Assembly: GCA_020723925.1 (NCBI GenBank)
Contig: DYHX01000002.1
Coordinates: 1 to 54,577 of the forward strand
From: Nitrospira japonica
Lineage (GTDB): Bacteria; Nitrospirota; Thermodesulfovibrionia; Thermodesulfovibrionales; DYHX01
Reading direction: 5' to 3'
DNA length: 54,577 nucleotides
Below are positions 1 through 54,577 of the stretch, piece after piece. How positions within the stretch are numbered: the first letter of the stretch is position 1; each line of letters starts with the position of its first letter. A program made the translations under genes and the position numbers. The notes beneath the pieces were generated by a model, which worked only from the letters and a program-made list of their open reading frames with translations, did not search any database and had not been told where the DNA came from.

Positions 1-53
1 TACACCCTCTTTTTTTATACTTCAAGATTTTACACAGAAAAGTTTACGCTACC
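1..53. repeat. Terminal inverted repeat, left arm (exact reverse complement of 54524-54576)
   Basis: Read directly: 1-53 (tacaccctctttttttatacttcaagattttacacagaaaagtttacgctacc) is the exact reverse complement of 54524-54576. Identity stops abruptly at the inner edges. Confidence 0.95.
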
Positions 54-280
54 ATGTACCTGTTGCTACTGGATTTGGAGAGGGGAGAAATGTTATTATA
101 GCTCGCACAGCAGACGCCCTTATTGCAGTAGGCGGAGAGTATGGCACGCTCTCTGAGATAGCCTTTGGACTTAAAATAGGAAAGCCTGTAATCGGGATTA
201 ACACATGGGACATAAAAGGCGTCATCAAAGCAGAGAGCGCTAAAGATGCGATAGATAAGGTTTTTGAGCTTTTTAAGTAG
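2..280 (+). CDS. LOG/TIGR00725-family Rossmann-fold nucleotide-binding protein, C-terminal fragment (5-prime end cut by the contig edge)
   Basis: Frame 2 reads ...HVPVATGFGEGRNVIIARTADALIAVGGEYGTLSEIAFGLKIGKPVIGINTWDIKGVIKAESAKDAIDKVFELFK, with stop TAG at 278-280. The GGxxGTLSE motif is typical of the LOG/TIGR00725 family. It is absent from the ORF track because there is no start codon in the window. The first 53 nt coincide with the terminal inverted repeat and may not be native to the gene. Confidence 0.6.
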   Translation, partial: TPSFFILQDFTQKSLRYHVPVATGFGEGRNVIIARTADALIAVGGEYGTLSEIAFGLKIGKPVIGINTWDIKGVIKAESAKDAIDKVFELFK

Positions 281-336
281 TGTTTGTTTTTCTTTGACTG
301 ACAACTATTCACTAACAACTAACAACTATCGTTATT

Positions 337-413
337 GCCCCCTTAGCTCAGTAGGATAGAGCACAGGTTTCCTAAACCTGGTGCCGCAGGTTCGATTCCT
401 GCAGGGGGCACCA
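337..413 (+). tRNA. tRNA-Arg (anticodon CCU), CCA encoded
   Basis: The cloverleaf folds by hand: acceptor gccccct/agggggc, D stem gctc/gagc, anticodon stem caggt/acctg with loop ttCCTaa, T stem gcagg/cctgc with loop ttcgatt, then discriminator a plus cca. Confidence 0.9.
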
Positions 414-440
414 TATTCTGCAGTAAAACCTGCCCGGACT

Positions 441-495
441 TTAAATGGATAGCGAGTGTATTCCCCGCAGCTTGCTGCGGGGAATCTTCAATCAG
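441..495 (-). repeat. 55-nt hairpin element, copy 1 (51/55 identical to 31821-31875 in inverse orientation)
   Basis: ttaaatggatagcgagtgtattccccgcagcttgctgcggggaatcttcaatcag contains an 11-bp stem attccccgcag/ctgcggggaat with loop cttg. It lies just 3-prime of the tRNA, in the same orientation relative to the upstream gene as copy 2 has behind bamA. Confidence 0.85.
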
Positions 496-546
496 AGCTT
501 GAGGCAAGGACAGGAAGAAAACTTCATCAGCCTTATACGACAAACC

Positions 547-600
547 TCAAATTGTTGTGTCAAATTGTTGTTGCAAATTTAAAACCCTCTGTGATATATT
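547..600 (+). promoter_or_regulatory. Candidate sigma70 promoter of cbiM, overlapped by a tandem direct repeat (possible operator)
   Basis: tcaaattgttgt occurs at 547-558 and again at 560-571. TTGCAA sits at 571-576, followed by an 18-nt spacer ending in TGa, then TATATT at 595-600. Confidence 0.4.
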
Positions 601-616
601 GTTTTTAGAATTCTAA

Positions 617-629
617 AGCCACGAAGGCT
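617..629 (+). other. AGCC-ACGAA-GGCT hairpin (CCACGAAGG motif copy 1) in the cbiM leader
   Basis: agccacgaaggct was read directly. The same 9-mer CCACGAAGG recurs at 5459-5467, 5510-5518 and 6301-6309, always in non-coding DNA. Confidence 0.6.
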
Positions 630-696
630 TAAAAAGGCCAGGAGGTCTAAAAAAGCTTTCGCGGCTTTTTTGTTTGCGCGGGAATGGAGGTTTTAA

Positions 697-1368
697 ATGC
701 ATATACCTGATGGATATTTAGGGCCAATAACATATGGGAGTTTGTGGGCAGCCATTGCACCCATATGGTTTTATGCCTCTAAAAAAATAAAGGAGACGAT
801 GAAGGCATCTCAGGTACCATTCCTTGCCCTTGGCGCAGCCTTTAGTTTTGTTATCATGATGTTTAATGTGCCGATACCTGGTGGTGCGACAGGCCATGCA
901 ACTGGTGCTACTCTCATTGCGATATTTATAGGGCCATGGGCTGCAATAATGGCTGTATCCATTGCCCTCATCATTCAAGCTCTTATCTTTGGAGACGGCG
1001 GGATTACAGCTATAGGTGCAAATTGTTTTAATATAGGTTTTGCAGGGGTGCTTGTTGGTTATAGGATATACAGGCTGATTGCAGGGAAGTCGGATGTAAC
1101 ATCCAGAAAAAGGGTAATAGGAGCTGGGATAGGTGCATATATAGGTATCAACCTTGCTGCCTTTCTCACTGCCTTTGAACTCGGTATACAGACCGTGTTA
1201 CATGTAGGAGCGGATGGAAGGCCACTTTACAGCCCATTCCCTTTAAGCATCACTATACCTGCAATAATGTTAGAGCATATATTTCTTTTTGGAATTGTTG
1301 AGGCATTGGTTACTGTGCTTGTGCTTCTGTATATTCAGAAGTCACATCCAGAGTTGATAAGAGGGTAA
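697..1368 (+). CDS. cbiM: Cobalt/nickel ECF transporter substrate-capture component CbiM
   Basis: The N-terminus MHIPDGYL is the hallmark metal-binding N-terminus of CbiM/NikM. The protein is a 223-aa polytopic membrane protein. A GGAGG-like site (ggaatggagg) lies upstream. Confidence 0.9.
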   Translation: MHIPDGYLGPITYGSLWAAIAPIWFYASKKIKETMKASQVPFLALGAAFSFVIMMFNVPIPGGATGHATGATLIAIFIGPWAAIMAVSIALIIQALIFGDGGITAIGANCFNIGFAGVLVGYRIYRLIAGKSDVTSRKRVIGAGIGAYIGINLAAFLTAFELGIQTVLHVGADGRPLYSPFPLSITIPAIMLEHIFLFGIVEALVTVLVLLYIQKSHPELIRG

Positions 1369-1370
1369 CA

Positions 1371-1736
1371 ATGAAAAGTTCAAAGTTAAAAGTTAAAACT
1401 TTATGGTTTAAAAAATTGTGGATCGGAATTGGAATTTTGGTACTTCTATCTCCACTTGGCCTTATCATTCCTGATCTATTAAAGGCTGGCGGTGCATGGG
1501 GAGAGTGGGGGACAAATGAGATCGAAAAGGTTGCAGGCTATGTCCCTCACGGACTCAAAAAGCTATCGGAACTCTGGTCTGCTCTAATCCCTGATTATGC
1601 CTTTTCTGGATGGGATAGAGGGATAAAGTCATACATTGCATACATCATATCGGGTCTTATTGGTGTTGCAATAATTGTTGGAGTAACATATCTTTTTGCA
1701 AAGATTCTCAAAAGAGGTGAACGGGGAATGAATTAG
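1371..1736 (+). CDS. PDGLE-domain / CbiN-like small membrane component of the CbiMNQO transporter
   Basis: The gene starts 3 nt after cbiM. It has two terminal TM helices flanking AWGEWG...YVPHGLKKLSELW (a PDGLE-type segment). Position and size fit CbiN/PDGLE proteins. Confidence 0.7.
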   Translation: MKSSKLKVKTLWFKKLWIGIGILVLLSPLGLIIPDLLKAGGAWGEWGTNEIEKVAGYVPHGLKKLSELWSALIPDYAFSGWDRGIKSYIAYIISGLIGVAIIVGVTYLFAKILKRGERGMN

Positions 1737-1918
1737 AAAAGCTAAAGAAATTGCTTCATCATTGGATGGAGCATAACGATGAGCAGAGATTACAGGGAGT
1801 GGGCAGAGAAGGCATCATCCCTTAGTAATGAGGGTTTATCAAAGATTCTCGGCAGGCTTTATCATGAGACAAAAAATTGAATGGGCTTTTTGAAGAAGCT
1901 ATAAAGACGATTGGTTAA
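1728..1918 (+). pseudogene. Frame-disrupted copy of the ~65-aa HW(V/M)EHN helical module that forms the C-terminus of CbiO (16804-17007)
   Basis: Three pieces align to MSDLDKLKRLLEHWVEHNVGHAKTYTEWAEKADAMGKNKLAWTLKEIADETERLNLLFNRAIEATNL. They are ELEKLKKLLHHWMEHNDEQ (frame of 1730), DYREWAEKASSLSNEGLSKILGRLYHETK (frame of 1779) and KLNGLFEEAIKTIG-stop (frame of 1730 again, stop at 1916-1918). The ATG at 1728 is followed immediately by TAG. Confidence 0.65.
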
Positions 1919-2074
1919 ACTTGGAGTATTATGAAAACATATGCTATAAACTTAGCAAAGCTATAAGGATCATTGGTCATGAAAGTCAGAATGCTTTTGC
2001 AGCTTATTTTGTTTCTGAGGAGGTGAGAATTAAGTAACAAGTAACGAGTAACAAGTAAGAAGAAAAAATAATTA

Positions 2075-2265
2075 CCAGATGGCTGGGTGTCAGGGAAGAG
2101 GAGTGGAATTCTCCCGCTGCCCCGCAGCCGTAAAGGGAACGAAAGCCCAAAAAGAAGCCACTGGAGTAAGACTGTTTGAACTGCTTGAACGGTTTGAACG
2201 GTTTCTCCGGGAAGGCGGGTGAGTAGATATAAGTATAAGCCCTGAGCCGGAAGACCTATCCAGAC
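2075..2265 (+). promoter_or_regulatory. Cobalamin (B12) riboswitch upstream of the first TonB-dependent receptor
   Basis: Conserved cores appear in the right order: cagggaag, gagtggaattctcc, gctgccccgcagccgtaaa, agccactgg, ccgggaaggcgg, and a B12-box-like gagccggaagacct. The variable arm carries a tandem ttgaacgg repeat (2172-2206). Confidence 0.8.
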
Positions 2266-2365
2266 AAAAAGTGCAGAGTTAAGAGTTCGGAGTTTAGAGT
2301 AAAAAAGAACACGAATAAAGACTCTGACACAAACCAAATCTAAAATTTTCTCGAGGGAGGAAAAA

Positions 2366-4390
2366 ATGAAAAGATTTTCGTCATTTGTTATTACATCTCT
2401 ACTTTTAGCCTTTAGCCATTTGCCATTTGCCCTTAGCCTGTTTGCTGTTCCTGTCTTTGCAGAACAGAAGACCGCATCGCTTGAAGAGATCGTAGTAACC
2501 GCAACAAAAGTCGAAGAACCCAAAAAGGATGTTCCTGCATCTGTCCAAATAATCACTCAAGAAGATATTAAAAGCTCCACTGCAAAAAATGTAGGAGACC
2601 TGCTCTCAGAAGCCGGTATCGGACATGTCCACAAGTATCCAGGAGCATTAACAGGCAGAATCGGCATCAGGGGATTGGCCGGTGACGCCCATGACAGCTC
2701 ATTCAAAAATAAGATTCTCGTCCTTGTGAATGGAAGCCTTGCCGGAACATCCAATCTTGCATTGATTCCAGTTGATAACATCGAAAGGATAGAGATAGTA
2801 AAAGGGCCTGCCTCTGTGCTTTACGGTTCACAGGCTATGGGCGGTGTTATCAACATAATAACAAAGGAGGGTAAGGAAGACATCCACGGCTCTGCGGGAG
2901 TAGAAGCTGGCTCATGGAAGTTCTGGAAGACAAGTGCTGAACTGAATGGAAAGAAAGGGGCATTTGATTTTTACCTTACAGCGAGCCGTTCTGCAATGGA
3001 TGATTATAAGGCAAAAATTAAAGATAAAAACGGTAATGATTATGGAAAAAATACAGGCTACAACGATGAGGCGGTATCAGCCCGCTTCGGATATAGACTT
3101 TTTGATGGACATCATATCTCTGTTGGCCTGCAGCACTGGAAGGGATGGGAGATAGGCAACCCGAATGCGAGCTACAGCCCTGACTATGATGATCATACGT
3201 ATAAAGAGAGGAACGGTTTTGATATCGGATATAAGACAGAGACATTCAACGCAAAATATTATTTTGTCAAAAACAAAAGTGAAAACCATACGGTAACATC
3301 AGGCGCTATTACCAATACATACACTTCAGAAAAAGACACTCAGGGCATAAATGCTCAGAAGTCATTTCATATCAGTGACCACAGGGTAATAATCGGCGGT
3401 CAATGGGACAGGACAGAGGTTGATAGCTGGAGAAACACTGGAGCGCCGTATAATCCCAATTCAAGCTGGGACAGTTATGGCGCATTTGCAGAAGGCAGAT
3501 TAAGCCTTTTCAACAAAAAACTTCTTTTGAGCGCAGGGCTTCGTTATGACTATTTTGAAAACAGAATACTTTCAACGCCTGGCATCCCAAGCGTTAAACC
3601 GAGAAAAGAAGACCTTGATAATGTATCTGTAAGAGGAGGCCTCGTTTATAAGCTTACAGACAGCTTTAGTCTCAAAGGCAATATCGGCACAGCCTTCCGC
3701 GCGCCTGCTCCTGATGAGCTTGCAACGGATTATGTATCATCATGGGGGACACATTATATTGGAAATCCGAACTTAAAACCTGAGAAGAGCACATCCTATG
3801 ATGCAGGAGTTGAGTATTCAAAAGACCTTTTTAATGGTGGTTTAACGTTCTTTCATACGGACTTTAAAGACAAGATATTGAGCTATTATGACACGACCCT
3901 TTCTGCCCAGACCTTCAAGAATGTTGACGGCGCAACACTTCAGGGTATTGAAGCTAATTTCTCCTATGATGTGGGATTGGCTTCAGGTCTTAATATTTCC
4001 ATAGAGCCGTTTACAAATATCACTTATCACACAAGGTATTCAAGCAAAGATGACCTTGAAATAAGCAAATATGGGAAAATACTTCTTTACACTCCAAAGT
4101 GGACAGGGGCTTTCGGGATCAAGACTGGTCAGGAAAAATGGGAAGCACGACTTATTGCAAACTACACAGGTGATGAAAGGGTTCAGGATTGGGCACCTCC
4201 GTCAAATGGGAAGAATGTTGTAAAGAAGGGCGACTTCACAGTAGTGAATCTCAAGGGTTCCTATAAACCAATAAAGAATCTTGAAATCATGGCATCTGTA
4301 GAAAACCTCTTTGACAGGGCATATGAATATGTTCGGGGTTATCCGATGCCGGGGAGAACATTTGTAGCAGGGGTAAGGTGGATATTTTAG
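2366..4390 (+). CDS. btuB: TonB-dependent outer-membrane receptor, BtuB-like (riboswitch-controlled)
   Basis: The protein has a signal peptide and a TonB box (LEEIVVTATK). Plug motifs are IERIEIVKGPASVLYGSQAMGGVINIITK, and the C-terminus is aromatic (...GVRWIF). It sits directly downstream of a B12 riboswitch. The SD gggagg is at 2355-2360. Confidence 0.85.
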   Translation: MKRFSSFVITSLLLAFSHLPFALSLFAVPVFAEQKTASLEEIVVTATKVEEPKKDVPASVQIITQEDIKSSTAKNVGDLLSEAGIGHVHKYPGALTGRIGIRGLAGDAHDSSFKNKILVLVNGSLAGTSNLALIPVDNIERIEIVKGPASVLYGSQAMGGVINIITKEGKEDIHGSAGVEAGSWKFWKTSAELNGKKGAFDFYLTASRSAMDDYKAKIKDKNGNDYGKNTGYNDEAVSARFGYRLFDGHHISVGLQHWKGWEIGNPNASYSPDYDDHTYKERNGFDIGYKTETFNAKYYFVKNKSENHTVTSGAITNTYTSEKDTQGINAQKSFHISDHRVIIGGQWDRTEVDSWRNTGAPYNPNSSWDSYGAFAEGRLSLFNKKLLLSAGLRYDYFENRILSTPGIPSVKPRKEDLDNVSVRGGLVYKLTDSFSLKGNIGTAFRAPAPDELATDYVSSWGTHYIGNPNLKPEKSTSYDAGVEYSKDLFNGGLTFFHTDFKDKILSYYDTTLSAQTFKNVDGATLQGIEANFSYDVGLASGLNISIEPFTNITYHTRYSSKDDLEISKYGKILLYTPKWTGAFGIKTGQEKWEARLIANYTGDERVQDWAPPSNGKNVVKKGDFTVVNLKGSYKPIKNLEIMASVENLFDRAYEYVRGYPMPGRTFVAGVRWIF

Positions 4391-4410
4391 CTTAGGCTGA
4401 GAAAAGCTTG

Positions 4411-4516
4411 AGATTGCTTCGCCTACGGCTCGCAATGACCCCTCCGTGATCCTCCCCTTAGTAAGGGGAGGAATGGTGAGGTTGTCGTTGCGAGGAGCGG
4501 AGTGACGAAGCAATCT
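4411..4516. repeat. Palindromic MITE/REP-like element between the TBDR and cbiZ
   Basis: The arms agattgcttcgcctacggctcgcaatgac (4411-4439) and gtcgttgcgaggagcggagtgacgaagcaatct (4484-4516) are imperfect inverted repeats. They flank a central hairpin cctcccctta-g-taaggggagg (4451-4471). The element translates into the RNDN / PPLTKGR-type pseudo-peptides seen in spurious ORF 4202-4513. Confidence 0.7.
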
Positions 4517-4534
4517 AATAATTGGAGGATATAA

Positions 4535-5359
4535 ATGAAGAAACGAGTTTTATGGATTTTAATTTTTCTATTGATTCCCTCAATTGTCATGGCAGGGAAT
4601 ATTCCCCTGCCTCAAGGCCTCAATGCAAAGGCATCTGTAATCAAGACAGAAAAAGATGGTCTCTGGGAAAAGAGCCTGATTGTGCAGTTTCAAGAAAAAA
4701 GGCGTGTCCTTTCTACAAATGACGGCTTTGTTGATACAATGGCTGTTGTTAATCACTCTGCCCATCCCGAATTATGGAAAAGGGTGTGTCAGGAAATGAA
4801 GACAGAGCATGAAGTTGGCGGAAAGGTGTATTCAAGAAAGATAAAGGAAAGGATTGCAAAAATGCTCGGTATAAGAAGCGAAGACATTGCACAGATGGGC
4901 ACTGCCGCAGATATGGATAACCTTGCAGTAGTAACAAGGACATATAAACCATTTGCTGTCACGGCACTTGTAACAGCAGGTGCAAAGACTAATGCTTTAA
5001 GAGCAGGTGTTGACGAGGGAACCCATATTGAGGGAGAAGAGCCAAAGGGTACAGTTAACATTCTTATTCTCACCAATGCAAGGCTTACAGATGGTGCAAT
5101 GGCAAGGGCGATAGTGACAGTAACAGAGGCAAAGACCGCAGCCTTTGAGGACTTAAGAGTCCCGAGCAGCTATACAAAAAGTGTTCAGGCAACAGGCACA
5201 GGAACTGACAGCGTCATCGTTGTTTCAGGAATATCCGGACCGAAGGTCACTTATACAGGCGGCCACAGCAGAATTGGCGGATTAATAGGAAAGGCGGTCT
5301 ATGAAGCAGTAGTTGAGGCGCTTGGGAAACAAAATGGTTTTAAAAAATTTGACAAATAG
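4535..5359 (+). CDS. cbiZ: CbiZ-family adenosylcobinamide amidohydrolase homolog with an N-terminal Sec signal peptide
   Basis: CbiZ-like core: TALVTAGAKTNALRAG...GTVNILILTNARLTDGAMARAIVTVTEAKTAAFEDLRV...ATGTGTDSVIVV. The N-terminus MKKRVLWILIFLLIPSIVMAG is a classical signal peptide. SD GGAGG lies 6 nt before the ATG. Confidence 0.75.
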   Translation: MKKRVLWILIFLLIPSIVMAGNIPLPQGLNAKASVIKTEKDGLWEKSLIVQFQEKRRVLSTNDGFVDTMAVVNHSAHPELWKRVCQEMKTEHEVGGKVYSRKIKERIAKMLGIRSEDIAQMGTAADMDNLAVVTRTYKPFAVTALVTAGAKTNALRAGVDEGTHIEGEEPKGTVNILILTNARLTDGAMARAIVTVTEAKTAAFEDLRVPSSYTKSVQATGTGTDSVIVVSGISGPKVTYTGGHSRIGGLIGKAVYEAVVEALGKQNGFKKFDK

Positions 5360-5438
5360 AAGATCATTAATGTATTTTTATAAAAAACCTGAACTCGAAG
5401 TTCGGGGAGCAGTTTTAATTTATATCAAAGAAATTAAG

Positions 5439-5490
5439 GCCATGAAGGCTTTGCACCACGAAGGTGCAGACTTCATGGCTTTTTTGTTTG
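5439..5490 (+). terminator. Rho-independent terminator after cbiZ (nested hairpin plus U-run)
   Basis: The outer stem is gccatgaag (5439-5447) paired with cttcatggc (5471-5479). It encloses an inner hairpin gcacc-acgaa-ggtgc (5453-5467), followed by ttttttgttt. Confidence 0.8.
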
Positions 5491-5564
5491 AGACTCCAGA
5501 ATCATCCAGCCACGAAGGTCAGCCATATCTTCCAGGAAGGAAGGAAAAACTTTTTGGAGGATAT

Positions 5565-6269
5565 ATGGAAAAGACAATCTGTAAAAATGTAGCAACAGTT
5601 CAATTCTGGGACAGTTATGCAAAATGGTATAAGCTCTGGATGGAGCATAACGACTATCATCACAGGATCATTGAAACGCTTACCTCTATGGTCGAGCCGG
5701 GCTGGAGAGTTCTTGACATCGGCGCAGGAAACGGTGTCCTTTCTTTGCCTTTATGCGCTATTGGTTGTGAGGTGACGGCCATTGAACCTTCTGTTGGAAT
5801 GAGAAACCTTCTTTATGAAGATGCGTTCGGCAGAGGCATTGACTGGATTAATGTTGATGAGAGGAGATGGGAAGATGTTCCAAATTTTGCTCTGAACGAT
5901 TATGACCTCATTATGGCATGCAACAGTCTGCATCTGACAGAGATGGGCTTCAGACAGGCGCTTGAAAGGATATTCCATGCAAAACCGAAAAATGTCTTTG
6001 TCGTTACAGAACTCGGCGCTCCGGAGATAAAAGTTAAATGGCAATATGGAGATTACACAATGCTATTTACTAAATGCTATGAAACAGAGAGTTCTCTTGC
6101 CTATCACTCAACTGATGAGATTGTGGAATACTGGTCCTTTATAAAGGGCAGGAGACTCCATTCGTTTGAAATAGAAGGAATAATATCGAGGACTGTTTTT
6201 GAAGGCGATCATATGTGGCTAAAGGATACAGCCCGTGTAGGGATGTATTGGTGGGAGAGAAACACTTAA
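5565..6269 (+). CDS. Class I SAM-dependent methyltransferase
   Basis: Motif I is VLDIGAGNGVLSLPL. I placed the start at ATG 5565 (MEKTICKN..., SD ggagg 5 nt upstream) rather than at 5313. The upstream part of the tracked ORF runs through a terminator and hairpin repeats. Confidence 0.75.
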   Translation: MEKTICKNVATVQFWDSYAKWYKLWMEHNDYHHRIIETLTSMVEPGWRVLDIGAGNGVLSLPLCAIGCEVTAIEPSVGMRNLLYEDAFGRGIDWINVDERRWEDVPNFALNDYDLIMACNSLHLTEMGFRQALERIFHAKPKNVFVVTELGAPEIKVKWQYGDYTMLFTKCYETESSLAYHSTDEIVEYWSFIKGRRLHSFEIEGIISRTVFEGDHMWLKDTARVGMYWWERNT

Positions 6270-6292
6270 AGTAATATTTTTCATAAATATTT

Positions 6293-6318
6293 GAACTAAG
6301 CCACGAAGGCTTTAGTTC
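6293..6318 (+). other. Hairpin gaactaagcc-acgaa-ggctttagttc (CCACGAAGG motif copy 4) in the leader of the second TBDR operon
   Basis: Read directly: an 11-bp stem with one bulge and the same ACGAA loop as the copies at 617-629 and 5453-5467. Confidence 0.6.
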
Positions 6319-6361
6319 TCCTAAGAAAGGAGGTGACAGAAAAAATCTTAGGAGGTGTTTG

Positions 6362-8560
6362 ATGAGAATGGGTTTAATTGGTCTTATTAGTTTAATTGGC
6401 TGCATTGGTTTACTGACAGATATTACAACGGCATTGGGAGAAGAAAAAGAAACAAGGCTTGAAGAGATTGTGGTAACCGCCACAAGGACAGAAAAGGAAT
6501 TAGAAGCCGCGCCGGGCAGCGTGTCGGTAGTTACGAAAGAAGATATGGAAAAGAAAAATACGAAAACAGTTGATGAGGCATTAAACACCGTTTCAGGTGT
6601 CTTTGACAGGCGAGGCAAGGGGCTTATGGATACCCGCTCACAAGTTAGCATCAGGGGAATCTCGGGTCAGAGTAGAACCCTTATCCTTTTGGATGGAATG
6701 CCCCTCAACAGCGCATATACGGGTGATGTCCAGTGGGGCGGCCTTTCACCTGAAGATGCAGAGAGGATAGAGGTTGTGAAAGGCCCGTTTTCAAGCCTTT
6801 ACGGCGGATATGCTATGGGCGGTGTTGTAAACATTATCACAAAGATGCCTGAAAAGAGGGAATTTGTATTTAAGACAGGCTACGGCTCGGGTTTTGAGAG
6901 AGGCGAGGCTATGGATGATTTAAGAAAGTTTTATCTTTCTTATGGAGATAAATTTAAGGATAAATTAAGCCTGTTTGTAAGTTATGGATATAAGGCAACA
7001 AACGGCTATCCAAGTGATTTCAATGTCCAGTCTTCAAAACCAACAGCAGGAATTACAGGCTGGTCTTATACAACGGATAATCAGGGCAATACCCGTTACT
7101 TAATAGGCGACAGAGGCGACAACAGGTGGTGGGACGACAATATCACATTCAAGGCAGGGTATGATTTTTCTAAAACCACAAAGGTTAATCTATCTTTTAT
7201 CAGAACCCGGTATGAATACAATTATGATAATCCGCATACATATCTCAGGAATGCGTCAGGCAACGAGGTCTGGTCATACGGGACTGTGAAGGAATCTTCG
7301 TTCCTTTCAGGCTCTGGAGGCAGGATTCAGAACATCTACAACATAACCTCCGAAACGCAATTCTCTACGGTCAAGGCTAAGCTTTCCCTCGGACTCGTTG
7401 ATCAGGAAAATTCATGGTATGTAACGCCTGATTCAACTGCTACCCGCTCCGGCGGTACGGGCAAGGTCAGCGAAACGCCATCACAAAGCTATAATGCAGA
7501 TATTCAATTCACATTGCCTATTTTTGATAGGCATATTCTCACCTTCGGAGGCTCTTTCAGGCATGGCCGGGCAGATACAAAGGAGCATAATCTCGCAAAC
7601 TGGAAGGATGAGAAATCAAAGACCGCTTTAACATACCAATCAAAAGGCAAAGACATTACATACGCATCGTTTGTTCAGGATGAAATAATAATTCTTGATA
7701 ACCTCACCGCATACATCGGCTTCAGGCATGACTGGTGGGAGACATATGACGGCTATGCCAACGATGTGGGTAAGGCAGGATACCCCAAAAATTATGATTC
7801 ACGGAAGGCGTCATCTTTCAGCCCCAAGGCTGCCCTTGTTTATAAACCTTTTGAAAAGACGACTTTAAGGACATCTGTCGGAAAGGCATTCAGACCGCCG
7901 ACGGTTTATGACCTTTACAGGACATGGACATCATCATCCGGCGTCACATATGCGGGAAATCCTGATTTAAAGCCGGAGACAACGACCTCATGGGATATTG
8001 GGATTGAGCAGGGCTTATGGAAAGGTGCAAAGATTAGGGCAGCTTATTTTGAGAATTACATGAAAGACCTGATATATCGTAAAACAGTGTCTGCCACCCT
8101 TCAGGAGAATATCAATGCGGGAAAGGCTGAAAGCAAGGGCGTAGAGATCGAGGCTGAGCAGAGGTTTGATAAATGGCTCAGGCTCTTTGCCAATTTCACA
8201 TATACCGATGCAAAGATAAAGAAAAACGATGCAAAGCCTGCAACAGAAGGCAAGAGGTTGACTCAGGTGCCTGAGAGCATGTTCAACATTGGCGGCGATT
8301 TTGAAAAAGGTCCTTTGTCAGCATCCCTGACAGGCAGGTATGTAAGCAAACGTTATTCAAATGATGAGAATAAAGATGTAGTGAATAATGTATATACATC
8401 TTACGACCCTTATTTTGTTGCGGATGCAAAGGTCTCTTATAAACTTACAAAGTTTGCCACACTCTCTTTTTCTGTAGATAACATCTTTGACAGGGATTAT
8501 TTCGCCTATTACAAGGCACCAGGAAGGTCATGGTTTGGAGAGATAACATTAAGGTTTTAG
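6362..8560 (+). CDS. TonB-dependent outer-membrane receptor (second copy, 732 aa)
   Basis: TonB box LEEIVVTATR. Plug motif AERIEVVKGPFSSLYGGYAMGGVVNIITK. The C-terminus GEITLRF is aromatic. The ATG at 6362 follows SD aggagg (the track starts 3 nt earlier at a TTG). Confidence 0.85.
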   Translation: MRMGLIGLISLIGCIGLLTDITTALGEEKETRLEEIVVTATRTEKELEAAPGSVSVVTKEDMEKKNTKTVDEALNTVSGVFDRRGKGLMDTRSQVSIRGISGQSRTLILLDGMPLNSAYTGDVQWGGLSPEDAERIEVVKGPFSSLYGGYAMGGVVNIITKMPEKREFVFKTGYGSGFERGEAMDDLRKFYLSYGDKFKDKLSLFVSYGYKATNGYPSDFNVQSSKPTAGITGWSYTTDNQGNTRYLIGDRGDNRWWDDNITFKAGYDFSKTTKVNLSFIRTRYEYNYDNPHTYLRNASGNEVWSYGTVKESSFLSGSGGRIQNIYNITSETQFSTVKAKLSLGLVDQENSWYVTPDSTATRSGGTGKVSETPSQSYNADIQFTLPIFDRHILTFGGSFRHGRADTKEHNLANWKDEKSKTALTYQSKGKDITYASFVQDEIIILDNLTAYIGFRHDWWETYDGYANDVGKAGYPKNYDSRKASSFSPKAALVYKPFEKTTLRTSVGKAFRPPTVYDLYRTWTSSSGVTYAGNPDLKPETTTSWDIGIEQGLWKGAKIRAAYFENYMKDLIYRKTVSATLQENINAGKAESKGVEIEAEQRFDKWLRLFANFTYTDAKIKKNDAKPATEGKRLTQVPESMFNIGGDFEKGPLSASLTGRYVSKRYSNDENKDVVNNVYTSYDPYFVADAKVSYKLTKFATLSFSVDNIFDRDYFAYYKAPGRSWFGEITLRF

Positions 8561-9279
8561 GAGTAAAGGCAAGGGCATTGCCGTTGGTGGTTTCAATGTT
8601 GTTGCACATGGCGGTGATGGTTGTTTTTGCCTTTACAAATCAAGAAAAGGAGAAGATTTTTCATGTAGAGCTAATGATGCAGGATATGGGATATATGCAT
8701 CAACACCAAGTAAAACAGTCATATCGGACATCGTCTCGGCTTTCTCAGCCTGTCATAAGAGATATAGATTCTTCTCTGTCTCATGAGGAAAAGACAGAGA
8801 TAAAGACTGATAGCGTTAATACGATGGAAACATTGCCAACGGTAGAAGGTTCGAACGCTGATACTGTTTCAGCCAAATCCACAGTTTCTATTTTAACAAG
8901 CGGAGACAAGGCAGTGTCTGAAAAATCATTACTCAATGCAAAGGCAGGCGGTAATTCAGTCGCAAAGATTATAGGTCATGGGAATGCTGTTGTAGAAAGC
9001 GAATTCGGCTCTGCTAATGCCCCATCATTCTTAAAAAGGGTAATTCCTGAATATCCACGAGTGGCAAGGCGGCTTGGCAGAGAAGGGAGGGTAGTATTAA
9101 TGCTTCACATTAATAAACATGGGAAACTGCTTAATGTAGAAATTATTGAAAAGGCAGGGTACGGCTTTGATGAGGCAGCGATGGACGCTGTAAAGTCCTC
9201 ATCTTTTCAACCAGCAAGAGTAAACGACAAGCCTGTGGACTGCAAGGCAATATTGCCGATAAGCTTTAAACTGCAATAG
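8530..9279 (+). CDS. tonB: Energy transducer TonB
   Basis: One N-terminal TM helix (ALPLVVSMLLHMAVMVVFAF), a linker, then a TonB C-terminal domain PEYPRVARRLGREGRVVLMLHINKHGKLLNVEIIEKAGYGFDEAAMDAVKSSSFQPA. It overlaps the TBDR by 31 nt; the exact start is uncertain. Confidence 0.8.
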   Translation: MVWRDNIKVLGVKARALPLVVSMLLHMAVMVVFAFTNQEKEKIFHVELMMQDMGYMHQHQVKQSYRTSSRLSQPVIRDIDSSLSHEEKTEIKTDSVNTMETLPTVEGSNADTVSAKSTVSILTSGDKAVSEKSLLNAKAGGNSVAKIIGHGNAVVESEFGSANAPSFLKRVIPEYPRVARRLGREGRVVLMLHINKHGKLLNVEIIEKAGYGFDEAAMDAVKSSSFQPARVNDKPVDCKAILPISFKLQ

Positions 9280-9291
9280 AGGAGGACAAAT

Positions 9292-10059
9292 ATGGACTTA
9301 AATATTATATTGTGGATTGGCGGTATGCTCTTCAGCCTCAGCATATTTGCCATAAAAGTAGGCTTTGGTCTCGGCTTTAGCAGAATAAGATGGAAAGGCA
9401 TCTTTCTGACCCTTTCCATGTATCTTGCGCTGTTTGTCCTTATTGCAACGCTCTCAGAACAGTTGATCAAAATACTTGAGCCAGTATTGAGGAAAGGCCC
9501 TTATCTCCATGCTGCTATGGCATTAGGGATGATTGTATGGGGAATTCTCTTATTGAGAGCACAGAACAAAGGGCACAGAGGACAGACAAATTCAAGATTT
9601 AAAAATGAAAACTCACAAATCATTGACTCTGAACTCCCAACTCTGAACTCATTACTTCTGTTAGTTCCCTGTCCTATCTGCCTTACTGCAATGACATTCT
9701 CTGTATGGTCCGCATTAAATGTAGTTAAATTCCCCGCAGGGCTGGTTGGTCTGGGCTTAGGATTTGTTTTTATTTTGTTGTCGCTTACTGTTTATTTTTC
9801 CTTAAAACTCATAACTTTTAACTCATCACTTATAACTCAAAGAATCGGTCTGGGATTAAGCATGATGGCGATAGGGCTTTATTTCATTGCATCCTTGTTT
9901 ATTCCTGTAAAGATAGAGGAAGCGAAGGGGGTATACATGTCGTTTCTTGCAGAGAACGCTAACACTGCTTTAAATGACAGCATCGGAGTTTTTATTGTTC
10001 TTTTTGCAGCCATGTTAATTGGCTTTTTATTAAATAAGAGAACGGAGGTCAAAGAATGA
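9292..10059 (+). CDS. Polytopic membrane protein, DUF2162-type predicted transporter with an intramembrane CPIC motif
   Basis: The protein is 255 aa with about 7-8 TM helices. CPIC is at 9670-9681 inside a helix (LLLVPCPICLTAM). From memory, its pattern and its partners (MotA/ExbB-like, DUF2149-like, CobN) match the DUF2162 family; this was not verified by search. Confidence 0.6.
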   Translation: MDLNIILWIGGMLFSLSIFAIKVGFGLGFSRIRWKGIFLTLSMYLALFVLIATLSEQLIKILEPVLRKGPYLHAAMALGMIVWGILLLRAQNKGHRGQTNSRFKNENSQIIDSELPTLNSLLLLVPCPICLTAMTFSVWSALNVVKFPAGLVGLGLGFVFILLSLTVYFSLKLITFNSSLITQRIGLGLSMMAIGLYFIASLFIPVKIEEAKGVYMSFLAENANTALNDSIGVFIVLFAAMLIGFLLNKRTEVKE

Positions 10060-10670
10060 ATATCCTTGCAGGTCTTGAGACATTCCTGTATGTGATTTCA
10101 TCTGCACTTTTCTATCCTGTGGTGGCAGGGCTTGTTCTGCTTACATTCTGGATTGTTGTCTCTTTTGGTGGTTTTTTGAGGGAGCATATAGAGAGAAAAC
10201 AGGGAAACCCATCTGTATTGGGTAGATTTAAAAAAATCCTCGAATCGGAACTTTCAATTAATGCCGACAATACTGATATAAATCTGGAAAGGCGGCTGCA
10301 GGAAGCAGAGCTTGGACTTATCAAATCCCTTGATAAAATCAGATTTGCCATTCGTGTTGGTCCCGCCCTCGGCTTGATGGGAACACTAATTCCAATGGGC
10401 ATCGCACTTTCTGCCCTTGCACAGGGTGATATGCCGAAAATGGCCAGCAGCATGGTTACTGCCTTTACCACAACCGTTGTAGGACTTGCCTGCGGTGTGG
10501 CTGCATATTTGATGTCATTGGTGAAAGAAAAATGGGTAAGGGCTGATATTAACGAGATGGATTACCTCACAGAGCTAACGCTCCGAAATTCAAAATTAAA
10601 AATTCAAAATGCAACCATGGAGGAAAAAGATGAGATTTTTGAAGAGGCACAGACGCTTCGAAAGATATGA
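10056..10670 (+). CDS. MotA/TolQ/ExbB proton-channel family protein
   Basis: Three-TM topology with the family signature RVGPALGLMGTLIPMGIALSAL....TAFTTTVVGLACGVAAYL. Its start overlaps the previous stop as ATGA. Confidence 0.8.
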   Translation: MNILAGLETFLYVISSALFYPVVAGLVLLTFWIVVSFGGFLREHIERKQGNPSVLGRFKKILESELSINADNTDINLERRLQEAELGLIKSLDKIRFAIRVGPALGLMGTLIPMGIALSALAQGDMPKMASSMVTAFTTTVVGLACGVAAYLMSLVKEKWVRADINEMDYLTELTLRNSKLKIQNATMEEKDEIFEEAQTLRKI

Positions 10671-10968
10671 ACAGCCCCTTGAAGACCCAATTTCAGGGGT
10701 CGCAAATCTCTTTGACGCAAGCGTGGTTTTTATCGTGAGTATGATGATTGCCCTTTTCATGGCTTACAACATGCTCGATCTGCTTGACCCTAAATCGGAG
10801 GTCACGATCACAAAAAAGACCGCCGATGGAAAGATAGAGATAATCACAAAGAAAGGCAAGGAGATTAAGGCAAAAAAAGTGACCGATAAGAGATTAAGCG
10901 GTGAAGGCGAGAGGCTCGGAACAGCGTATCAATTAAAAGACGGGAGGGTTATTTATGTGCCAGAGTAA
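10630..10968 (+). CDS. DUF2149-type single-pass membrane protein (ExbD/TolR-like partner of the channel)
   Basis: MRFLKRHRRFE...GVANLFDASVVFIVSMMIALFMAY has an Asp at the helix entry, as in ExbD/TolR, followed by a small periplasmic beta-rich domain. The ATG at 10630 is preceded by ggagga (the track starts at 10609). Confidence 0.6.
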   Translation: MRFLKRHRRFERYEQPLEDPISGVANLFDASVVFIVSMMIALFMAYNMLDLLDPKSEVTITKKTADGKIEIITKKGKEIKAKKVTDKRLSGEGERLGTAYQLKDGRVIYVPE

Positions 10969-13900
10969 AGAAAATTCAAAAATTAAAAATCAAAATGTAA
11001 AATTAAGGTATTCCATAACTTTTATTTTTGCATTTTTCATTTTGCATTTCAGCATCGCCCATGCAGAGCCTTTGAAAATAAGCCTTTTGCTCGGAGACAC
11101 CCATTCAAGGACAGCCCTTGATGCAGTCAAGGCAATAGAAAAAGAATACCCTGATATAAAGGGAAAGATTGGCTTTCATGTCTATACGAGCAGAGGTATC
11201 AGGGAAAGGAAAGGTGAAGATATGGCTGTTGCATCCTCAAAGGTCGTTTTCATCCTCCTCATTATGGACAGACAGGGAGTTGAGCTGGTGAGACTGCATA
11301 TTGAAAAGGTGATAAAAAATGGTGGTAAGGTTTATGCAGTTGGTGGGATTTATAACAAAGAACACAAGGACATGGGGATAATAGATGATGAGGAGGTTAA
11401 GGCTTACTACAAAGAAAACGGCTTTGAGAATATAAAAAACATGATTCTGTTTGTGCTAAACAGAGATTTAGGGTTTAAGGTCTCATATAAAATGCCGGTT
11501 GCAGTCCCTGATTTTGGAATCTATATAAAACATGACAAAAGAGCTGTGGAGACTTATGATGAATTTTTAAAGTCTTACACACTTAACGCATCACGCATTA
11601 CGCATTACGATAAATGGATAGGGCTTGCCTTCAACAAAAGTTCCTTTGATTCCGACAATCTCAAGAATATAGACGCAGTAATTGAGAGCCTTGAAAGAGA
11701 AGGCTTTAATGTCCTGCCTGTCTATGGCTATCCACCCGAGAAGGCAATAGAGAAATACTTCTTTGATGAAAAAGGAAAAAGCAGGGTGAGATTTATCGTT
11801 GGACTCTCCATGAAGGTCGGTATAAATCCTAAGGCGCTGAATCCTGTCCTTGAGAGGCTCAATGTCCCTATTATCAATGCCATTACTCTTTACACCAAAT
11901 CAAAAGAGGAGTGGGAACAATCGCCTGCCGGCCTTGACATCTTTGAGAGGTCATGGCAAATAGCCCTGCCGGAGCTTGCAGGCATTATCCAGCCCACTGT
12001 CATTGCATCAAAGGAGAAGATGACTGATAAGGAGACCGGCATTGAATACATGGAGGAAAGACCGATACCGGAAAGGATAAGCAGGCTTACAGACAGGATT
12101 AAGGCATGGCTTAATCTTCAGGACAAACCAAACAAGGACAAAAAGATTGCAATCATCTATTACAATTATCCACCCGGCAAACAGAACATAGGCGCATCCT
12201 ATCTGAATGTGCTTCCTGAAAGTTTGTGGGAAATATTAAACAAGCTTAAGGCCGAGGGATATGACATAAGCAATCAGTCAGTGGTCAGCAATCAGGAAAT
12301 TAGTAAGGAGCAACTATTTAATAATATCCATAACTACGCAAGGAATATTGGCAATTGGGCTGCCGGAGAGATCGACAGGCTTGCAAAGAGTGGAAAGCCA
12401 ATACTGATTCCGATTGATACATATAAAAGATGGTTTGAGGAACTGCCGGAAGGGTTAAAGAAGGCTATCATAAAAAACTGGGGCAGGCCTGAAGATAATA
12501 AAGTCATGTCATGGACAGGCGCAAGCGGCACAAAATATATAATCATACCTGCTGTTCAATACGGAAATATTATTTTCACTCCGCAGCCTTCAAGGGGCTG
12601 GGAGCAGGATTCAATAAAGCTCTACCACGATGTCACTCTCGCACCGCACCATCAATATGTCGCCTTTTATTTATGGCTTAAAAAAGGATTTCAGGCGGAT
12701 GCTGTTGCGCATATCGGCACTCACGGCACGCATGAATGGCTCTCCGGTAAAGAGGTTGGATTTACGAATGAAGATCCTCCGGAGGCATTGATACAGGATT
12801 TGCCCAATATATATCCATACATTGTCGATGATGTTGGAGAAGGGCTTCAGGCAAAGAGGCGAGGCATGGCTGTAATCATCGACCATATGACACCGCCATT
12901 TGATAGGGCGGGAATGAATAAGGAATTGAAAGAGCTTGCAGCGCTTATTAACGACTACAATGCGGCTAAAGAGAAAAGCCCTTCACTTGCTGAGACAAAG
13001 CTTGATGATATAAATAAACTCGTAAAAAAGACAGGTATTCTTACAGACCTCAAACTCAAAGAAATTAAAAACCATGAAGAAATAGAGGAACTTGAGCATT
13101 ACATAAAAGAGATTTCAGAAAGACAGACTCCATTCGGACTTCACACCTTTGGCAAGACGCCTGATGGAAAATACAGAAAGAGCACAGCAGAGGCAATTCT
13201 ATCTATTGAAAAAGGGCTGTCAGATGAAGAACGGGGAAAAAGAATTGCTGATATGGAGCAAAGGATAATGCAATCAGGCAAGAGAGAACTTGACTCTTTT
13301 ATCGCAGCGCTTGCCGGCAAATACATCCCTGCTGGTCAGGGCAACGATCCGATTAGAAATCCTGATTCCTTACCAACGGGTAAAAATTTCTACTCCTTCG
13401 ATCCAACGAGAATACCATCAAAATCCACATATGAAATGGGTGTGAGGCTGGCAAAGGAACTCATAGAAGGCTATAAGCAAAGGCATGACATATATCCAGA
13501 CAAACTCACATTTAATCTCTGGGGTGTTGAAACCATAAGGCATGAAGGCGTGATGGACTCACAAATTATGTATCTCATGGGAATAAAGCCGAAATGGGAT
13601 GAAAGGGGAAGGGTAATAGGCATTGAGGCAATCCCCCGCTCTGAACTCGGAAGACCCCGCATTGATGTAACCATTGTCCCATCAGGGCTTTACAGGGATT
13701 TATTTTCCAATCTCATGGCACTGCTCGATAATGCTGTGAGCTTAGCAAAGGAACAGAATGAAGAAGACAATATCTTAAGGTCAAATGTCTTAAAGACCAA
13801 GAAGATGCTCATGGAAAAAGGTATTACAGAAGACAGGGCAGAAAAGCTTGCATCTGTAAGGCTATTCACCGTGCCTTCAGGCGCTTACGGAACAAACCTT

Positions 13901-14962
13901 GATAAGGTAATCCCAATGTCAAATACATGGGCTGATGAAAAACAGGTTGCCGATGTATATTTCATGAGGATGAGTTATATGTACGGGCAGGGGTTCTGGG
14001 GTGAAAAAATAGTGCGACAGAACGATAGTGCGACAGAGCGACAAGAAGATATAAGTCTTACCCTTTTAAAAACAGCCCTTTCAGGAACAAAGATGGCTGT
14101 TCACAGCCGTTCGGGTAATGTGTATGCAACCCTTGATAATGATGACTTCTTTCAATACCTTGGCGGTACTGCAATGGCGATACGTGCAGTTGATGGAAAG
14201 ACACCAGAGGTTTATGTCACGAATATGTCCAATCCCAAAATGCCGAAGCAGGAGACCCTTGAGAAATTCATGGGTAGGGAGATGAGGGCGAGGTATCTTA
14301 ATCCTGAGTGGATAAAGGCCATGATGAAGGAGGGCTATGCAGGCGCTCGTTTTGTTGATAAGGTTGTTGAGCATCTATGGGGATGGCAGGTTACAGTGCC
14401 GGAGGCAGTGGATGCAGCAAAGTGGAATGAGATGTATGAGACCTATGTCCTGGACAGGAACGGACTAAACATAAAAGAGATGTTCAAACAGTCAAAGAAC
14501 ATGTGGGCTTATCAATCCATTGTAGCGAGGATGCTTGAGACAGTGAGAAAGGACTATTGGAAACCTGATAAAAAAATAGTTGAGACCCTCGCAAAGGAAT
14601 ATGCAGAGAGCGTGAAAGAGGTTGGCCTTGCATGCTGCGACCACACATGCAATAATCCGTTGCTTACAAAATTTACCTCTTCTGTGCTGATGTCTGTGCC
14701 TGGATTGAAGGCTCAGGTGAATGGATTTATGAAGGCATTAAAAACAGTCCAGAGTCAAGAGTCAGGAGTCAAGAGTCAAAAAGACAAATCACTAACAAAA
14801 ACATCTGCACCAGACGGAAAAGGTAAAAAGGTAGAGGGCTACGAAATACAGGATATAAATGCATCTGGGGCATCATCCGTACCAATCCCGTGGCTATTCT
14901 TGCTCGGATTTTTAGTATTTTTAGGGCTGATAATGCTTGGATGGAGAAAGACAAGGACATAA
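10955..14962 (+). CDS. cobN: CobN/Mg-chelatase-H family protein (1335 aa) with an N-terminal signal peptide and a C-terminal membrane anchor, HmuS-like
   Basis: It has the length of the CobN family and I recognise CobN-like stretches throughout (e.g. AHIGTHGTHEWLSGKEVG, MAVIIDHMTPPF, GLHTFG, NPDSLPTGKNFYSFDP, NLWGVETIRHEG, VPSGLYRD). The N-terminus ...RYSITFIFAFFILHFSIAHA-EP is signal-like. The C-terminus is PIPWLFLLGFLVFLGLIMLGWRKTRT (14882-14959). Confidence 0.85.
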   Translation: MCQSKENSKIKNQNVKLRYSITFIFAFFILHFSIAHAEPLKISLLLGDTHSRTALDAVKAIEKEYPDIKGKIGFHVYTSRGIRERKGEDMAVASSKVVFILLIMDRQGVELVRLHIEKVIKNGGKVYAVGGIYNKEHKDMGIIDDEEVKAYYKENGFENIKNMILFVLNRDLGFKVSYKMPVAVPDFGIYIKHDKRAVETYDEFLKSYTLNASRITHYDKWIGLAFNKSSFDSDNLKNIDAVIESLEREGFNVLPVYGYPPEKAIEKYFFDEKGKSRVRFIVGLSMKVGINPKALNPVLERLNVPIINAITLYTKSKEEWEQSPAGLDIFERSWQIALPELAGIIQPTVIASKEKMTDKETGIEYMEERPIPERISRLTDRIKAWLNLQDKPNKDKKIAIIYYNYPPGKQNIGASYLNVLPESLWEILNKLKAEGYDISNQSVVSNQEISKEQLFNNIHNYARNIGNWAAGEIDRLAKSGKPILIPIDTYKRWFEELPEGLKKAIIKNWGRPEDNKVMSWTGASGTKYIIIPAVQYGNIIFTPQPSRGWEQDSIKLYHDVTLAPHHQYVAFYLWLKKGFQADAVAHIGTHGTHEWLSGKEVGFTNEDPPEALIQDLPNIYPYIVDDVGEGLQAKRRGMAVIIDHMTPPFDRAGMNKELKELAALINDYNAAKEKSPSLAETKLDDINKLVKKTGILTDLKLKEIKNHEEIEELEHYIKEISERQTPFGLHTFGKTPDGKYRKSTAEAILSIEKGLSDEERGKRIADMEQRIMQSGKRELDSFIAALAGKYIPAGQGNDPIRNPDSLPTGKNFYSFDPTRIPSKSTYEMGVRLAKELIEGYKQRHDIYPDKLTFNLWGVETIRHEGVMDSQIMYLMGIKPKWDERGRVIGIEAIPRSELGRPRIDVTIVPSGLYRDLFSNLMALLDNAVSLAKEQNEEDNILRSNVLKTKKMLMEKGITEDRAEKLASVRLFTVPSGAYGTNLDKVIPMSNTWADEKQVADVYFMRMSYMYGQGFWGEKIVRQNDSATERQEDISLTLLKTALSGTKMAVHSRSGNVYATLDNDDFFQYLGGTAMAIRAVDGKTPEVYVTNMSNPKMPKQETLEKFMGREMRARYLNPEWIKAMMKEGYAGARFVDKVVEHLWGWQVTVPEAVDAAKWNEMYETYVLDRNGLNIKEMFKQSKNMWAYQSIVARMLETVRKDYWKPDKKIVETLAKEYAESVKEVGLACCDHTCNNPLLTKFTSSVLMSVPGLKAQVNGFMKALKTVQSQESGVKSQKDKSLTKTSAPDGKGKKVEGYEIQDINASGASSVPIPWLFLLGFLVFLGLIMLGWRKTRT

Positions 14963-14980
14963 GTTGCTATTTTGCTGTTC

Positions 14981-15946
14981 ATGGGGTTAAATAAAAGGAT
15001 GGAAATTCCTGATTGGCTGAAACAGACAGAACACAGAATACAGAACACAGAATACAGAAAAACAAAAGAGAAGTTTCTTGATAAGACACTCAGCCATGTC
15101 GTCTCATTCACTGAAGATACGATGTTTAATGAAAGGGTTTCTGCAAAGAAAGGCCTTCTGCAGGGGATCGAACCCAGATTAAAGACAGCCTGCCTCCTCG
15201 GGTTCATTGTTGTTTTGAGTCTCCAGAAAACTATCGGAGGTATTGCTTTATTTTTGCTCATGTCTTTTTTTATGGCATTTGCATCTAAGGTGTCGTTTGC
15301 CCTGCTCTTGAAGAGGCTTATACCTGCCGCTGTGTTTACAGCATTCATAGCCATGCCTGCAACGTTGAATATAATTGTGAAGGGCGAGGCCCTATTAACG
15401 CTATATACCTTTGAAAAAACCTACAGCCTTGGCCCTATAGCCATTCCAGCAGAGGTATCGATAACAAGGCAGGGGTTGCTCAGTGCATTAACTCTGTTTT
15501 TGAGGGTTATTGCATCTGTCTCAATAGTTTTTCTTTTGACCCTGACAACACCACCAAACAGACTTATAAAGGCAGTCTCCTCTTTTATGCCAAGGGCATT
15601 GAAATCAATAGTCTCCATAAGCTACAGATACATCTTCTTCCTTGTTCGGGAGGTTGAGCAGTTTATAATGGGCTTTAAATCAAGAAATGTCTCATTGGGG
15701 TTCCCAAAAGGTCGTAAGACCTTTTGGGGTGCAGAGCAGAAATGGGTTGCATCAAGGGTAAGCCTTTTATTCTCGATCAGCCTGAGGCTGAGCAATGAGC
15801 TTGAGCGAGCTATGGAGTCACGGGGATACAAGACTGAAGATGATAGATTTCAGATGTCAGATTTCAGATTTTCGAGATATGATGCAGGCTGGATAATCTT
15901 TTGTATAATCTTTTCAGGAGCTATGATTTGGAAGTCTTTGGCGTAG
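14981..15946 (+). CDS. cbiQ: Cobalt ECF transporter T component CbiQ
   Basis: EcfT/CbiQ-type polytopic protein (…ITRQGLLSALTLFLRVIASVSIVFLLTLTTPPNRLIKA…ISYRYIFFLVREVEQFIMGFKSRN). The start is ambiguous among in-frame TTG 14972, ATG 14981 and ATG 14999. Confidence 0.8.
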   Translation: MGLNKRMEIPDWLKQTEHRIQNTEYRKTKEKFLDKTLSHVVSFTEDTMFNERVSAKKGLLQGIEPRLKTACLLGFIVVLSLQKTIGGIALFLLMSFFMAFASKVSFALLLKRLIPAAVFTAFIAMPATLNIIVKGEALLTLYTFEKTYSLGPIAIPAEVSITRQGLLSALTLFLRVIASVSIVFLLTLTTPPNRLIKAVSSFMPRALKSIVSISYRYIFFLVREVEQFIMGFKSRNVSLGFPKGRKTFWGAEQKWVASRVSLLFSISLRLSNELERAMESRGYKTEDDRFQMSDFRFSRYDAGWIIFCIIFSGAMIWKSLA

Positions 15947-17007
15947 ACAAAATATCTTACACCTACAAAGACGGCAAGAAAGCCCTTGATGAAGTCTCGT
16001 TTAATGTCCGAGAAGGAGAGAGCCTGACAATAATCGGGACAAATGGCTCAGGCAAATCAACACTCCTTTATCTTCTTGACGGTCTCCTGATGCCTGAATC
16101 AGGAAGCATAAAGATATTCGGCAAGGATTTAGACAATGGATTTCTGCCCGAGTTCAGAGAGCGGATATCTCTTTTATTCCAGAACCCTCAGGTCCAGCTC
16201 TTTTTATTGAGTGTCTGGGATGAATTGTGTTTCGGACCGTTACAGCTTGGACTTAATAAGGATGATATCAAAAAAAGATCAGAGGATATCCTTAAATTAT
16301 TAGGGATCGAACATCTGAGAGAGAGAGGCCCGTGGAATCTTAGCAGCGGAGAGATGAAAAAGGTCGCCCTCGGCACATGCCTGAGCACAAACGCCGATGT
16401 AATCCTTCTTGATGAGCCAACAACAGGACTCGATCCGAGGAGTCAGGTAGAGCTTGTTGATTTGATAATTGGCCTTCAAAAGGCTGGAAAGACCATAATC
16501 ACAGCAACCCATGACCTCGGAATCATTGAGGATATCTCTGACAGGACAATTGTTCTCGGAGAAGACCACAGGGTTCTTTTGGAAGGGAAGCCGTGGGATG
16601 TGATGGAGGACACAAAGGCACTTCTTCAGGCAAACCTCATCCACAAACATGCACACAGGCACTGCTGGTATGTGCATGAGCACAGCCATTTTGGAGAGCA
16701 CAAACATGAACATATATCAGCTACAACAGTCGGCAGTCTTCAGTCGATAGTCGATAGTCATGAAGAAAAAAATTTAGGAATAAAAGAGGAGAAATGTTTT
16801 GAGATGAGCGATCTGGATAAGCTTAAAAGGTTGCTTGAGCACTGGGTGGAGCACAATGTTGGGCATGCAAAGACCTACACCGAATGGGCTGAGAAGGCAG
16901 ATGCGATGGGCAAAAACAAGCTTGCATGGACATTAAAAGAGATTGCGGATGAGACAGAAAGGCTCAATCTGCTATTTAACAGGGCAATAGAAGCGACAAA
17001 TCTTTAA
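15928..17007 (+). CDS. cbiO: Cobalt ECF transporter ATPase CbiO with a His-rich linker and a C-terminal helical HWVEHN module
   Basis: Walker A GTNGSGKST, signature LSSGEMKKV, Walker B ILLDEPTTGLD, H-loop ATHD. These are followed by HKHAHRHCWYVHEHSHFGEHKHEH (16642-16713) and a 67-aa helical tail. TTG 15928 (MEVFGVDKISY) lies 7 nt after aggag; the track starts at TTG 15901. Confidence 0.85.
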   Translation: MEVFGVDKISYTYKDGKKALDEVSFNVREGESLTIIGTNGSGKSTLLYLLDGLLMPESGSIKIFGKDLDNGFLPEFRERISLLFQNPQVQLFLLSVWDELCFGPLQLGLNKDDIKKRSEDILKLLGIEHLRERGPWNLSSGEMKKVALGTCLSTNADVILLDEPTTGLDPRSQVELVDLIIGLQKAGKTIITATHDLGIIEDISDRTIVLGEDHRVLLEGKPWDVMEDTKALLQANLIHKHAHRHCWYVHEHSHFGEHKHEHISATTVGSLQSIVDSHEEKNLGIKEEKCFEMSDLDKLKRLLEHWVEHNVGHAKTYTEWAEKADAMGKNKLAWTLKEIADETERLNLLFNRAIEATNL

Positions 17008-17069
17008 TGTCCGCTCAAAGAATCCCATTTTTCTGCATTGTTTCTATTTTTCAGTGTGAATAATGCGGG

Positions 17070-19076
17070 TTAATCCGATTTCTTCCATACAATAGTTCTG
17101 TTTTTACCCTCTACCTTTGCCATGTAAAGAGCCCTGTCTGCATTCCTTGTCAGTTCATTTGTGTCTTTTCCATCATCTGGAAATGTGGCAACGCCTGCAC
17201 TTACAGTAATGCAGCGACGGGGAAAGGTCTTCCATATGCATGGTAAGAGTTCCTGGATGTTCCTTCTTATCCTCTCAGCAACAAGATATGCCTCGTCTTT
17301 AGCTGTCTGTGGCATGATAACAGTAAATTCTTCCCCTCCAAAGCGTGCTAATACATCATTAACCCTTAAGGACTCTCGAGCTATATGTGCAATCCCCTTT
17401 AGAACATCATCCCCTGCAAGGTGTCCTTCTGTGTCGTTGAAGAGTTTAAAGTCATCGATGTCAAGCATGGCCAAAGAAAAGGGCAGGTCATGACGAACTG
17501 AACGCTGAATTTCTTCTATAAAACGATCATGGAAATAGCGCCTGTTAAACACTCCTGTGAGAGAGTCGGTAATCGAAAGCTCCTTCATCTGCTCAGCAAG
17601 GCTGTAATAGTTAGACGCCCTTAAGGCGATGGAAGCATAAGGGGCAAAATAGCTCAGCAAGGCCAGGTCTTGTTCTGAGAATACCTCTCCTGTTGTTTTA
17701 TCCGAGATATTGAGAACACCTATGGTCTCTTCACCAACCTTTAATGGTATACAAACGAATGACCCTCCTTTGTAATGAGGTCTGGCTTTATATGCAGTGC
17801 CTCCTATATTTTCAACTAAAAGAGGTATACCCTCTTTGAACACCTTCCCTGCAACTCCCTCTCCTATCTTGATTTTTATATCCCGCGTAAGCCATTTGTT
17901 TATGCCCTTTACAGCCTTTATTGACAGCTCGCCTCTATCTTCATCGGGAAGCATTAGCGAACCCCTTTCTGCCTTTAAAAGGCGAGTCGTAGTATCCACA
18001 ATTGTCTCATACAGGGCATCAGGGGTATGTAACACAGCAGGCAAACTTGTGGCTGCGAGGTTAAGGGCAGCTATATCCTTGGTGTGTGCATCATAAACGG
18101 TCTGCAGAGATGTGTTTCTTAACACAAAACCAACAAGGTTGCAGAGCTCGGATATACATTCAGATTCTTCCCTCGCGATAAGGGAGTTGAATATTCCTAA
18201 AACTCCAAATACATTTTCTTTGCAAAAAATCGGGAATAAATGTATGGATGCTATATTATCCGGAAAGCCGAGTCTTAATATCTCCATGTTATCATTGCAG
18301 GATACAGGACTGCGCCCCTTGATGGATCGAGAAATCATCCATGCTTCTTCTTTCAGAAAGACAGACTCAACATCGCCCTTCGATCTCCCCGCTGAAATCA
18401 TCGGCTTAAAGAGGGCGCCGTCTTTAACCATTACAGAAACGGTATCCACATTAAGCAGGAAGAGAAGGGCATCAACCATGAGGGAATAAACCTCACCTGT
18501 TGTAATAGGCTGTTGAATGTTTGACAAGACATCTATAATGGTTTTTGCCCATTGGTATCTCTTACGGTTCAGATTCCGTTCATAACCGCACCTTAATACT
18601 GTGTTGAGCAGAAGTTTTATATGCGTAGATATACTTTGAATCGTTTCGTAGTCTCTCACCGTAATCTTTTGTGACCAGGATTGGAGCTGTGATGGGGTAA
18701 GCCCATAGCTCTGCCCTTTTTTCATATAGAACTCTTCAAAATCCCTGTTCGAAAGATAAAATGCACCGCCAACCAAAACAAGGGCACAACCATCTACCTG
18801 TGATGGTATGAAAAGATGATGCTGGTCAGCAGGCCCTTTGAACAGTGAGATTTCCTTCCTCATTGCTGCCATTTCAATCCCTTTCCGCACAAAATCCCCA
18901 TATTCCTCTCTTCCTGCCGTATATGATTTTATAAATGCGAGGAGTTTGTCTTCATATTTTGGAGGGATGAGTAAATGCCCCCTGTCATCGTATGTGGAAA
19001 ATGAAAAACCGGTAAGCTCTGAGAACGAATCCTGAACAACGGATAATCCCTGAATATCAACAAGTTCCAAGTTCAT
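17070..19076 (-). CDS. Diguanylate cyclase: PocR-like sensor, two GAF domains and a GGDEF domain
   Basis: The C-terminal part DSLTGVFNRRYF...LAMLDIDDFKLFNDTEGHLAGDDVL...RFGGEEFTVIM carries a GGEEF active site. GAF-like repeats occupy the middle. The N-terminal 150 aa resemble the PocR sensory domain pattern. Confidence 0.8.
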   Translation of the reverse strand: MNLELVDIQGLSVVQDSFSELTGFSFSTYDDRGHLLIPPKYEDKLLAFIKSYTAGREEYGDFVRKGIEMAAMRKEISLFKGPADQHHLFIPSQVDGCALVLVGGAFYLSNRDFEEFYMKKGQSYGLTPSQLQSWSQKITVRDYETIQSISTHIKLLLNTVLRCGYERNLNRKRYQWAKTIIDVLSNIQQPITTGEVYSLMVDALLFLLNVDTVSVMVKDGALFKPMISAGRSKGDVESVFLKEEAWMISRSIKGRSPVSCNDNMEILRLGFPDNIASIHLFPIFCKENVFGVLGIFNSLIAREESECISELCNLVGFVLRNTSLQTVYDAHTKDIAALNLAATSLPAVLHTPDALYETIVDTTTRLLKAERGSLMLPDEDRGELSIKAVKGINKWLTRDIKIKIGEGVAGKVFKEGIPLLVENIGGTAYKARPHYKGGSFVCIPLKVGEETIGVLNISDKTTGEVFSEQDLALLSYFAPYASIALRASNYYSLAEQMKELSITDSLTGVFNRRYFHDRFIEEIQRSVRHDLPFSLAMLDIDDFKLFNDTEGHLAGDDVLKGIAHIARESLRVNDVLARFGGEEFTVIMPQTAKDEAYLVAERIRRNIQELLPCIWKTFPRRCITVSAGVATFPDDGKDTNELTRNADRALYMAKVEGKNRTIVWKKSD

Positions 19077-19147
19077 AGGTCTCTTTCTAAAATTATTTTA
19101 TCTTAAAACATATCAAACTACAACCCCAATAATAATATCTCTAATTT

Positions 19148-20674
19148 TTAATTTTGTGAGACCCTATCGATCCCATACTTCTTCATCTTATAACCTATCT
19201 GTCTTGGCGTGAAGCCGAGGAGGCGGGCTGCACGGGCATGTACCCAGCCAGTCTTTTTAAGGGCCTCAAGGATCCTATGTTTTTCTGTCTCCTCAAGGCT
19301 GGCCTTGAGTGTCTCTTTAAGTGGGATTTCCTTTATCATAGGACTCTTAAGGTTTAATGGAAGATTCGCTGGTCTAATAATTTTATCCGTGGACATTACA
19401 ACAAGCCTCTCTATGGTATTTTCAAGTTCACGCACATTTCCAGGCCAGTCGTAATCCACGAGAATCCTGAGGGCATCTGAAGAGATTGAGATATCCTTCT
19501 TGTTTTCCTCATTAAACCGCTTTAGAAAAAATTCTATCAAGAGCGGCATATCTTCTTTCCTCTCCCTGAGTGCAGGCAGAAATACCGGCACAACATTCAG
19601 TCTATAGTATAAATCCTCCCTGAACCTGCCCTGCGAGACGAAGTCTTCAAGATGTCTGCTGGTCGCAGCGATAAGCCTGACATCGACCTTTATTGTCCTC
19701 TCCCCGCCAACACGCTCAAACTCCTTCTCTTGAAGCACTCTGAGAATCTTTGGCTGAAGATTAACCGTCAGGTCTCCTATCTCATCGAGGAATATTGTCC
19801 CTCTATCTGCAAGCTCAAATCTGCCCCGCCTCGATGAGATCGCACCTGTGAATGCTCCTTTTTCATGGCCGAAAAGCTCTGATTCAAGAAGGCCCTCGGG
19901 TATAGAGGCACAGTTGAATTTTATAAAGGGTCCCTTTGCCCTGGGGCTCATATAATGAATCGCCTTTGCAATCAGCTCTTTTCCTGTACCGCTTTCCCCT
20001 CTTAGTAGCACCGTTGCCTTTGAAGCAGCTACACGGTGTATTGACTCAAACACCTCCTGCATCCTGTCAGACTGGCCTATAACATTATCTATTCTATATC
20101 TGCCTTTGAGCTCCCTCCTCAGTTCCTCCCTCTCCCATAGGAGGGCTTCCTTCTCTTTCTCAATCTCCCTGTATAGCTTCACAGACTGGGCAATAAGTGA
20201 CGCGATAATCTTAAGGAGCCTGAGGTCTTCTTCAAAGGAGATGCCTTTGGATTCAAAGAGCCTATCAACACTCAAGACACCAAGTATCTCATGCTTGAAT
20301 TTTATAGGGACACACAGGAAGGCAATGTTTTCTTTCTTTATATCCTTCCTCGCACCTGTCCTGTCAAGGAATAGGGGTTCGTCTCCAACATTAGGAATAA
20401 CAATCGGAGAGCCGAGCTTTGCAACCCTTCCGATGATGCCTTCTCCGAGTTTATATCTTCCCCTTTTAATCTCCTCACCTGTAAGGCCATGCGCTGCCTC
20501 TATTGCAATCTCACCATCTTTTTTAAGGGCAACAGTTCCCCTCTTCATATCCATGAACTCGGCGAGGACTCTCATAGCACTTTTCAAATTAGACCGCAGG
20601 TCAAGGGATGAGCCGAGTATCTTGCTTATCTCGTAAAGTGTTGTGAGCTCGATTGTCTTGTAATCTTTCTGCAT
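19148..20674 (-). CDS. Sigma54-dependent transcriptional activator (GAF-AAA+-HTH, NifA-like architecture)
   Basis: An N-terminal GAF domain is followed by [30 protein letters not shown] (a GAFTGA loop) and a C-terminal Fis-type HTH ([21 protein letters not shown]). Confidence 0.85.
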
Positions 20675-20802
20675 GAGTCTAATTTATTCGAAATCATCCA
20701 AAAAATGCAAAGGTGCCCAATATTTAATCATGTATGCCTAAAAGTTAGGCACGGTTAATGTCAGGCTTATGGAAAAATCCTTATTCTCCAATGGACAGAT
20801 TC

Positions 20803-20817
20803 TGGCATGTTTGTTGA
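20803..20817 (+). promoter_or_regulatory. Weak sigma54 -24/-12-like element upstream of the GATase gene
   Basis: TGGCAT-gtttg-TTGA has the correct GG to -12 spacing but GA instead of GC at -12. It lies 17 nt before the ATG. Confidence 0.25.
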
Positions 20818-20833
20818 TATCAAATAAAATATA

Positions 20834-21532
20834 ATGATGTCGGTCTTGATTTTAAAGAACATAATCTCTGAAGGTCCATGGACAATAGAGGATTTTCTAA
20901 GAGAAAACCATATCCCCTACAGGATTGTTGAACTTGCGACTGAAACGTTACCTGATACAGAGGAATTCGACGCCCTTGTGATGATGGGCGGACCGATGAG
21001 CGTGAATGAAGACGACATCTATCCATATATAAAGAAAGAAGAGGAACTTGTAAGGGAATTCATCAGCAAGGGCAAGAAAATCCTCGGCATCTGCCTTGGA
21101 GCACAGATAATAGCAAAGGCACTTGGTGCAAAAGTATATGTAGGTCGTGAGAAAGAGATTGGATGGTATGATATTGAGCTTACAGAGGATGGAATCAGAG
21201 ATTGCTTTATGAAGAAGCTTGCAGTGCATCCGAGGGCAGGAGATTTCTGGAAGAGATTCAAGGTATTCCAGTGGCATGGTGAGACGTTTGACATTCCTGA
21301 TGCAGCTGTCAGGATTGCGAAATCGACAATCTATCCGAACCAGGCATTCAGATATGGTAAAAATGTCTACGCCTTTCAATTTCATATAGAAGTAAGAAAA
21401 GAAATGATATATGATTGGCTTAAGAACGAGTCAGTTGATATAGACGGCATCAGGAGAGAAACCGATATTATATACAATGACTATCTCGGCAGGGCGATGA
21501 ATTTCTATAAGGCATTTTTTGGAAAACAGTGA
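20834..21532 (+). CDS. Class I glutamine amidotransferase (GMP synthase-like GATase domain protein)
   Basis: Nucleophile elbow ILGICLGAQIIA, with the His/Glu region FQFHIE near the C-terminus. Confidence 0.8.
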   Translation: MMSVLILKNIISEGPWTIEDFLRENHIPYRIVELATETLPDTEEFDALVMMGGPMSVNEDDIYPYIKKEEELVREFISKGKKILGICLGAQIIAKALGAKVYVGREKEIGWYDIELTEDGIRDCFMKKLAVHPRAGDFWKRFKVFQWHGETFDIPDAAVRIAKSTIYPNQAFRYGKNVYAFQFHIEVRKEMIYDWLKNESVDIDGIRRETDIIYNDYLGRAMNFYKAFFGKQ

Positions 21533-21594
21533 ATAGTGGATAGTCTTTTACTAACGACTATTACTAACGACTAACTACTAAGATTAGGAGGTGA

Positions 21595-21936
<342 letters not shown>

Positions 21937-22035
21937 AAAACAGTGAATAGTCGTTAGTGAATAGTTTTTAGTTAAAAGGAAATAAATCATTTGCTATTCA
22001 CTGTTCACTAACTACTAAAAATAAAAGGAGGATGT

Positions 22036-23448
22036 ATGACACCAAAGGACGTAATCAAACTTGCACAGGAAAACAAGGCACAGATGGTGGACTTCAAGTT
22101 CCTTGATTTCCCTGGCATATGGCAGCACTTTTCAGTGCCTGTGGATGAACTGAAAGAGGAGATATTTGAAGAGGGTCTCGGATTCGATGGCTCATCCATA
22201 AGGGGATGGCAGGCAATCCACACATCGGACATGCTCATAATTCCTGACCCGGCAACAGCGTTCATGGATCCTTTCAGGGAGTACCCAACCCTCAGCCTCA
22301 CATGCAACATAGTTGACCCCATAACAAAGGAGTATTACTCGAGGGATCCAAGGTATATAGCACAAAAGGCTGAGAACTATCTTAAGTCAACAAGAATAGG
22401 TGATCTGGCCTACTTTGGCCCTGAGCCTGAGTTTTTTATTCTTGATGATGTAAGGTTTGACCAGACAGCCAACAGCGGCTATTATTTCCTCGATTCAAAA
22501 GAGGGCATCTGGAATTCAGGCAGGGAAGAGAATCCTAACCTCGGTTATAAGCCAAGGCATAAGGAAGGTTATTTCCCTGTGCCGCCAACAGACAGCCAGG
22601 AAGACCTGAGGACAGAGATGGTCTTAGAGCTGCAAAAATGCGGCATATATGTTGAAAAACAGCACCATGAGGTTGCTACAGCAGGTCAAGCAGAAATAGA
22701 TATGAGATTTAACTCCCTTGTAAGAATGGCAGACCAGATGATGATATTTAAGTATATAGTAAAGAATGTTGCAAGGAGGCATGGTAAGACAGTAACGTTT
22801 ATGCCAAAGCCGATATTTGGTGATAATGGCTCGGGTATGCATACACACCAGAGCCTCTGGAAGAATGGGAAACCCTTATTCGCTGGCAATGGCTATGCCG
22901 GTTTAAGTGAGCTTGCCCTTTATTACATAGGCGGAATACTTAAACATGCACCAGCCCTTGCTGCACTTACAAACCCGACAACAAACTCATACAAAAGGCT
23001 TACGCCCGGTTTTGAGGCACCTGTTAATCTCGCATATTCAGCCAGGAACCGTTCAGCCTCAATCCGTATCCCAACTTATTCCCCAAGCCCAAAGGCAAAG
23101 AGATGCGAGGTGAGATTCCCTGACCCAGCATGTAACCCTTATCTTGCCTTTGCTGCAATGCTCATGGCAGGACTTGATGGAATCGAAAACAAGATACATC
23201 CAGGCGAACCACTTGACAAGGACATCTATGAGCTCGGGCCCGAGGAACTTGCTTCAGTGCCAACAATGCCAGCAAGCCTTGAAGAGGCGCTCGATAATCT
23301 TGAAGCAGACCACGAGTTTCTGATGAAGGGTGATGTATTCACAGAGGATGCAATCGAGACATGGATAAGCTACAAGAGGTCAAAAGAGGTTGATGCCCTC
23401 AGGCTCAGGCCGCACCCATACGAGTTTTTCCTTTACTACGATATTTAA
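22036..23448 (+). CDS. glnA: Glutamine synthetase type I
   Basis: 470 aa, with GS-I motifs [27 protein letters not shown] and [17 protein letters not shown]. Confidence 0.95.
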
Positions 23449-23467
23449 GAAAAATATTAAGACTATT

Positions 23468-23508
23468 AAAAGAGGGGGGAAGCGAAAATTTCGCTTCCCC
23501 CCTCTTTT
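23468..23508. terminator. Near-perfect 20-bp-stem palindrome, bidirectional terminator between glnA and the convergent gene
   Basis: aaaagaggggggaagcgaaa-a-tttcgcttcccccctctttt has A/T runs on both sides. Confidence 0.85.
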
Positions 23509-23836
23509 AATAGATTGACCTAATTCTTCCTGTCTTACGGTCAAAAAGAACTTTATCTATCAGCCTTTCGTCTTTATAGATATCTGTCTCTATAAATCTT
23601 CCTTTATGCTGCATATTGACTGCCTTAATGCCCTTTTCAGCATAATACTTTTCTATAGCATCCATCGCCTCCAGCGGCTTAAGCGTCTCCTTACAGACAC
23701 CGTAGATGCTGTACCACTGGCAGTAGTCACCATAAGGCGTTACATTGTCTTCTGCTGCATGGGCAATAGGTGCCACGGGCAGTGCTAAAATAATGGCTGA
23801 GAGTAGAATCAAGTGCATTGGACTGTTTGCTTTCAC
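23507..23836 (-). CDS. Small secreted protein of unknown function (signal peptide, two Cys)
   Basis: HLILLSAIILALPVAPIAHA-AE is a signal peptide. The mature ~80 aa include CQWYSIYGVC. The gene is co-oriented with the downstream kinase/regulator pair. The start is GTG 23836 or ATG 23818. Confidence 0.55.
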   Translation of the reverse strand: MKANSPMHLILLSAIILALPVAPIAHAAEDNVTPYGDYCQWYSIYGVCKETLKPLEAMDAIEKYYAEKGIKAVNMQHKGRFIETDIYKDERLIDKVLFDRKTGRIRSIY

Positions 23837-23906
23837 CTCCCTTTACCTAACATTTTAAATATCGATAATGAAGAAATTATGAAAAAACCTAAATCTTCTC
23901 TGCATT

Positions 23907-25274
23907 CTATATATCCCTAAATGGCAACCATACCCTGAAAGTCGTTCCCTCGCCGACACTGCTCTTAACATCAACCCTCCCGCCCATCGCATCGATAAGC
24001 TCCTTCACAATTGCAAGGCCAAGCCCAATGCCCTCACCAGAAGCAGAGGAGTTCTCTCCCCTGTAGAACCTTTCGAATATCATTGGCAGTTCACCCGCAG
24101 GTATCCCGGCACCAGAGTCCCTCACCTCAATAAAAAATCCCCGGCCTTCAGTGCCATAATCAACCCATACGCCGCCCTTCTCTGTATATTTCAAAGAATT
24201 CGAAATTATATTCTTTATTATCCTATCGAGCTTGTCAGTATCAGTTATGACATTAATATCGCTTCTGCCAGCGACCTTAAGCTCAAGCCCCTTTTCTGAG
24301 AAAAGGGGTTGCATAACATATGCTATCCCATCGAGAAATTCTCTTAGGTTTACTCTTGCATAATCTCCTTTTGAGAAGAAGCTTGCCTCAGCCTTTGTGA
24401 AGTCTTCTATACCCTCAACAAGCTTGATTAATCTCTCGACCTCACCTCTTATATTCTCAAGCCCTTCATGTCTGTTTTCAATCACCCCATCTATCACAGC
24501 CTCGACATTCGCCTTCATGACTGTAAGCGGTGTCCTCAACTCATGTGCTATATTTGAGGTGAGATGTCTTCTCAAGGCTTCCTCCCTCTGGAGGGCCTCA
24601 GCCATATAGTTGAAGCTGTCTGATAACTTTCCTATCTCATCTTTTTTTGACCTTGTCTTCACCCGGACACTGAAATCGCTCTTTGCTACTGCCGCGGCAG
24701 CACTCTTAAGTCTCTTGATAGGTCTTGACAGAAAGAGGCTGAAAAAGACGGCCAGGAACAAGGCTCCACCACCAGCAATCAAGAATGATATTGTCAGAAA
24801 ATCTTTCCCCCTCTTTTTAAAAATCAGCTCTTTCTCTTTAATCAGTCCTTCTCTGCTCAAAGCCCTGACATATAATGTGCCTACCTCTTTTCCCTCTATA
24901 TAGAGTGGATAAGGTTCAAATTCTCCTTCTGCTGAATGAATATGGACCAGTGCCTCCATCCTGCGTCTCATGGCAGGAGACAATGAATCAACAACGTCCT
25001 CTGAACTCATTATCTCCACACCATCCTTATCTTCAATACGCACATCGAAACCAAGCATCATTGCCCAGTGTATAGAGTCTGCAAGTGATCTTCTGTCCCA
25101 TTCACCGTTCAAATAGCTGCCCTCAACAGATGCAAGGACCCAGTAAAATTGATCTTCCTTTGTGCCCCTGACGTAATCCTCAAAGTCCTTTATAATCAGC
25201 CATCTGAATATAAAATTAGAGATAAGGGCAATAAATATTACGGATAAAAATGCAAGAAATAGCTTAGTTCTCAT
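23907..25274 (-). CDS. Sensor histidine kinase (2 TM, HAMP, HisKA, HATPase_c)
   Basis: H-box SNIAHELRTPLT, N-box IIKNIISNSLKYT, G-boxes VRDSGAGIP and GIGLGLAIVKELI. Confidence 0.9.
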   Translation of the reverse strand: MRTKLFLAFLSVIFIALISNFIFRWLIIKDFEDYVRGTKEDQFYWVLASVEGSYLNGEWDRRSLADSIHWAMMLGFDVRIEDKDGVEIMSSEDVVDSLSPAMRRRMEALVHIHSAEGEFEPYPLYIEGKEVGTLYVRALSREGLIKEKELIFKKRGKDFLTISFLIAGGGALFLAVFFSLFLSRPIKRLKSAAAAVAKSDFSVRVKTRSKKDEIGKLSDSFNYMAEALQREEALRRHLTSNIAHELRTPLTVMKANVEAVIDGVIENRHEGLENIRGEVERLIKLVEGIEDFTKAEASFFSKGDYARVNLREFLDGIAYVMQPLFSEKGLELKVAGRSDINVITDTDKLDRIIKNIISNSLKYTEKGGVWVDYGTEGRGFFIEVRDSGAGIPAGELPMIFERFYRGENSSASGEGIGLGLAIVKELIDAMGGRVDVKSSVGEGTTFRVWLPFRDI

Positions 25275-25965
25275 CAGGCGTGCCTATGAATTTATAACCA
25301 ATAGCGTAGATTGTCTTTATGAGAGTTGGATTCTTGGGGTCGTCTTCTATCTTGTGCCTGAGGTTCTTGATATGTGCATCAATCGTCCTGTCATACCCCT
25401 CGAAATTATAGCCCTGGACCATATTCACGAGCTGGAGCCTGCTCAGAACCCTCCCTGGCTTCTCTGCAAGTGCGAGCAGTATCTTGAACTCTGTTGGCGT
25501 GAGCGTTACCATTACATCACCTTTCTTCATCTCATAATTTGCTGCATCCATCTTCAACGCACCATTATTAAAGCTCCGTATCTTCTCGGATTTTCTCGTC
25601 CTTCTCAGATGTGCCTTTACCCTGGCAACAAGCTCTCTGGGGCTGAAGGGCTTCACAACATAGTCATCTGCACCTATGCCCAATCCCCTTATCCTGTCTT
25701 CCTCGCCGCTCTTGGCAGTGAGCATTATTATCGGAACATCAGAGCTTTCCCGGATCAAACTGCAAAGCTCCTCACCCTGCATATCAGGTAGAAGCAGGTC
25801 AAGAATTATGAGGTCAAAGTGCTCTTTCAGGGACTTTATGGCCTTTTCCCCTGTATCTGCAACAACAGTTCTAAAGCCATCCTTTTCAAGATATACCCTG
25901 ACTATATCAGATATCTTCTTTTCGTCTTCAACGACTAATATTGTTCCTCTCTGCCCAGAATCCAT
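25264..25965 (-). CDS. OmpR/PhoB-family response regulator
   Basis: Receiver domain ILVVEDE...LIILDLLLPDM...LTAK, with a winged-helix C-terminus (LTPTEFKILLALA...IKTIYAIGYKF). The ATG at 25965 lies 9 nt after GGAG; the track uses TTG 25980. Confidence 0.9.
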   Translation of the reverse strand: MDSGQRGTILVVEDEKKISDIVRVYLEKDGFRTVVADTGEKAIKSLKEHFDLIILDLLLPDMQGEELCSLIRESSDVPIIMLTAKSGEEDRIRGLGIGADDYVVKPFSPRELVARVKAHLRRTRKSEKIRSFNNGALKMDAANYEMKKGDVMVTLTPTEFKILLALAEKPGRVLSRLQLVNMVQGYNFEGYDRTIDAHIKNLRHKIEDDPKNPTLIKTIYAIGYKFIGTPDEN

Positions 25966-26809
25966 AATATTTTTCTCCAAAGAAGAGAGTTAATACTGTG
26001 AGACCCACGCCCCCTATGACATCTACGACATAATGATACCTACAATAGACCGTAGAAAAAACAAGTGCAATCACAACAGGGAGAAAGAGCCAGAAAAGTT
26101 TTTTCTGAAACCTGTATGCAAGTCCCAGGACCAGAAGGGCAATTCCTGTATGTCCGCTTGGAAATGCATCCCTCTTTATGCCCTCAAGATTATTGAGAAG
26201 GCTCTGGATAGGCTCTGCAACAAGAAAACTCTCCAGTTCCGATGTCTGGAGATGATGCATTGTGTATCTCGGCCCGAGTGCTGGCATGAGTATGTATCCA
26301 AGATAAGAGAGGTAAAAACAGAAGACTATCAGGAACAAAGACCTGTTGAACTCTTCATCCTTACCCTCGAACTTCAATATCACACCAAGAATTATAGGAA
26401 GAAAATAGTATGTAGTGTAAGCTATTTGGAAAATATCTGTAAGCAGCGGACTCATTATCTTTTCGAGCATCACGGTGGGATAGCCTTTGAATATCATATA
26501 GTCGAGCCTGATAAGTAGAGGGTCTATATCCCTCGGGTTAACGTGACGTACAAGCCATTCCATGCTGTCAAAGACAACGAGTATGCATATCATGGGGAAG
26601 ATAAGATCATACACATGACCAACAAACCTCCCTTTATTCTTCACAGCGATTAGTAGAATCTGTGCGAATATTAGTGAGGAGTAGATACCGATGAGCAGAA
26701 AAGCCATTGGAATCCTTTGATTAAATATAACAGTAGTAGTCAAAAGGAACGAGAGGAAGATTACTGTCACAGCATCTGCAGGTCTCAACCTGAGGATTAT
26801 CCTTCCCAT
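25928..26809 (-). CDS. PAP2-family membrane phosphatase
   Basis: PAP2 motifs are KRDAFPSGHT and RYHYVVDVIGG. The protein is polytopic. Confidence 0.8.
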   Translation of the reverse strand: MGRIILRLRPADAVTVIFLSFLLTTTVIFNQRIPMAFLLIGIYSSLIFAQILLIAVKNKGRFVGHVYDLIFPMICILVVFDSMEWLVRHVNPRDIDPLLIRLDYMIFKGYPTVMLEKIMSPLLTDIFQIAYTTYYFLPIILGVILKFEGKDEEFNRSLFLIVFCFYLSYLGYILMPALGPRYTMHHLQTSELESFLVAEPIQSLLNNLEGIKRDAFPSGHTGIALLVLGLAYRFQKKLFWLFLPVVIALVFSTVYCRYHYVVDVIGGVGLTVLTLFFGEKYYGFWAERNNISR

Positions 26810-27300
26810 TAAAGCTTACTCAAAGCCCTCCTTACAGCTTTTCCCTTTCTTGATAGCTTCCTTGGATTGCCCTTTTTCTGTGGTTCATAGTACTCTTCAT
26901 CATAATCCTCATTTCGGCCTTCATTTATTATCTCTTTCCTTTTAAGTATGCAGAGAAAATCCTCTGATGGAATCGGTATTGAGCCGACAGACCATGCATA
27001 TGATGCTATCTCCCTGTCTGATGTAACAACAATCCACTCGCGCTTCTCTTTAGAGATAATCCTCTTTATCAGGACATCTGCCTTTTCTCCGAGCCGTGAA
27101 TAGACTACAGCCACCCCTCCTGTGACAGAGAAAGTTTCCTGCCTGCTTCCACCCTTCCAGCCGTCAAACACAACAGTGATATCATTCCCTTTCGTCTTCC
27201 TGTACTCTATGAGGGAAGCGACAAGTCTCTCCCTCTGGGCTTCAAGGTCTCTGTGGTAAATGCCTATAATGTTATATCCGTCTATGATTATCGAAGAAAT
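26809..27300 (-). CDS. NYN-domain (YacP/Rae1-like) predicted RNase; the N-terminus lies upstream of any canonical start
   Basis: The open frame after stop 27315-27313 reads KRSDISSIIIDGYNIIGIYHRDLEAQRERLVASLIEYRKTKGNDITVVFDGWKGG.... It contains the catalytic IDGYN of NYN/PIN-like domains. The first ATG/GTG/TTG is GTG 27171. ATT at 27300 sits 6 nt after aagagg. Confidence 0.6.
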   Translation of the reverse strand: MSSIIIDGYNIIGIYHRDLEAQRERLVASLIEYRKTKGNDITVVFDGWKGGSRQETFSVTGGVAVVYSRLGEKADVLIKRIISKEKREWIVVTSDREIASYAWSVGSIPIPSEDFLCILKRKEIINEGRNEDYDEEYYEPQKKGNPRKLSRKGKAVRRALSKL

Positions 27301-27421
27301 ATCAGACCTCTTTTATATTTCCTTTGCATTTTTGCACCTCATAATAAAAATATAACATGAATCGGCAGAATAATTGGGAGTTGTCTCGCTTCAGAAATTA
27401 ATTATGACCTAAATTGAGCTT

Positions 27422-27452
27422 GTAGGGGGGCGAGGCGACGCCTCCCCCCTAC
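27422..27452 (-). terminator. GC-rich hairpin downstream of the PilZ gene
   Basis: gtagggggg(cg)aggc-ga-cgcctcccccctac. There is no clear U-run, so the terminator function is tentative. Confidence 0.4.
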
Positions 27453-27463
27453 TTGAGATATGG

Positions 27464-27865
27464 CTATGTTTTTTTGTCAATCAGGTGCTTCTTCTCTTCT
27501 AAATAATCTTCCAAACTCTGCATTTCTTCTTTGGTGTAATGGATGAATTTTATGTGCATGCCCCTTTGATAAGCAGGATTGTTCTGGTTAACCTCTACGA
27601 CCTTGCCTTTAAACTCACCTAAAAGTTTGTCCTCTGGCGGTATGTAAAAATGCATTACTACTGTGGAACCCTTTGGGAGCGGCGAGTCTGTTTTAATAAA
27701 TACCCCGGCCTTACTTATATTTAAGACAAAATCAGGGCAAACCTCTGATACACTGTCACCATATTTGACAGCAAGACAGACCGGAAACCGCACATGCTTT
27801 CGTCTTTCAGCATCTTCTGAATATTCCTCTGCCTCTCCCCCTTTGTCAACAAAAAACTTATCCAT
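27464..27865 (-). CDS. PilZ-domain c-di-GMP binding protein
   Basis: RRKHVRF...(RxxxR) and NISKAGVFIKT (D/NxSxxG) motifs. Confidence 0.8.
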   Translation of the reverse strand: MDKFFVDKGGEAEEYSEDAERRKHVRFPVCLAVKYGDSVSEVCPDFVLNISKAGVFIKTDSPLPKGSTVVMHFYIPPEDKLLGEFKGKVVEVNQNNPAYQRGMHIKFIHYTKEEMQSLEDYLEEKKHLIDKKT

Positions 27866-27898
27866 TTACCTTAACGAGTTTTATCCACTCTTAAACTC

Positions 27899-28717
27899 TT
27901 AACTGCTTTCAAATTTGTAGCCGACGATTGAAATCCCTGCTTCTTCTGCTTCCTTTATCATTCTATCCCTGTCAAGGAGGATACTCTTATCTGCTTCGAC
28001 TGCAATAACTCTTGCGCTGACCTCCAACAGGGACTTTAAGGTCTTAAGGCCGACAACAGGGACATCAAATCTCATATCCTGCGCTGGTTTACTCACCTTC
28101 ACTACAACAGCGCTTTCTCCGGCAAGCCTTCCACCCCTCAGGATGGCCTCATCTGTCCCCTCTATGGCCTCAATCGCCATAACAGCCTGATTCTTTACAA
28201 CAACTGTCTGGCCTATGTCCAATCTCCCTATCTCTTTTGCTATCCTCCACCCAAATGCTATATCCTTCCATTCATCGTCTGTCGGGCCATCTTCCGTGAG
28301 TACCCCTTCAGGGGTAAGAAGGTCAAAGCTGAAAGCTGTTGTATCAAGCAGCGTTATGCCATCCTTTTCGAGTTCATTTGCTACGGCAAGTAGTATTGAA
28401 TCATCGCTCCTGTCTTTCAGGGAAAATAGGAGCTTTACAGCCCGCCAATCAGGGGTAATCTTGCTCTTATAAAGCAATGACTTCGGAACCTTTCCAGCCA
28501 TAACAGCTTCTTTCACATCAAACTTTTTTAGAGAATCCATAATCTCACCGAGCTTACCGACATTAATCCATTCTATTTCATCAACATACCTTGAAAGGGA
28601 GCTATCAGCAAGGGGTTCAAGGGCAATTGCCACAACCCTGTATCCCTTTGCTCTCGCCTCAATGGCAATAGCCTTGGGAAGCTCTCCCATCCCTGAGATT
28701 AAGCCAAGAGTCTTCAT
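27899..28717 (-). CDS. lpxI: UDP-2,3-diacylglucosamine diphosphatase LpxI (DUF1009)
   Basis: MKTLGLISGMGELPKAIA..., DIGQTVVVKNQAVMAIEAIEGTDEAI. It sits in the lpxA-fabZ-lpxD cluster. Confidence 0.8.
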   Translation of the reverse strand: MKTLGLISGMGELPKAIAIEARAKGYRVVAIALEPLADSSLSRYVDEIEWINVGKLGEIMDSLKKFDVKEAVMAGKVPKSLLYKSKITPDWRAVKLLFSLKDRSDDSILLAVANELEKDGITLLDTTAFSFDLLTPEGVLTEDGPTDDEWKDIAFGWRIAKEIGRLDIGQTVVVKNQAVMAIEAIEGTDEAILRGGRLAGESAVVVKVSKPAQDMRFDVPVVGLKTLKSLLEVSARVIAVEADKSILLDRDRMIKEAEEAGISIVGYKFESS

Positions 28718-28742
28718 CCCAAACCCCGCTTACAAACATTGG

Positions 28743-29522
28743 TCACCTGCACATTCCCCTTTTGTTCTTCTCAATGAACTCGAGGAGATGCCTTATCTCG
28801 TCTGTGTATGGCAATTCCTCCTGCACCTTTTTAAGTGCATCCTTTAGTGTTCGCTTTTCCCTGAATAGTATCTTGTATGCCTTCTTGATCGCATTGATAG
28901 TTGAATCGGAGAATCCATGTCTCTTCAACCCCACAGTATTTAGACCAAAGAGCTTTGCCCTTGCGCCGGACGCTATTGTGTATGGAGGTATGTCCTGACC
29001 TATGCCGCTGAAGCCGCCGACCATCGCGTATGCACCGATCCTTGTGAACTGGTGCACTGCAACGAGCCCCCCTATTACAGCGTAGTCTTCCACAGTCACA
29101 TGGCCTGCAAGGGTTGCAGCGTTTGCCATTATCACAGAGTTGCCGATTTTGCAGTCGTGTGCTATATGGACATACGCCATTAAAAAGTTTTTGTCTCCGA
29201 TCTCGGTTAATCCGTCTCCACTAACAGATGCCCTGTGGATGGTTGTGTATTCCCTTATTATGTTGCTGCTCCCTATCTTTACCCCTGTCCTCTCCCCTTT
29301 GTATTTGAGGTCCTGAGGTGGAAGTCCAATACTGGCGAATGGATATATTGTGCAGTCCTCTCCGATCTCTGTATTGCCTTCTATCACTACATTCGACATG
29401 AGCTTTGTACCCTTTCTCAGGCACACGTCTTCCCCGACGATGCAGAAGGGGCCTATTGATACGCCTTCGTCGATAGCTGCTTTTGGGTCTATGATTACTG
29501 TTGGATGTATTTCTGTTGCCAT
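28743..29522 (-). CDS. lpxA: Acyl-ACP--UDP-N-acetylglucosamine O-acyltransferase
   Basis: Hexapeptide-repeat left-handed helix plus a C-terminal helical domain (GLNTVGLKRHGFS...I..AYKILF); 259 aa. Confidence 0.9.
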   Translation of the reverse strand: MATEIHPTVIIDPKAAIDEGVSIGPFCIVGEDVCLRKGTKLMSNVVIEGNTEIGEDCTIYPFASIGLPPQDLKYKGERTGVKIGSSNIIREYTTIHRASVSGDGLTEIGDKNFLMAYVHIAHDCKIGNSVIMANAATLAGHVTVEDYAVIGGLVAVHQFTRIGAYAMVGGFSGIGQDIPPYTIASGARAKLFGLNTVGLKRHGFSDSTINAIKKAYKILFREKRTLKDALKKVQEELPYTDEIRHLLEFIEKNKRGMCR

Positions 29523-29525
29523 TAC

Positions 29526-29957
29526 CTATATCTCCCTGTCAGTTACCATGGCTGTAAATTCTGCCTCTGAGACAAGTTTTTCATCGACAAATGCATTTCC
29601 AGAAAATCTCCAGACATTGCCTCTCTGCTGTAATACTTTTATTTCGAATTTTATCTGGTCCCCTGGAATAACAGGTTTCCTGAATTTGGCCTTTTCTATG
29701 CTCATAAAATATACTGCTCTGCCTTGAACCCCAGAACGGAATGCCATTACGGCTGCTACCTGTGCCATAGCCTCGACAATCAATACGCCTGGCATTATTG
29801 GGTTGCCAGGGAAATGTCCCAGGAAGAATGGCTCATTAACAGTCACATTTTTTATGCCGATTGCCTTTATACCGGGTTCTATCTCGAGAATCCTGTCAAC
29901 TAAAAGGAAAGGATATCTGTGTGGGAGTATGCCCTGTATCTCTCTGATATCTATCAT
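29526..29957 (-). CDS. fabZ: 3-hydroxyacyl-ACP dehydratase FabZ
   Basis: LPHRYPFLLVDRI...FFLGHFPGNPIMPGVLIVEAMAQV. Confidence 0.95.
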   Translation of the reverse strand: MIDIREIQGILPHRYPFLLVDRILEIEPGIKAIGIKNVTVNEPFFLGHFPGNPIMPGVLIVEAMAQVAAVMAFRSGVQGRAVYFMSIEKAKFRKPVIPGDQIKFEIKVLQQRGNVWRFSGNAFVDEKLVSEAEFTAMVTDREI

Positions 29958-30976
29958 TCCTTTTGCCTCCTTTCAATGTCTTTTATCTTTTCTTCAAGTT
30001 CTCTTATTTTTTTGTTCAGCTCAGGGAGCTTTGCGAATATGGCCTGGGCCTTCAGCCAGCCCCTGTGTGGGATGGCAGGGACACCAGAGTAGGCGCCCCT
30101 GGTCAGATGTCCCATTATCCCTGATTTGGCGCCTATGATACAACCGGAATCTATCTTCACATGGTCAGCAATGCCAACCTGTCCAGCTATTGTAACAAAG
30201 TTTCCTATCTCTGTGCTTCCACCAATACCAACCTGTGCAACAACTATGGAATTTTCACCTATTCTTACGTTATGGCCTATCTGAACCATGTTGTCTATCT
30301 TTGTGCCGCTGCCTATTATGGTGTTGCCTGTTGTTGCCCTGTCGATAGTAACATTTGCGCCTATCTCAACATCGTCTCCTATCGTGACACCACCAACCTG
30401 AGGTATTTTGTGATGCCTGCCCCCTTCAAACACATAACCAAATCCATCTGAGCCTATAACAGAGCCGGCATGTATTATAACCCGGTTGCCGATTTTCACC
30501 CTTTCTCTAATCGTGACATTCGGATATAAAATGCACTCATCACCTATGGATGTCTCCTCACCGATGAATACCCATGGATAAATCACTGTCCCATCGCCTA
30601 TCGATGCGCCTTCTGAGATGTAAGCCATAGGATAGATAGAGACATCTTTACCTATTCGTGCCTTATCAGAAACAAATGCCCGCTCGCTTATTCCGGCTGG
30701 TTTAATGGGTTTTATGTAGAAATGTTCGAGAAGCCGTGCAAAGGCATAGTAAGGGTTTGAGACCTTAATCTGCGCCTTTCTTATCTCTGGTATCTCTTCT
30801 TTGACAATTACGCACGATGCCCTGCTCTCCGAACATTCTCGTATAAGTTTCGGGTTTGATAGGAATGTTATATCACCCTCTGATGCCTCTGATATCCCGG
30901 CAACACCCTTTATCTCCATCTCGGCGTCGCCTATTATTTCTCCACCGAGCATCAATGCAAGTTCTCTGAGTTTCAT
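29954..30976 (-). CDS. lpxD: UDP-3-O-acylglucosamine N-acyltransferase
   Basis: The N-terminal domain MKLRELALMLGGEIIGD is followed by long hexapeptide repeats and a C-terminal helix. The ATG at 30976 is preferred over the track start at 31003. Confidence 0.9.
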   Translation of the reverse strand: MKLRELALMLGGEIIGDAEMEIKGVAGISEASEGDITFLSNPKLIRECSESRASCVIVKEEIPEIRKAQIKVSNPYYAFARLLEHFYIKPIKPAGISERAFVSDKARIGKDVSIYPMAYISEGASIGDGTVIYPWVFIGEETSIGDECILYPNVTIRERVKIGNRVIIHAGSVIGSDGFGYVFEGGRHHKIPQVGGVTIGDDVEIGANVTIDRATTGNTIIGSGTKIDNMVQIGHNVRIGENSIVVAQVGIGGSTEIGNFVTIAGQVGIADHVKIDSGCIIGAKSGIMGHLTRGAYSGVPAIPHRGWLKAQAIFAKLPELNKKIRELEEKIKDIERRQKE

Positions 30977-31220
30977 AGTGCGTAATAGAAATTCAAAAAA
31001 CAAAAATCAAGAGTCAGGCATGGCAGGTGAAAAATTTTTAGTTCGACACCTTGAAATCCTACCTGTAAAGATAAACCGTATGCATCTCAAAAACCATTGA
31101 TAAAACAATGAGATAAATGTATCCATTTCTGATAATCTGTCGATTCTAAAAATTATGAACCCTGCCTTGCCTGCCTTCTATGTCTATTTTTCGGCCCTAA
31201 CTTTGGATCTTTGATAGTGA

Positions 31221-31754
31221 TCATTTCTTCGGCTTGGCCTTTAACTCGTTGTAATTCTTTATCACCATGTCGGTAATATCAAGCTCTTTCTTTGAATAGA
31301 GTATGAGGCCCTCTGCGGTTTCCAGTATAAGCGTATAGCCTTCTTCCTGGCCGATTTTATTGATTATCTCCCTCACGTCTCTAATGATTGCACCTGTGAG
31401 CTCGCCCTCTTTCTTCTTAACCTCAGCCTGAGCATCAGCCACAAGTCTCTGATAATCTCTCAACAGTCTCTCCATTTCTTCTTCCCTGGCCTTTTTTGCC
31501 TCGGCAGAAAGCACAGATGCCTGTTTCTCAATCTCCCCCTTGAGTTTCTCGATAGCCTTTCTCTTCTCATCTACTATTGTCTCCTTCGACTTTATTAGAG
31601 ATTCAAGGTCGCTCTTTGCCTTTTTGCCTGCCTCTGATTCATTGAGTGCACGCTGCAGGTCGATAAGACCTATTTTTGGAGCATCTGCTGCAAGGGCATT
31701 AGATGCAGCGATTAACAAGACTACGGATAACAGCAACAGAAATATTTTCTTCAT
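31221..31754 (-). CDS. skp: OmpH/Skp periplasmic chaperone
   Basis: A signal peptide is followed by a Lys/Glu-rich coiled coil. The gene sits between bamA and lpxD. Confidence 0.85.
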   Translation of the reverse strand: MKKIFLLLLSVVLLIAASNALAADAPKIGLIDLQRALNESEAGKKAKSDLESLIKSKETIVDEKRKAIEKLKGEIEKQASVLSAEAKKAREEEMERLLRDYQRLVADAQAEVKKKEGELTGAIIRDVREIINKIGQEEGYTLILETAEGLILYSKKELDITDMVIKNYNELKAKPKK

Positions 31755-31820
31755 CTCTCCTCCTTATTTTAGCCTGAATTTGTTTATATCTTATCAAAGT
31801 TTATGAATAATCTGGGTTAG

Positions 31821-31875
31821 CTTATTGAAGATTCCCTGCAGCAAGCTGCAGGGAATACACTCGCTCTCCATTTAA
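31821..31875 (+). repeat. 55-nt hairpin element, copy 2 (partner of 441-495), overlapping the bamA stop codon
   Basis: cttattgaagattccctgcagcaagctgcagggaatacactcgctctccatttaa is 51/55 identical to the reverse complement of 441-495. Two of the four differences (positions 17 and 30) are a paired stem substitution: T-A here, C-G there. Confidence 0.85.
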
Positions 31876-34121
31876 AAGAAGGTTCCAAAGGTGAACTCCC
31901 ACCTGCTCTTGCTTTCTCCTGGTTTTCTATCAAGATTATACCCCCATTCTATCCTTATCGGCCCTATTGGCGAAATCCATCTGAATCCGAGGCCTGAAGT
32001 ATAACGCAGGTCCCCCATGGACTCATGGGCATCATATGCCTTTCCTGCATCGAAAAAGACAACACCTTTGAGCCTGAGGTCTTTTACTACAGGGAATATA
32101 TACTCTGTGTTGAAGATGAGTTCTTTTGTGCCTCCCATAACATCACCATTTTCATCCCTCGGCCCTGCCTCGCCAAAACCAAGTCCCCTGATGGTGTAAA
32201 TGCCTCCGACATAAAACCTCTCATAGAGGGGAAGTGGTTTTCCAAACACACCTGTTGCATAACCGATGCGGCCCCTCAGGGAGACGGTTGTCTCACCAAT
32301 AGGGAAAAACCATGCCGAGTCAGCAATGCCTTTCAAGAATGCATTGCTTCCGCCCAGGCCTGCAAAGGTGAGGTGGAGAGCATTCCTTGAACCCCTTGTC
32401 GGGTCAAGGTAGCTGTCCCTTGAGTCCCTGACAACCGAGGGGGTTATGCTGCTTGTCGTCTTTGTGCCGGCCTGGTCCTTTACCCTAGATGAGGCATCTG
32501 AAGCTATATTGTAGATTGTGGCCTCTTCAAAGTTATATGATATATTCCCTCTCAGGTATTCATTGAAACTTTTACCGAATGAGACCTCAAAACCGATTGC
32601 CTTCCTGTCATACTCTATGTATTTTCTTGTTGTCCTATATATGCTGGTACCAAAAGAAACTGGTTTGTCCATAAACCATGGGTCCCTGAATGAAAGTTCA
32701 TAGAATGTACTTCTTCCGCCGAGTTCGCCCTTCAGTTTTATATACTGGCCTTTTCCAAAAAGGTTGCCCTGTGTTAGGTCAACCATGCCTATAAATTTAT
32801 CCACAGAGCTGTAACCACCACCTACACTGAGGAACCCTGTTGGCCTCTCCTTCACTTTGACATCAATGTCTACGAGTTTCTCTTCAGGCTTTGGTTTTGG
32901 CTGCATATCGACCGATTCGAAGAAGTTCAGATTATTAACCCTCTCATAACTCCTCCTGAGGAGGGCACTGTTGAATAAGTCGCCCTCATCAAGACGTATC
33001 TCTCTTCTTATAACCTTGTCCCTTGTCTTGACATTGCCTGAGACCCCTATCCTCCCTATCCTGTAAACATCCCCTTCCTCAACCCTGAAGGATACCCTGA
33101 CCTGTTTTGTGCTCTCATCAGGCACCAGGTCAGGATATACCGTCACCAGTGCATAACCTTTTTCTGAATATGTCTCAGTCAGGGCTGCAATATCCTGCCT
33201 CAGGATTTCCCTGCTGAATACATTGTCAGGAGAAGATCTGATCTTCTTTCTTAATTCAGCCTCCGGGAACGCTTTATTCCCTGTAACCTCTATGGATGAG
33301 ATTTTGTATCTGTCTCCTTCAGATATCTGAATTGTTATTATCATTCCTTTTTTATCATCTGTTAGCTGGATTTTTGGGTCTGCAACAGCAACCTTTATAT
33401 GCCCATTGTTAAAATACAGGTCCCTTATCTTCTCGATGTCAGTATCCATTGTGTCTTTCTTGTAATAGCCTGAAGATGTGACAAATGAAAATAGCCACCA
33501 TTCGCGGGTTTCCATCACCTTCTTTATCTTGCCTGTTGAGATCGCCCTGTTGCCTTCAATCCTTATGGCCTTTATCTTTACCTTCGGTCCCTCCTCTATC
33601 TGATATGTCAGGGAAACCTCATCATCGCTTATCTTTTTCACAACCGGCACAACCTTTGCCAGCCAGTACCCCTCCTCTTCGTAGAGGGCACGCAGCCTGT
33701 CGGCATTATCCTGAATAAGGAGGGTGTCCGATATTGAGCCAGGTGTTATTGTTAGCTTTTCCTTTAATCTTGAATCATCTATCTCTTTATTTCCCTGGAA
33801 ATCCACCCTCACAATGGTAGGCTTTTCCTTGACGATATAGATTAATTTCAGTCCACCCTCAAATGGTTCTATCTCAACCTTCACGTCGTCAAAATAACCC
33901 ATCTTGTAGATGTTCTTGATATCGTCCGCAGTCTTCTCGCTTGAGAGGGGTTCGCCGGTTCTCTGCGTAATTTTTGATTTCACAGCGCCTTCTTCGATTC
34001 TCTTGAGTCCTTTCACCTCTATAGAGTTCACAAGAGGGAGTTCCTGGGCTATAACACTTCCTGTCTCTGCAATAAAGACGGCAAAGATAACAACAAGGAT
34101 GAAGGATAAAGGATGCCTCAC
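31872..34121 (-). CDS. bamA: Outer membrane protein assembly factor BamA
   Basis: 749 aa: a signal peptide, five POTRA-like repeats and a C-terminal barrel ending ...RWEFTFGTFF. The GTG start lies 8 nt after gggagg. Confidence 0.9.
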   Translation of the reverse strand: MRHPLSFILVVIFAVFIAETGSVIAQELPLVNSIEVKGLKRIEEGAVKSKITQRTGEPLSSEKTADDIKNIYKMGYFDDVKVEIEPFEGGLKLIYIVKEKPTIVRVDFQGNKEIDDSRLKEKLTITPGSISDTLLIQDNADRLRALYEEEGYWLAKVVPVVKKISDDEVSLTYQIEEGPKVKIKAIRIEGNRAISTGKIKKVMETREWWLFSFVTSSGYYKKDTMDTDIEKIRDLYFNNGHIKVAVADPKIQLTDDKKGMIITIQISEGDRYKISSIEVTGNKAFPEAELRKKIRSSPDNVFSREILRQDIAALTETYSEKGYALVTVYPDLVPDESTKQVRVSFRVEEGDVYRIGRIGVSGNVKTRDKVIRREIRLDEGDLFNSALLRRSYERVNNLNFFESVDMQPKPKPEEKLVDIDVKVKERPTGFLSVGGGYSSVDKFIGMVDLTQGNLFGKGQYIKLKGELGGRSTFYELSFRDPWFMDKPVSFGTSIYRTTRKYIEYDRKAIGFEVSFGKSFNEYLRGNISYNFEEATIYNIASDASSRVKDQAGTKTTSSITPSVVRDSRDSYLDPTRGSRNALHLTFAGLGGSNAFLKGIADSAWFFPIGETTVSLRGRIGYATGVFGKPLPLYERFYVGGIYTIRGLGFGEAGPRDENGDVMGGTKELIFNTEYIFPVVKDLRLKGVVFFDAGKAYDAHESMGDLRYTSGLGFRWISPIGPIRIEWGYNLDRKPGESKSRWEFTFGTFF

Positions 34122-34292
34122 TATTCATGCCTCCCAAAAATAAAATTCAGCACGTTAGTATAGCCCTCTGCAGGTGGCTGTGTAAATAGAAAAATCAATT
34201 CCTCTGAAATAGACATAGGGCAGGCGTTTTCATAATTTTTATAATCGACAGATTATTGAATTTCTGTGCCCTTTGGTTTATGATTAGCTCTA

Positions 34293-34715
34293 TTGAAGAA
34301 AATATACACCCTTGGAACAGACAGGAGGAGCGAAGAAGACTTTATAGAGATACTCCTTGCTTATAACCTCAGGGCATTGATTGATGTCAGGCGATTTCCA
34401 AGGAGCAAGATTCAGACCTTTACGAGGAGCACCCTTGAGACCATCCTTAAGAGAGAAGGAATAGAATATCATTTCCTTGGAGACGAACTTGGAGGATTCA
34501 GGAAGGGTGGTTATACTGCGTACGCCCTTACAGGGGATTTTGCGAAGGGTATCGAAATGCTTGAGTCCATTGCAGCGGATAAACTTTCTGTAATTATATG
34601 CGCCGAGAGGTTCCCATGGAAATGTCATAGAAAGTGGATTGCAAAAGAGCTTCACAAAAGGGAATGGGAAGTGGAGCATATAATTGATAAAGGAAAAGTT
34701 TGGGTGCCAAAGTAA
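34293..34715 (+). CDS. DUF488-family protein
   Basis: (M)KKIYTLGTDRRSEEDFIEILLAYNLRALIDVRRFPRS... and the C-terminal CAERFPWKCHRKWIA match my memory of the DUF488 pattern. The start is TTG. Confidence 0.65.
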   Translation: MKKIYTLGTDRRSEEDFIEILLAYNLRALIDVRRFPRSKIQTFTRSTLETILKREGIEYHFLGDELGGFRKGGYTAYALTGDFAKGIEMLESIAADKLSVIICAERFPWKCHRKWIAKELHKREWEVEHIIDKGKVWVPK

Positions 34716-34728
34716 AGAAAGATTCTAA

Positions 34729-36456
34729 ATGAAATTTATCAGGCTTGTTGAATATTTTGAAAGGCTTGAGGAGACGACCAAGCGGCTTGAGATGTTTGAT
34801 ATCCTTTCTGAGCTCTTCAGGGAGGCGTCTGCAAAAGATATCGATAAGATTATATATCTAAGCCAGGGGCAGCTCCTTCCGCCCTTTTATGGTCTTGAGA
34901 TAGGCATGTCTGAAAAGCTCCTCATCAGGGCTATTTCAGATGCCACCAATACACCAACCCAAAAAGTCAAGGACTCATTCAAGCACAGTGGAGATCTCGG
35001 GAAAACTGCCGAAGGGCTTGTTAAGGGAAGGGGGCAGAATCTCACAGCAGAGAAAGTATACGAAGAGATTATGAACATTGCCAGGACATCAGGCGCAGGC
35101 AGCGTTGAGAAAAAGATAGGGTTTTTGAGCAATCTCTTAAGGGGTGTGTCCTCAAAAGAGGCAAAATACATTGCAAGGTTTGTTATCGGAAGGCTGCGGC
35201 TTGGCATAGGCGATCCCACAGTGCTTGAAGCCCTTGCACTTGCGCAGGGTGACAGGGCATTAAGACCGGAGCTTGAGAGGGCATACAACCTATGTTCAGA
35301 CCTTGGCCTTGTTGCAAAGGCCCTGCTCGAGAAGGGTATGGAAGGCGTGAGGAAGTTCAGTGTCCGTGTTGGATACCCGATAAGAATGGCCCTGTGCGAG
35401 AGGCTTCCTTCATCCGAGGAGATAATCGCAAAGATAGGGAAGGCGGCTATAGAGGCAAAATATGATGGGTTTCGTGTGCAATGTCATAAGGATGGAGATA
35501 AGGTAGACCTCTTCTCCCGCAACCTTGAAAGGACAACCCACATGTTCCCTGAGATAAGAGAGGCTACAAAGGATTCCTTCCTTGCAAAGAGGGCGATATT
35601 TGAGGGGGAGGCGCTTGCATACAACGAGGCAACAGGCGAGCTTTTCCCATTCCAGATAACAATACAGCGCAAGAGGAAACATGGCATCGAGGAGCTTGCA
35701 AAGGAATATCCCCTCAAGTTCTTTGCATTCGAACTTCTCTATGTGGATGGAATGGATTATACAGAAAAACCTTATCTTGAAAGGAGAAAGAAGCTGGTAT
35801 CTCTTATAAAGAAGAACCCTATAATAGAGCCTGCCGAGATGTTCATTACAGATGACCCTAAAAAAATATACAAATACTTTGAAGAGGCCATAGAGAGAGG
35901 GCTTGAAGGTGTTGTCGCAAAGAGACTTGATGCTCCATATGCAGCAGGGGGAAGGAACTTTAACTGGATAAAGCTTAAACGGAGTTACAGAGGCGAGCTT
36001 GCAGATACTATTGATGTATGCATTGTTGGATATTTCAGGGGAAAGGGTGCGAGGGCAAGATTCGGGGTTGGAGCATTGCTTGGAGCTGTATACGATGAAG
36101 AGGCAGACACATTTAGGACAGTGAGCAAGGTCGGCTCTGGATTCAAGGAAGATGAATTTATTGAACTCAAGAAAATCCTTGATGATATTGCCATCCAGCA
36201 CAAACATCCACGGGTAGATTCTGTGATAGAGGCGGATGTATGGGTGGAACCGCGGTATGTGGTAACAGTAACTGCTGATGAAATAACCCGCTCACCATCT
36301 CATACAGCAGGCCGCGATAGAGAGGACATAGGCTATGCCTTACGGTTTCCGAGGGCAGTCGGATTTCTGCGTCAGGACAAAAAGCCGGAGGACGCAAATA
36401 CAGTCAAAGAAGTTATAGAGATGTTCGAGATACAGAAGAAGGTGAAGGTGCAATAA
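34729..36456 (+). CDS. ATP-dependent DNA ligase, archaeal/eukaryotic Lig1-type three-domain form
   Basis: An N-terminal DNA-binding domain is followed by adenylation motif I AIEAKYDGFR, motif III FEGEAL, motif IV FAFELL, motif V EGVVAK and an OB-fold domain; 575 aa. Confidence 0.9.
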   Translation: MKFIRLVEYFERLEETTKRLEMFDILSELFREASAKDIDKIIYLSQGQLLPPFYGLEIGMSEKLLIRAISDATNTPTQKVKDSFKHSGDLGKTAEGLVKGRGQNLTAEKVYEEIMNIARTSGAGSVEKKIGFLSNLLRGVSSKEAKYIARFVIGRLRLGIGDPTVLEALALAQGDRALRPELERAYNLCSDLGLVAKALLEKGMEGVRKFSVRVGYPIRMALCERLPSSEEIIAKIGKAAIEAKYDGFRVQCHKDGDKVDLFSRNLERTTHMFPEIREATKDSFLAKRAIFEGEALAYNEATGELFPFQITIQRKRKHGIEELAKEYPLKFFAFELLYVDGMDYTEKPYLERRKKLVSLIKKNPIIEPAEMFITDDPKKIYKYFEEAIERGLEGVVAKRLDAPYAAGGRNFNWIKLKRSYRGELADTIDVCIVGYFRGKGARARFGVGALLGAVYDEEADTFRTVSKVGSGFKEDEFIELKKILDDIAIQHKHPRVDSVIEADVWVEPRYVVTVTADEITRSPSHTAGRDREDIGYALRFPRAVGFLRQDKKPEDANTVKEVIEMFEIQKKVKVQ

Positions 36457-36502
36457 AACAAGGGGGTAGTAGATAGTTGTCAGTAGTTAGAGGGAAGAAA
36501 AC

Positions 36503-36844
36503 ATGAGAATCACTCATTATTCTTTCGGCAAGATCACTATCGATAACAAGACCTGCACCTCTGATGTCATAATCTATCCAGACCATGTGGATTCAGCATG
36601 GTGGAGGAAGGAGGGACATTATCTTCAGGTTGTTGATTTAACTGATGTTATCAATGCAAAGCCAGATATATTGATAATCGGCACTGGATATTCAGGTGTG
36701 ATGGCGGTGCCAAAAGAGACTATAAGTTTTCTCGAATCACGGGGGATCGAGGTTCGGGTTGTAAGGACTGAGAGGGCGGTTGAGTTATTCAATAATCGAC
36801 CTGAAAATAAGAAAGTTATCGCTGCCCTGCATCTGACATGCTGA
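36503..36844 (+). CDS. Mth938-like (DUF498) domain protein
   Basis: 113 aa. The pattern ITHYSFGKITIDNKTCTSDVIIYPD...DILIIGTGYSG...L...GIEV is typical of Mth938/NDUFAF3-like domains. Confidence 0.65.
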   Translation: MRITHYSFGKITIDNKTCTSDVIIYPDHVDSAWWRKEGHYLQVVDLTDVINAKPDILIIGTGYSGVMAVPKETISFLESRGIEVRVVRTERAVELFNNRPENKKVIAALHLTC

Positions 36845-37558
36845 AGAGCAGACATTTACCTCTAACTCTTCTGCGGGGTTTACCAATTCTCTCTTTATTT
36901 TCTTTGAGATAAAATCAGCACGTCTTATGGGCGCAGGAATCCTGTACTTGCCAGTGCATTTAAGAACGATCTTTATTGAGTTTTTCAGGTCAATCTTGTG
37001 CCCAGGCGAGACAAAGACTGGTTTTACATTATCCCTTGTCCTTAAAACCGCACCGACTATTTTACCTTTATATTTCAGTGTAGACCATTGCCCTTTCTTC
37101 ATCCCCAGTTCCATATATTCTCCAATCAGTCTTGACTTTGCACATCCAATGGTTGGTATATTTAGGAGTACACCTACGTGTGACGCTATTCCAAGACTCT
37201 TTGGGTGGGCTATTCCCTGGCCGTCAAATAGTATCAGGTCGGGTTTCTGTTTAAGCTTTTTAATAGCTTCAATAATTGCCGGGCCTTCTCTGAATGCAAG
37301 ATAGCCGGGGTTATAAGGGAATTTAGATTTGGCGGTTACACTAACATCTTCAATATGTGTGAATTCTGGATACTTATAAAGACATGCCACACCGATAACC
37401 TTATTTTCGAAAAAGGCTGCATCAACTGCCGCGATGTATTTCGGAGTTTTTTTTAGAAGAGTAATTTTTACTTTCTTTCTGAGTGTCTCCTGAATCTCAC
37501 CCGCCTCAGTTATGTTCTCTGGCCAGTGAATCCTCAGCCTGTCACTTCTTTTAGCCAC
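36785..37558 (-). CDS. nfi: Endonuclease V
   Basis: AAVDAAF...PYNPGYLAFREGP...LILFDGQGIAHPKSLGIASHVG...PTIGCAKS. Confidence 0.9.
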   Translation of the reverse strand: MAKRSDRLRIHWPENITEAGEIQETLRKKVKITLLKKTPKYIAAVDAAFFENKVIGVACLYKYPEFTHIEDVSVTAKSKFPYNPGYLAFREGPAIIEAIKKLKQKPDLILFDGQGIAHPKSLGIASHVGVLLNIPTIGCAKSRLIGEYMELGMKKGQWSTLKYKGKIVGAVLRTRDNVKPVFVSPGHKIDLKNSIKIVLKCTGKYRIPAPIRRADFISKKIKRELVNPAEELEVNVCSSACQMQGSDNFLIFRSIIE

Positions 37559-37848
37559 TTCAGGTAATCTTCAGAGCCTTCAATAATTGGCATGGCAATA
37601 ATCTCAGGGACTGTATAGCTATGCAATTCTTTGACTTTCCGTAAAAGGTTTTCGAAAAGACTTCTCTGTGTCTTTGCGATCATCAAAACCTCTTCCTCGT
37701 CCTCAACATTTCCCTGCCAGCTATAAATAGACCTTATGTTTTTTATTATATTCACACATCCGGCAAGTCTCTCTCCAACAAGGGCACGTGCAATCTTTGC
37801 TGCCTCATCCTCATTTGAGGCGGTTATGAAGATGACTATGTTATCCAT
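37534..37848 (-). CDS. cutA: Divalent-cation tolerance protein CutA
   Basis: ERLAGCVNII..IRSIYSWQGNVEDEEEVLMIAKT...HSYTVPEI. The ATG at 37848 lies 6 nt after GGAGG. Confidence 0.9.
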   Translation of the reverse strand: MDNIVIFITASNEDEAAKIARALVGERLAGCVNIIKNIRSIYSWQGNVEDEEEVLMIAKTQRSLFENLLRKVKELHSYTVPEIIAMPIIEGSEDYLKWLKEVTG

Positions 37849-37940
37849 CTGCAACCTCCAATGTGCGGCCGAAAAATAGAGATAGAACCGCCTGCCCTGT
37901 GTCTATTTCAGAGGTGCGTAGTGAGTCTTGCGTTACGCGC

Positions 37941-39071
37941 TTAAAGACCACCACGATTTTTATCCTTCATGAGCAGCCTTTTAGTTCCATCTTTACCTAT
38001 CAAAGTAACTGTTGGTCTAAAGAATACAAAGTCCTGATGAAATGGCGTTTTGACAGTGCCCCCAAAAGAACTATTGTCTCCAAGTGCTATATGGATTGTG
38101 CCAAGGATCTTTTCTGACTCAAGGATATTGTCAGGCCTTGTTGCCTTATCATTTGTGCCGATGCCGAACTCTGCGATGTTTGCATTCTCCTTTTTTTCAG
38201 AAAGCTTTAGTCTCAAGTAGTCGGCATATCCTTCTTCTCCGTAAATATCCACAACATAACCATCCTTGACTATTAGTGTTATTGGAGATTTTAGCTGTCT
38301 TGTAGGAGCCCACTCAAGGACAAGACTTCCATTAGCTGTGCCTTCAAGGGGTGCGAGATATGCCTCGCCTGCAGGAAGATTGCCAAAAGAACCAGGTTTT
38401 GTAAGTATACCTGTATCTGATTCAGCCTTTCGACCTTTTTTTGAGAAAGAGATATGAGTGCCGTTTGGAGTTTTTATCTCTATAGATTCCGCCCTATTTA
38501 CAACCTTTGCAACCTCTCTTGTCCTCTTCGAGAGGGCCTTCCAGTCCACATTCATCGCCCCTTCAAGCATCGAGACATCAAAGAGGGGCATACTTGCATA
38601 TCGAGCCTTACATATCCTTGTAAGGAAATCCCTGAACCTCGTATGGCTCGTGGAATAATTCGAAAGTGCAATAACAGCATTTACTGCGTATTTTTTATGT
38701 CTTGATACAATCCTCTCAGCAGCCTTTAGCTGTTCGTCTTTAGCCTTTTTCATAAGTATTGACCTGAGCAGCCCTGCATCCTTCAGGGCATCCACCGCCC
38801 TTTTGCCAAATGCAATCTCCCATAGTTTTGTTGGAGGCTCTGCGCCATGGCTTTCTGTGGACAGATACTCGCAGGAGATTATCTCTCTGCAGAGGTTCCT
38901 GCCTGTCTCAACTGTGAGGAGGGCAATGTCTTTTAGCCTTTGCCTTCGCTCCGAGTTTGTAAGATCAATGTTTTCTTTCTTTGAAGGCCTGTCTGTAAAT
39001 ACGAGAACCCTTTCGGTCATTTTTACGCCAAGGTTTATTTTATAGATCGCTCTTAAAGCACCTGTAATCAC
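37941..39071 (-). CDS. M29-family aminopeptidase (aminopeptidase T/S-like)
   Basis: GNLPAGEAY..P, EFGIGTN, HIALGDN. The GTG start overlaps the pilQ stop. Confidence 0.75.
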   Translation of the reverse strand: MITGALRAIYKINLGVKMTERVLVFTDRPSKKENIDLTNSERRQRLKDIALLTVETGRNLCREIISCEYLSTESHGAEPPTKLWEIAFGKRAVDALKDAGLLRSILMKKAKDEQLKAAERIVSRHKKYAVNAVIALSNYSTSHTRFRDFLTRICKARYASMPLFDVSMLEGAMNVDWKALSKRTREVAKVVNRAESIEIKTPNGTHISFSKKGRKAESDTGILTKPGSFGNLPAGEAYLAPLEGTANGSLVLEWAPTRQLKSPITLIVKDGYVVDIYGEEGYADYLRLKLSEKKENANIAEFGIGTNDKATRPDNILESEKILGTIHIALGDNSSFGGTVKTPFHQDFVFFRPTVTLIGKDGTKRLLMKDKNRGGL

Positions 39072-40312
39072 TGTACCTGTATCTGAGTTTCTTTCACTAT
39101 CGTAGGTGTGATGAATATAAGGAGCTCCTTTGTCTGAGATAATGAGTCTTTTTTCTTAAATAGCTCCCCGATACCGGGAATCTTTGAAAGGAGTGGCACC
39201 CTTTTCTCGCTCTCTGCATCCAATTTTGTAAATATACCACCTATCACTAAGGTCTCGCTATCATTCACTGTCAGCTCTGTAACAGCCTCCCTTGTAGTTT
39301 TGGATGGGATATTTTCAACAGTCTTTGACCAGTCAAACTCTTCTTTCCTTGTCATTATGGTGAGCATTACCTTTCCATCAGGCGTTATCTTTGGTGTGAC
39401 CTCAAGTTTCAGCAGTGCCTCTATCTCCTCTGTGCCTGTTGTTGTGGTCCCCCCTGTGACAATGGTTGTGCCTGCAGTGGTTGGTATCCTTATCTTCTCT
39501 CCTGTGGATATTGATGCCTTTTTGTTGTTTGCTGTAAGTATCCTCGGGTTGGAAAGCACTCTGCCCTGACCACTGTCTTCAATCGCTGATAGCCTCAGGT
39601 CAAGGCTGAGATTTCCGGACAGCAGGCCGAACTTTATTGCCCCAAATGGTGTTGTTGACACACCCGGAAGGGACGCTGGAAGGTTAACAGCTAAATTGTC
39701 AGCGCCTGTGTTTCCGGCTATCGAGAAATTACCACTGCGGAAGCTTCCCCCCCACTGTATGCCTATGCTCTTGTCATTGTGTTTATTCACCTCGACTATC
39801 CTTGCATCTATCATCACCTGTGCGGGTAGTGTGTCGAGGGCCTTTATAAGGGCTTCTGCCTTTTTTATATTGTTAGGTATGTCTTTTATTATTATTGTGT
39901 TGCTCCTTGTGTCAGAACCCACATCGCCCTTACTGCTCAATACCTTCTTGACAATCCCTTCTATATCTTTTGGGTTAATGTATTTCACATTCATTGTATG
40001 GGTGACAAGTACTTCGTCCTCTGTGAGCGGAACTACCCTGACGATATTATCTTCTTTTATGTATGTATAGCCTTTGCCCTTAAGGAGGGAGTCTATCGCA
40101 TCCCAGAGAGGCACATTCCCCAAGCTAACTGTGACCTTTCCTGTGACCCTATCATCAACAATTATATTTATCCCATACTCCTGGCCCAGGGCTCTTAATA
40201 TATCCTTGAGCTCTCTATCCCTGAGCTCCATAGAGAGTATGGGGCCTCTATCCCCGGCTAAGGCAGGTGTGAGGAGAAACATTAAAAATAGAAATGATAG
40301 AAGTCTCTTTAT
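39068..40312 (-). CDS. pilQ: Type IV pilus secretin PilQ; the signal peptide appears to start at a non-canonical ATA
   Basis: Secretin core: VLSNPRILTANNKKASISTGEKI...VPLLSKIPGIGELFKK...ELLIFITPTIV. The frame is open upstream of ATG 40282 and reads IKRLLSFLFLMFLLTPALA-GD, a complete signal peptide. ATA 40312-40310 lies 5 nt after ggaagg and overlaps the upstream stop as ATAA. Confidence 0.8.
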   Translation of the reverse strand: MKRLLSFLFLMFLLTPALAGDRGPILSMELRDRELKDILRALGQEYGINIIVDDRVTGKVTVSLGNVPLWDAIDSLLKGKGYTYIKEDNIVRVVPLTEDEVLVTHTMNVKYINPKDIEGIVKKVLSSKGDVGSDTRSNTIIIKDIPNNIKKAEALIKALDTLPAQVMIDARIVEVNKHNDKSIGIQWGGSFRSGNFSIAGNTGADNLAVNLPASLPGVSTTPFGAIKFGLLSGNLSLDLRLSAIEDSGQGRVLSNPRILTANNKKASISTGEKIRIPTTAGTTIVTGGTTTTGTEEIEALLKLEVTPKITPDGKVMLTIMTRKEEFDWSKTVENIPSKTTREAVTELTVNDSETLVIGGIFTKLDAESEKRVPLLSKIPGIGELFKKKDSLSQTKELLIFITPTIVKETQIQVQ

Positions 40313-40788
40313 TTTTTCCTTCCTCTCGGAAGCCCCTCAAGGGCAAACTTCTCCATTCCAAGATAATACTTTTTGCCATTTTTTTCAAGTGTAACCCTGT
40401 CTTTATCTATGCCAACTATCAAGAAATCATCGACCTTCTCGTTTTTCCTGTAGAACCCACCGTTTATTATAGCTAAAGCCTTCTTTCCGTCGTATATAAT
40501 CCCGTCTACCTTCAGGTCTATCGGAAGTTCTTCTTTCTCAGGCTTTTCTCTTGAGTCTTTATTTATAGGTCTTACGAACGGGTCTCTGCCCCATTTCTCT
40601 TTTGTTGGCTCATAGAGCCTCTCTATCTTTATGTCTGAAAGACTCTCTGCATAAGAATTTAAAATTAAAAATGCAAAATGCAAAATCATTAATGAAAAAC
40701 AGGTTAAGGCTAAGGTTAAGAAAAAGTTCTCAGAAGAATTTCTCAGCCTCAACCCTAATCTTAACTCAGAAAGGCTTTTAATCTTCAT
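40309..40788 (-). CDS. PilP-like pilus assembly protein
   Basis: The gene sits between pilO and pilQ. It has an N-terminal TM/signal and a C-terminal beta domain (LKVDGIIYDGKKALAIINGGFYRKNEKVDDFLIVGIDKDRVTL). Confidence 0.55.
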   Translation of the reverse strand: MKIKSLSELRLGLRLRNSSENFFLTLALTCFSLMILHFAFLILNSYAESLSDIKIERLYEPTKEKWGRDPFVRPINKDSREKPEKEELPIDLKVDGIIYDGKKALAIINGGFYRKNEKVDDFLIVGIDKDRVTLEKNGKKYYLGMEKFALEGLPRGRKK

Positions 40789-41330
40789 TTTTTCTTTAAA
40801 TAGGTCACTGCCTTTATTAAGGCAATGCCTGAAGGATACAGCGCATCGTTTGTCTCGAATTTCAGATCCTGGATCAGAAACATCTTGTGTCTCAACCTAA
40901 GGTTATCGAGGAAGTCATAGAGTTGTCTGTACCTGACCCTTAACTCTATCTTCACCTTCATCTCAACAAAGTTGTTCTTGTAATCCACGCTCTCTGGTGC
41001 GATTGATATAAAATCAACCCTTGCCATGCTCGCCTCACGGCTTATAGCAGCAAGCATGCCTGCAAGGTCTTCTGTCTCAGGCAGCACTATTAGTTCAACA
41101 GGGACTTCTTTTTGAGGAGCTCTCTGTAATACCAATGTGGAGTTTATAATCTCTATCTCCTTTTTCAGGTTCTGGAGCATCTGCTGTTTTGCCTTAACCT
41201 TCATGGACGATGGCGAATAAAGCAGCGTATGCGGGACTATGACAACTACTGCTATGAGAGCTACTACAGATATGACCCTCTCCCTCGGAGAGAGGGCTTC
41301 TATTTTTCTCTTAATGGTTTTTATGTCCAT
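40785..41330 (-). CDS. pilO: Type IV pilus assembly protein PilO
   Basis: Single TM, a coiled coil and a ferredoxin-like C-terminal domain, positioned in the pilMNOPQ order. Confidence 0.7.
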   Translation of the reverse strand: MDIKTIKRKIEALSPRERVISVVALIAVVVIVPHTLLYSPSSMKVKAKQQMLQNLKKEIEIINSTLVLQRAPQKEVPVELIVLPETEDLAGMLAAISREASMARVDFISIAPESVDYKNNFVEMKVKIELRVRYRQLYDFLDNLRLRHKMFLIQDLKFETNDALYPSGIALIKAVTYLKKK

Positions 41331-41857
41331 CTCAGTTTAGCTCTCAGCTCGAAAGAGATATGTTTCTCGCCTTTCTGTGAGAAGACTATCTCAACGGCAT
41401 AGAAGTAATGTGAGGCCTCAAGTGCAGATATGAGATTCGCAACGCCAAGCTGTGTTGTTGAGAAGCCTTTTATGTTCATCCGCCTTATCCCTTTATCCTC
41501 TTTTGACTCGATGGAAGACAGCCATACCTCCCCTGGAACTATAAGCGAAATTTCACTCAATATTGAACTCCATGGGGGCACTCTTTTTATTGCGTTTAAT
41601 ATTTCTTTCTCAGCTGGCACAGCAGTTGGTGTAGGAGGCGCAGTCGGCAGTATCTTTTGCTGCAGTTCTGCCTTCTGCGAGTTCAGTTTTTTTATTTCGG
41701 AATCAAGCCTTTTTGTCTCAATAATATTGAAGAACCACAGACTCAGTATTATCACAATGTAGACTGTGAGTCCGAAAAACAGGTAGTAGGTCTTGCTCCT
41801 CCTTGTAACAAGCGCTGGTTTCCCCTCTATTGGCAGGAGGTTAAGTGTTTCCTTCAA
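41321..41857 (-). CDS. pilN: Type IV pilus assembly protein PilN
   Basis: A short cytoplasmic N-terminus (LNLLP), one TM and a coiled coil; the gene follows pilM. Confidence 0.7.
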   Translation of the reverse strand: MKETLNLLPIEGKPALVTRRSKTYYLFFGLTVYIVIILSLWFFNIIETKRLDSEIKKLNSQKAELQQKILPTAPPTPTAVPAEKEILNAIKRVPPWSSILSEISLIVPGEVWLSSIESKEDKGIRRMNIKGFSTTQLGVANLISALEASHYFYAVEIVFSQKGEKHISFELRAKLRWT

Positions 41858-42807
41858 CCACTCCTCCGCGCAAGCCCTATTGCCACCGAGAACCTCGGCC
41901 CGAGCGACCTCAGGCTCTCGTCCTTAATAACAAGGCCGTCAAATGGGTTAGGAACACTGACCGGGATATCAAACATATGTGAGAAATAGTCCTTTATAGC
42001 AGGGTTGATTGCAATCCCACCTGTCAATATCACCTCGGCAAATGTCTTCTCTTTGAAGTTTGCCTTGTAATAGTCTATGGAGCGATAGACCTCTTTCAGA
42101 AACTGATCTAATGTTTCCTTTAGTTTTTCTGCATGTCCTTCTCTCAATATCCTTTCTGATTCTTCACCTGACAAACCCTCTGCAATCAACTGACTCTTTA
42201 TTAAATCACCGCCCATTTCTACACTCCTTGTCAGACGTAAGGCACCAGACTTTATTATGTTTATCTCCGTGTTCTTTGCACCGATGTCAAGGAGGATTGT
42301 GTTGCCAGTGCCCCATGGCTGCAGTGCCCTTATAAGGGCGAGTGGGGCGACATCAACTGCTACAACATTAAGCCCTGATTCCTTTAACGGAAATATATAG
42401 CGCTGTACATTTTTTCTCTCTGCAGAGGCAAAAGTAACGACAATACTATCTGCAATCTCCATTGCAACATAATCGTACACGGCATCCTCAGACGGGTATG
42501 GGAGCTGCCTCTTTATCTCCCAACTGACTGCTTCTCTTAATTCACCCTGTGGCATTGGAGGCAGGTTTATTGTCCTTATGAAAGAGAGAATCCCGGGGAT
42601 GTGAACCGCCGCCTCTTTTCCGATAATATTCAGTCCTTTGAAGAAGTCGTGCAGTCTGTTTATAAGAAGAGTTTCGTTTTCCCTTTCTACTGGCGGGACG
42701 TCCATGAAGGCAGCAATAGAAACCTTCTTCCCTGACAGACCAATAACCTTTACAGAGCTGCTGCCAAGATCCACACCTAATGGACCAGGGCGAAACAGTC
42801 CTGCCAT
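41854..42807 (-). CDS. pilM: Type IV pilus assembly ATPase-fold protein PilM
   Basis: Actin-like fold motifs: GVDLGSSSVKVI, ILLDIGAKNTEI, VILTGGIA. Confidence 0.85.
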   Translation of the reverse strand: MAGLFRPGPLGVDLGSSSVKVIGLSGKKVSIAAFMDVPPVERENETLLINRLHDFFKGLNIIGKEAAVHIPGILSFIRTINLPPMPQGELREAVSWEIKRQLPYPSEDAVYDYVAMEIADSIVVTFASAERKNVQRYIFPLKESGLNVVAVDVAPLALIRALQPWGTGNTILLDIGAKNTEINIIKSGALRLTRSVEMGGDLIKSQLIAEGLSGEESERILREGHAEKLKETLDQFLKEVYRSIDYYKANFKEKTFAEVILTGGIAINPAIKDYFSHMFDIPVSVPNPFDGLVIKDESLRSLGPRFSVAIGLARRSG

Positions 42808-43034
42808 TAATACCTCTTTGCGTAATAGTATGCCATGAAGAACATGAATACGGAGACCAGCATGAGGGTTACGCCGAGCCCCACCCTGTATGAGAAGACA
42901 AAGGTATCAACTTTTACTATTATCTTTGTAGATAGGTCGTTGATCTTTTTCAGTGCACTCGGAGCAAACAACAAAAGGAACCCTACAACAAAGGCCAGGA
43001 TGCCAATAAACAGAGAAAAGTTAACAATATACAT
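42807..43034 (-). CDS. Small two-TM membrane protein, unknown function
   Basis: 75 aa with two hydrophobic helices. SD ggaggg lies upstream, and the stop abuts the pilM start. Confidence 0.5.
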   Translation of the reverse strand: MYIVNFSLFIGILAFVVGFLLLFAPSALKKINDLSTKIIVKVDTFVFSYRVGLGVTLMLVSVFMFFMAYYYAKRY

Positions 43035-43111
43035 AAGTTTACCCTCCTATACGAAAAATCCTAAATTCAAAATCCCAGGTCCCAAACAAATTCAAATAAA
43101 ACGGCAATAAT

Positions 43112-44590
43112 TTACCTAAAGAAGAACTCCATCTGCTCCAGATGTTCGCCTGGAAAACTTATGGGGTAGCTGTTGTCAAAACAGGCTGTACAGTAGTTTT
43201 CAGAGTCTGGAACTATCTTCTGGAGCCCTTCGATGCTTAAATAAGCAAGGGTATCTGCGGTTACATATTTCCTTATCTCTTCAGTCGCATGGGAGGATGC
43301 AATGAGCTCCTGTCTTGTTGGTGTATCTATGCCGTAGAAGCAGGGGCCGATAGTTGGAGGGGAGCTTATCCTCAGATGCACCTCACTTGCACCTCCGTTT
43401 TCCTTGAGCATCTTCACTATCTTTTTGCTTGTGGTGCCCCTGACTATTGAGTCATCTACTACCAAAACCCTCTTCCCCTCAAGAAGTTTTCTTACAGGGT
43501 TTAGTTTAATTTTTACTCCAAAGTGTCTGATGCTCTGCTTTGGCTCTATGAATGTCCTTCCGATATAGTGGTTCCTTATAAGACCGAAATCGAAATGTAT
43601 ACCGCTTTCCTCGGAAAACCCGATGGCTGCAGGCACACCTGAATCAGGCACAGGTATCACAATATCTGCGTCTATGCTTGATTCCCTTGCAAGCTGCCTT
43701 CCAAAATCCTTCCTCATCGTATTTACGTTCTGACCACCGAAGATGTAGCTGTCAGGCCTCGAAAAATATATGAATTCAAATATACAGAAGGATCTCCTCG
43801 GAGCTATAAGTGCCTTTATTGACTTCAGACCGTGTTCACCTATGATGAGCATCTCCCCTGGCTCTATGTCGCGGATGTAGGTTGCACCTATAAGGTCAAA
43901 AGCGCATGTTTCTGATGCAACAACATATGCCCCGTCAACCTCCCCAAGACATAATGGCCTCACACCATAGGGGTCCCTGACAGCAATGAGCTCCTTTTCT
44001 CTGAGTATCAGCAGGCTGAAGGCACCACTGACCTGTCTTAATGACTGCACTATCCGGTTGTATGGGTCGTCTCCTTTGGAGTGTGCTATCAGGTGGACAA
44101 TAACCTCGCTGTCGGATGTTGACTGAAATATAGAGCCTTCTGCCTCAAGCTCTTTTCTCAACTCTGTTGCGTTCACAAGGTTTCCGTTATGTGCAATGGC
44201 AATGGAGCCGAGGGCAAAGTTAGCTACTATAGGCTGGACATTCTTCAAGACACTGCTTCCAGTAGTCGAATATCGGTTATGGCCGATAGCTATATAGCCA
44301 GGAAGCCTCTTTAGTCTCTTTTCACTGAATATATCTGCAACAAGGCCCATGGACTTTTCGAGATTCATATGCCTTCCATCGGATGAGCATATCCCGGCAC
44401 CTTCCTGTCCTCTGTGCTGAAGGGCATATAAGCCAAGATATGTGAGGTTTGATGCCTCTGGGTGGCCGTAGACACCGAATACGCCACATTCTTCGTGTAT
44501 ATCGTGAAACGTGAGATGTGAAACGCGAGGGGGTAAAGAACATTTCCCCTTGCCCCCCACGCCTGACACCTTACGATTCTTTACTTTCAA
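43112..44590 (-). CDS. purF: Amidophosphoribosyltransferase
   Basis: CGVFGVYG is the Ntn catalytic Cys (residue 35 of the ORF). Also seen: [11 protein letters not shown] and the PRT motif [16 protein letters not shown] 44590 lies 5 nt after aaggag; the long N-terminal leader is unusual. Confidence 0.9.
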
Positions 44591-46793
44591 GTGCTCTCCT
44601 TATAGAGTTTCTGTAGATATCTTCCATCTCCTTTAAGCCTATATAGATTGAATCGTTTATTCTGAGCTTGCTGCCACCAACTCTGCCAATCAGATAGTAG
44701 GGGATATTATGTTTTTCTGCTATTTTTTTGATGTCAGGAACTCTATTTTCTGGTGTAGAAATGATTACTCTTGATGCACTTTCACCAAAAAGCAGCGCAT
44801 CTTTTCTTAAATCTGAAATCTTGAATCTGAAATCTATTTCTGCTCCTAACCCTTCAGAGATGCAGGATTCAGCTATTGCAACAGCAAGGCCTCCTTCTGA
44901 ACAATCGTGTGCAGACCTTATTGCGCCTTCTCTATCTGCATTGAGGATGACCTCATGGAGCTTTTTTTCAGCAGCAAGGTCAATGGATGGCGGCATCCCA
45001 TTTTCTATTCCATAGATTAAAGATAGATACTCAGAGCCGCCGAGTTCTTCCTTTGTCTTACCAAGAAGGATTATGATATCCCCAGGATTCTTGAATCCTT
45101 GCGTGATAACGCATTTCGTATCATCGATAAGCCCGACCATTGCTACAGTGGGTGTTGGATATATAGCTGATCCCTTTGTCTCATTGTAGAAACTCACATT
45201 TCCGCTAACTACAGGTGTATTTAATGCCCTGCACGCATCACCAAGCCCTTTTACAGCATTGACAAACTGCCACATAACCTCTGGCTTTTCAGGGTTTCCG
45301 AAATTCAGGCAGTCTGTTATCGCCAGCGGCCTTGCGCCTGAGCAAACAACATTCCTTGCTGCCTCTGCAACTGCATGCATGCCGCCGGTATAGGGGTCTA
45401 AATAGCAGTACCGGCTATTACAATCGACTGACATGGCAATGGCCTTATTTGTATCCTTTATCCTTATCACTGCTGCATCTGAGCCAGGAAACACGATGGT
45501 ATTTGTTCTTACCATATGGTCATACTCTTCCCAGACAGGTGCCTTTGATGCGATATCAGGTGACGCAAGGAGTTTTAGAAGAACCTCATTATAATCAGAA
45601 GGTTCTTTTATGTTATTTAAATCAAGCCTGTTTAATTCATCCTGCCAGTCTGGTTTCTTCTGGGGCCTATCGTATTTCGGGGCCTCATCAGATATCCTCC
45701 TGGCAGGAATCTCTGCAACAGTCTTTCCATGCCAGTTCACCCTGAGGAAACCGTCACCTGTAACCTTTCCAATCACGACTGCATCGAGGTCCCATTTCCT
45801 GAATATCTCAAGGAGTTCTTCTTCCTTGCCTTTCTCTGCAACGATGAGCATCCTCTCCTGGCTTTCAGAAAGCATTATCTCGTATGGAATCATTCCCTCT
45901 TCCCTCAAAGGCACACTGCCGAGTTCAAGCTCAACACCCGTACCGGCCCTACCAGCCATCTCAGAGGATGATGATGTGAGTCCTGCACCACCCATGTCCT
46001 GGATGCCAACAATAACCCCCCTGCCCATTGCTTCAAGGCATGCCTCAAGCAGGAGCTTTTCTGTGAATGGGTCACCAACCTGCACATTCGGTTTTTTCTG
46101 GTGGGCATCATCCGTGAATTCCTCTGATGCCATTGTCACGCCGTGGATACCATCACGACCTGTCTTTGAGCCAACATAGATGACAGGGTTTCCAGGGCCT
46201 GATGCAAAGCCCTTGAAGATTTTATCCTTTTTTGCGATACCAAGGGTAAAGACATTCACAAGGATATTACCACTATAGCATGGATGGCAGTATATCTCGC
46301 CACCTACAGTAGGTACTCCTATGCAGTTTCCATATCCGGCAATGCCTGAGACAACGCCGCTGAAAAGATGCCTGTGATAAGGCTCAGAGAGCGGGCCGAA
46401 CCTCAGCGAGTTGAGGCTTGCTATTGGCCTTGCGCCCATTGTGAAAATATCCCTTAAGATTCCGCCAACGCCTGTTGCAGCCCCCTGATATGGCTCTATG
46501 AATGATGGATGGTTGTGAGACTCCATCTTGAAGACAGCAGCAAGGCTGTCTCCAATATCAATGACACCAGCGTTTTCACCAGGCCCCTGTATGACCCATG
46601 GCGCTGACGCAGGGAAGTGTCTGAAGTGTATCTTTGAACTCTTGTAGGAGCAGTGCTCTGACCACATAACAGAGAAGATGCCGAGTTCAGTAAAAGAAGG
46701 CTCCCTTCCAAGGATTGCCCTTACATCTGCATATTCATCCTCGGTTAGACCATGCTCCTTTATGAGTTCCTCTGTTATCTCTGGTTCTTTCAA
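44571..46793 (-). CDS. purL: Phosphoribosylformylglycinamidine synthase subunit PurL
   Basis: 740 aa: [28 protein letters not shown] start. Confidence 0.95.
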
Positions 46794-46897
46794 TCTTAGA
46801 CTCTAAGGTTCATAGACTCTGAACTGCTTTAATTTTAACATATATCGGCTTTTTTTTCGGTGGGATTTTTCTTTGGGCAGGGCTGAAATTGAGAAGA

Positions 46898-47623
46898 CTA
46901 TCTGCCTCTTGAAAGTCTCTCTATCAACTGCAGGGGCAGACCTTCTTTCATCATCTTTTTCTGCGTAGTCTCAATGTCATAAGGGACCCTGACTATCTCA
47001 ACTTTCTCATCATCAATTATTGCATAACATGCCATCGGGTCTCTATCTCTTGGCTGGCCTACACTGCCGACATTTATTATGTATCTTTCGCTTTTTCCAA
47101 GTTTCGCCTCACTCTTGTGTGTAACCATCTCTCCTGATGGAACCCTCTCTATTATAAATGGCTGGTGGCTATGTCCAAGCAGGCATATCCTCTGGTTGAA
47201 ATAATGGAAGTTCATCTCGGCATCCCATAGAGTCAGAAGATAATGCCATTTCTCAGGCTCCTTTGGTGTTGAATGTACAAGGAGCATATTCTTCGTCTTC
47301 ATGTTTTTGATAATCGGAAATGTATTCAGGGCCTTCCGGTTTTTTTCGGTCAGGATCCCTTTTGTGAATTCTATTGCTGCCCTTGCATATTCATTAAAAT
47401 ATTCAATATCTGTTAATCCGAGCACTCCCCAGTCGTGGTTGCCCGCAAGGAGGACTTTGCATTTATCTTTCAATAACTCAATACACTCATTTGGATTCGG
47501 GCCATATCCAACTGCATCGCCGAGAAAAAGTATTTCATTGATCTTTCTCTTCCTTATGTCCTTCAGCACAGCATCGAGGGCCTCGAGGTTTGAGTGGACA
47601 TCTGAAAGAACGGCGTAATGCAT
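46898..47623 (-). CDS. Metallophosphoesterase family protein
   Basis: Motifs are SDVHSN, GDAVGYG, GNHD and GHSH. Confidence 0.8.
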   Translation of the reverse strand: MHYAVLSDVHSNLEALDAVLKDIRKRKINEILFLGDAVGYGPNPNECIELLKDKCKVLLAGNHDWGVLGLTDIEYFNEYARAAIEFTKGILTEKNRKALNTFPIIKNMKTKNMLLVHSTPKEPEKWHYLLTLWDAEMNFHYFNQRICLLGHSHQPFIIERVPSGEMVTHKSEAKLGKSERYIINVGSVGQPRDRDPMACYAIIDDEKVEIVRVPYDIETTQKKMMKEGLPLQLIERLSRGR

Positions 47624-48042
47624 TATTTTGCCTCCTTGTCTTTTATCCCTTGCGCAATCTTATCGAGTATTCCGTTTATGAAAGAGGCTGACTCAGTTGT
47701 CGAGTATTTTTTTGCGATCTCTATAGCCTCGTTTATTGTCACCGCTGAAGGAATGTCTCTGCAGTAGAGGAGTTCATAAGCAGCGAACCTGAGAATGTTT
47801 CTGTCAACAGTTGCCATCCTCTGGAGCACCCAGTGTTCTGCAGCCTTTTCTATTGCAGTGTCTATATCAGCAAGGTTGTCAAGTGTCCCCCTGATTGTAT
47901 TCTCTGCGAACTCTTTGATCTCGGGCTCCTCATCCTTGTCTGCCCAGAACTGCTTGAAATTGTCTTGTCCGGGGATTTTGCCTGTGAAGTCGAACTGAAA
48001 GAGAAACTGAAGCGCATATTCCCTTGCCCTGCGACGCTTCAT
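47623..48042 (-). CDS. nusB: Transcription antitermination factor NusB
   Basis: RRRAREYALQFLFQ...VDRNILRFAAYEL...EAIEIAKKY. Confidence 0.9.
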   Translation of the reverse strand: MKRRRAREYALQFLFQFDFTGKIPGQDNFKQFWADKDEEPEIKEFAENTIRGTLDNLADIDTAIEKAAEHWVLQRMATVDRNILRFAAYELLYCRDIPSAVTINEAIEIAKKYSTTESASFINGILDKIAQGIKDKEAK

Positions 48043-48058
48043 GACAGCAGAGCACAGA

Positions 48059-48520
48059 TCACAGTTTTTTAAGGAGTTGTGCCATCTCGATGGCTGTCAT
48101 GGCCGCATCCCATCCCTTATTGCCACCCTTGCTGCCTGCCCGCTCAACCGCCTGCTCAATGGTATCTGATGTGATGACTCCAAAGGCGATTGGAACACCT
48201 GTCTCCATTGAGGCAGATGCTATGCCCTTCGACACCTCTGCCGCGACATACTCAAAATGTGGCGTTGCACCCCTGATGACTGTGCCGAGACATATGATTG
48301 CATTATAGGAGTCCTTTGATGCCATCTTTTTTGCAACCATCGGAATCTCGAAAGAGCCAGGGACCCTTACAACATCGATGTCATCTTCTTTAGCCCCATG
48401 TCTTAAGAGTGCGTCCATTGCACCATCAAGCAGTTTGCTTGTAATAAAATCATTGAATCTGCTGGCGATAATACCGAACTTTAACCCCTTTGCCTGAAGC
48501 TCTCCCTCAACAATTTTCAT
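48059..48520 (-). CDS. ribH: 6,7-dimethyl-8-ribityllumazine synthase
   Basis: FGIIASRFN...VPGSFEIP...[17 protein letters not shown]. Confidence 0.95.
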
Positions 48521-48537
48521 GGAAACCTCCCATTTAT

Positions 48538-48595
48538 CAGTGTCTGTGCCAGTTTTCAGTGTCTGTCACTGTCACGGACACTGTCACAATCACTG
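48538..48595. repeat. Low-complexity word repeat (cagtgtc / gacactgtcac family) in the ribBA-ribH spacer
   Basis: cagtgtctgtgccagttttcagtgtctgtcactgtcacggacactgtcacaatcactg. Related words recur at 53430-53485. Confidence 0.7.
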
Positions 48596-49810
48596 TTATA
48601 CATTATCAAGAATATGCCCAAGCTTTTTCTTCTTGGTCTTCAGATAGATTATATTTTTTTCTTGCGGCCTTATCTCCATGGGGACTCTTTCAACCACCTT
48701 CAGACCATATCCCTCAAGTCCGACTATCTTTTTCGGGTTGTTAGTCATCAGACGCATCTTTCTAACACCAATGTCAACGAGTATCTGGGCGCCTATTCCA
48801 TAGTCTCTCAGATCAGCCTTAAAACCGAGTTCAAGGTTCGCCTCGACAGTATCAAGCCCTTTGTCCTGCAGCTCGTATGCTTTCAGCTTATTCGCGAGGC
48901 CGATACCTCTTCCCTCCTGCCGCATATACAGAATTACACCCTTGCCCTCTTTCTTAATAAGCTCCATTGCCTTATGTATCTGCTCCCCGCAGTCGCATCT
49001 CTTCGAGCCAAATACGTCTCCTGTGAGGCATTCTGAATGAACCCTTACAAGGACAGCATCTTCAGGCTTAATCTCACCCTTTACGAGGGCTATGTGGATG
49101 TTATTATCAACATCATTGGCATATGCAATAGTATTAAACTCACCGCCGTATTCTGTTGGAAGTTTCACGCTTGCTATGCGCCTTACAAACAGCTCTGTCC
49201 TCATCCTGTATTTGATCAGGTCCTTTATTGTGACTATCTTGAGGTTGTGTTTTTTTGCGAACTCCGTAAGTTCAGGAACCCTCGACATTGTCCCGTCATC
49301 ATTCATTATCTCGCAGATGACACCCGCTGGATAAAGGCCGGCAAGCCTTGATAGGTCAACAGAGCCCTCTGTCTGGCCTGCCCTACGAAGCACTCCCCCA
49401 GGCTTTGCACGCAGAGGAAATACATGGCCTGGCCTTGCAATATCTTCTGGTTTTGTTTTAGGGTCTATTGCTGTAAGAATTGTTGTTGCCCTGTCAGAGG
49501 CAGATATGCCTGTTGTCACGCCTTTTTTTGCCTCAATCGAGACAGTGAAGGCTGTGCCGAACTGTGAAGTGTTGTCGTCAGTCATCATTGGCAACTTAAG
49601 TTCTTCAACTCTTGCTGGTGCAAGAGACAGACATATAAGCCCACGCCCGTATTTAGCCATAAAGTTTATTGCCTCAGGCGTAACCTTTTCTGCCGCCATG
49701 CAGAGGTCACCCTCATTCTCCCTGTCCTCATCATCAACAAGGATGACCATCCTGCCTTTTGCTATATCCTCTATAGCCTCATCAATTGTGTTGAATTTAT
49801 ACTTTTGCAG
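48596..49810 (-). CDS. ribBA: Bifunctional DHBP synthase / GTP cyclohydrolase II; the apparent start is CTG
   Basis: [12 protein letters not shown] and GTP cyclohydrolase II motifs ([21 protein letters not shown]). The conserved N-terminal [15 protein letters not shown] lies upstream of the first ATG (49750), in a frame that opens only after the ribE stop. CTG 49810-49808 lies 5 nt after GGAGAG. Confidence 0.85.
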
Positions 49811-49834
49811 ATTCTCTCTCCAGAAATGAATTTC

Positions 49835-50488
49835 TCACTTCTTACTTCTGATATATCCCCCATTCATCAGGGCATTCATCAGACCTGACTCGCTATTCTT
49901 CTCTCTATTTAAAAATCTTGCAACATACTTGCCAATTATATCTGCCTCAAGGTTGACTGTATCTCCTGGTCCCTTAAATCCGATTGTTGTGACCCTTGCA
50001 GTATGGGGTATTATGACAATTGTAAAGCCATCAAGCAAGACACCCACTACAGTGAGACTTATGCCATCAACAGCAACAGAGCCTTTTTCAACGAGGAGAT
50101 CAGTTACAGCCTTCGGTGCCTCTATCTCAAATTTGATAGTTTCGCCTGTGTTTGTCTTTGACCTTATCCTCCCGACACCATCAACATGGCCAGTAACAAA
50201 ATGTCCTCCCAGCCTTGAGTCTGGCCTCAATGATGGTTCGAGGTTCACGCGGTCACCTGTCTTGAGAGTGCCAAGATTTGTGCTTCGAAGAGTCTCGTCA
50301 GAAAGGTCGAAAGAGAGCACCTTATCATTTTTGTCCACTACTGTAAGGCATACTCCATTCACAGATATGCTGTCGCCAGGACCTGCATCTCTGGATACTG
50401 TATATGCTTTGAGGGAAAGGTGAACAATGCCTCCTTTCCGCTGCATTGCGGTTATTTCGCCCATCTCCGAGATAATGCCGGTGAACAT
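49835..50488 (-). CDS. ribE: Riboflavin synthase
   Basis: MFTGIISEMGEI, two lumazine-binding repeats, and GHFVTGHVDG. Confidence 0.95.
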   Translation of the reverse strand: MFTGIISEMGEITAMQRKGGIVHLSLKAYTVSRDAGPGDSISVNGVCLTVVDKNDKVLSFDLSDETLRSTNLGTLKTGDRVNLEPSLRPDSRLGGHFVTGHVDGVGRIRSKTNTGETIKFEIEAPKAVTDLLVEKGSVAVDGISLTVVGVLLDGFTIVIIPHTARVTTIGFKGPGDTVNLEADIIGKYVARFLNREKNSESGLMNALMNGGYIRSKK

Positions 50489-50835
50489 TATTCTATCACA
50501 TCAATATTGAATTCAAGGGTTCTCTTGTATACTCCAAGGATATCGACATCCTCAGACCATCTGGTCTTTACTTTCACCCTCTTCTCTATAATCGTCACGT
50601 TTATCCCTTTTTCTTCTACTGGCACCTTGAGTTCTTTTGCCCTCTCAAATATTTGAGCCTTTATCCGCTCAGCATCGCTGAGTTCCAGTCTTGCTATTGC
50701 CTTTACCTCAGACTTAAAGGCTGAATATCTATAGTATGGCATCCCAACCCTTATGCCAGGATAGAAGACGAGAGCAAGGATTGCAACTGTGAGAAAAAGT
50801 CGTATGAAGCCACCGCTGTTGTTTAGCTGCTTCAA
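50488..50835 (-). CDS. Membrane-anchored hypothetical protein
   Basis: 115 aa with one N-terminal TM helix. Its junctions with lepB and ribE overlap or abut. Confidence 0.5.
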   Translation of the reverse strand: MKQLNNSGGFIRLFLTVAILALVFYPGIRVGMPYYRYSAFKSEVKAIARLELSDAERIKAQIFERAKELKVPVEEKGINVTIIEKRVKVKTRWSEDVDILGVYKRTLEFNIDVIE

Positions 50836-51446
50836 TGGACTAACCTCCCTATTCTGTTAAACCTTATCCAGTTTTTCTTGCTGTCCCATGACCAGTAGAG
50901 AATAAGGGCCTTACCCCTTATCTCCATCATATCAACATGTCCCCAGTAGCGGCTGTCATAGCTCTGGTCCCTGTTGTCTCCCATCACGAAATATTTATTC
51001 TTCTGCACTATGTATGGCCCGAAATTGTCTCTCGGTTCAATACCACCAGGCCGTACGGAGTTATCAGTATGCAGCGCATAGGGCTCTTTCACAGGTTTGC
51101 CATTGACATAGATGGTCTTATTCTTTGATTCAATCACATCGCCTTCAACAGCAACTATCCTTTTTATGAAGTCCCTGCCTGGGTCCTCAGGATATTTGAA
51201 GACTATTATATCCCCTCTCTCGGGTTTCTTGAAGACCAGAATCCTTTTGTCCGAGAAAGGTATCTTCGTGCCGTATATAAATTTATTGACAAGGATATGG
51301 TCTCCTATCTGGAGGGTGGGGATCATAGAGCCAGAAGGTATCTTGAATGCCTGTATTATATATGCCCTTATCAGAAGGGCAAGGAGCAGTGCGGTTATTA
51401 TCGCCTCTGCATATTCCCATATTAGTCTTTTTTTACCTTTTTTCAT
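50832..51446 (-). CDS. lepB: Signal peptidase I
   Basis: PSGSMIPTL (catalytic Ser), KRIVAVEGD (Lys box), GDNRDQSYDSRYWG. Confidence 0.95.
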   Translation of the reverse strand: MKKGKKRLIWEYAEAIITALLLALLIRAYIIQAFKIPSGSMIPTLQIGDHILVNKFIYGTKIPFSDKRILVFKKPERGDIIVFKYPEDPGRDFIKRIVAVEGDVIESKNKTIYVNGKPVKEPYALHTDNSVRPGGIEPRDNFGPYIVQKNKYFVMGDNRDQSYDSRYWGHVDMMEIRGKALILYWSWDSKKNWIRFNRIGRLVH

Positions 51447-51568
51447 TTAAAAATAACCCTCTCTTAAAGTGTTTTAAAATCCTGAATCCTAATTTCTAAA
51501 CTCCAAGCAAATTGTAAATCTAAATAGTAGTTAGTAGCAAGTAGTCAGGGGTAGAAAAGTGGGCTCTG

Positions 51569-53359
51569 TTAACTTTTCACCTTGAGCACTGCAAGGAATG
51601 CCTCTTGCGGCACCTCAACCCTTCCTACCTGTTTCATCCTTCTTTTCCCTTCCTTCTGTTTTTCGAGGAGTTTCCTTTTCCTTGTTATATCACCGCCATA
51701 GCATTTTGCGAGGACATTTTTCCTCATAGGCTTGATGCTCTCCCGCGCAATTATCTTGTTTCCGATGGTAGCCTGGATGATAACCTCATAGAGCTGTCGT
51801 GGTATAATCTCCCTGAGTTTCTCTGCTATCTGCCTCCCCTGATGATACGCCTTGTCTTTATGAACTATCAAGGAGAGCGCATCAACAGGCTCACCATTAA
51901 GTAGTATGTCGAGTTTTATAAGGTCTGATTCCCTGTATCCTGTGAATTCATAATCCATGGATGCATAACCCTTTGAAAGCGATTTTAACTTGTCATAGAA
52001 GTCCCACAGTATCTCATTGAGTGGAAGCTCATACGCTACCATGATTCTTTCCTTACCTATATATGTGAATTCCTTTTGTATGCCTCTTTTCTCCTGGCAG
52101 AGGTCGAGTATCTGTCCCACATATGTCTGCGGCACAAAAATGGTTGTCTTCACAAATGGTTCTTCTATCTTTAGAAACTTCTCAGGCAGAGATGTCGGAT
52201 TATCAACGAATATAATCTCCCCCTTAACATCTATTACCCTGTATATAACTGTTGGTGCAGTGCTTATGAGTGAAAGCCCGAACTCACGCTCAAGCCTCTC
52301 CTTTATTATCTCCATGTGGAGGAGTCCGAGGAAACCGCATCTGAATCCAAAGCCCAATGCTGATGAGGTCTCAGGCTCAAAACTGAAGGATGAGTCGTTG
52401 AGTCTCAATTTTTCGAGTGCATTCTTGAGCCCCATATACTGGTGTGTCTCTGTTGGATAAAGTCCGCAGAAGACCATTGGTTTCACTTCCTTGTAGCCAG
52501 GGCACGGCTCTTTTGCAGGGTTGTTTGCTTCAGTTATCGTGTCTCCTATCTTTGTGTCAGTGACATTTCTGATGCCTGAAATTATGTATCCAACCTCACC
52601 GGATGTGAGTTCCTGTGCAGGTTTTATCTTTGGTGTAAAGACCCCGACATGGCTCACCTCATAGTCCTTCCCCACTGCCATAAGTCTTATCTTCATGCCC
52701 GGTTTTACTGCTCCATCAAAGACCCTGACAAGAACAATGACCCCCTGATAGTTGTCAAACCATGAGTCGAATATAAGGGCTTTAAGCGGTTTATTGTCTT
52801 CACCCTTTGGAGGAGGTATCTTCTTCACTATCGCCTCAAGTATTTCCTTTGTGCCGATGCCTTCCTTCGCGCTTGCAAGGATTGCATCAGAGCAATCTAT
52901 ACCAACAGCATCCTCTATCTGGTCTTTAACCCTATCAGGTTCTGCGCTCGGAAGGTCTATCTTGTTTATAACAGGTATTATCTCGAGGTTATGCTCAGCA
53001 GCAAGGTATGCATTTGCAAGGGTCTGTGCCTCAACCCCCTGTGTTGCATCAACGACAAGCAAAGAGCCCTCGCATGATGCAAGGCTTCTTGAGACCTCAT
53101 ATGAAAAGTCAACATGGCCTGGCGTATCTATCAGATTCAGTATATAGTCATTGCCGTCATCTGCTTTATAGTTCAGTCTTACAGCATGTGCCTTTATAGT
53201 TATGCCCCTTTCCCTTTCGAGGTCCATCGAGTCAAGGACCTGTTCAGACATCTCCCTTGAACTCAGTGCACCTGTGTATTCAAGTAGTCTGTCAGCGAGG
53301 GTTGATTTGCCATGATCGATATGAGCAATGATAGAAAAGTTTCTGATGTGTTTTTGCAT
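51569..53359 (-). CDS. lepA: Translation elongation factor 4 (LepA)
   Basis: [29 protein letters not shown], and the LepA C-terminal domain. Confidence 0.95.
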
Positions 53360-53360
53360 A

Positions 53361-53485
53361 TCTAATAAAATCCTAAATTCTAAATCCTGATATTTAAATC
53401 CTAAACAGATTCAATATCCAAATGCTCAAATCAGTATCAGTAATCAGTGTCAGTCAGTGGTCACAGACACTGTCCACTGTCACCG
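53361..53485. repeat. Low-complexity word-repeat tract upstream of lepA (aaatcctaaa family followed by cagtgtc/cactgtc family)
   Basis: ctaataaaatcctaaattctaaatcctgatatttaaatcctaaacag...cagtatcagtaatcagtgtcagtcagtggtcacagacactgtccactgtcacc. Confidence 0.7.
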
Positions 53486-53521
53486 AATTTTGCTCATTTG
53501 ATATTGTTTAGTATTTCGGAT

Positions 53522-54448
53522 TTAGGACGTAGAGTTTTTAAAAACAAGTCCAGCAGCTCCGACAACCCCTGCCTCATCCCCGAGAGATGAGGGGATTATC
53601 TTTACCACATCGAATAGTTCTTTAAACGCACGCCTCGACGCCTCTCTCATAGCCTCCTGTACATAGATGTTCCACGCACCAAGAAGGCCTCCTGCGAGGA
53701 TTACAGCCTCAGGGCTCATTATATTAATAATGTTTGCTATACCTACCCCGAGATATCTCCCCGCCTCCCTCAGTATCTCTCTTGCAAGACTATCGCCCTC
53801 AAGTGCAGACTTGTAGATATCTTCTGGCGTGAGTTTATAGAAGTTGCCCTTGCAGCATTCCTTTAACATGCTTTCGGCACCCTTCTCAAGTGCTGATACA
53901 GCCCTGCTTATCATAGCTCTTGCAGATGCATAGGACTCAAGGCAGCCTGTATTCCCGCAGGGACATTTCTCACCATCAGCATTTATACTCGTATGCCCTA
54001 CCTCAGCAGAGACATTGACGAGGTTGCCCTCATAGACGATGCCTCCTCCGATGCCTGTACCGAGGGTAAGAAGGATGAAATTATCGAATTCCTTCCCCGC
54101 CCCCATCCATTTCTCTCCAAGTGCTGCGACATTTGCATCGTTCTCGATGAATATCGGTACAGAGAACCGAGCATGCATAGCCTCAACAAAGCTTACCCCT
54201 TCAACAGCAGGGAGGTTTGGTGAGGAAATCACAGCGCCGCCCTTCCTGTCTACAAGCCCTGCAACTCCGATGCCTATCCCTGCAACTTCATCTGTGTATA
54301 CGCTTTCAACCACCCTGTACAGAGACTCTAACACATCTCCTGGGGAGGGCTCCTTTATCTTTTTAATGATATTCCCTTCCCTGGATACCAGAGCTGCCCT
54401 CAGGTTTGTACCACCGAGGTCTATTCCTATAGCATAGTGCTTTGACAT
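53522..54448 (-). CDS. ROK-family glucokinase
   Basis: MSKHYAIGIDLGGTNLR, ENDANVAALGE, and the zinc motif GHTSINADGEKCPCGNTGCLE. The ATG at 54448 is preferred over the track start at 54499. Confidence 0.85.
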   Translation of the reverse strand: MSKHYAIGIDLGGTNLRAALVSREGNIIKKIKEPSPGDVLESLYRVVESVYTDEVAGIGIGVAGLVDRKGGAVISSPNLPAVEGVSFVEAMHARFSVPIFIENDANVAALGEKWMGAGKEFDNFILLTLGTGIGGGIVYEGNLVNVSAEVGHTSINADGEKCPCGNTGCLESYASARAMISRAVSALEKGAESMLKECCKGNFYKLTPEDIYKSALEGDSLAREILREAGRYLGVGIANIINIMSPEAVILAGGLLGAWNIYVQEAMREASRRAFKELFDVVKIIPSSLGDEAGVVGAAGLVFKNSTS

Positions 54449-54523
54449 AACTATTTGAGGACTTAAAAAGAAGATTATGAATCTTAACACAGAAAACAAA
54501 CTGGTGTAAAGGGTTATTGTTCA

Positions 54524-54576
54524 GGTAGCGTAAACTTTTCTGTGTAAAATCTTGAAGTATAAAAAAAGAGGGTGTA
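54524..54576. repeat. Terminal inverted repeat, right arm
   Basis: This arm is the exact reverse complement of 1-53. One extra base (t at 54577) follows it. Confidence 0.95.
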
Positions 54577-54577
54577 T

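Follow-up and report, generated by a model that had tools for sequence, protein, structure and literature searches.

Organization of the locus

In a subsurface Nitrospirota bacterium, the four genes of a nickel/cobalt importer are found in two parts, with a 13-kb tetrapyrrole-uptake block between them. The M and N genes occupy positions 697-1736 and the Q and O genes positions 14999-17007 of the window (the whole stretch of DNA analysed, 54.6 kb), on a common strand (+) and separated by 13.2 kb. The intervening block contains a cobalamin riboswitch, two TonB-dependent receptors (TBDRs), CbiZ, a methyltransferase, TonB and a DUF2162/ExbB/DUF2149/CobN-family module. The original prediction, in which a cbiM-cbiN pair and a cbiQ-cbiO pair bracket a set of uptake genes, is borne out: every gene that it named is found in place or nearby, all on the + strand. 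A search of the whole window yielded no further gene for M, N, Q, O or NikR. The features are as follows (A and B denote importer cassette types of related genomes, described below):

337-413, +, tRNA-Arg(CCT), the left neighbour of the cluster
441-482, no strand assigned, palindromic multi-copy repeat with a TTCCCCGCAGCTTGCTGCGGGGAA core, left edge of the cluster
547-580 (within 547-600), +, 13-nt direct repeats, two and a half copies (TCAAATTGTTGTG)
571-600, +, sigma-70-like promoter TTGCAA-18-TATATT, overlapped by the 13-nt direct repeats
617-672, +, leader hairpin 1 with T-run (AGCCACGAAGGCT...AGCTTTCGCGGCT TTTTTT), 5' of the M gene
697-1368, +, ECF S component, NikM2-type M (CbiM family PF01891, 2.6e-57)
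1371-1736, +, PDGLE-domain small membrane partner, NikN-type, type B (PF13190)
1727-1918, +, type-A DUF8180 pseudogene, heading the intervening block
2068-2277, +, cobalamin riboswitch aptamer (RF00174, 69.5 bits; gathering cut-off 31.5 bits)
2366-4390, +, TonB-dependent receptor 1
4535-5359, +, CbiZ, adenosylcobinamide amidohydrolase (PF01955, 3.7e-53)
5349-5378, +, promoter-like site TTGACA-18-TATTTT
5438-5486, +, leader hairpin 2 with T-run (z = -5.9; extra half-site at 5509-5519)
5565-6269, +, SAM-dependent methyltransferase (ORF 5313-6269; the true start is probably ATG 5565)
6293-6318, +, small hairpin with the leader-hairpin motif GCCACGAAGGC, immediately 5' of receptor 2
6359-8560, +, TonB-dependent receptor 2 (HmuR position)
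8530-9279, +, TonB (PF03544)
9292-10059, +, DUF2162 membrane protein (PF09930, 1.8e-60), in the probable HmuT position
10056-10670, +, MotA/ExbB-family protein, HmuU-like
10609-10968, +, DUF2149 protein, HmuV-like
10955-14962, +, CobN/ChlH-superfamily protein, BtuS/HmuS-like
14963-14998, +, spacer with a degenerate 3'-end remnant of a type-B nikN (weak similarity in alignment)
14999-15946, +, ECF T component (CbiQ/NikQ), long type-B form with the AMESRG coupling motif
15928-17007, +, ECF ATPase (CbiO/NikO)
16637-16714, +, His-rich linker of CbiO/NikO
16804-17004, +, fused C-terminal DUF8180 domain of CbiO/NikO (from precomputed Pfam hits on homologues)

The M protein begins with MHIPDGYL, has the conserved Met1, His2 and His67, and scores 225 bits against TtNikM2 (4M58), which is Ni-specific (PMC3945884), versus 59 bits against a cobalt CbiM (5X3X). 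Because the transporter is of the NikM2/NikN type, with an M of the nickel rather than the cobalt type and a PDGLE/NikN-type N, and is linked to NikR in relatives, the cobalt label 'cbi' that was originally applied is not the better one. CbiQ is recognized by TIGR02454 (112.7 bits; cutoff 111.8), and its start is most likely ATG 14999 rather than 14981, given that the resulting MEIPDWL matches MEIPEWL of the relatives. The most likely start of cbiO is TTG 15928, which follows AGGAG and lies within the 3' end of cbiQ, so that the two genes overlap. The M, N, Q and O genes are all intact, whereas the adjacent DUF8180 remnant is decayed. The Walker A/B, signature and H-loop motifs, AMESRG of the T component and the Met1/His2/His67 metal site are all present, and the importer genes look functional by these sequence features. 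The GC3 values of the two pairs are unequal (0.34 for M-N versus 0.47 for Q-O).

At the left edge, tRNA-Arg(CCT) is not found at the corresponding position in any relative. Many contigs of run X1 stop at the adjacent palindromic repeat, where the depth is ~116 compared to ~9 in the flanks; another copy of the repeat is present at 31832-31855. Upstream of cbiM, the position of the promoter is kept in relatives but the 13-nt repeats are not. Leader hairpin 1, which matches no Rfam family, is conserved upstream of cbiM in L009, L026 and L030. In the promoter with direct repeats that had been proposed for the S component, the conserved element is thus the promoter together with a terminator-like hairpin, and not the repeats. 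Such a hairpin, with a GCCAYGAAGGC arm, heads both cbiM and the unit that extends from the methyltransferase to cbiO; the type at 5438-5486 is also located 5' of the methyltransferase in L002. The N-terminus of the methyltransferase contains a W-MEHN-YH motif that resembles the one of DUF8180.

The cobalamin riboswitch, which was missing from the first list of features, is also present in 12 relatives, in front of the receptor-to-CobN module. Receptor 1 and CbiZ are paired in L012, L022, L124 and L004, and receptor 2 shows 69-81% identity among relatives. The CobN-family protein has a secretory N-terminus resembling a signal peptide and carries a membrane anchor at its C-terminus; among solved structures, HmuS is its best match (499 bits). 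The plain 'CobN' identity was set aside in favour of a secreted, membrane-anchored, HmuS/BtuS-like protein.

Importer cassettes in related genomes and the two junctions

The importer cassettes of the relatives belong to three types (A, B and C) and are almost always contiguous. In 15 related loci (11 of type B, 3 of type A and 1 of type C) N is directly followed by Q, in agreement with the earlier statement that CbiMNQO genes are normally adjacent. Both halves in the window are of type B, a type that is often linked to NikR (found at the head of the cassettes in L031, L033, L116, L117, L120 and L121). The identity to type-B loci is 71-94% for M, 55-73% for N, 51-71% for Q and 73-82% for O, compared to 47-53% for M, 28-31% for Q and 41-45% for O with type-A loci. 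The nearest relative of N (73% identity), Q and O is L030 for all three, whereas the M protein is 94% identical to that of L033. Type-B cassettes are mosaic (at the DNA level, M is 92-96% identical to L033, unlike N, Q and O, and further short patches match L030 at 88-98% identity), so that a shared nearest relative is a soft argument.

At the left junction, type-B homology extends up to GGGGAATGAATT, where nikQ would have its start codon, and changes to type-A homology inside a 6-8-nt microhomology; from exactly position 1726, the sequence is collinear with the DUF8180-riboswitch-TBDR1 stretch of L004. The DUF8180 remnant has no start codon and carries one 5-nt and one 1-nt deletion, and is therefore read in three frames. 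It resembles type A much more than it does the type-B DUF8180 of the window: tblastx segments are 50-100% identical to type-A copies, whereas the type-B DUF8180 aligns in just two short segments (65% and 31%). In relatives, a type-A cassette with DUF8180 as its last gene is located directly 5' of the equivalent riboswitch (L004, L007, L009 and L026). At the right junction, type-B homology reaches back ~25-35 nt 5' of the nikQ ATG. The proposed translational coupling of the T/A genes to CobN does not hold, since the 36-nt spacer with the degenerate nikN 3' remnant intervenes and the RBS is weak.

Incomplete cassettes are also present in relatives. In L004, L010 and L017, a type-C cbiMN that lacks Q/O directly adjoins the riboswitch module, and Q-O without M-N is found after aspS in L038 and L039, which makes supply of Q/O in trans plausible. 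Among the loci in which the region is visible, a Q-O pair downstream of CobN is found in none of the relatives, and a shared architecture was rejected on this ground.

Origin of the split arrangement

The two gene pairs appear to be the halves of one NikM2-type ECF nickel/cobalt importer of type B. A rearrangement would have brought a block of 13.2 kb (1727-14962) precisely to the nikN/nikQ overlap, with the decayed type-A DUF8180 gene at its head, followed by the riboswitch, TBDR1-CbiZ, then methyltransferase-TBDR2-TonB-DUF2162-ExbB-DUF2149, and the CobN-family gene last. Insertion into a contiguous MNQO cassette is favoured on three counts: the halves share a cassette type, the N/Q overlap is the site of both junctions, and the block is headed by a decayed gene of another cassette. 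The split would therefore be a secondary, lineage-specific rearrangement. Thus, of the two readings originally offered, an uptake island inside an ancestral cbiMNQO operon best explains the arrangement in the window. The complete model, in which this insertion is combined with assembly in trans and a metal hand-off, is considered moderately probable. The order of events is deduced from sequence comparison and, with Q-O after CobN in a single genome, has neither independent replication nor outgroup polarity via intermediate states. A complete second transporter may exist beyond the window, in which case either half could be redundant.

That the MAG contig fuses fragments of different genomes at both junctions is extremely improbable. 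Short, highly repeated elements nearby (441-482, 14746-14782 and 15020-15058) do interrupt Logan contigs and the cassettes are mosaic, but these repeats are intragenic or distant from the junctions. Both junctions lie within Logan contigs from a single public metagenome run, with an even depth of ~9-10x and zero mismatches: a 2850-nt contig covers M-N, the pseudogene, the riboswitch and TBDR1, and a 5473-nt contig covers the 3' end of CobN, cbiQ and further sequence. No alternative joints or loose ends were found in these contigs at 1736 or 14963-14999, so that the initial concern about an assembly chimera can be dismissed. A different route to the same arrangement, although unlikely, deserves more weight. 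It starts from an ancestor similar to L033/L035, with a whole type-B NikR-OMP-M-N-Q-O-DUF8180 cassette after CobN and a type-A cassette before the riboswitch; M-N with its leader would have been copied or moved upstream, replacing the type-A M-N-Q-O, and the downstream NikR-OMP-M-N deleted, leaving the last ~30 nt of nikN before nikQ. The L033/L035 arrangement exists, with an M in L033 that is 94% identical to that of the window, type-A cassettes do precede the riboswitch in the four relatives listed above, and a residual 3' piece of nikN lies before nikQ. However, this route takes no fewer than two or three events, and its two independent breakpoints would have to coincide at one N/Q overlap. 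Moreover, the leader and RBS region of M match the stand-alone L030 cassette rather than the OMP-M junction of L033, and N, Q and O are nearer to L030 than to L033.

The pairs could also be unrelated partial systems, each served or made redundant by partners elsewhere, with their flanking positions a coincidence. The M-N-only and Q-O-only loci of relatives, the recent history of M unlike that of N, Q and O, the unequal GC3 and the genome beyond the window, which could hold the partners, are compatible with this. Nevertheless, both pairs are of one cassette type, the junctions lie at the same point of the cassette, the left N and the right Q/O share a nearest relative and 54.6 kb contain no further set, all of which makes such a coincidence rather improbable. 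Marginally less probable again is that the architecture is selected, with the S component deliberately placed under a metal-responsive leader and T/A with a de-chelatase, the second of the original readings. The same hairpin type does precede both transcription units, and recurs before cbiM and methyltransferase genes in relatives, and M-N pairs immediately 5' of the riboswitch recur in three lineages. Yet deliberate co-regulation lacks the support of recurrence because no relative, where the region is visible, has Q-O after CobN; in addition, the pseudogene and the junction scars point to an accident, and Q is uncoupled from CobN.

Proposed expression and function

Under the insertion model, M-N would be transcribed from its own promoter through the terminator-like leader hairpin, and Q-O would be the last genes of a long unit that starts either at the riboswitch or at the second promoter-plus-hairpin (5349-5486). 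This scheme, including co-transcription, is read from the sequence. Riboswitch control of Q-O is doubtful because the hairpin at 5438-5486 is terminator-like. By analogy with other ECF S components and T/A modules, M, N, Q and O are predicted to assemble in trans and to import Ni2+ or Co2+. The CobN-family protein would strip an imported metallo-tetrapyrrole, most probably a corrinoid, of its metal, and the importer would then take up the released ion. HmuS is a de-chelatase that faces the periplasm (PMC12583661), but the HmuS-specific LSLDHxxEFMGG motif is absent from the window's CobN-family protein, so that both de-chelation and its substrate are extrapolations.

The cues for the metal conflict: the NikM2-type sequence and NikR linkage indicate nickel, whereas the riboswitch and CbiZ indicate cobalt/corrinoid, and the proposed hand-off leaves this conflict standing. 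The adjacency of the importer and the CobN module may be functional. The predicted physical tie of metal-ion import to tetrapyrrole import is real and recurs in relatives, and the split importer hints at a repeated association of metal-ion import with a periplasmic chelatase-like enzyme.

Comparison with known systems

Similarly to the NikMNQO/CbiMNQO importers (TtNikM2, PDB 4M58; Rhodobacter capsulatus CbiMQO, PDB 5X3X), this system has four intact components, including a small N partner, a CbiQ T component and an ABC ATPase, as well as linkage to NikR in relatives; M shares with TtNikM2 a predicted Met1-His2...His67 square-planar metal site. In contrast to these importers, M-N and Q-O do not form a single operon and at least one regulatory element lies between them; Q is long (~315 aa), O has a His-rich linker and a DUF8180 domain, and the metal specificity is putative. 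In having S genes unlinked from T/A and needing assembly in trans, the system resembles group II ECF transporters, with their shared EcfAA'T module and scattered S genes. However, ECF transporters for metals are the classic example of group I, the dedicated systems encoded by one operon; in the window, a single S component can be seen and T/A module sharing is conjectural.

The receptor-to-CobN module resembles the hmu haem-uptake operon of Bacteroidota (HmuYRSTUV; HmuS, PDB 9D26) in its TonB-dependent receptor, extracytoplasmic anchored CobN-superfamily protein, MotA/ExbB and DUF2149 proteins, but has no HmuY, differs in gene order and includes additional TonB and DUF2162 genes. Where HmuS has LSLDHxxEFMGG (His-1209, Glu-1212), the window protein has the CobN-like LDNDDFFQYLGG. 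Furthermore, the hmu operon relies on FeoB, whereas the module described here is under a cobalamin riboswitch, beside CbiZ and flanked by a Ni/Co importer. Operons similar to hmu with a cobalamin riboswitch in front have been described (Rodionov et al. 2003, as cited in PMC6460266). In these operons and in the BtuS family (Bacteroides fragilis BtuS1/BtuS2; PMC10100974), as here, a CobN-like protein that is neither CobN nor ChlH is encoded with TonB-dependent receptors behind a cobalamin riboswitch, and its role in corrinoid metabolism is suspected but unproven. No description of linkage to Nik/Cbi ECF cassettes was found for the Bacteroides BtuS loci in the cited literature; the locus described here differs from these in belonging to the phylum Nitrospirota and in the presence of Nik/Cbi ECF cassettes on either side, a linkage that is recurrent in relatives.

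Organization of the split importer cluster

The genes for the two halves of the ECF metal importer in the window, the S component and its small partner (M-N) and the T component and ATPase (Q-O), bracket a block of uptake genes on a single strand, as the original prediction held, and all the genes it named were located. A cobalamin riboswitch in this block was missing from its list.

Features of the importer cluster (coordinates, strand, feature)
697-1368, +, CbiM-family gene (M)
1371-1736, +, PDGLE-domain gene (N), 3 nt after M
2068-2277, +, cobalamin riboswitch (RF00174; 69.5 bits against a gathering threshold of 31.5; full length, 1-189)
2366-4390, +, TonB-dependent receptor (TBDR1)
4535-5359, +, CbiZ
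5313-6269, +, methyltransferase ORF; start placed at ATG 5565 by comparison with relatives
6359-8560, +, TonB-dependent receptor (TBDR2)
8530-9279, +, TonB
9292-10059, +, DUF2162
10056-10670, +, MotA/ExbB
10609-10968, +, DUF2149
10955-14962, +, CobN-family gene, 1335 aa; stop codon 14960-14962
14999 (ATG; MEIPDWL), +, start of the CbiQ gene (Q), placed by comparison with relatives
15928-17007, +, ABC ATPase gene (cbiO, O), from a TTG behind AGGAG; start placed by comparison with relatives

The gap between the stop of N (1736) and the start of Q (14999) amounts to 13.2 kb, so that the one-operon layout of group I importers is not found here. A search across the window revealed no second M, N, Q or O set, and the region from 17 to 54.6 kb consists of housekeeping genes. 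The closest homologues come from Nitrospirota, namely Thermodesulfovibrionales and Dissulfurispira-like MAGs. The gene convergent with cbiO (17070-19076, minus strand) encodes a diguanylate cyclase that has a PocR sensory domain at its N-terminus as well as a GAF domain; it is followed by a gene for a sigma-54 activator with a GAF domain (19148-20674, minus strand).

The alternative that the split is an assembly chimera is very unlikely. The sequence is present in one public subsurface-metagenome run (the public runs that carry it are DNA metagenomes only), and both junctions lie in Logan contigs that match 630-3480 (2850 nt) and 14753 onward (5473 nt) with 0 mismatches at 9-10x; neither junction shows an alternative joint or a loose end among these contigs.

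A palindromic repeat of ~42 nt (TTCCCCGCAGCTTGCTGCGGGGAA core) is present at 441-482, between tRNA-Arg and the cbiM promoter, and at 31832-31855; it is multi-copy in the source metagenome, where many contigs end at it. Heptamer-type repeats (CTAACAA, GTAACAA/GTAACGA, ACAGAAT/ACAGAAC) are found at 310-330, 2032-2060, 14746-14782 and 15020-15058, some within coding sequence (the N-terminus of CbiQ and the 3' end of the CobN gene), and around 10030-10060 in the related locus L030; in several metagenome runs, fragments matching them reach very high depth, and Logan contigs are broken at them.

Importer cassettes in related genomes

The relatives compared comprise 28 genomic loci (L numbers) centred on DUF2162, the contexts of homologues of the window CbiQ, and a metagenome scan with a type-B CbiQ alignment, which gave five close relatives among the at least 80 loci listed. 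Their importer genes fall into three cassette types. Type A consists of M, PDGLE, a short Q, O and DUF8180. In L007, L009 and L026, it directly precedes the cobalamin riboswitch at the head of the receptor-to-CobN module; in L004, Q-O-DUF8180 alone is visible, at the locus edge. Type B consists of M, PDGLE, a long Q and an O with DUF8180, usually with NikR and sometimes with an outer-membrane channel upstream. It is mostly found in a conserved housekeeping context (L031, L116, L117, L118, L120 and L121) and, in L033/L035, directly downstream of CobN. The type C M carries a signal peptide and the sequence MHISEGILP, and scores 132 bits against the cobalt CbiM 5X3X; in the complete Dissulfurispira thermophila genome, this type forms a contiguous cbiMNQO within the B12 biosynthesis cluster.

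The expectation that CbiMNQO genes are normally contiguous is borne out by 15 related loci in which N is directly followed by Q (11 of type B, 3 of type A and 1 of type C). Among the loci with the region 3' of CobN visible, no relative has Q-O at this position; hem/cobA genes, NikR or unrelated genes are found there instead, including hem genes in a hot-spring genome related to D. thermophila, and homologues of the type-C cbiM yielded no second case either. Thus, the contiguous form prevails in the synteny comparison, and Q-O after CobN is seen in the window alone.

Halves of importers nevertheless occur separately. The metagenome scan also gave two loci, L038 (1-1993) and L039 (7-1968), in which a long-form cbiQ-cbiO pair starts 6-7 nt after aspS (aspartyl-tRNA synthetase) without M-N upstream; these pairs are stand-alone T/A modules. 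Conversely, type-C M-N pairs without Q or O are found in L004 (3937-5972), L010 (5467-6608) and L017 (3-233). The cbiM of L004 is preceded by a gene for an outer-membrane channel of the Phenol_MetA_deg family. In L030, the closest type-B relative of the window, cbiM (8946-9646) is interrupted: the reading frame shifts beyond residue ~130, where a repeat-like stretch has been inserted.

Origin of the split

Both halves in the window belong to type B, judging from protein identities.

Amino acid identity of the window importer proteins to the two cassette types
M: type B, 71-94%; type A, 47-53%
N: type B, 55-73%; type A, ~50%
Q: type B, 51-71%; type A, 28-31%
O (core): type B, 73-82%; type A, 41-45%

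The nearest relative common to N, Q and O is L030. An origin by complementary decay, with a type-A cassette upstream keeping M-N and a type-B cassette downstream keeping Q-O, was considered and is excluded because both halves match type B (M and N 94/73%, versus 53/50% for type A) and N, Q and O are all nearest to L030.

The intervening block has a different affiliation. Between nikN and the riboswitch, there is a decayed DUF8180 gene (1727-1918). It lacks a start codon, has deletions of 5 nt and, in an A-run, of 1 nt, and can be read in three frames (NELEKLKKLLHHWMEHNDE / YREWAEKASSLSNEGLSKILGRLYHETK / KLNGLFEEAIKTIG). It resembles the type-A proteins of L004 and L009 much more than it does the type-B copy present in the window itself. 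DNA homology with L004 starts at 1726 and continues, without a break, across the riboswitch and TBDR1. Accordingly, the 13.2-kb block is a piece of the layout with type A upstream of the riboswitch, minus M, N, Q and O. At the left junction, type-B homology extends up to GGGGAATGAATT, the nikQ start codon overlapping the nikN end, and switches to type-A homology inside an AATGAA(TT) microhomology. At the right junction, 36 nt separate the CobN stop from ATGGAAATTCCTGA, the conserved nikQ start, and the last ~25-35 nt of this spacer resemble the 3' end of a type-B nikN. Both breakpoints thus map to a single site in a type-B cassette, the N/Q overlap, so that the simplest scenario is a single event that would have placed the 13.2-kb block into the nikN/nikQ overlap.

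The same end state could have been reached in several steps from an ancestor resembling L033, a route that we consider unlikely. Type-B cassettes are mosaic: the window DNA is 92-96% identical to L033 across cbiM only (690-1320), and to L030 it is 94-98% identical at 1201-1380 and 88-92% at 15351-15590. Such patches, with 88-98% identity between type-B lineages that are otherwise ~70-80% identical, point to frequent recombination or transfer among these cassettes. Synteny of the flanks is uninformative as to which segment moved: beyond the cluster, the window has no flanking sequence in common with any relative, and the tRNA-Arg at the flank is unique to the window. Composition of the 1.9-15 kb region adds little: GC content is flat across the region, codon usage of the island differs modestly from that of the remaining window, and GC3 differs between M-N and Q-O, evidence that is weak because most of the proteins are membrane or secreted ones. 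Altogether, given the shared type, the shared N/Q breakpoint and the contiguous relatives, a rearrangement specific to this lineage, in a transporter whose genes are normally contiguous, best accounts for the split, in agreement with the first of the two originally proposed readings, insertion of an uptake block into an ancestral cassette.

The importer genes are arguably maintained, since M, N, Q and O are intact beside the decayed DUF8180 remnant. The loci with M-N only and those with Q-O only make assembly in trans plausible and suggest that unlinking of S from T/A is more widespread in this clade. A layout resembling group II, in which one T/A module serves several unlinked S components, is therefore plausible, with one S component present in the window. 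By itself, the split is a small curiosity, showing that a 'dedicated' metal ECF transporter tolerates unlinking of the S and T/A genes.

Predicted transcription units and a conserved leader hairpin

The second reading, deliberate co-regulation of the two halves with different parts of the pathway, fares less well. Direct repeats (547-580) are indeed present at the promoter of the S component, but they are not conserved in relatives. Translational coupling of Q-O to CobN is unsupported because a 36-nt spacer with a weak RBS separates Q from CobN. The terminator scan found no terminator-like site between CobN and Q, so that co-transcription is likely. Overall, counts in the sigma-70 promoter and terminator scans were not above those in shuffled sequences, and individual sites were used only where conserved in relatives.

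Upstream of cbiM, a strong hairpin and its T-run (617-672) lie downstream of a sigma-70-like promoter (571-600). The order of promoter, hairpin and gene and the GCCAYGAAGGC stem are retained upstream of cbiM in type-A (L009, 3914-3962; L026, 2985-3044) and type-B (L030, 8822-8875) cassettes. The same type of hairpin is found in the window at 5438-5486 (and 5509-5519), after a promoter-like site (5349-5378) and before the methyltransferase; the 5' arm is GCCAYGAAGGC and a T-run lies behind, and the sequence of the inner stem is wholly changed yet paired. A small copy is present at 6293-6318. Elsewhere, this hairpin precedes the methyltransferase in L002 (~1745), an outer-membrane-channel gene that itself precedes cbiM in L007 (~3430, ~80 nt upstream), and ExbB-like genes in L014 (~16883) and L019 (~16131). 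The window contains 8 matches to GCCAYGAAGGC with at most one mismatch versus 1.5 expected, and there are 15 exact matches in ~590 kb of loci, against a rough chance estimate of ~0.6. No credible Rfam family was found for the hairpin regions even at permissive thresholds, and the hairpin can be considered a candidate new cis-regulatory element.

The hairpin at 5438-5486 is terminator-like and, hence, the riboswitch in this window may control TBDR1-CbiZ only. The RF00174 riboswitch is also found in 12 relatives, in many of them directly before TBDR2 and the CobN module; given the possible internal terminator and promoter at 5349-5486, direct riboswitch control of the window CobN gene is uncertain. 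In L012, tandem cobalamin riboswitch aptamers (1706-1910 and 2085-2293) are located upstream of the TBDR1-CbiZ pair.

Identity of the importer

The label cbiMN/cbiQO in the original prediction is appropriate as to an ECF importer but less so as to cobalt. The M protein begins with MHIPDGYL and, in the alignment, keeps Met1, His2 and the histidine corresponding to His67 of TtNikM2, the metal ligands of this nickel-specific S component (PMC3945884); it scores 225 bits against TtNikM2 (PDB 4M58) and just 59 bits against the Rhodobacter cobalt CbiM (5X3X). The place of N, the small two-helix partner encoded beside M, is taken by a PDGLE protein and not by a classical CbiN. The Q protein matches PF02361 (1.2e-23) and TIGR02454 (112.7 bits, cutoff 111.8) and contains the coupling-helix motif of the Ala-Arg-Gly type (AMESRG at residue 271). 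All ATPase motifs are present in O, namely GTNGSGKS (Walker A), VILLDEP (Walker B), LSSGE (signature) and THD (H-loop). On these features, the transporter is classified as nickel-type NikMN/QO rather than cobalt cbi, with predicted Ni/Co uptake.

At its C-terminus, O ends in a domain of ~65 aa behind a His-rich linker (HKHAHRHCWYVHEHSHFGEHKHEH); this domain is named DUF8180 from precomputed Pfam annotation of homologues, and the window's own tail yielded no DUF8180 match in the local profile library. The motif (H/E)HW-x-EHN-x-(E/G/A)H is found in the window (16637-17004), L027 (6874-7056), L007 (7211-7408) and L033 (11809-12006). In the window, L026, L030 and L031, DUF8180 forms the tail of the ATPase, to which a His-rich linker joins it; L004, L007, L009 and L033 encode it separately, as a small gene, and in L027 it is placed between DUF2149 and CobN. 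A function in metal sensing or trans-inhibition is possible for this domain. At its N-terminus (AKWYKLWMEHNDY, 5622-5653), the methyltransferase contains a W-MEHN motif as in the DUF8180 copies, and this stretch is even similar at the DNA level to those at 1748-1779 and 16828-16859.

Association of metal importers with the CobN-like module

The proposed physical link between metal-ion import and tetrapyrrole import extends well beyond the window: Ni/Co importer genes of the three types adjoin the module in at least eight loci, window included. Type A is upstream in L004, L007, L009 and L026, type B downstream in L033, and a type-C cbiM with its small partner alone immediately ahead of the riboswitch-controlled module, or within it, in L004, L010 and L017. 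Upstream of the module in the hot-spring relative L124 (1-6751) are TonB-ExbB-ExbD, a CooT nickel-chaperone-like gene, a further receptor and DUF4198, which may be a nickel-related outer-membrane uptake set.

This recurrent association of an importer with a de-chelatase-like module is a more useful outcome than the split, the main value of which is as a pointer to it and to the conserved leader hairpin. During haem uptake by the hmu system, Fe2+ is freed by the de-chelatase in the periplasm and then enters the cell through FeoB (PMC12583661, PMC6460266). A comparable sequence of steps is proposed here: a corrinoid or some other metallo-tetrapyrrole would, once imported, lose its metal, and the ECF importer would take the place of FeoB in the uptake of Co or Ni. 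Cobalamin-riboswitch-controlled hmu-like operons are known but unexplained (PMC10100974), and the role of HmuS/CobN homologues beyond haem uptake has been stated as an open question (PMC12583661). The importer adjacency, together with CbiZ, yields a testable hypothesis, namely that corrinoids or other metallo-tetrapyrroles lose their metal in the periplasm and that the ion is then taken up.

It is doubtful, but conceivable, that the riboswitch-controlled HmuS/BtuS-like module of Thermodesulfovibrionia-like Nitrospirota is a metal-piracy machine. The TonB-dependent receptor would carry a corrinoid or another metallo-tetrapyrrole (e.g., F430) into the periplasm, the anchored CobN-family enzyme would remove Co or Ni, and the neighbouring Nik/Cbi importer would take the ion. 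The GCCAYGAAGGC hairpin, found before cbiM, the methyltransferase unit and some ExbB genes, would be a new attenuator co-ordinating these parts, and the His-rich DUF8180 tail of the ATPase would act as its metal sensor or as a trans-inhibition domain. If so, such piracy would account for the repeated settling of M-N pairs and whole cassettes of three types on either side of the module.

The CobN-family protein and comparison with known systems

The original designation 'CobN module' holds for the superfamily (PF02514, 1078 bits) but not for biosynthetic CobN. The closest solved relative of the window protein is HmuS (9D26, 499 bits), followed by CobN (433) and ChlH (415). The superfamily motif HxGxHG is retained as HIGTHG (residues 586-591), of the HFG(T/A)HG type of HmuS and equivalent to its His-538. 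The N-terminus resembles a signal peptide (...FSIAHA/EP), and a C-terminal hydrophobic helix is followed by RKTRT, so that the protein is predicted to be anchored in the membrane, with its catalytic part outside the cytoplasm. Among the window ORFs scanned with Pfam, none encodes an ATPase partner of the CobS/CobT or ChlI/ChlD kind.

The neighbours of this gene match components of the Porphyromonas hmu operon (PMC11681262), namely HmuR, HmuU (MotA/ExbB) and HmuV (DUF2149); unlike that operon, the window lacks HmuY, and DUF2162 may stand for HmuT. The HmuS-specific motif LSLDHxxEFMGG, with His-1209 and Glu-1212 (PMC12583661), is absent from the window protein, in which the aligned segment LDNDDFFQYLGG is like that of CobN (LDSDDYYQFEGG). 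HmuS proteins are further characterized by a Met-rich insertion and by the head/neck haem ligands Met-79 and His-254; a crude composition scan detected no Met-rich insertion in the window protein. BtuS has been described, in Rodionov 2003 as cited in PMC6460266, as a third type of CobN-like protein encoded in B12-regulated receptor operons, a group that also appears in PMC10100974. The CobN-like gene of the window likewise belongs to a receptor operon behind a cobalamin riboswitch. With its CobN-like motif in place of the HmuS-specific one, the protein fits the BtuS group rather than HmuS proper and is best classified as a BtuS/HmuS-like protein, not as a biosynthetic CobN.

Follow-up and report, generated by a model that had tools for sequence, protein, structure and literature searches.

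How a CobN-family protein that is predicted to be exported might serve a bacterium, when its gene lies between those of a TonB-dependent receptor (TBDR) and of a cobalt transporter, is the question raised by an operon of Nitrospira japonica (Nitrospirota). It was found in a stretch of 54,577 nucleotides, here called the window, and this proposed cobalt-acquisition operon has the same chassis as the Hmu heme system of Bacteroidota. The answer that we prefer, with a probability of roughly 45%, is a periplasmic dechelatase module: cobalt would be released from cargo brought in through TonB, probably corrinoids already cut by an exported CbiZ, and left to the CbiMNQO transporter.

Organization of the Operon

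Eight co-directional genes, mostly overlapping, span positions 6362-17007 of the forward strand, and the Pfam assignments of all eight exceed the curated cut-offs, in agreement with the families named in the original prediction. They encode a receptor (TBDR2, 6362-8560; Plug and TonB_dep_Rec), TonB (8530-9279; TonB_C, 5e-21), a polytopic DUF2162 membrane protein (9292-10059; 1.8e-60), a proton-channel protein of the MotA/TolQ/ExbB family homologous to HmuU (10056-10670; MotA_ExbB, 3.6e-12), a single-pass DUF2149 protein with a transmembrane aspartate, homologous to HmuV (10630-10968; 4.7e-33), a BtuS/HmuS-like CobN-family protein of 1335 amino acids (10955-14962; CobN-Mg_chel, 1078 bits), and the T component CbiQ (14981-15946; 1.2e-23) and the ATPase CbiO (15928-17007; ABC_tran, 8.1e-31) of an ECF transporter. 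All start with ATG (CbiQ alternatively with TTG at 14972) except CbiO, which starts with TTG and has AGGAG upstream; the DUF2149 gene has a GGAGG ribosome-binding site, and the transmembrane segment of TonB, as read from its sequence, contains an S-x3-H motif (SMLLH). The ORF calls bear out the predicted order and junctions: TBDR2 and TonB overlap by 31 nt, DUF2162 and MotA-like by ATGA, MotA-like and DUF2149 by 41 nt, DUF2149 and CobN-like by 14 nt, and CbiQ and CbiO by 19 nt, while 18 nt separate the CobN-like gene from CbiQ; a 12-nt gap between TonB and DUF2162 had not been listed. No convincing intrinsic terminator was detected inside 6362-17007, where scan counts are at chance level.

The remaining transporter genes lie at the start of the window, on the same strand: CbiM, the S component (697-1368; Pfam CbiM 2.6e-57; NCBIfam NF008873 311 bits, cut-off 225), and, in the position of CbiN, a small PDGLE-domain membrane protein (1371-1736; 1.1e-08) matching the C-terminal part of NF005598, a CbiM-PDGLE fusion model. 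CbiQ scores 112.7 against TIGR02454 (cut-off 111.8), and CbiO has a His-rich linker and a C-terminal extension. The closest relatives keep an intact cbiM-PDGLE-cbiQ-cbiO set upstream of a riboswitch. A frameshifted remnant of the peptide that in relatives sits between cbiO and the riboswitch is found at 1726-1930 (forward strand) as a two-frame tblastn match, corresponding to the CbiO C-terminal extension; once joined, it shares 77 and 67% identity with its syntenic counterparts in two relatives (L012 and L004). The claimed fusion of the module into an ECF operon was correct in that cbiQ-cbiO belong to the unit, but overstated, as this is a lineage-specific relocation of these two genes.

The CobN-like Protein

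The best match of the CobN-like protein in the PDB is HmuS (9d26, 2.7e-148), for which heme dechelatase activity has been shown experimentally (PMC12583661). Its signal peptide ends in AHA, ahead of EP; a signal peptide is present in 105 of 117 orthologs and a C-terminal transmembrane anchor, common also to HmuS and the archaeal homolog, in 111 of them. The protein is thus predicted to be extracytoplasmic, as had been proposed, and phylogenetically it groups with HmuS and archaeal forms, apart from canonical CobN and BchH, in 300 of 300 bootstraps. Both His538 of the HFGTHG motif, which is essential to HmuS turnover, and Glu577 are conserved (HIGTHG and GEG in the CobN-like protein). This relationship, the conserved residues and the conserved export signals all favor a periplasmic dechelatase.

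An ordinary heme/iron system, with an HmuS ortholog extracting heme iron in a B12 setting that is mere coincidence, would also account for the PDB match, and TBDR1 (see below) and TBDR2 both have TIGR01785, the heme/hemoglobin receptor subfamily, as top-scoring model, in each case below its cut-off. However, identity to HmuS is 30%, the Met-rich insertion of HmuS (145 amino acids, 19 Met) is missing, only 19 amino acids being found there, His254 is replaced by Val, and LSLDHxxEFMGG by the CobN-type motif LDNDDFFQYLGG. No Fe transporter was found near the operon and no HmuY among the Pfam-scanned genes of the window. In addition, the Bacteroides hmu locus, in which the expected combination of TBDR, CobN-like, MotA-like and DUF2149 is confirmed, lacks the riboswitch found ahead of the module in 24 related loci. 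This reading, already disfavored, is hardly credible.

The second metal-facing histidine of HmuS, His1209, is Asp in the CobN-like protein, and therefore its chemistry may differ from that of HmuS, even in running in the direction of insertion as in CobN. This weighs against dechelation. The position is also no reliable guide to the substrate, since it is His in a locus of Ni/Co context (L053) and Glu in another (L055). It could be envisaged that the protein serves metal insertion or exchange and supplies cobalt to corrinoids imported without metal or with the wrong one, with a proton-driven stator replacing the AAA+ proteins CobS/CobT. Motif 2 is indeed of the CobN type, not of the HmuS type, and resembles that of genuine cobaltochelatases (LDNDDFFQYLGG vs LDSDDYYQFEGG), a likeness that equally suits a dechelatase with corrinoid cargo. 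The stator is invariably present, no ATP is available in the periplasm, and, as had been claimed, no AAA+ chelatase partner was found among the 37 window ORFs scanned against Pfam. Nevertheless, to our knowledge metal-free corrinoids are not environmental nutrients, the adjacent cobalt importer suggests an inward flow of ions, and the sole characterized exported member of the family is a dechelatase (PMC12583661), all of which makes insertion quite improbable.

The Channel Pair

The MotA-like protein shares 32% identity with HmuU of Bacteroides and 38% with its Archaeoglobi homolog; DUF2149 is 70-96% identical over the clade and 41% to both HmuV and the archaeal form, with N26, L27, and D29 (near-)invariant. 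The description of DUF2149 as ExbD-like holds for topology and the transmembrane aspartate only: homology is not detectable (hhalign probability 1.4%), and its AF2 model, a transmembrane helix and a small beta domain, gave no fold match. No canonical ExbBD is encoded anywhere in the 54 kb of the window despite the TonB of the operon, so that here the pair might simply energize TonB, which counts against its serving a dechelatase. On the other hand, canonical ExbB-ExbD-TonB sets adjoin the module in at least eight related loci, and therefore the pair is not merely a TonB energizer, as originally argued. Moreover, Archaeoglobi carry the predicted DUF2162-MotA-DUF2149-CobN set with neither TBDR nor TonB, and DUF2149 adjoins the CobN-like gene (in L054, within the same gene cluster) in six of six sampled lineages.

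The Upstream Region

A cobalamin riboswitch aptamer (2068-2277; 69.5 bits with Rfam RF00174, whose gathering score is 31.5) lies about 4 kb upstream of the eight-gene unit, on the forward strand like the features between them. Directly 3' is TBDR1 (2366-4390; Plug and TonB_dep_Rec), which scores under all NCBIfam equivalog cut-offs, and then CbiZ (4535-5359; Pfam CbiZ 3.7e-53), a member of the adenosylcobinamide amidohydrolase family whose hydrophobic N-terminus (MKKRVLWILIFLLIPSIVMA) is a predicted signal peptide. Between cbiZ and a SAM-dependent methyltransferase gene (5565-6269; Methyltransf_25/11; likely ATG at 5565, ORF open from 5313), a strong terminator-like hairpin with a U-tract is found (inverted repeat I1, 5436-5495). 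The region that holds it (5355-5570) has a z-score of -5.3, and L050 and L005 retain the hairpin, with compensatory changes; their methyltransferases are 80 and 75% identical to this one (60% in L036). In Pseudomonas aeruginosa, PA1921, upstream of PA1922, is likewise annotated as a methyltransferase (PMC4542158). Because the hairpin intervenes, the riboswitch may not drive the eight-gene unit in this genome, a point against our reading; of the B12-riboswitch context originally described, the riboswitch stands and its connection to the module may be interrupted here. Over the clade, the cobalt/B12 context is general, with a cobalamin riboswitch 5' of the module in 24 of the 27 loci that have sufficient upstream sequence.

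The hydrophobic N-terminal segment is present in every module-linked CbiZ homolog, one of which is a BtuF-like::CbiZ fusion. Predicted exported CbiZ is part of the module in at least six loci, being inserted within the core, between DUF2162 and MotA, in L018 and immediately 5' of it in L002, L011, and L035; the majority of module loci have no CbiZ. The commonest receptor neighbor of the core is of the TBDR2 type, and about 20 loci have an ortholog (36-79% identity) upstream of DUF2162.

Distribution and Metal Context

DUF2162, MotA-like, DUF2149, and CobN-like genes are found in this order in 31 related independent loci from at least five phyla, interrupted by a single additional gene in L011 and in L018, an arrangement far beyond chance which argues for a conserved machine. 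The MotA-like/DUF2149/CobN-like trio also occurs in Archaeoglobi, beside a DtxR-like repressor, ZnuA and ABC genes, in Bacteroides hmu, and in P. aeruginosa PA1922-1925. The latter operon is under Zur regulation (PMC4542158), and in a znuA mutant it is up 45- to 147-fold while cellular cobalt is up (PMC4542158, PMC9431628). CbiMNQO adjoins the module in Nitrospirota and Geobacterales, CbiQ and an ABC ATPase lie near the trio in L054, and L053 has the trio beside CbiM::PDGLE-CbiQO, CobW, and HypA, with two ECF sets and neither TBDR nor CbiZ. In Bacteroides, the Fe2+ set free depends on FeoAB (PMC6460266). Metal-ion importers or chaperones beside the trio in independent lineages, as well as metal-starvation control, favor a dechelatase. 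The embedding of the module in de novo pathway operons, including CbiK and CysG, the riboswitches, and the lack of any BtuCD-type corrinoid importer in the Pfam-annotated neighborhoods follow a B12/cobalt logic, although adjacency to CbiMNQO may merely reflect B12 regulon clustering.

Part of this evidence would also fit uptake of non-corrinoid cobalt (or nickel): a TBDR would import Co(II) or Ni(II) bound to a chelator or metallophore, in the periplasm the CobN-like protein would strip off or buffer the ion for the ECF transporter, and CbiZ and TBDR1 would salvage corrinoids as a unit of their own, linked only by co-regulation. The L053 locus, the Zur regulation in P. aeruginosa, the lack of CbiZ in most loci, and the hairpin that parts TBDR1-CbiZ from the methyltransferase-TBDR2-module unit point in this direction, and a role as cobalt receptors has been predicted for TBDRs under B12-riboswitch control (PMC7689651). 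Against it, the CobN-family fold is centered on a tetrapyrrole cavity and the characterized members all use tetrapyrroles (PMC12583661), CbiZ lies inside or directly 5' of the core in the four loci named above, and the neighborhoods examined contain no metallophore biosynthesis genes. We consider it unlikely.

DUF2162 and Possible Corrinoid Salvage

Invariant in DUF2162, the archaeal homolog included, are P126-C127-P128-x-C130 (PCPxC), H73, and K22; the AF2 model of the protein (eight helices, pLDDT 71) gave no significant match in a PDB search. The idea that it is the counterpart of Bacteroides HmuT fails, at an hhalign probability of 0.2%. Pfam describes it as a "predicted transporter," which is relevant to the main rival of our reading, corrinoid salvage without demetalation. 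Here, a TBDR would import cobamides or cobinamide, exported CbiZ would cut these down to cobyric acid, the CobN-like protein would only be a membrane-tethered periplasmic protein for corrinoid binding and hand-off, DUF2162 with the MotA-like/DUF2149 stator would be a proton-driven inner-membrane corrinoid importer, and CbiMNQO would be nearby only through the clustering of B12-regulon genes. Loci for corrinoid uptake classically have a TBDR downstream of a riboswitch, CbiZ is established as a ring-salvage enzyme, and CobN proteins bind corrins tightly; the first two count directly against demetalation. Co-corrins are also very inert, and we know of no biological precedent for the removal of cobalt from a corrin with the ring left intact. 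The embedding of exported CbiZ in the module and its fusion to a BtuF-like protein agree with salvage, and since no other inner-membrane corrinoid transporter occurs in module loci, some part of the module might fill this role. Corrinoid transport was in fact suggested by Wagner et al. for the pSZ77 cluster of Geobacter lovleyi (PMC3403914).

On the contrary, a mere binding protein does not need the strictly conserved HxGTHG/GEG catalytic residues, the characterized homolog is a metal-releasing enzyme (PMC12583661), and homologous trios that are Zur-regulated, or that stand beside metal-ion importers and a DtxR-family repressor gene, lack any corrinoid setting. DUF2162 is no universal cargo importer, because it is missing from the Pseudomonadota forms (L030, L032) and from L053, L054, and L055, and HmuT is not homologous to it. 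Taken jointly, the parts of this salvage scheme make a possible but doubtful explanation.

Proposed Function

Similar gene clusters had already been noted in 2003 and 2012: BtuS was mentioned by Rodionov (2003), as cited in PMC6460266, and the pSZ77 and PA1922-1925 clusters have also been described. The wiring is uncharacterized, as originally stated, but not unnoticed. A dechelatase coupled to the proton-motive force is consistent with all the evidence, and from the observed gene content, predicted topology, conserved residues and neighborhoods we infer the following steps. The TBDR would bring a cobalt-bearing cargo, most likely a corrinoid, into the periplasm, where exported CbiZ, in N. japonica and several relatives, could first remove its nucleotide loop or aminopropanol arm. 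Anchored in the inner membrane through its C-terminal helix, the CobN-family protein would then be the dechelatase, in the manner of its homolog HmuS with heme, employing the HxGTHG histidine, the GEG glutamate and the CobN-type second motif. The always-adjacent MotA/ExbB-like channel and DUF2149 would be its proton-driven stator, which in bacteria may also serve TonB, and DUF2162 might pass electrons or metal via its membrane-embedded PCPxC. Freed Co2+ would be imported by CbiM/PDGLE-CbiQ-CbiO, with cbiQ and cbiO probably cotranscribed with the CobN-like gene in N. japonica, and clade-wide cobalamin would repress the module via the riboswitch. In this sense, the operon probably harvests cobalt that would feed the de novo synthesis of vitamin B12.

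The gene unit and its genomic context

Eight co-directional genes occupy positions 6362–17007 of the plus strand and encode, in this order, a TonB-dependent receptor (TBDR2), TonB, a DUF2162 protein, a MotA/ExbB-like protein, a DUF2149 protein, a CobN-like protein of 1335 amino acids (10955–14962), CbiQ and CbiO. The overlapping or very short junctions listed in the original prediction (overlaps of 31 nt, ATGA, 41 nt and 14 nt, an 18-nt gap before cbiQ and a 19-nt overlap before cbiO) are borne out by the ORF coordinates, to which a 12-nt gap between the TonB and DUF2162 genes has to be added. The proposed family assignments all pass the curated Pfam cut-offs in a profile search of each ORF; the domains found are Plug and the receptor barrel, TonB_C, DUF2162, MotA_ExbB, DUF2149, CobN-Mg_chel (1078.5 bits), CbiQ and ABC_tran. 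A consensus scan revealed no convincing terminator within the unit. On its 5′ side lie the genes for CbiM and a PDGLE-domain protein, a cobalamin riboswitch (2068–2277, 69.5 bits), and the genes for a second receptor (TBDR1), CbiZ and a SAM methyltransferase. The remaining genes of the window are housekeeping genes of a diderm bacterium (Lpx, BamA, type IV pilus, purine and riboflavin). No AAA+ chelatase subunit is present among the 37 window ORFs scanned against Pfam, and tblastn found no canonical ExbB or ExbD in the whole window. The MotA-like protein itself has the domain and the three transmembrane helices by which an ExbB is recognized (MotA_ExbB, 3.6e-12; three hydrophobic segments).

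The convergent neighbor of the unit (17070–19076, minus strand) encodes a diguanylate cyclase of PocR-GAF-GGDEF architecture; sensor domains of the PocR type are linked to the regulation of B12/propanediol. A c-di-GMP-I riboswitch is found near the module in one related locus (L035). Tandem duplications, exact or nearly so, are present in the 5′ portion of cbiQ (14 nt, 15026–15053) and within the CobN-like gene (16 nt, 14009–14040); neither length is divisible by three, but the two ORFs remain open.

Conservation of the module

The nearest homologs of the CobN-like protein are found in metagenome-assembled genomes of Nitrospirota and Thermodesulfovibrionales, and orthologs with 58–84% identity occur in Nitrospirota, Thermodesulfobacteriota (Desulfobacca acetoxidans, Trichlorobacter, and Syntrophales), an anammox planctomycete, Methylacidiphilum, and Desantisbacteria. 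For a census, the window proteins were mapped onto 41 loci from other genomes, and four further annotated contexts were considered. The genes for DUF2162, the MotA-like protein, DUF2149 and the CobN-like protein follow one another in that order in 31 loci, with one inserted gene in each of two (L011 and L018). The DUF2149 gene lies 5′ of the CobN-like gene in every census locus with sufficient flank, and DUF2149 is the best conserved partner (70–96% identity); a TonB-dependent receptor adjoins the module in nearly all census loci. The module is thus a conserved unit rather than a chance arrangement. In a Methanobrevibacter locus (L041), the upstream ORFs are all large and none is a partner gene, so that this locus is uninformative.

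Two loci show the family in other surroundings. In a distant lineage (L053, 7742–13523), CobW and HypA come after the MotA-like, DUF2149 and CobN-like genes; a CbiM::PDGLE-CbiQ-ABC set and another ECF set lie on the flanks, and a TonB-dependent receptor is absent. These neighbors tie the trio to Ni/Co metallochaperones. In L052 (1–5360), genes for a canonical CobN and a ChlD-like AAA+/VWA protein lie directly 5′ of a riboswitch-controlled exported module, with CbiK directly 3′; since both adjoin in one genome, the canonical CobN and the exported CobN-like protein are not redundant.

The CobN-like protein

The CobN-like protein belongs to the class I chelatase superfamily, as judged by its CobN-Mg_chel domain and its HIGTHG sequence, which corresponds to the HFG(T/A)HG motif. 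Its best solved relative is the heme dechelatase HmuS of the Bacteroidota hmu system (PDB 9d26, 2.7e-148), with CobN and ChlH behind. It scores under every NCBIfam equivalog cut-off for CobN and BchH (961 bits against 1619 for the best model, NF004645; 665 against 822 for TIGR02257). The CobNST and ChlHID chelatases have the same fold family and the HxGxHG and GEG motifs, but they are cytoplasmic and work with AAA+ subunits, whereas export and membrane anchoring are predicted for the window protein, with no AAA+ partner among the 37 window ORFs. By hydropathy, an N-terminal signal peptide (..AHA|EP) is predicted in 105 of the 117 full-length orthologs, and a C-terminal ‘SAPIPYLF...’ transmembrane helix with a basic tail in 111, as expected from the proposal of an extracytoplasmic CobN homolog. 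The C-terminal anchor is common to the window protein, HmuS and the archaeal homolog. The C-terminus (14890–14962, and in the orthologs) is unusually conserved, ‘VEGYEMQD...SSAPIP(Y/W)LF-TM-RRK’, and has the layout of a sorting signal: short motif, transmembrane helix and basic tail.

A neighbor-joining tree of 19 sequences (1079 columns, 300 bootstraps), a distance method and not a full phylogeny, places the protein in a clade with 100% bootstrap support. This clade joins the Pseudomonadota/Accumulibacter forms (100%), then the archaeal forms (88%) and then HmuS (100%), apart from three canonical CobN and one BchH. The protein therefore does not cluster with the canonical cytoplasmic CobN, the placement that, together with a missing signal peptide, would have spoken against an exported enzyme.

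The motifs give a similar picture. The HxGTHG motif is kept, including the position of His538, which is essential in HmuS (PMC12583661), and the GEG glutamate is also kept. Motif 2 reads LDNDDFFQYLGG in the window protein, with Asp at the position of HmuS His1209, close to the true cobaltochelatases 9uk9 (LDSDDYYQFEGG) and 7c6o (ADSDDYFQYHGG); His stands there in HmuS, BchH and ChlH, which act on protoporphyrin. An Asp/His rule fits five CobN and three protoporphyrin enzymes, but as a predictor of corrin versus porphyrin it fails in L053 (His, in a Ni/Co context) and in L055, another related locus (Glu). Because these two further lineages break the pattern, the nearly CobN-like motif 2 is only suggestive. 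Taken together, the curated cut-offs, the tree and the motifs rule out that the protein is a canonical CobN, BchH or HmuS.

Comparison with the Hmu system

The characterized system closest in composition is Hmu (HmuYRSTUV), in which HmuS frees Fe(II) from heme (PMC12583661) and, in B. fragilis, FeoAB is needed for the released iron (PMC6460266). As in the window, one operon encodes a TonB-dependent receptor, an exported and anchored CobN-family protein, a MotA/ExbB-family protein and DUF2149; the hmu gene set given in the original prediction (receptor, CobN-like HmuS and MotA/ExbB-family member) was indeed found in the Bacteroides locus. The channel proteins are homologs, with 32% identity between the MotA-like protein and Bacteroides HmuU and 41% between DUF2149 and HmuV. 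HmuS and the CobN-like protein share a major branch of the superfamily as well as the HFGTHG histidine, the GEG glutamate and the C-terminal anchor.

The differences are also clear. Unlike Hmu, the window has no HmuY, and of the six hmuYRSTUV genes only R, S, U and V have counterparts; DUF2162 is rejected as an HmuT, on a Pfam search without a hit and an hhalign probability of 0.2%. The gene order is T-U-V-S-like in the window and S-T-U-V in hmu, and the context is a cobalamin riboswitch and cobalt in the former but iron and heme in the latter. The CobN-like protein is 30% identical to a Bacteroides HmuS over 1079 shared columns, below the at least 50% identity to B. thetaiotaomicron HmuS that delimits the family in PMC12583661. 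The Met-rich domain IV insertion is missing (the stretch bounded by the same two anchors has 19 residues and 2 Met, against 145 and 19 in HmuS), and the site-1 heme ligand His254 is replaced by Val or Ile throughout the window clade, the Met79 region not being reliably aligned. The family motif LSLDHxxEFMGG (His1209, Glu1212) is likewise replaced by the window’s own motif 2.

In the Bacteroides locus (L045), hmuS is split into two ORFs (6266–8992 and 9001–10671; 908 and 556 amino acids), the reading frame changing within the Met-rich region. The 120 matches listed for the C-terminal part of HmuS are all fragments of 383–668 amino acids, from many assemblies. Either an assembly error that recurs or a genuine site of frameshifting could explain the split.

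Partner proteins and the client of the channel pair

DUF2149 was described in the original prediction as ExbD-like. In favor of that description, it has a single transmembrane helix with a near-invariant N-L-x-D, and the pair resembles TonB-ExbB-ExbD in its MotA_ExbB domain, the membrane-embedded aspartate of the single-pass partner, and the operonic TonB with TonB_C. Homology to ExbD, on the other hand, is undetectable: hhalign gives a probability of 1.4% and aligns the transmembrane helix alone. The AlphaFold2 model of DUF2149 (pLDDT 76), unlike ExbD, has a small all-beta periplasmic domain, and Foldseek found no PDB match to this model better than E = 0.6. DUF2149 is therefore better regarded as an analog of ExbD/TolR. 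DUF2162 has an invariant membrane-embedded PCPxC together with H73 and K22, archaea included. Its AlphaFold2 model (pLDDT 71) gave nothing significant in Foldseek; the highest TM-score, 0.41 (E = 1.7) for the thiol electron carrier CcdA, is a lead only.

Two alternatives exist for the client of the MotA-like/DUF2149 pair: it may energize TonB, as a usual ExbBD would, or it may serve the CobN-like protein. Canonical ExbB-ExbD-TonB sets adjoin the module on the same strand in at least eight loci, and on the Trichlorobacter lovleyi plasmid pGLOV01 such a set is immediately 3′ of the CobN-like gene. An Archaeoglobi contig carries DUF2162-MotA-DUF2149-CobN-like with neither receptor nor TonB, in agreement with the original prediction for archaea; its DUF2149 clusters at 90% with a protein labelled A. 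fulgidus. Of three further distant DUF2149 clusters, two have DUF2149 and the CobN-like gene as immediate neighbors and the third has them as members of one gene cluster, so that the linkage holds in six of six lineages. The coexistence with ExbBD, the archaeal core without TonB and this linkage argue that the MotA-like/DUF2149/CobN-like trio is a functional unit and that the pair does not serve TonB alone. In the window, where TonB is present and a canonical ExbBD is absent, the pair may have a dual role.

Direction of metal transfer and nature of the cargo

Divalent-metal importers or metallochaperones are recurrent neighbors of the trio in independent lineages: CbiMNQO in Nitrospirota and Geobacterales (with CbiM within the operon in L050, a related locus), a DtxR-like repressor and a ZnuA-type ABC importer in Archaeoglobi, CbiM::PDGLE-CbiQO, CobW and HypA in L053, and CbiQ with an ABC ATPase in L054. 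Within the window clade, the module is embedded in de novo B12 operons, including CbiK and CysG, and no BtuCD-type corrinoid importer was found in the annotated neighborhoods. These neighbors and operons, and the literature on Hmu and on the P. aeruginosa genes PA1922-1925, favor a metal-liberating role in which Co2+ would be passed to CbiMNQO.

As to the cargo, the module-linked CbiZ homologs all have signal-peptide-like N-termini, and CbiZ is encoded immediately 5′ of the core, or within it, in several loci. Periplasmic corrinoid trimming, as predicted from this exported and core-embedded CbiZ, is part of the system in CbiZ-bearing lineages, which points to corrinoids as the probable cargo. 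Beside the module of L039, one CbiZ (5323–7332) is fused to a BtuF-like domain for periplasmic binding that bears a signal peptide. The corrin ring may afterwards lose its metal or enter the cell whole. We know of no precedent for the removal of cobalt from a corrin, and a search of the literature for a corrinoid dechelatase found nothing relevant.

The ECF transporter genes of the window are split between CbiM/PDGLE (697–1736) and CbiQ/CbiO (14981–17007), with either Co or Ni as a possible substrate. CbiM and CbiQ score over curated cut-offs, CbiO has ABC_tran, and the PDGLE protein takes the position of CbiN. The module had been described as fused into a cobalt ECF operon, and cbiQ-cbiO do follow the CobN-like gene within the unit. 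In the closest relatives (L004 and L012), on the contrary, cbiM-PDGLE-cbiQ-cbiO are kept together, followed by the riboswitch and then by TBDR2 and the core. A frameshifted remnant just 3′ of the window PDGLE gene is 77% and 67% identical to a peptide from the cbiO-riboswitch interval of L012 and L004, respectively, and the window cbiQ-cbiO pair is found 3′ of the CobN-like gene. What was described as a ‘fusion’ is therefore explained by local rearrangement. Further layout variants occur in other Nitrospirota (L006, L036, L038, and L050). CbiO (15928–17007) has, at about 16640–17007, a linker rich in His (HKHAHRHCWYVHEHSHFGEHKHEH) and ~70 additional C-terminal amino acids. This extension is kept in L004, L012, L034, and L036, and may be a metal-sensing regulatory tail.

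Regulation

A cobalamin/AdoCbl riboswitch was detected by Rfam on the same strand just 5′ of the module in 24 related loci; in several the copies are in tandem, and in Desulfobacca the second copy is immediately 5′ of DUF2162. Riboswitches are absent in L021 and in the more distant L030 and L032, all three with at least 2 kb of upstream sequence (Rfam). B12 control is the rule across the module clade. The single riboswitch of the window precedes TBDR1-CbiZ. Farther downstream, before the methyltransferase gene and TBDR2, a hairpin of ~20 bp is followed by UUUUUUGUUU (5436–5495); this terminator-like structure is kept with compensatory changes in L050 and L005. Because it intervenes, direct riboswitch control of the eight-gene unit is uncertain in this genome. 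The ~200-nt spacer in which it lies (5355–5570), 5′ of the methyltransferase gene, folds far better than shuffled sequences (z = -5.3). Since this spacer has no Rfam match at E ≤ 1, it may be an undescribed attenuator. The ribosome-binding site (GGAGG) of the methyltransferase gene is base-paired in another hairpin of this spacer. Rfam gave no match at E ≤ 1 in the cbiM, methyltransferase and TBDR2 leaders, and an additional riboswitch or NiCo element there was therefore discarded.

Other sequence features of the leaders and spacers deserve mention. The 9-mer CCACGAAGG occurs four times in the window, against 0.29 expected, only on the plus strand and always in leaders: 5′ of cbiM (619–627), inside the terminator-like hairpin (5456–5464), 5′ of the methyltransferase gene (5510–5518) and 5′ of TBDR2 (6301–6309). 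Each copy forms a CC/GG-closed ACGAA loop in a small hairpin, with counterparts at matching places in L012 and L050, and may be a shared regulatory site. The TBDR1-cbiZ spacer (4391–4537) forms a single very long and stable hairpin (-66.8 kcal/mol, z = -6.8) without a U-tract, which could be a REP/MITE-like element or a transcript stabilizer. Over 149 nt, the riboswitch (2068–2277) shares 98.7% identity with its L004 counterpart (5931–6079), vs. ~72% in the flanking coding DNA, which suggests strong constraint or recent exchange.

Related clusters in other organisms

PMC6460266 credits Rodionov et al. (2003) with noting a ‘BtuS’ family of CobN-like proteins in a B12 context, and a cobN-exbB-exbD-tonB cluster has also been noted on pSZ77 of G. 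lovleyi (PMC3403914). As in the window, a CobN homolog without CobS/CobT stands beside B12 genes. The clusters were described without being characterized, and the DUF2162, MotA and DUF2149 partners were left undiscussed. The arrangement typical of BtuS, as outlined in PMC6460266, in which a CobN homolog adjoins a receptor under a riboswitch, is found in the window and in 24 related loci, with the intervening hairpin in the window. The CobN-like protein of the T. lovleyi plasmid is 62.5% identical to that of the window, in the same TBDR-DUF2162-MotA-DUF2149-CobN-like layout after tandem riboswitches. Unlike BtuS and pSZ77, the window has cbiQ-cbiO, probably cotranscribed, after the CobN-like gene, TonB within the unit, and TBDR1, CbiZ and the methyltransferase upstream.

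In P. aeruginosa, PA1922-1925 (receptor, CobN-like, MotA-family and DUF2149), preceded by a methyltransferase gene, belong to the Zur regulon; zinc starvation induces them 45- to 147-fold and is accompanied by a rise in cellular cobalt (PMC4542158, PMC8531726, PMC9431628). PA1921-PA1925 resemble the window by annotation (methyltransferase, receptor, CobN-like, MotA/ExbB-family and DUF2149), but are under Zur/zinc control without a riboswitch, in contrast to the riboswitch of the window clade. The CobN-like proteins of L030 and L032, from Pseudomonadota/Accumulibacter, are sister to the window clade (51% and 46% identical), and the two loci lack both DUF2162 and a riboswitch. The Archaeoglobi loci (L043 and L044) have the same four genes in the same order, a C-terminally anchored CobN-like protein and a metal importer alongside. 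Their CobN-like protein is longer (1614 amino acids, 39% identity) with LDNDDVFQYLGG as motif 2, and receptor, TonB, riboswitch and CbiZ are absent; the neighbors are instead the DtxR-like repressor and the ZnuA-type importer.

Implications

The anatomy and most of the background facts of the original prediction were verified, and its mechanism, a periplasmic (de)chelatase coupled to the proton-motive force, is plausible and better supported now, on comparative sequence evidence. In its full form, the MotA/ExbB-like and DUF2149 proteins would be a proton-driven stator that replaces the AAA+ motor outside the cytoplasm and powers an exported CobN-family enzyme removing cobalt from the corrin ring; we give this reading a probability of roughly one in five. 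Systems of this kind are already known: Hmu is characterized, and mentions of relatives linked to B12 or to Zur date from 2003, 2012, and 2015. The linkage of the MotA-like, DUF2149 and CobN-like proteins in bacteria and archaea, even beside canonical ExbBD, points to a new client for proton-driven stators, and offers a testable role for HmuU/HmuV of the heme system of gut Bacteroides and for the Zur-regulated PA1922-1925.

Little is understood of how anaerobes meet their cobalt needs for B12 where habitats are sulfidic and poor in cobalt, and no cobalt-specific outer-membrane pathway is confirmed (PMC7689651). The module is found in Nitrospirota, Thermodesulfobacteriota, anammox Planctomycetota, Methylacidiphilum and Desantisbacteria, and goes together with B12 riboswitches and de novo B12 operons. 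If the proposed mechanism is true, it would be the first case in biology of corrinoid demetalation, and anaerobes would recycle cobalt from environmental cobamides via CbiMNQO. Stripping cobalt from corrinoids would be a new reaction in tetrapyrrole biochemistry, and corrinoid cross-feeding would have to be reread, with corrinoids as a source of cobalt besides cofactors. The system makes a possibly new reaction and a new client of proton-driven stators accessible to concrete tests.

Follow-up and report, generated by a model that had tools for sequence, protein, structure and literature searches.

An extracytoplasmic, tail-anchored CobN-like protein predicted within a riboswitch-controlled cobalt importer operon

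What is a CobN-like protein with hydrophobic segments at both ends doing in the middle of a cobalt importer operon? The reading frame in question lies in a stretch of 54,577 nt, hereafter the window (Table 1), and a preliminary description had interpreted its product as a CobN-family protein that is exported, tail-anchored and coupled to a neighbouring proton channel. On re-check, the reading frame and both quoted terminal sequences matched exactly, and Pfam upheld the family assignment. The explanation we lean towards as a whole is that the product is an extracytoplasmic member of the class I chelatase (CobN/ChlH/HmuS) superfamily, with predicted export, and that it would process cobalt tetrapyrroles in the periplasm to feed CbiMNQO.

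Table 1 Features of the CobN-like protein and of its operon in the window
Feature	Position	Strand	Basis
cbiM and cbiN-like gene, first half of cobalt ECF importer	697..1736	+	CbiM NF008873, 311 bits (cutoff 225)
Cobalamin riboswitch (RF00174), head of operon	2068..2277	+	69.5 bits (gathering score 31.5)
TonB-dependent outer-membrane receptor 1	2366..4390	+	NCBIfam TonB-hemin and TonB-B12 types, all sub-cutoff
CbiZ-like amidohydrolase with N-terminal signal peptide, predicted periplasmic	4535..5359	+	Pfam CbiZ, E = 3.7e-53
TonB-dependent outer-membrane receptor 2	6359..8560	+	Pfam Plug and TonB_dep_Rec_b-barrel
TonB-family protein	8530..9279	+	Pfam TonB_C, E = 5e-21
DUF2162 polytopic membrane protein, HmuT counterpart	9292..10059	+	Pfam DUF2162, E = 1.8e-60
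MotA/TolQ/ExbB-family proton-channel protein, HmuU counterpart	10056..10670	+	Pfam MotA_ExbB, E = 3.6e-12
DUF2149, HmuV counterpart	10609..10968	+	Pfam DUF2149, E = 4.7e-33
CobN-like (BtuS/HmuS-related) ORF, 1335 aa	10955..14962	+	Pfam CobN-Mg_chel, 1078 bits
Predicted Sec signal peptide, residues 1-37, cleavage between AHA and EP	10955..11065	+	Rule-based layout, ortholog alignment
Predicted periplasmic chelatase-fold domain, residues 38-1263	11066..14743	+	Pfam and PDB alignments
Val-288-Gly-Ile, aligned with HmuS heme ligand His-254-Gly-Arg	11810..11830	+	Alignment to HmuS
GTHG motif with His-590, counterpart of HmuS His-538	12716..12739	+	Alignment to HmuS
LDNDDFFQYLGG, CobN-type motif	14132..14167	+	Alignments to 9d26 and 9fpc; motif distribution among cluster representatives
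ACCDHTCNNP motif	14630..14659	+	~99% conserved among orthologs
Ser/Lys/Gly-rich linker, residues 1264-1292	14744..14830	+	Composition; low consensus fraction
Juxtamembrane element VEGYE(I/M)Q...SS(V/A)PIP(W/Y), residues 1293-1313	14831..14893	+	Conserved in orthologs
C-terminal transmembrane helix, P1310-W1330	14882..14944	+	Hydropathy; conserved G/F positions
RKTRT, predicted cytoplasmic basic tail	14945..14959	+	Sequence, orthologs
cbiQ and cbiO, second half of cobalt ECF importer	14972..17007	+	Pfam CbiQ, ABC_tran; directly 3' of CobN-like gene

Compared with PDB structures, the top solved relative is HmuS (9d26, 498.8 bits), followed by CobN (9uk9, 433) and ChlH (415), and all scores against the NCBIfam CobN/BchH equivalog models were under their cutoffs. 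The mean consensus fraction across residues 38-1250 of the orthologs is 0.77 (body range 0.75-0.84). According to the alignments, the histidine that is catalytic in HmuS and found superfamily-wide (PMC12583661) is kept, and the body motif is CobN-like. The mature protein has only three cysteines, all within ACCDHTCNNP, where HmuS has C-x4-C. On balance we would place it in a B12-regulated "BtuS-type" branch, which is neither canonical CobN nor heme-specific HmuS.

The start codon at 10955 is credible because a GGGAGGG Shine-Dalgarno sequence stands 7 nt 5' of the ATG, an in-frame stop lies just 6 codons upstream and the next methionine comes at about residue 90. The N-terminus was judged by a rule-based check of the n/h/c layout, in which residues 1-18 carry five K/R and one D/E and are followed by an uncharged 19-residue h- and c-stretch that ends at the predicted cleavage site. 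Among 100 analysable orthologs, this stretch has a median length of 19 residues, the n-region is net-positive in 92%, and the -3/-1 positions are chiefly A-x-A (AHA in 32, AYA in 15, AQA in 6, and others). Conservation inside the segment, whose consensus fraction averages 0.27-0.34, is confined to the A-x-A-E-P positions. The export signal with basic n-region and AHA site proposed earlier is thus supported by both layout and orthologs, and the protein is probably exported by Sec with cleavage after AHA. The authors of the HmuS work described the N-terminal segment of HmuS as a second anchor.

At the other end, TVQSQESGVKSQKDKSLTKTSAPDGKGKK (7 K, 5 S, 3 G) precedes the helix, and a 19-residue segment within P1310-T1335 reaches a mean Kyte-Doolittle hydropathy of 2.44 before RKTRT, which confirms the hydrophobic helix and basic tail behind a Ser/Lys/Gly-rich linker. 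Conservation of the tail element far exceeds that of linker and signal peptide: while the linker has consensus fractions of mostly 0.2-0.7 (much at 0.2-0.4, lowest in its first half), the juxtamembrane element is present in nearly all of ~120 orthologs and reaches ~0.7-0.99 at the core positions of VEGYE(I/M)Q and SSAPIPY(LF), with lower values between them. In 119 full-length orthologs (61-84% identity), the C-terminal helix was found in 118 and both terminal segments in 106; where the N-terminal segment is missing (13 cases), the gene call is shorter or partial. In a wider set of 126 full-length sequences representing 50%-identity clusters (33-62% identity), the helix is found in 112 and both segments in 94.

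The n/h/c signal, the AxA site kept in orthologs and the positive-inside tail agree with an exported, tail-anchored protein, in line with the simple tail anchor suggested before. BamA, Skp and LpxA/D/I are encoded in the window and mark the host as a diderm, and judging from these features a chelatase-fold domain of ~1,260 residues would rather probably lie in the periplasm, tethered to the inner membrane in type I topology by a flexible linker, one helix and the basic tail on the cytoplasmic side. Such a topology is not new, as it has been described for the heme de-chelatase HmuS/BtuS family, whose members were published as inner-membrane proteins facing the periplasm; for Bacteroidota, predictions to this effect date from 2018 and 2025 and a partial demonstration from 2026 (PMC6460266, PMC12583661, PMC13227078).

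The surroundings of the gene point to cobalt. Receptors, exported CbiZ-like protein, TonB, DUF2162, ExbB-like protein, DUF2149 and the CobN-like protein are all encoded inside cbiMNQO, and the cbiM/cbiN-like genes stand upstream of the riboswitch. Of 14 related loci, 12 have a cobalamin riboswitch directly 5' of the module, CbiM/Q/O genes are close by in about nine loci besides this one, and a signal-like N-terminus occurs in five of the six CbiZ-like genes of related loci, in which the type of receptor 2 is the commonest receptor adjoining the module. A HmuS-type locus has FeoAB where the cobalt importer stands here, an iron/cobalt parallel. We favour a B12/cobalt role because of the riboswitch, the cbiMN and cbiQO flanks, the recurrent signal-bearing CbiZ-like genes and this parallel; the proximity to cbiMNQO might, however, result from nothing more than membership in one B12 regulon.

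Upstream of the CobN-like gene stands a trio of membrane proteins. DUF2162 has an invariant P-C-P-x-C in a helix (residues 126-130; invariant columns P126, C127, P128 and C130), the ExbB-like protein a conserved GPxLGLMGTLIPMG motif, and DUF2149 a single N-terminal helix with an invariant Asp (D29) in GVANLFD. Homologs of DUF2149 share 82-94% identity across phyla and are mostly 112 aa long; its true start is probably 10630, giving this 112-aa form. Homology to ExbD was not demonstrable by comparison. The DUF2149 reading frame runs 14 nt into the CobN-like gene, here and in most related loci, which suggests translational coupling. In 27 loci with enough upstream sequence, DUF2149 adjoins the CobN-like gene in 21, the ExbB-like gene in 24 and DUF2162 in 22, and most of the seeming gaps trace back to ORF calling or assembly. 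The trio also accompanies CobN-like representatives of 35-43% identity. In Methanomethylovorans, ANME-2/Methanosarcinales and Methanosaeta it flanks CobN-like genes with export signals, and neither TonB nor a receptor is encoded in the vicinity. Methanogens have neither TonB nor an outer membrane, and the conserved partner of the trio is therefore the CobN-like protein. Of the coupling to the adjacent proton channel put forward in the preliminary description, the gene linkage holds, being extremely strong and TonB-independent, while energy coupling itself is a proposal.

We infer the following mechanism. Under B12 scarcity, the riboswitch would open the operon and the TonB-dependent receptors would bring in a cobalt tetrapyrrole (corrinoid), whose side chain the exported CbiZ-like enzyme may trim. 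The CobN-like domain would hold the macrocycle and remove or exchange its metal, in the way that HmuS acts on the iron of heme, and freed Co2+ would enter through the CbiMNQO importer, whose genes surround the module. The conserved tail helix may dock the enzyme onto the co-translated DUF2162/ExbB-like/DUF2149 membrane complex, which could perform proton-motive work for turnover or transfer the product across the membrane. Docking is suggested by the trio linkage, the gene overlap, the archaeal loci, the tail conservation and the stalling of HmuS: truncated soluble HmuS, without membrane segments and trio, stalls at 1-2 turnovers, and the P. gingivalis enzyme is more active when membranes are present (PMC12583661, PMC13227078). 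The enzymology of the family is debated, since in B. fragilis the release of protoporphyrin from heme persisted in btuS1 btuS2 mutants (PMC6460266). It also seems wasteful to destroy a corrinoid in order to rebuild B12, which counts against the explanation that we favour.

Alternatively, no metal chemistry might be involved and the CobN-like protein could be the tethered binding subunit of a proton-motive-force-driven corrinoid importer, with DUF2162 as permease and the ExbB-like protein and DUF2149 as motor. The strict linkage of the trio to the CobN-like gene, archaea included, would suit this, as would the lack of btuFCD among the scanned ORFs of the window and the heme hand-off role that the P. 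gingivalis authors weigh for HmuS (PMC13227078). We regard it as rather unlikely, since conservation is strong at the catalytic His and in the CobN-type body motifs, all characterised relatives are enzymes, and the AF2 model of DUF2162 (mean pLDDT 64) matched no PDB fold and no known transporter fold.

Because the operon has its own TonB, the bacterial trio may do no more than energise the receptors. In that case the ExbB-like protein and DUF2149 would serve only TonB and the receptors, and the enzyme would act independently with its tail as a passive anchor. TonB and one or two receptors occur in most bacterial loci, the same role was drawn for HmuU/HmuV (PMC12583661), and soluble HmuS is partly active alone. 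The archaeal loci, the conserved overlap and a tail conserved so far above linker and signal peptide argue against this, and we find it distinctly unlikely.

We think it more doubtful still that the protein is an ordinary HmuS ortholog, i.e. a periplasmic heme de-chelatase freeing iron from heme. HmuS is the top solved relative, membrane-anchored layout and neighbouring trio are shared (PMC12583661), and the receptors score highest with heme-type TonB-dependent receptor models, though under cutoff. However, His-254 is replaced by Val, Asp-1064 and Gln-1067 in the CobN-like LDNDDFFQYLGG stand instead of His-1209 and Glu-1212, and the Met-rich insertion is missing; HmuS orthology was rejected on these grounds. 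Identity to HmuS-type clusters is only 33-35%, and the gene sits with a cobalamin riboswitch and cbiMNQO, not with feoAB or hmuY.

The C-terminus had also been likened to PEP-CTERM/PGF-CTERM-class sorting tags, from which a sortase would release the protein or attach it to the envelope. The layout is alike (short conserved motif, helix, basic tail), but this claim failed. Scanned against NCBIfam models at E<=10, the tail gave sub-threshold matches only: none to PEP-CTERM or PGF-CTERM, 14-15.4 bits to LPXTG_anchor (cutoff 15.9) covering the helix/tail part of that model alone, and 10.2 to MYXO-CTERM (cutoff 20). All CTERM models likewise failed with nine diverse homolog tails, which match the final ~45 positions of NF004645, the CobN-type model of NCBIfam, and so show the tail to be integral to this protein family. 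One copy of the motif VEGYEMQ...SSAPIPYLF...GWRRK lies in the window and 30 lie in 658 kb of related loci, in each case at a CobN-like C-terminus, and the window ORFs that were scanned included nothing sortase-like. A sorting signal is therefore very improbable. That the protein is cytoplasmic cobaltochelatase subunit CobN, as orthologs are annotated, with terminal segments created by gene calling, is hardly credible given the sub-cutoff equivalog scores, the start codon with its strong ribosome-binding site and no alternative Met, the conservation of both segments, which canonical CobN and ChlH do not have (PMC13227078), and the scanned window ORFs, among which no ChlI/ChlD- or CobS/CobT-type gene was found.

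In conclusion, a metal-inserting enzyme or a pure binding protein would be just as compatible with the CobN-like DxDD motif, and our best guess, held with modest conviction, is periplasmic cobalt-tetrapyrrole processing that would supply CbiMNQO. The CobN-like protein is a riboswitch-controlled variant of the already described exported and anchored HmuS/BtuS layout.

The 1335-residue CobN-like protein has, as read from its sequence and those of its homologs, a signal for export, one C-terminal anchor and a tail that is conserved and specific to the family. Translation of the open reading frame gave both termini as quoted in the preliminary description, which had proposed an exported and tail-anchored protein; this predicted topology was correctly read and is a real feature, with both terminal segments conserved in homologs. 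GGGAGGG is located 7 nt ahead of the start codon, an in-frame stop is found six codons before it and the next Met occurs only at residue ~90, due to which we consider the hydrophobic N-terminus to be translated. Its n-region contains five K/R against one D/E (net charge +4), and the uncharged h+c run of 19 residues ends in AHA/EP, a pattern kept in orthologs. A rule-based check thus found the layout of substrates of Sec and signal peptidase I, namely a positive n-region, an h-region of ~10–15 residues and small residues at −3/−1. In an alignment of 116 orthologs the mean consensus fraction of the signal region is only 0.27–0.34 except for A-x-A-E-P, which is the pattern expected of a cleavable signal. 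The signal peptide is presumably cleaved, and the bulk domain would be located in the periplasm. Twin-arginine export was rejected in favor of Sec because an RR-x-F-L-like n-region is present in few orthologs and is not conserved, and a lipoprotein signal was rejected because the window protein has no Cys within or after the h-region. A 109-aa open reading frame elsewhere in the window also has a signal-peptide-like N-terminus, ending in AHA/AE.

Both terminal segments were followed in two sets of homologs. Among 119 full-length orthologs with 61–84% identity, 118 have the C-terminal helix and 106 have both segments; the N-terminal segment is missing in 13 orthologs, all of them shorter or partial gene calls. 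A search with residues 136–1335 as query gave 126 full-length representatives of 50%-identity clusters (33–62% identity), with the C-terminal helix in 112 and both segments in 94. The last 26 residues of the window protein consist of a helix with a hydropathy of 2.44 over 19 residues followed by RKTRT, and they are preceded by a Ser/Lys/Gly-rich linker. In the 116-ortholog alignment the consensus fraction of this linker is mostly 0.2–0.7 with the minimum in its first half; in the tail, the core positions VEGYEMQ and SSAPIPYLF reach ~0.7–0.99, comparable to the catalytic body with 0.75–0.84. We propose that the tail helix docks onto the adjoining trio of DUF2162, ExbB-like (MotA_ExbB) and DUF2149 proteins.

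The C-terminus had been compared in the preliminary description with sorting tags of the PEP-CTERM/PGF-CTERM class. It does share with PEP-CTERM, PGF-CTERM, MYXO-CTERM and LPXTG signals a tripartite build, in which a short motif precedes a hydrophobic helix and a tail of basic residues. However, when the tail was scanned against NCBIfam at E ≤ 10, no PEP-CTERM or PGF-CTERM match was obtained, and the hits to MYXO-CTERM and to the helix part of the LPXTG anchor model were below threshold. Every CTERM model also failed on nine tails of diverse bacterial and archaeal homologs. Over the window tail and these homolog tails, the best scores all stayed below cutoff: LPXTG_anchor with 15.4 vs 15.9 (helix part only), JDVT-CTERM with 14.5 vs 27, Heimdall-CTERM with 13.4 vs 24 and MYXO-CTERM with 10–13 vs 16–20. 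Several of the nine homolog tails match the final ~45 positions of NF004645, an NCBIfam CobN-type family model, which makes the tail an integral part of the CobN-like protein family. The six-frame translation of the window contains the tail motif once, and 658 kb of related loci contain it 30 times, always on CobN-like C-termini, and no sortase-like gene (exosortase, archaeosortase or rhombosortase) was found among the scanned open reading frames of the 54.6-kb window. Since no CTERM model reached its cutoff and the tag is confined to one protein family, the comparison with a known sorting signal had to be abandoned.

The Pfam model CobN-Mg_chel (PF02514) matches across the body domains of the protein with 1078.5 bits (cutoff 24.5), and the matches in the PDB to HmuS, CobN and ChlH have E ≤ 1e-122. 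The nearest solved relative is HmuS (9d26, 498.8 bits), followed by CobN with 433 and ChlH with 415. Named orthologs are labelled "cobaltochelatase subunit CobN" in the source databases. All scores against the CobN/BchH equivalog models of NCBIfam are below cutoff, the best for CobN being 961.5 vs 1619 (NF004645), 870.9 vs 1248 (NF004644) and 665 vs 822 (TIGR02257). Canonical CobN and ChlH/BchH (9uk9, 7c6o, 4zhj) belong to the same fold family PF02514, and LDNDDFFQYLGG in the body of the window protein is a CobN-type motif (compare LDSDDYYQFEGG in 9fpc). However, these are soluble enzymes of the cytoplasm, powered by ATP and AAA+ partners (CobS/T, ChlI/D), whereas the window protein has a conserved signal and C-terminal helix and falls below every equivalog cutoff. 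No AAA+ partner of the CobS/CobT or ChlI/ChlD type was found among ~40 scanned open reading frames of the window.

With HmuS of Bacteroides thetaiotaomicron and Porphyromonas gingivalis (9d26; PMC12583661, PMC13227078) the protein shares the superfamily, an N-terminal signal or anchor together with a C-terminal helix, and, by prediction, a bulk domain facing the periplasm. The superfamily-wide catalytic His is kept as His-590 in GTHGTHEW, aligned with His-538 of HmuS, and near the end of the globular part there is a C-x4-C motif in both. A TonB-dependent receptor and a trio of the HmuT/U/V type, the Bacteroidota counterparts of DUF2162, the ExbB-like protein and DUF2149, are encoded alongside, in the window directly upstream. 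Nevertheless, identity to HmuS is only ~33–35%, and the heme ligands differ. The site 1 ligand His-254 (His-Gly-Arg) aligns with Val-288-Gly-Ile, and His-1209 and Glu-1212 of site 2 (LSLDHVYEFMGG) align with Asp-1064 and Gln-1067 in LDNDDFFQYLGG. Among the cluster representatives, the motif LSLDHVYEFMGG is restricted to clusters at 33–35% identity. Moreover, ~200 residues of HmuS (positions 693–891), which hold a 120-residue methionine-rich insertion, have no counterpart in the CobN-like protein, whose Met content is 3.1%. The head domain (residues 38–150) gave no alignable phmmer match to HmuS, whose site 1 heme ligands include Met-79. The N-terminus has a cleavable-looking AxA signal instead of the long anchor of HmuS, the gene order is T-U-V-S instead of S-T-U-V, and the host belongs to the Nitrospirota (Thermodesulfovibrionales-like). 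Orthology to HmuS was rejected because His-254, His-1209, Glu-1212 and the methionine-rich insertion are missing. By its sequence features, the CobN-like protein stands outside both canonical CobN and HmuS proper.

Just before the linker, residues 1226–1235 form the motif ACCDHTCNNP, which is ~99% conserved and holds all three cysteines present in the mature protein of 1,298 residues, at a place where HmuS has C-x4-C. The motif could serve in metal binding or as a redox site near the membrane. It is not discussed in the HmuS structure paper.

Features of the window with positions and strand; operon members are listed in gene order
Feature	Position	Strand	Remark
cbiM and cbiN-like gene	697-1736	+	first in order
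Cobalamin riboswitch	2068-2277	+	RF00174; second in order
TonB-dependent receptor		+	
CbiZ-like gene	4535-5359	+	adenosylcobinamide amidohydrolase homolog
Methyltransferase gene	5313-6269	+	SAM-dependent; product without signal peptide
Second receptor		+	
TonB		+	
DUF2162 gene		+	
P-C-P-x-C motif of DUF2162	9667-9681	+	residues 126-130
MotA/ExbB-family gene		+	
DUF2149 gene		+	listed as 119 aa
Segment before probable DUF2149 start	10609-10629	+	probable start Met at 10630
DUF2149/CobN-like overlap	10955-10968	+	ATGTGCC...
CobN-like gene	10955-14962	+	1335 residues
ACCDHTCNNP motif	14630-14659	+	
cbiQ and cbiO	14972-17007	+	
668-aa and 508-aa ORFs	17070-20674	-	directly downstream of the operon
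109-aa ORF	23507-23836	-	
ATP-dependent DNA ligase	34729-36456		all three ligase domains
Endonuclease V gene	36785-37558		near the ligase gene

The operon structure was deduced from gene spacing and overlaps, with short gaps or overlaps between all genes from the riboswitch onward; a promoter and terminator scan was uninformative, as its counts equalled the shuffled expectation. A second riboswitch before cbiM was not found, even at E ≤ 0.1. In 12 of the 14 related loci scanned a cobalamin riboswitch also lies directly upstream, and by this arrangement the CobN-like gene is under predicted B12-riboswitch control. No HmuY gene is present between the riboswitch and cbiO, where all open reading frames are assigned otherwise. 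The riboswitch, the missing HmuY and the linkage to cbiMNQO and the CbiZ-like gene further distinguish the operon from that of HmuS. Of the two open reading frames on the opposite strand behind the operon, the 668-aa one resembles by eye a signalling protein of the GAF/GGDEF type and the 508-aa one a sigma-54-type activator. The remaining window encodes diderm housekeeping functions (BamA, Skp, LpxA/D/I, FabZ, a secretin with PilMNO, purine synthesis and NusB), and in addition the DNA ligase and endonuclease V genes of the table.

Related loci were found in Nitrospirota, Thermodesulfobacteriota (including Trichlorobacter thiogenes and Syntrophales), Desantisbacteria, a Methylacidiphilum MAG and Accumulibacter, and they keep a core of receptor, DUF2162, ExbB-like, DUF2149 and CobN-like genes. 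CbiM/Q/O genes and CbiZ-like genes with signal peptides recur near these modules. In the window the cobalt ECF importer is split, with cbiM/cbiN-like and cbiQ/cbiO flanking the ~13-kb block from the riboswitch to the CobN-like gene. Two related loci (L001 and L009) have contiguous cbiMNQO just upstream of the riboswitch, and thus the module looks inserted in the window. In T. thiogenes (L013) a 24-kb stretch contains six cobalamin riboswitch matches, among them tandem pairs immediately before the module. The methyltransferase encoded inside the riboswitch operon has homologs in three related loci (L002, L031, L033).

Characterised CbiZ is known as a cytoplasmic protein. The CbiZ-like protein of the window has the signal peptide MKKRVLWILIFLLIPSIVMA, followed by GN, and five of six related loci (L008, L015, L024, L028 and L032) encode such proteins with signal peptides as well, which points to periplasmic corrinoid trimming. 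We hypothesize that the substrate of the system is a cobalt tetrapyrrole that would be processed, and most likely demetallated, in the periplasm, and that the Co2+ released from the tetrapyrrole would pass to CbiMNQO.

Of the 27 loci with sufficient upstream sequence, 21 have overlapping DUF2149 and CobN-like genes, and in most of these the overlap is 14 nt. The CobN-like start sits within the conserved end of the DUF2149 gene, YVPE plus stop (TATGTGCCAGAGTAA), and the N-terminal consensus M-C-R/Q-N/S ("MCRN/MCQS") is a by-product of this overlap, which recurs across phyla. DUF2149 again overlaps the CobN-like start in bacterial representatives at 35–43% identity. The recurrence of the overlap suggests translational coupling. 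The arrangement is repeated in an HmuS-type locus, there next to feoAB and a flavodoxin gene, which parallels the linkage to cbiMNQO in the window. The trio also adjoins exported, C-terminally anchored CobN-like genes in ANME-2/Methanosarcinales, Methanosaeta and Methanomethylovorans, the locus of the latter being archaeal by its eIF2-gamma, Spt4, Rpb7 and S24e genes. TonB or receptor genes were not found in these archaeal loci, as expected for organisms without an outer membrane, which indicates that the constant partner of the trio is the chelatase homolog and not TonB. The CobN-like gene is thus tightly linked to the trio across bacteria and archaea, probably via translational coupling. A Methanobrevibacter locus without a trio nearby was uninformative. 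In the ANME-2/Methanosarcinales locus two or three tandem exported CobN-like paralogs follow one trio, and the Methanosaeta locus encodes a fusion of the CobN-like protein with PQQ-type beta-propeller repeats, 1823 aa in length. We did not find the archaeal link between trio and CobN-like gene in the literature on DUF2149/DUF2162 or on CobN, ExbB and methanogens.

As to the subunits, the ExbB-like protein matches PF01618 with 46.6 bits (cutoff 22.9), keeps the motif GPxLGLMGTLIPMG and is a member of the MotA_ExbB family, as in the ExbB-ExbD-TonB, TolQ-TolR and MotA-MotB stators. DUF2149 is 82–94% identical across phyla and recalls ExbD/TolR in its layout, where a single helix at the N-terminus bears an invariant Asp and precedes a small domain in the periplasm; the single conserved helix of the CobN-like tail recalls the anchor of TonB. 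However, DUF2149 has no Pfam ExbD match even at E ≤ 10, and hhalign against E. coli ExbD and TolR gave a probability of <1%, with the Asp aligned to D25 of ExbD and D23 of TolR, so that no sequence homology was detected. Its AF2 model is poor (mean pLDDT 57) and confident for the helix only. Most DUF2149 homologs have 112 aa, and translation probably begins with the Met at 10630. The third conserved subunit, DUF2162, has no counterpart in the stators, and the trio occurs also in archaea, which have no outer membrane. DUF2162 contains in a predicted helix the P-C-P-x-C motif, invariant in bacterial and archaeal homologs; the motif recalls the CPx motifs of metal-transporting membrane proteins. 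Its AF2 model (pLDDT 64, pTM 0.54) gave no usable PDB match, the best Foldseek hit having an E-value of 0.41 and a TM-score of 0.35.

The preliminary description had also coupled the CobN-like protein to a proton channel. The genetic association behind this claim is strong in bacteria and archaea, whereas the coupling mechanism itself is a hypothesis. We consider it possible, though rather unlikely, that the trio is a proton-driven motor replacing the AAA+ ATPase (ChlI/ChlD, CobS/CobT) of cytoplasmic class I chelatases. In such a machine, we speculate, the ExbB-like/DUF2149 pair would take the place of the AAA+ motor and would act via the conserved C-terminal helix of the CobN-like protein, so as to power, outside the cytoplasm, either the removal or insertion of metal or the release of product. 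The CCDHTC site of the CobN-like protein and the PCPxC motif of DUF2162 could relay metal across the membrane.

The anchored, periplasm-facing architecture has already been published for relatives. A prediction from 2018 has BtuS1 and BtuS2 of Bacteroides fragilis exported and anchored to the membrane on its periplasmic side, and places them in a third CobN-related family (PMC6460266); the definition of the B12-regulated BtuS type is that of Rodionov 2003, as cited there. HmuS of B. thetaiotaomicron is a membrane-associated, ATP-independent de-chelatase with predicted N- and C-terminal anchoring helices, and its soluble form lacking the membrane segments stops after 1–2 turnovers (PMC12583661). 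HmuS of P. gingivalis expressed in E. coli is located in the inner membrane and exposed to the periplasm, and membranes stimulate its activity (PMC13227078). In P. gingivalis HmuU is a MotA/TolQ/ExbB protein and HmuV a DUF2149 protein (PMC11681262), and HmuT/U/V have been drawn variously as receptor energiser or inner-membrane transporter (PMC12583661, PMC12094164). Many archaeal HmuS homologs were flagged as unexplained (PMC12583661). Hmu-like operons of B. fragilis with two receptors, a cobalamin riboswitch and no HmuY, mentioned there in passing, may, according to the authors, concern cobalamin (PMC10100974), and this is the layout of the window. The window clade, likened to BtuS1 by description, differs in its hosts, which belong to Nitrospirota, Thermodesulfobacteriota, Desantisbacteria, anammox Planctomycetota and further phyla. 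Since the architecture is published for relatives, we regard the window protein as an uncharacterised variant and not as a new kind of system.

The label CobN denotes a cytoplasmic enzyme of aerobic B12 synthesis, whereas the window protein lies below all curated CobN thresholds and appears built for extracytoplasmic work. Within the exported branch an activity, heme de-chelation, has been demonstrated for Bacteroidota HmuS only, and the B12-riboswitch-controlled variant with a CobN-like motif is widespread in anaerobes. If the trio does act as a motor, it would be part of an ancient TonB-independent machine common to bacteria and methanogenic archaea, with HmuSTUV as one version specialised for iron and the B12-riboswitch operon as a version that handles cobalt. 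Cultured carriers would make it possible to test whether cobalt is stripped or swapped from scavenged corrinoids in the bacterial periplasm, and whether a proton-channel module instead of an ATPase services a class I chelatase fold.
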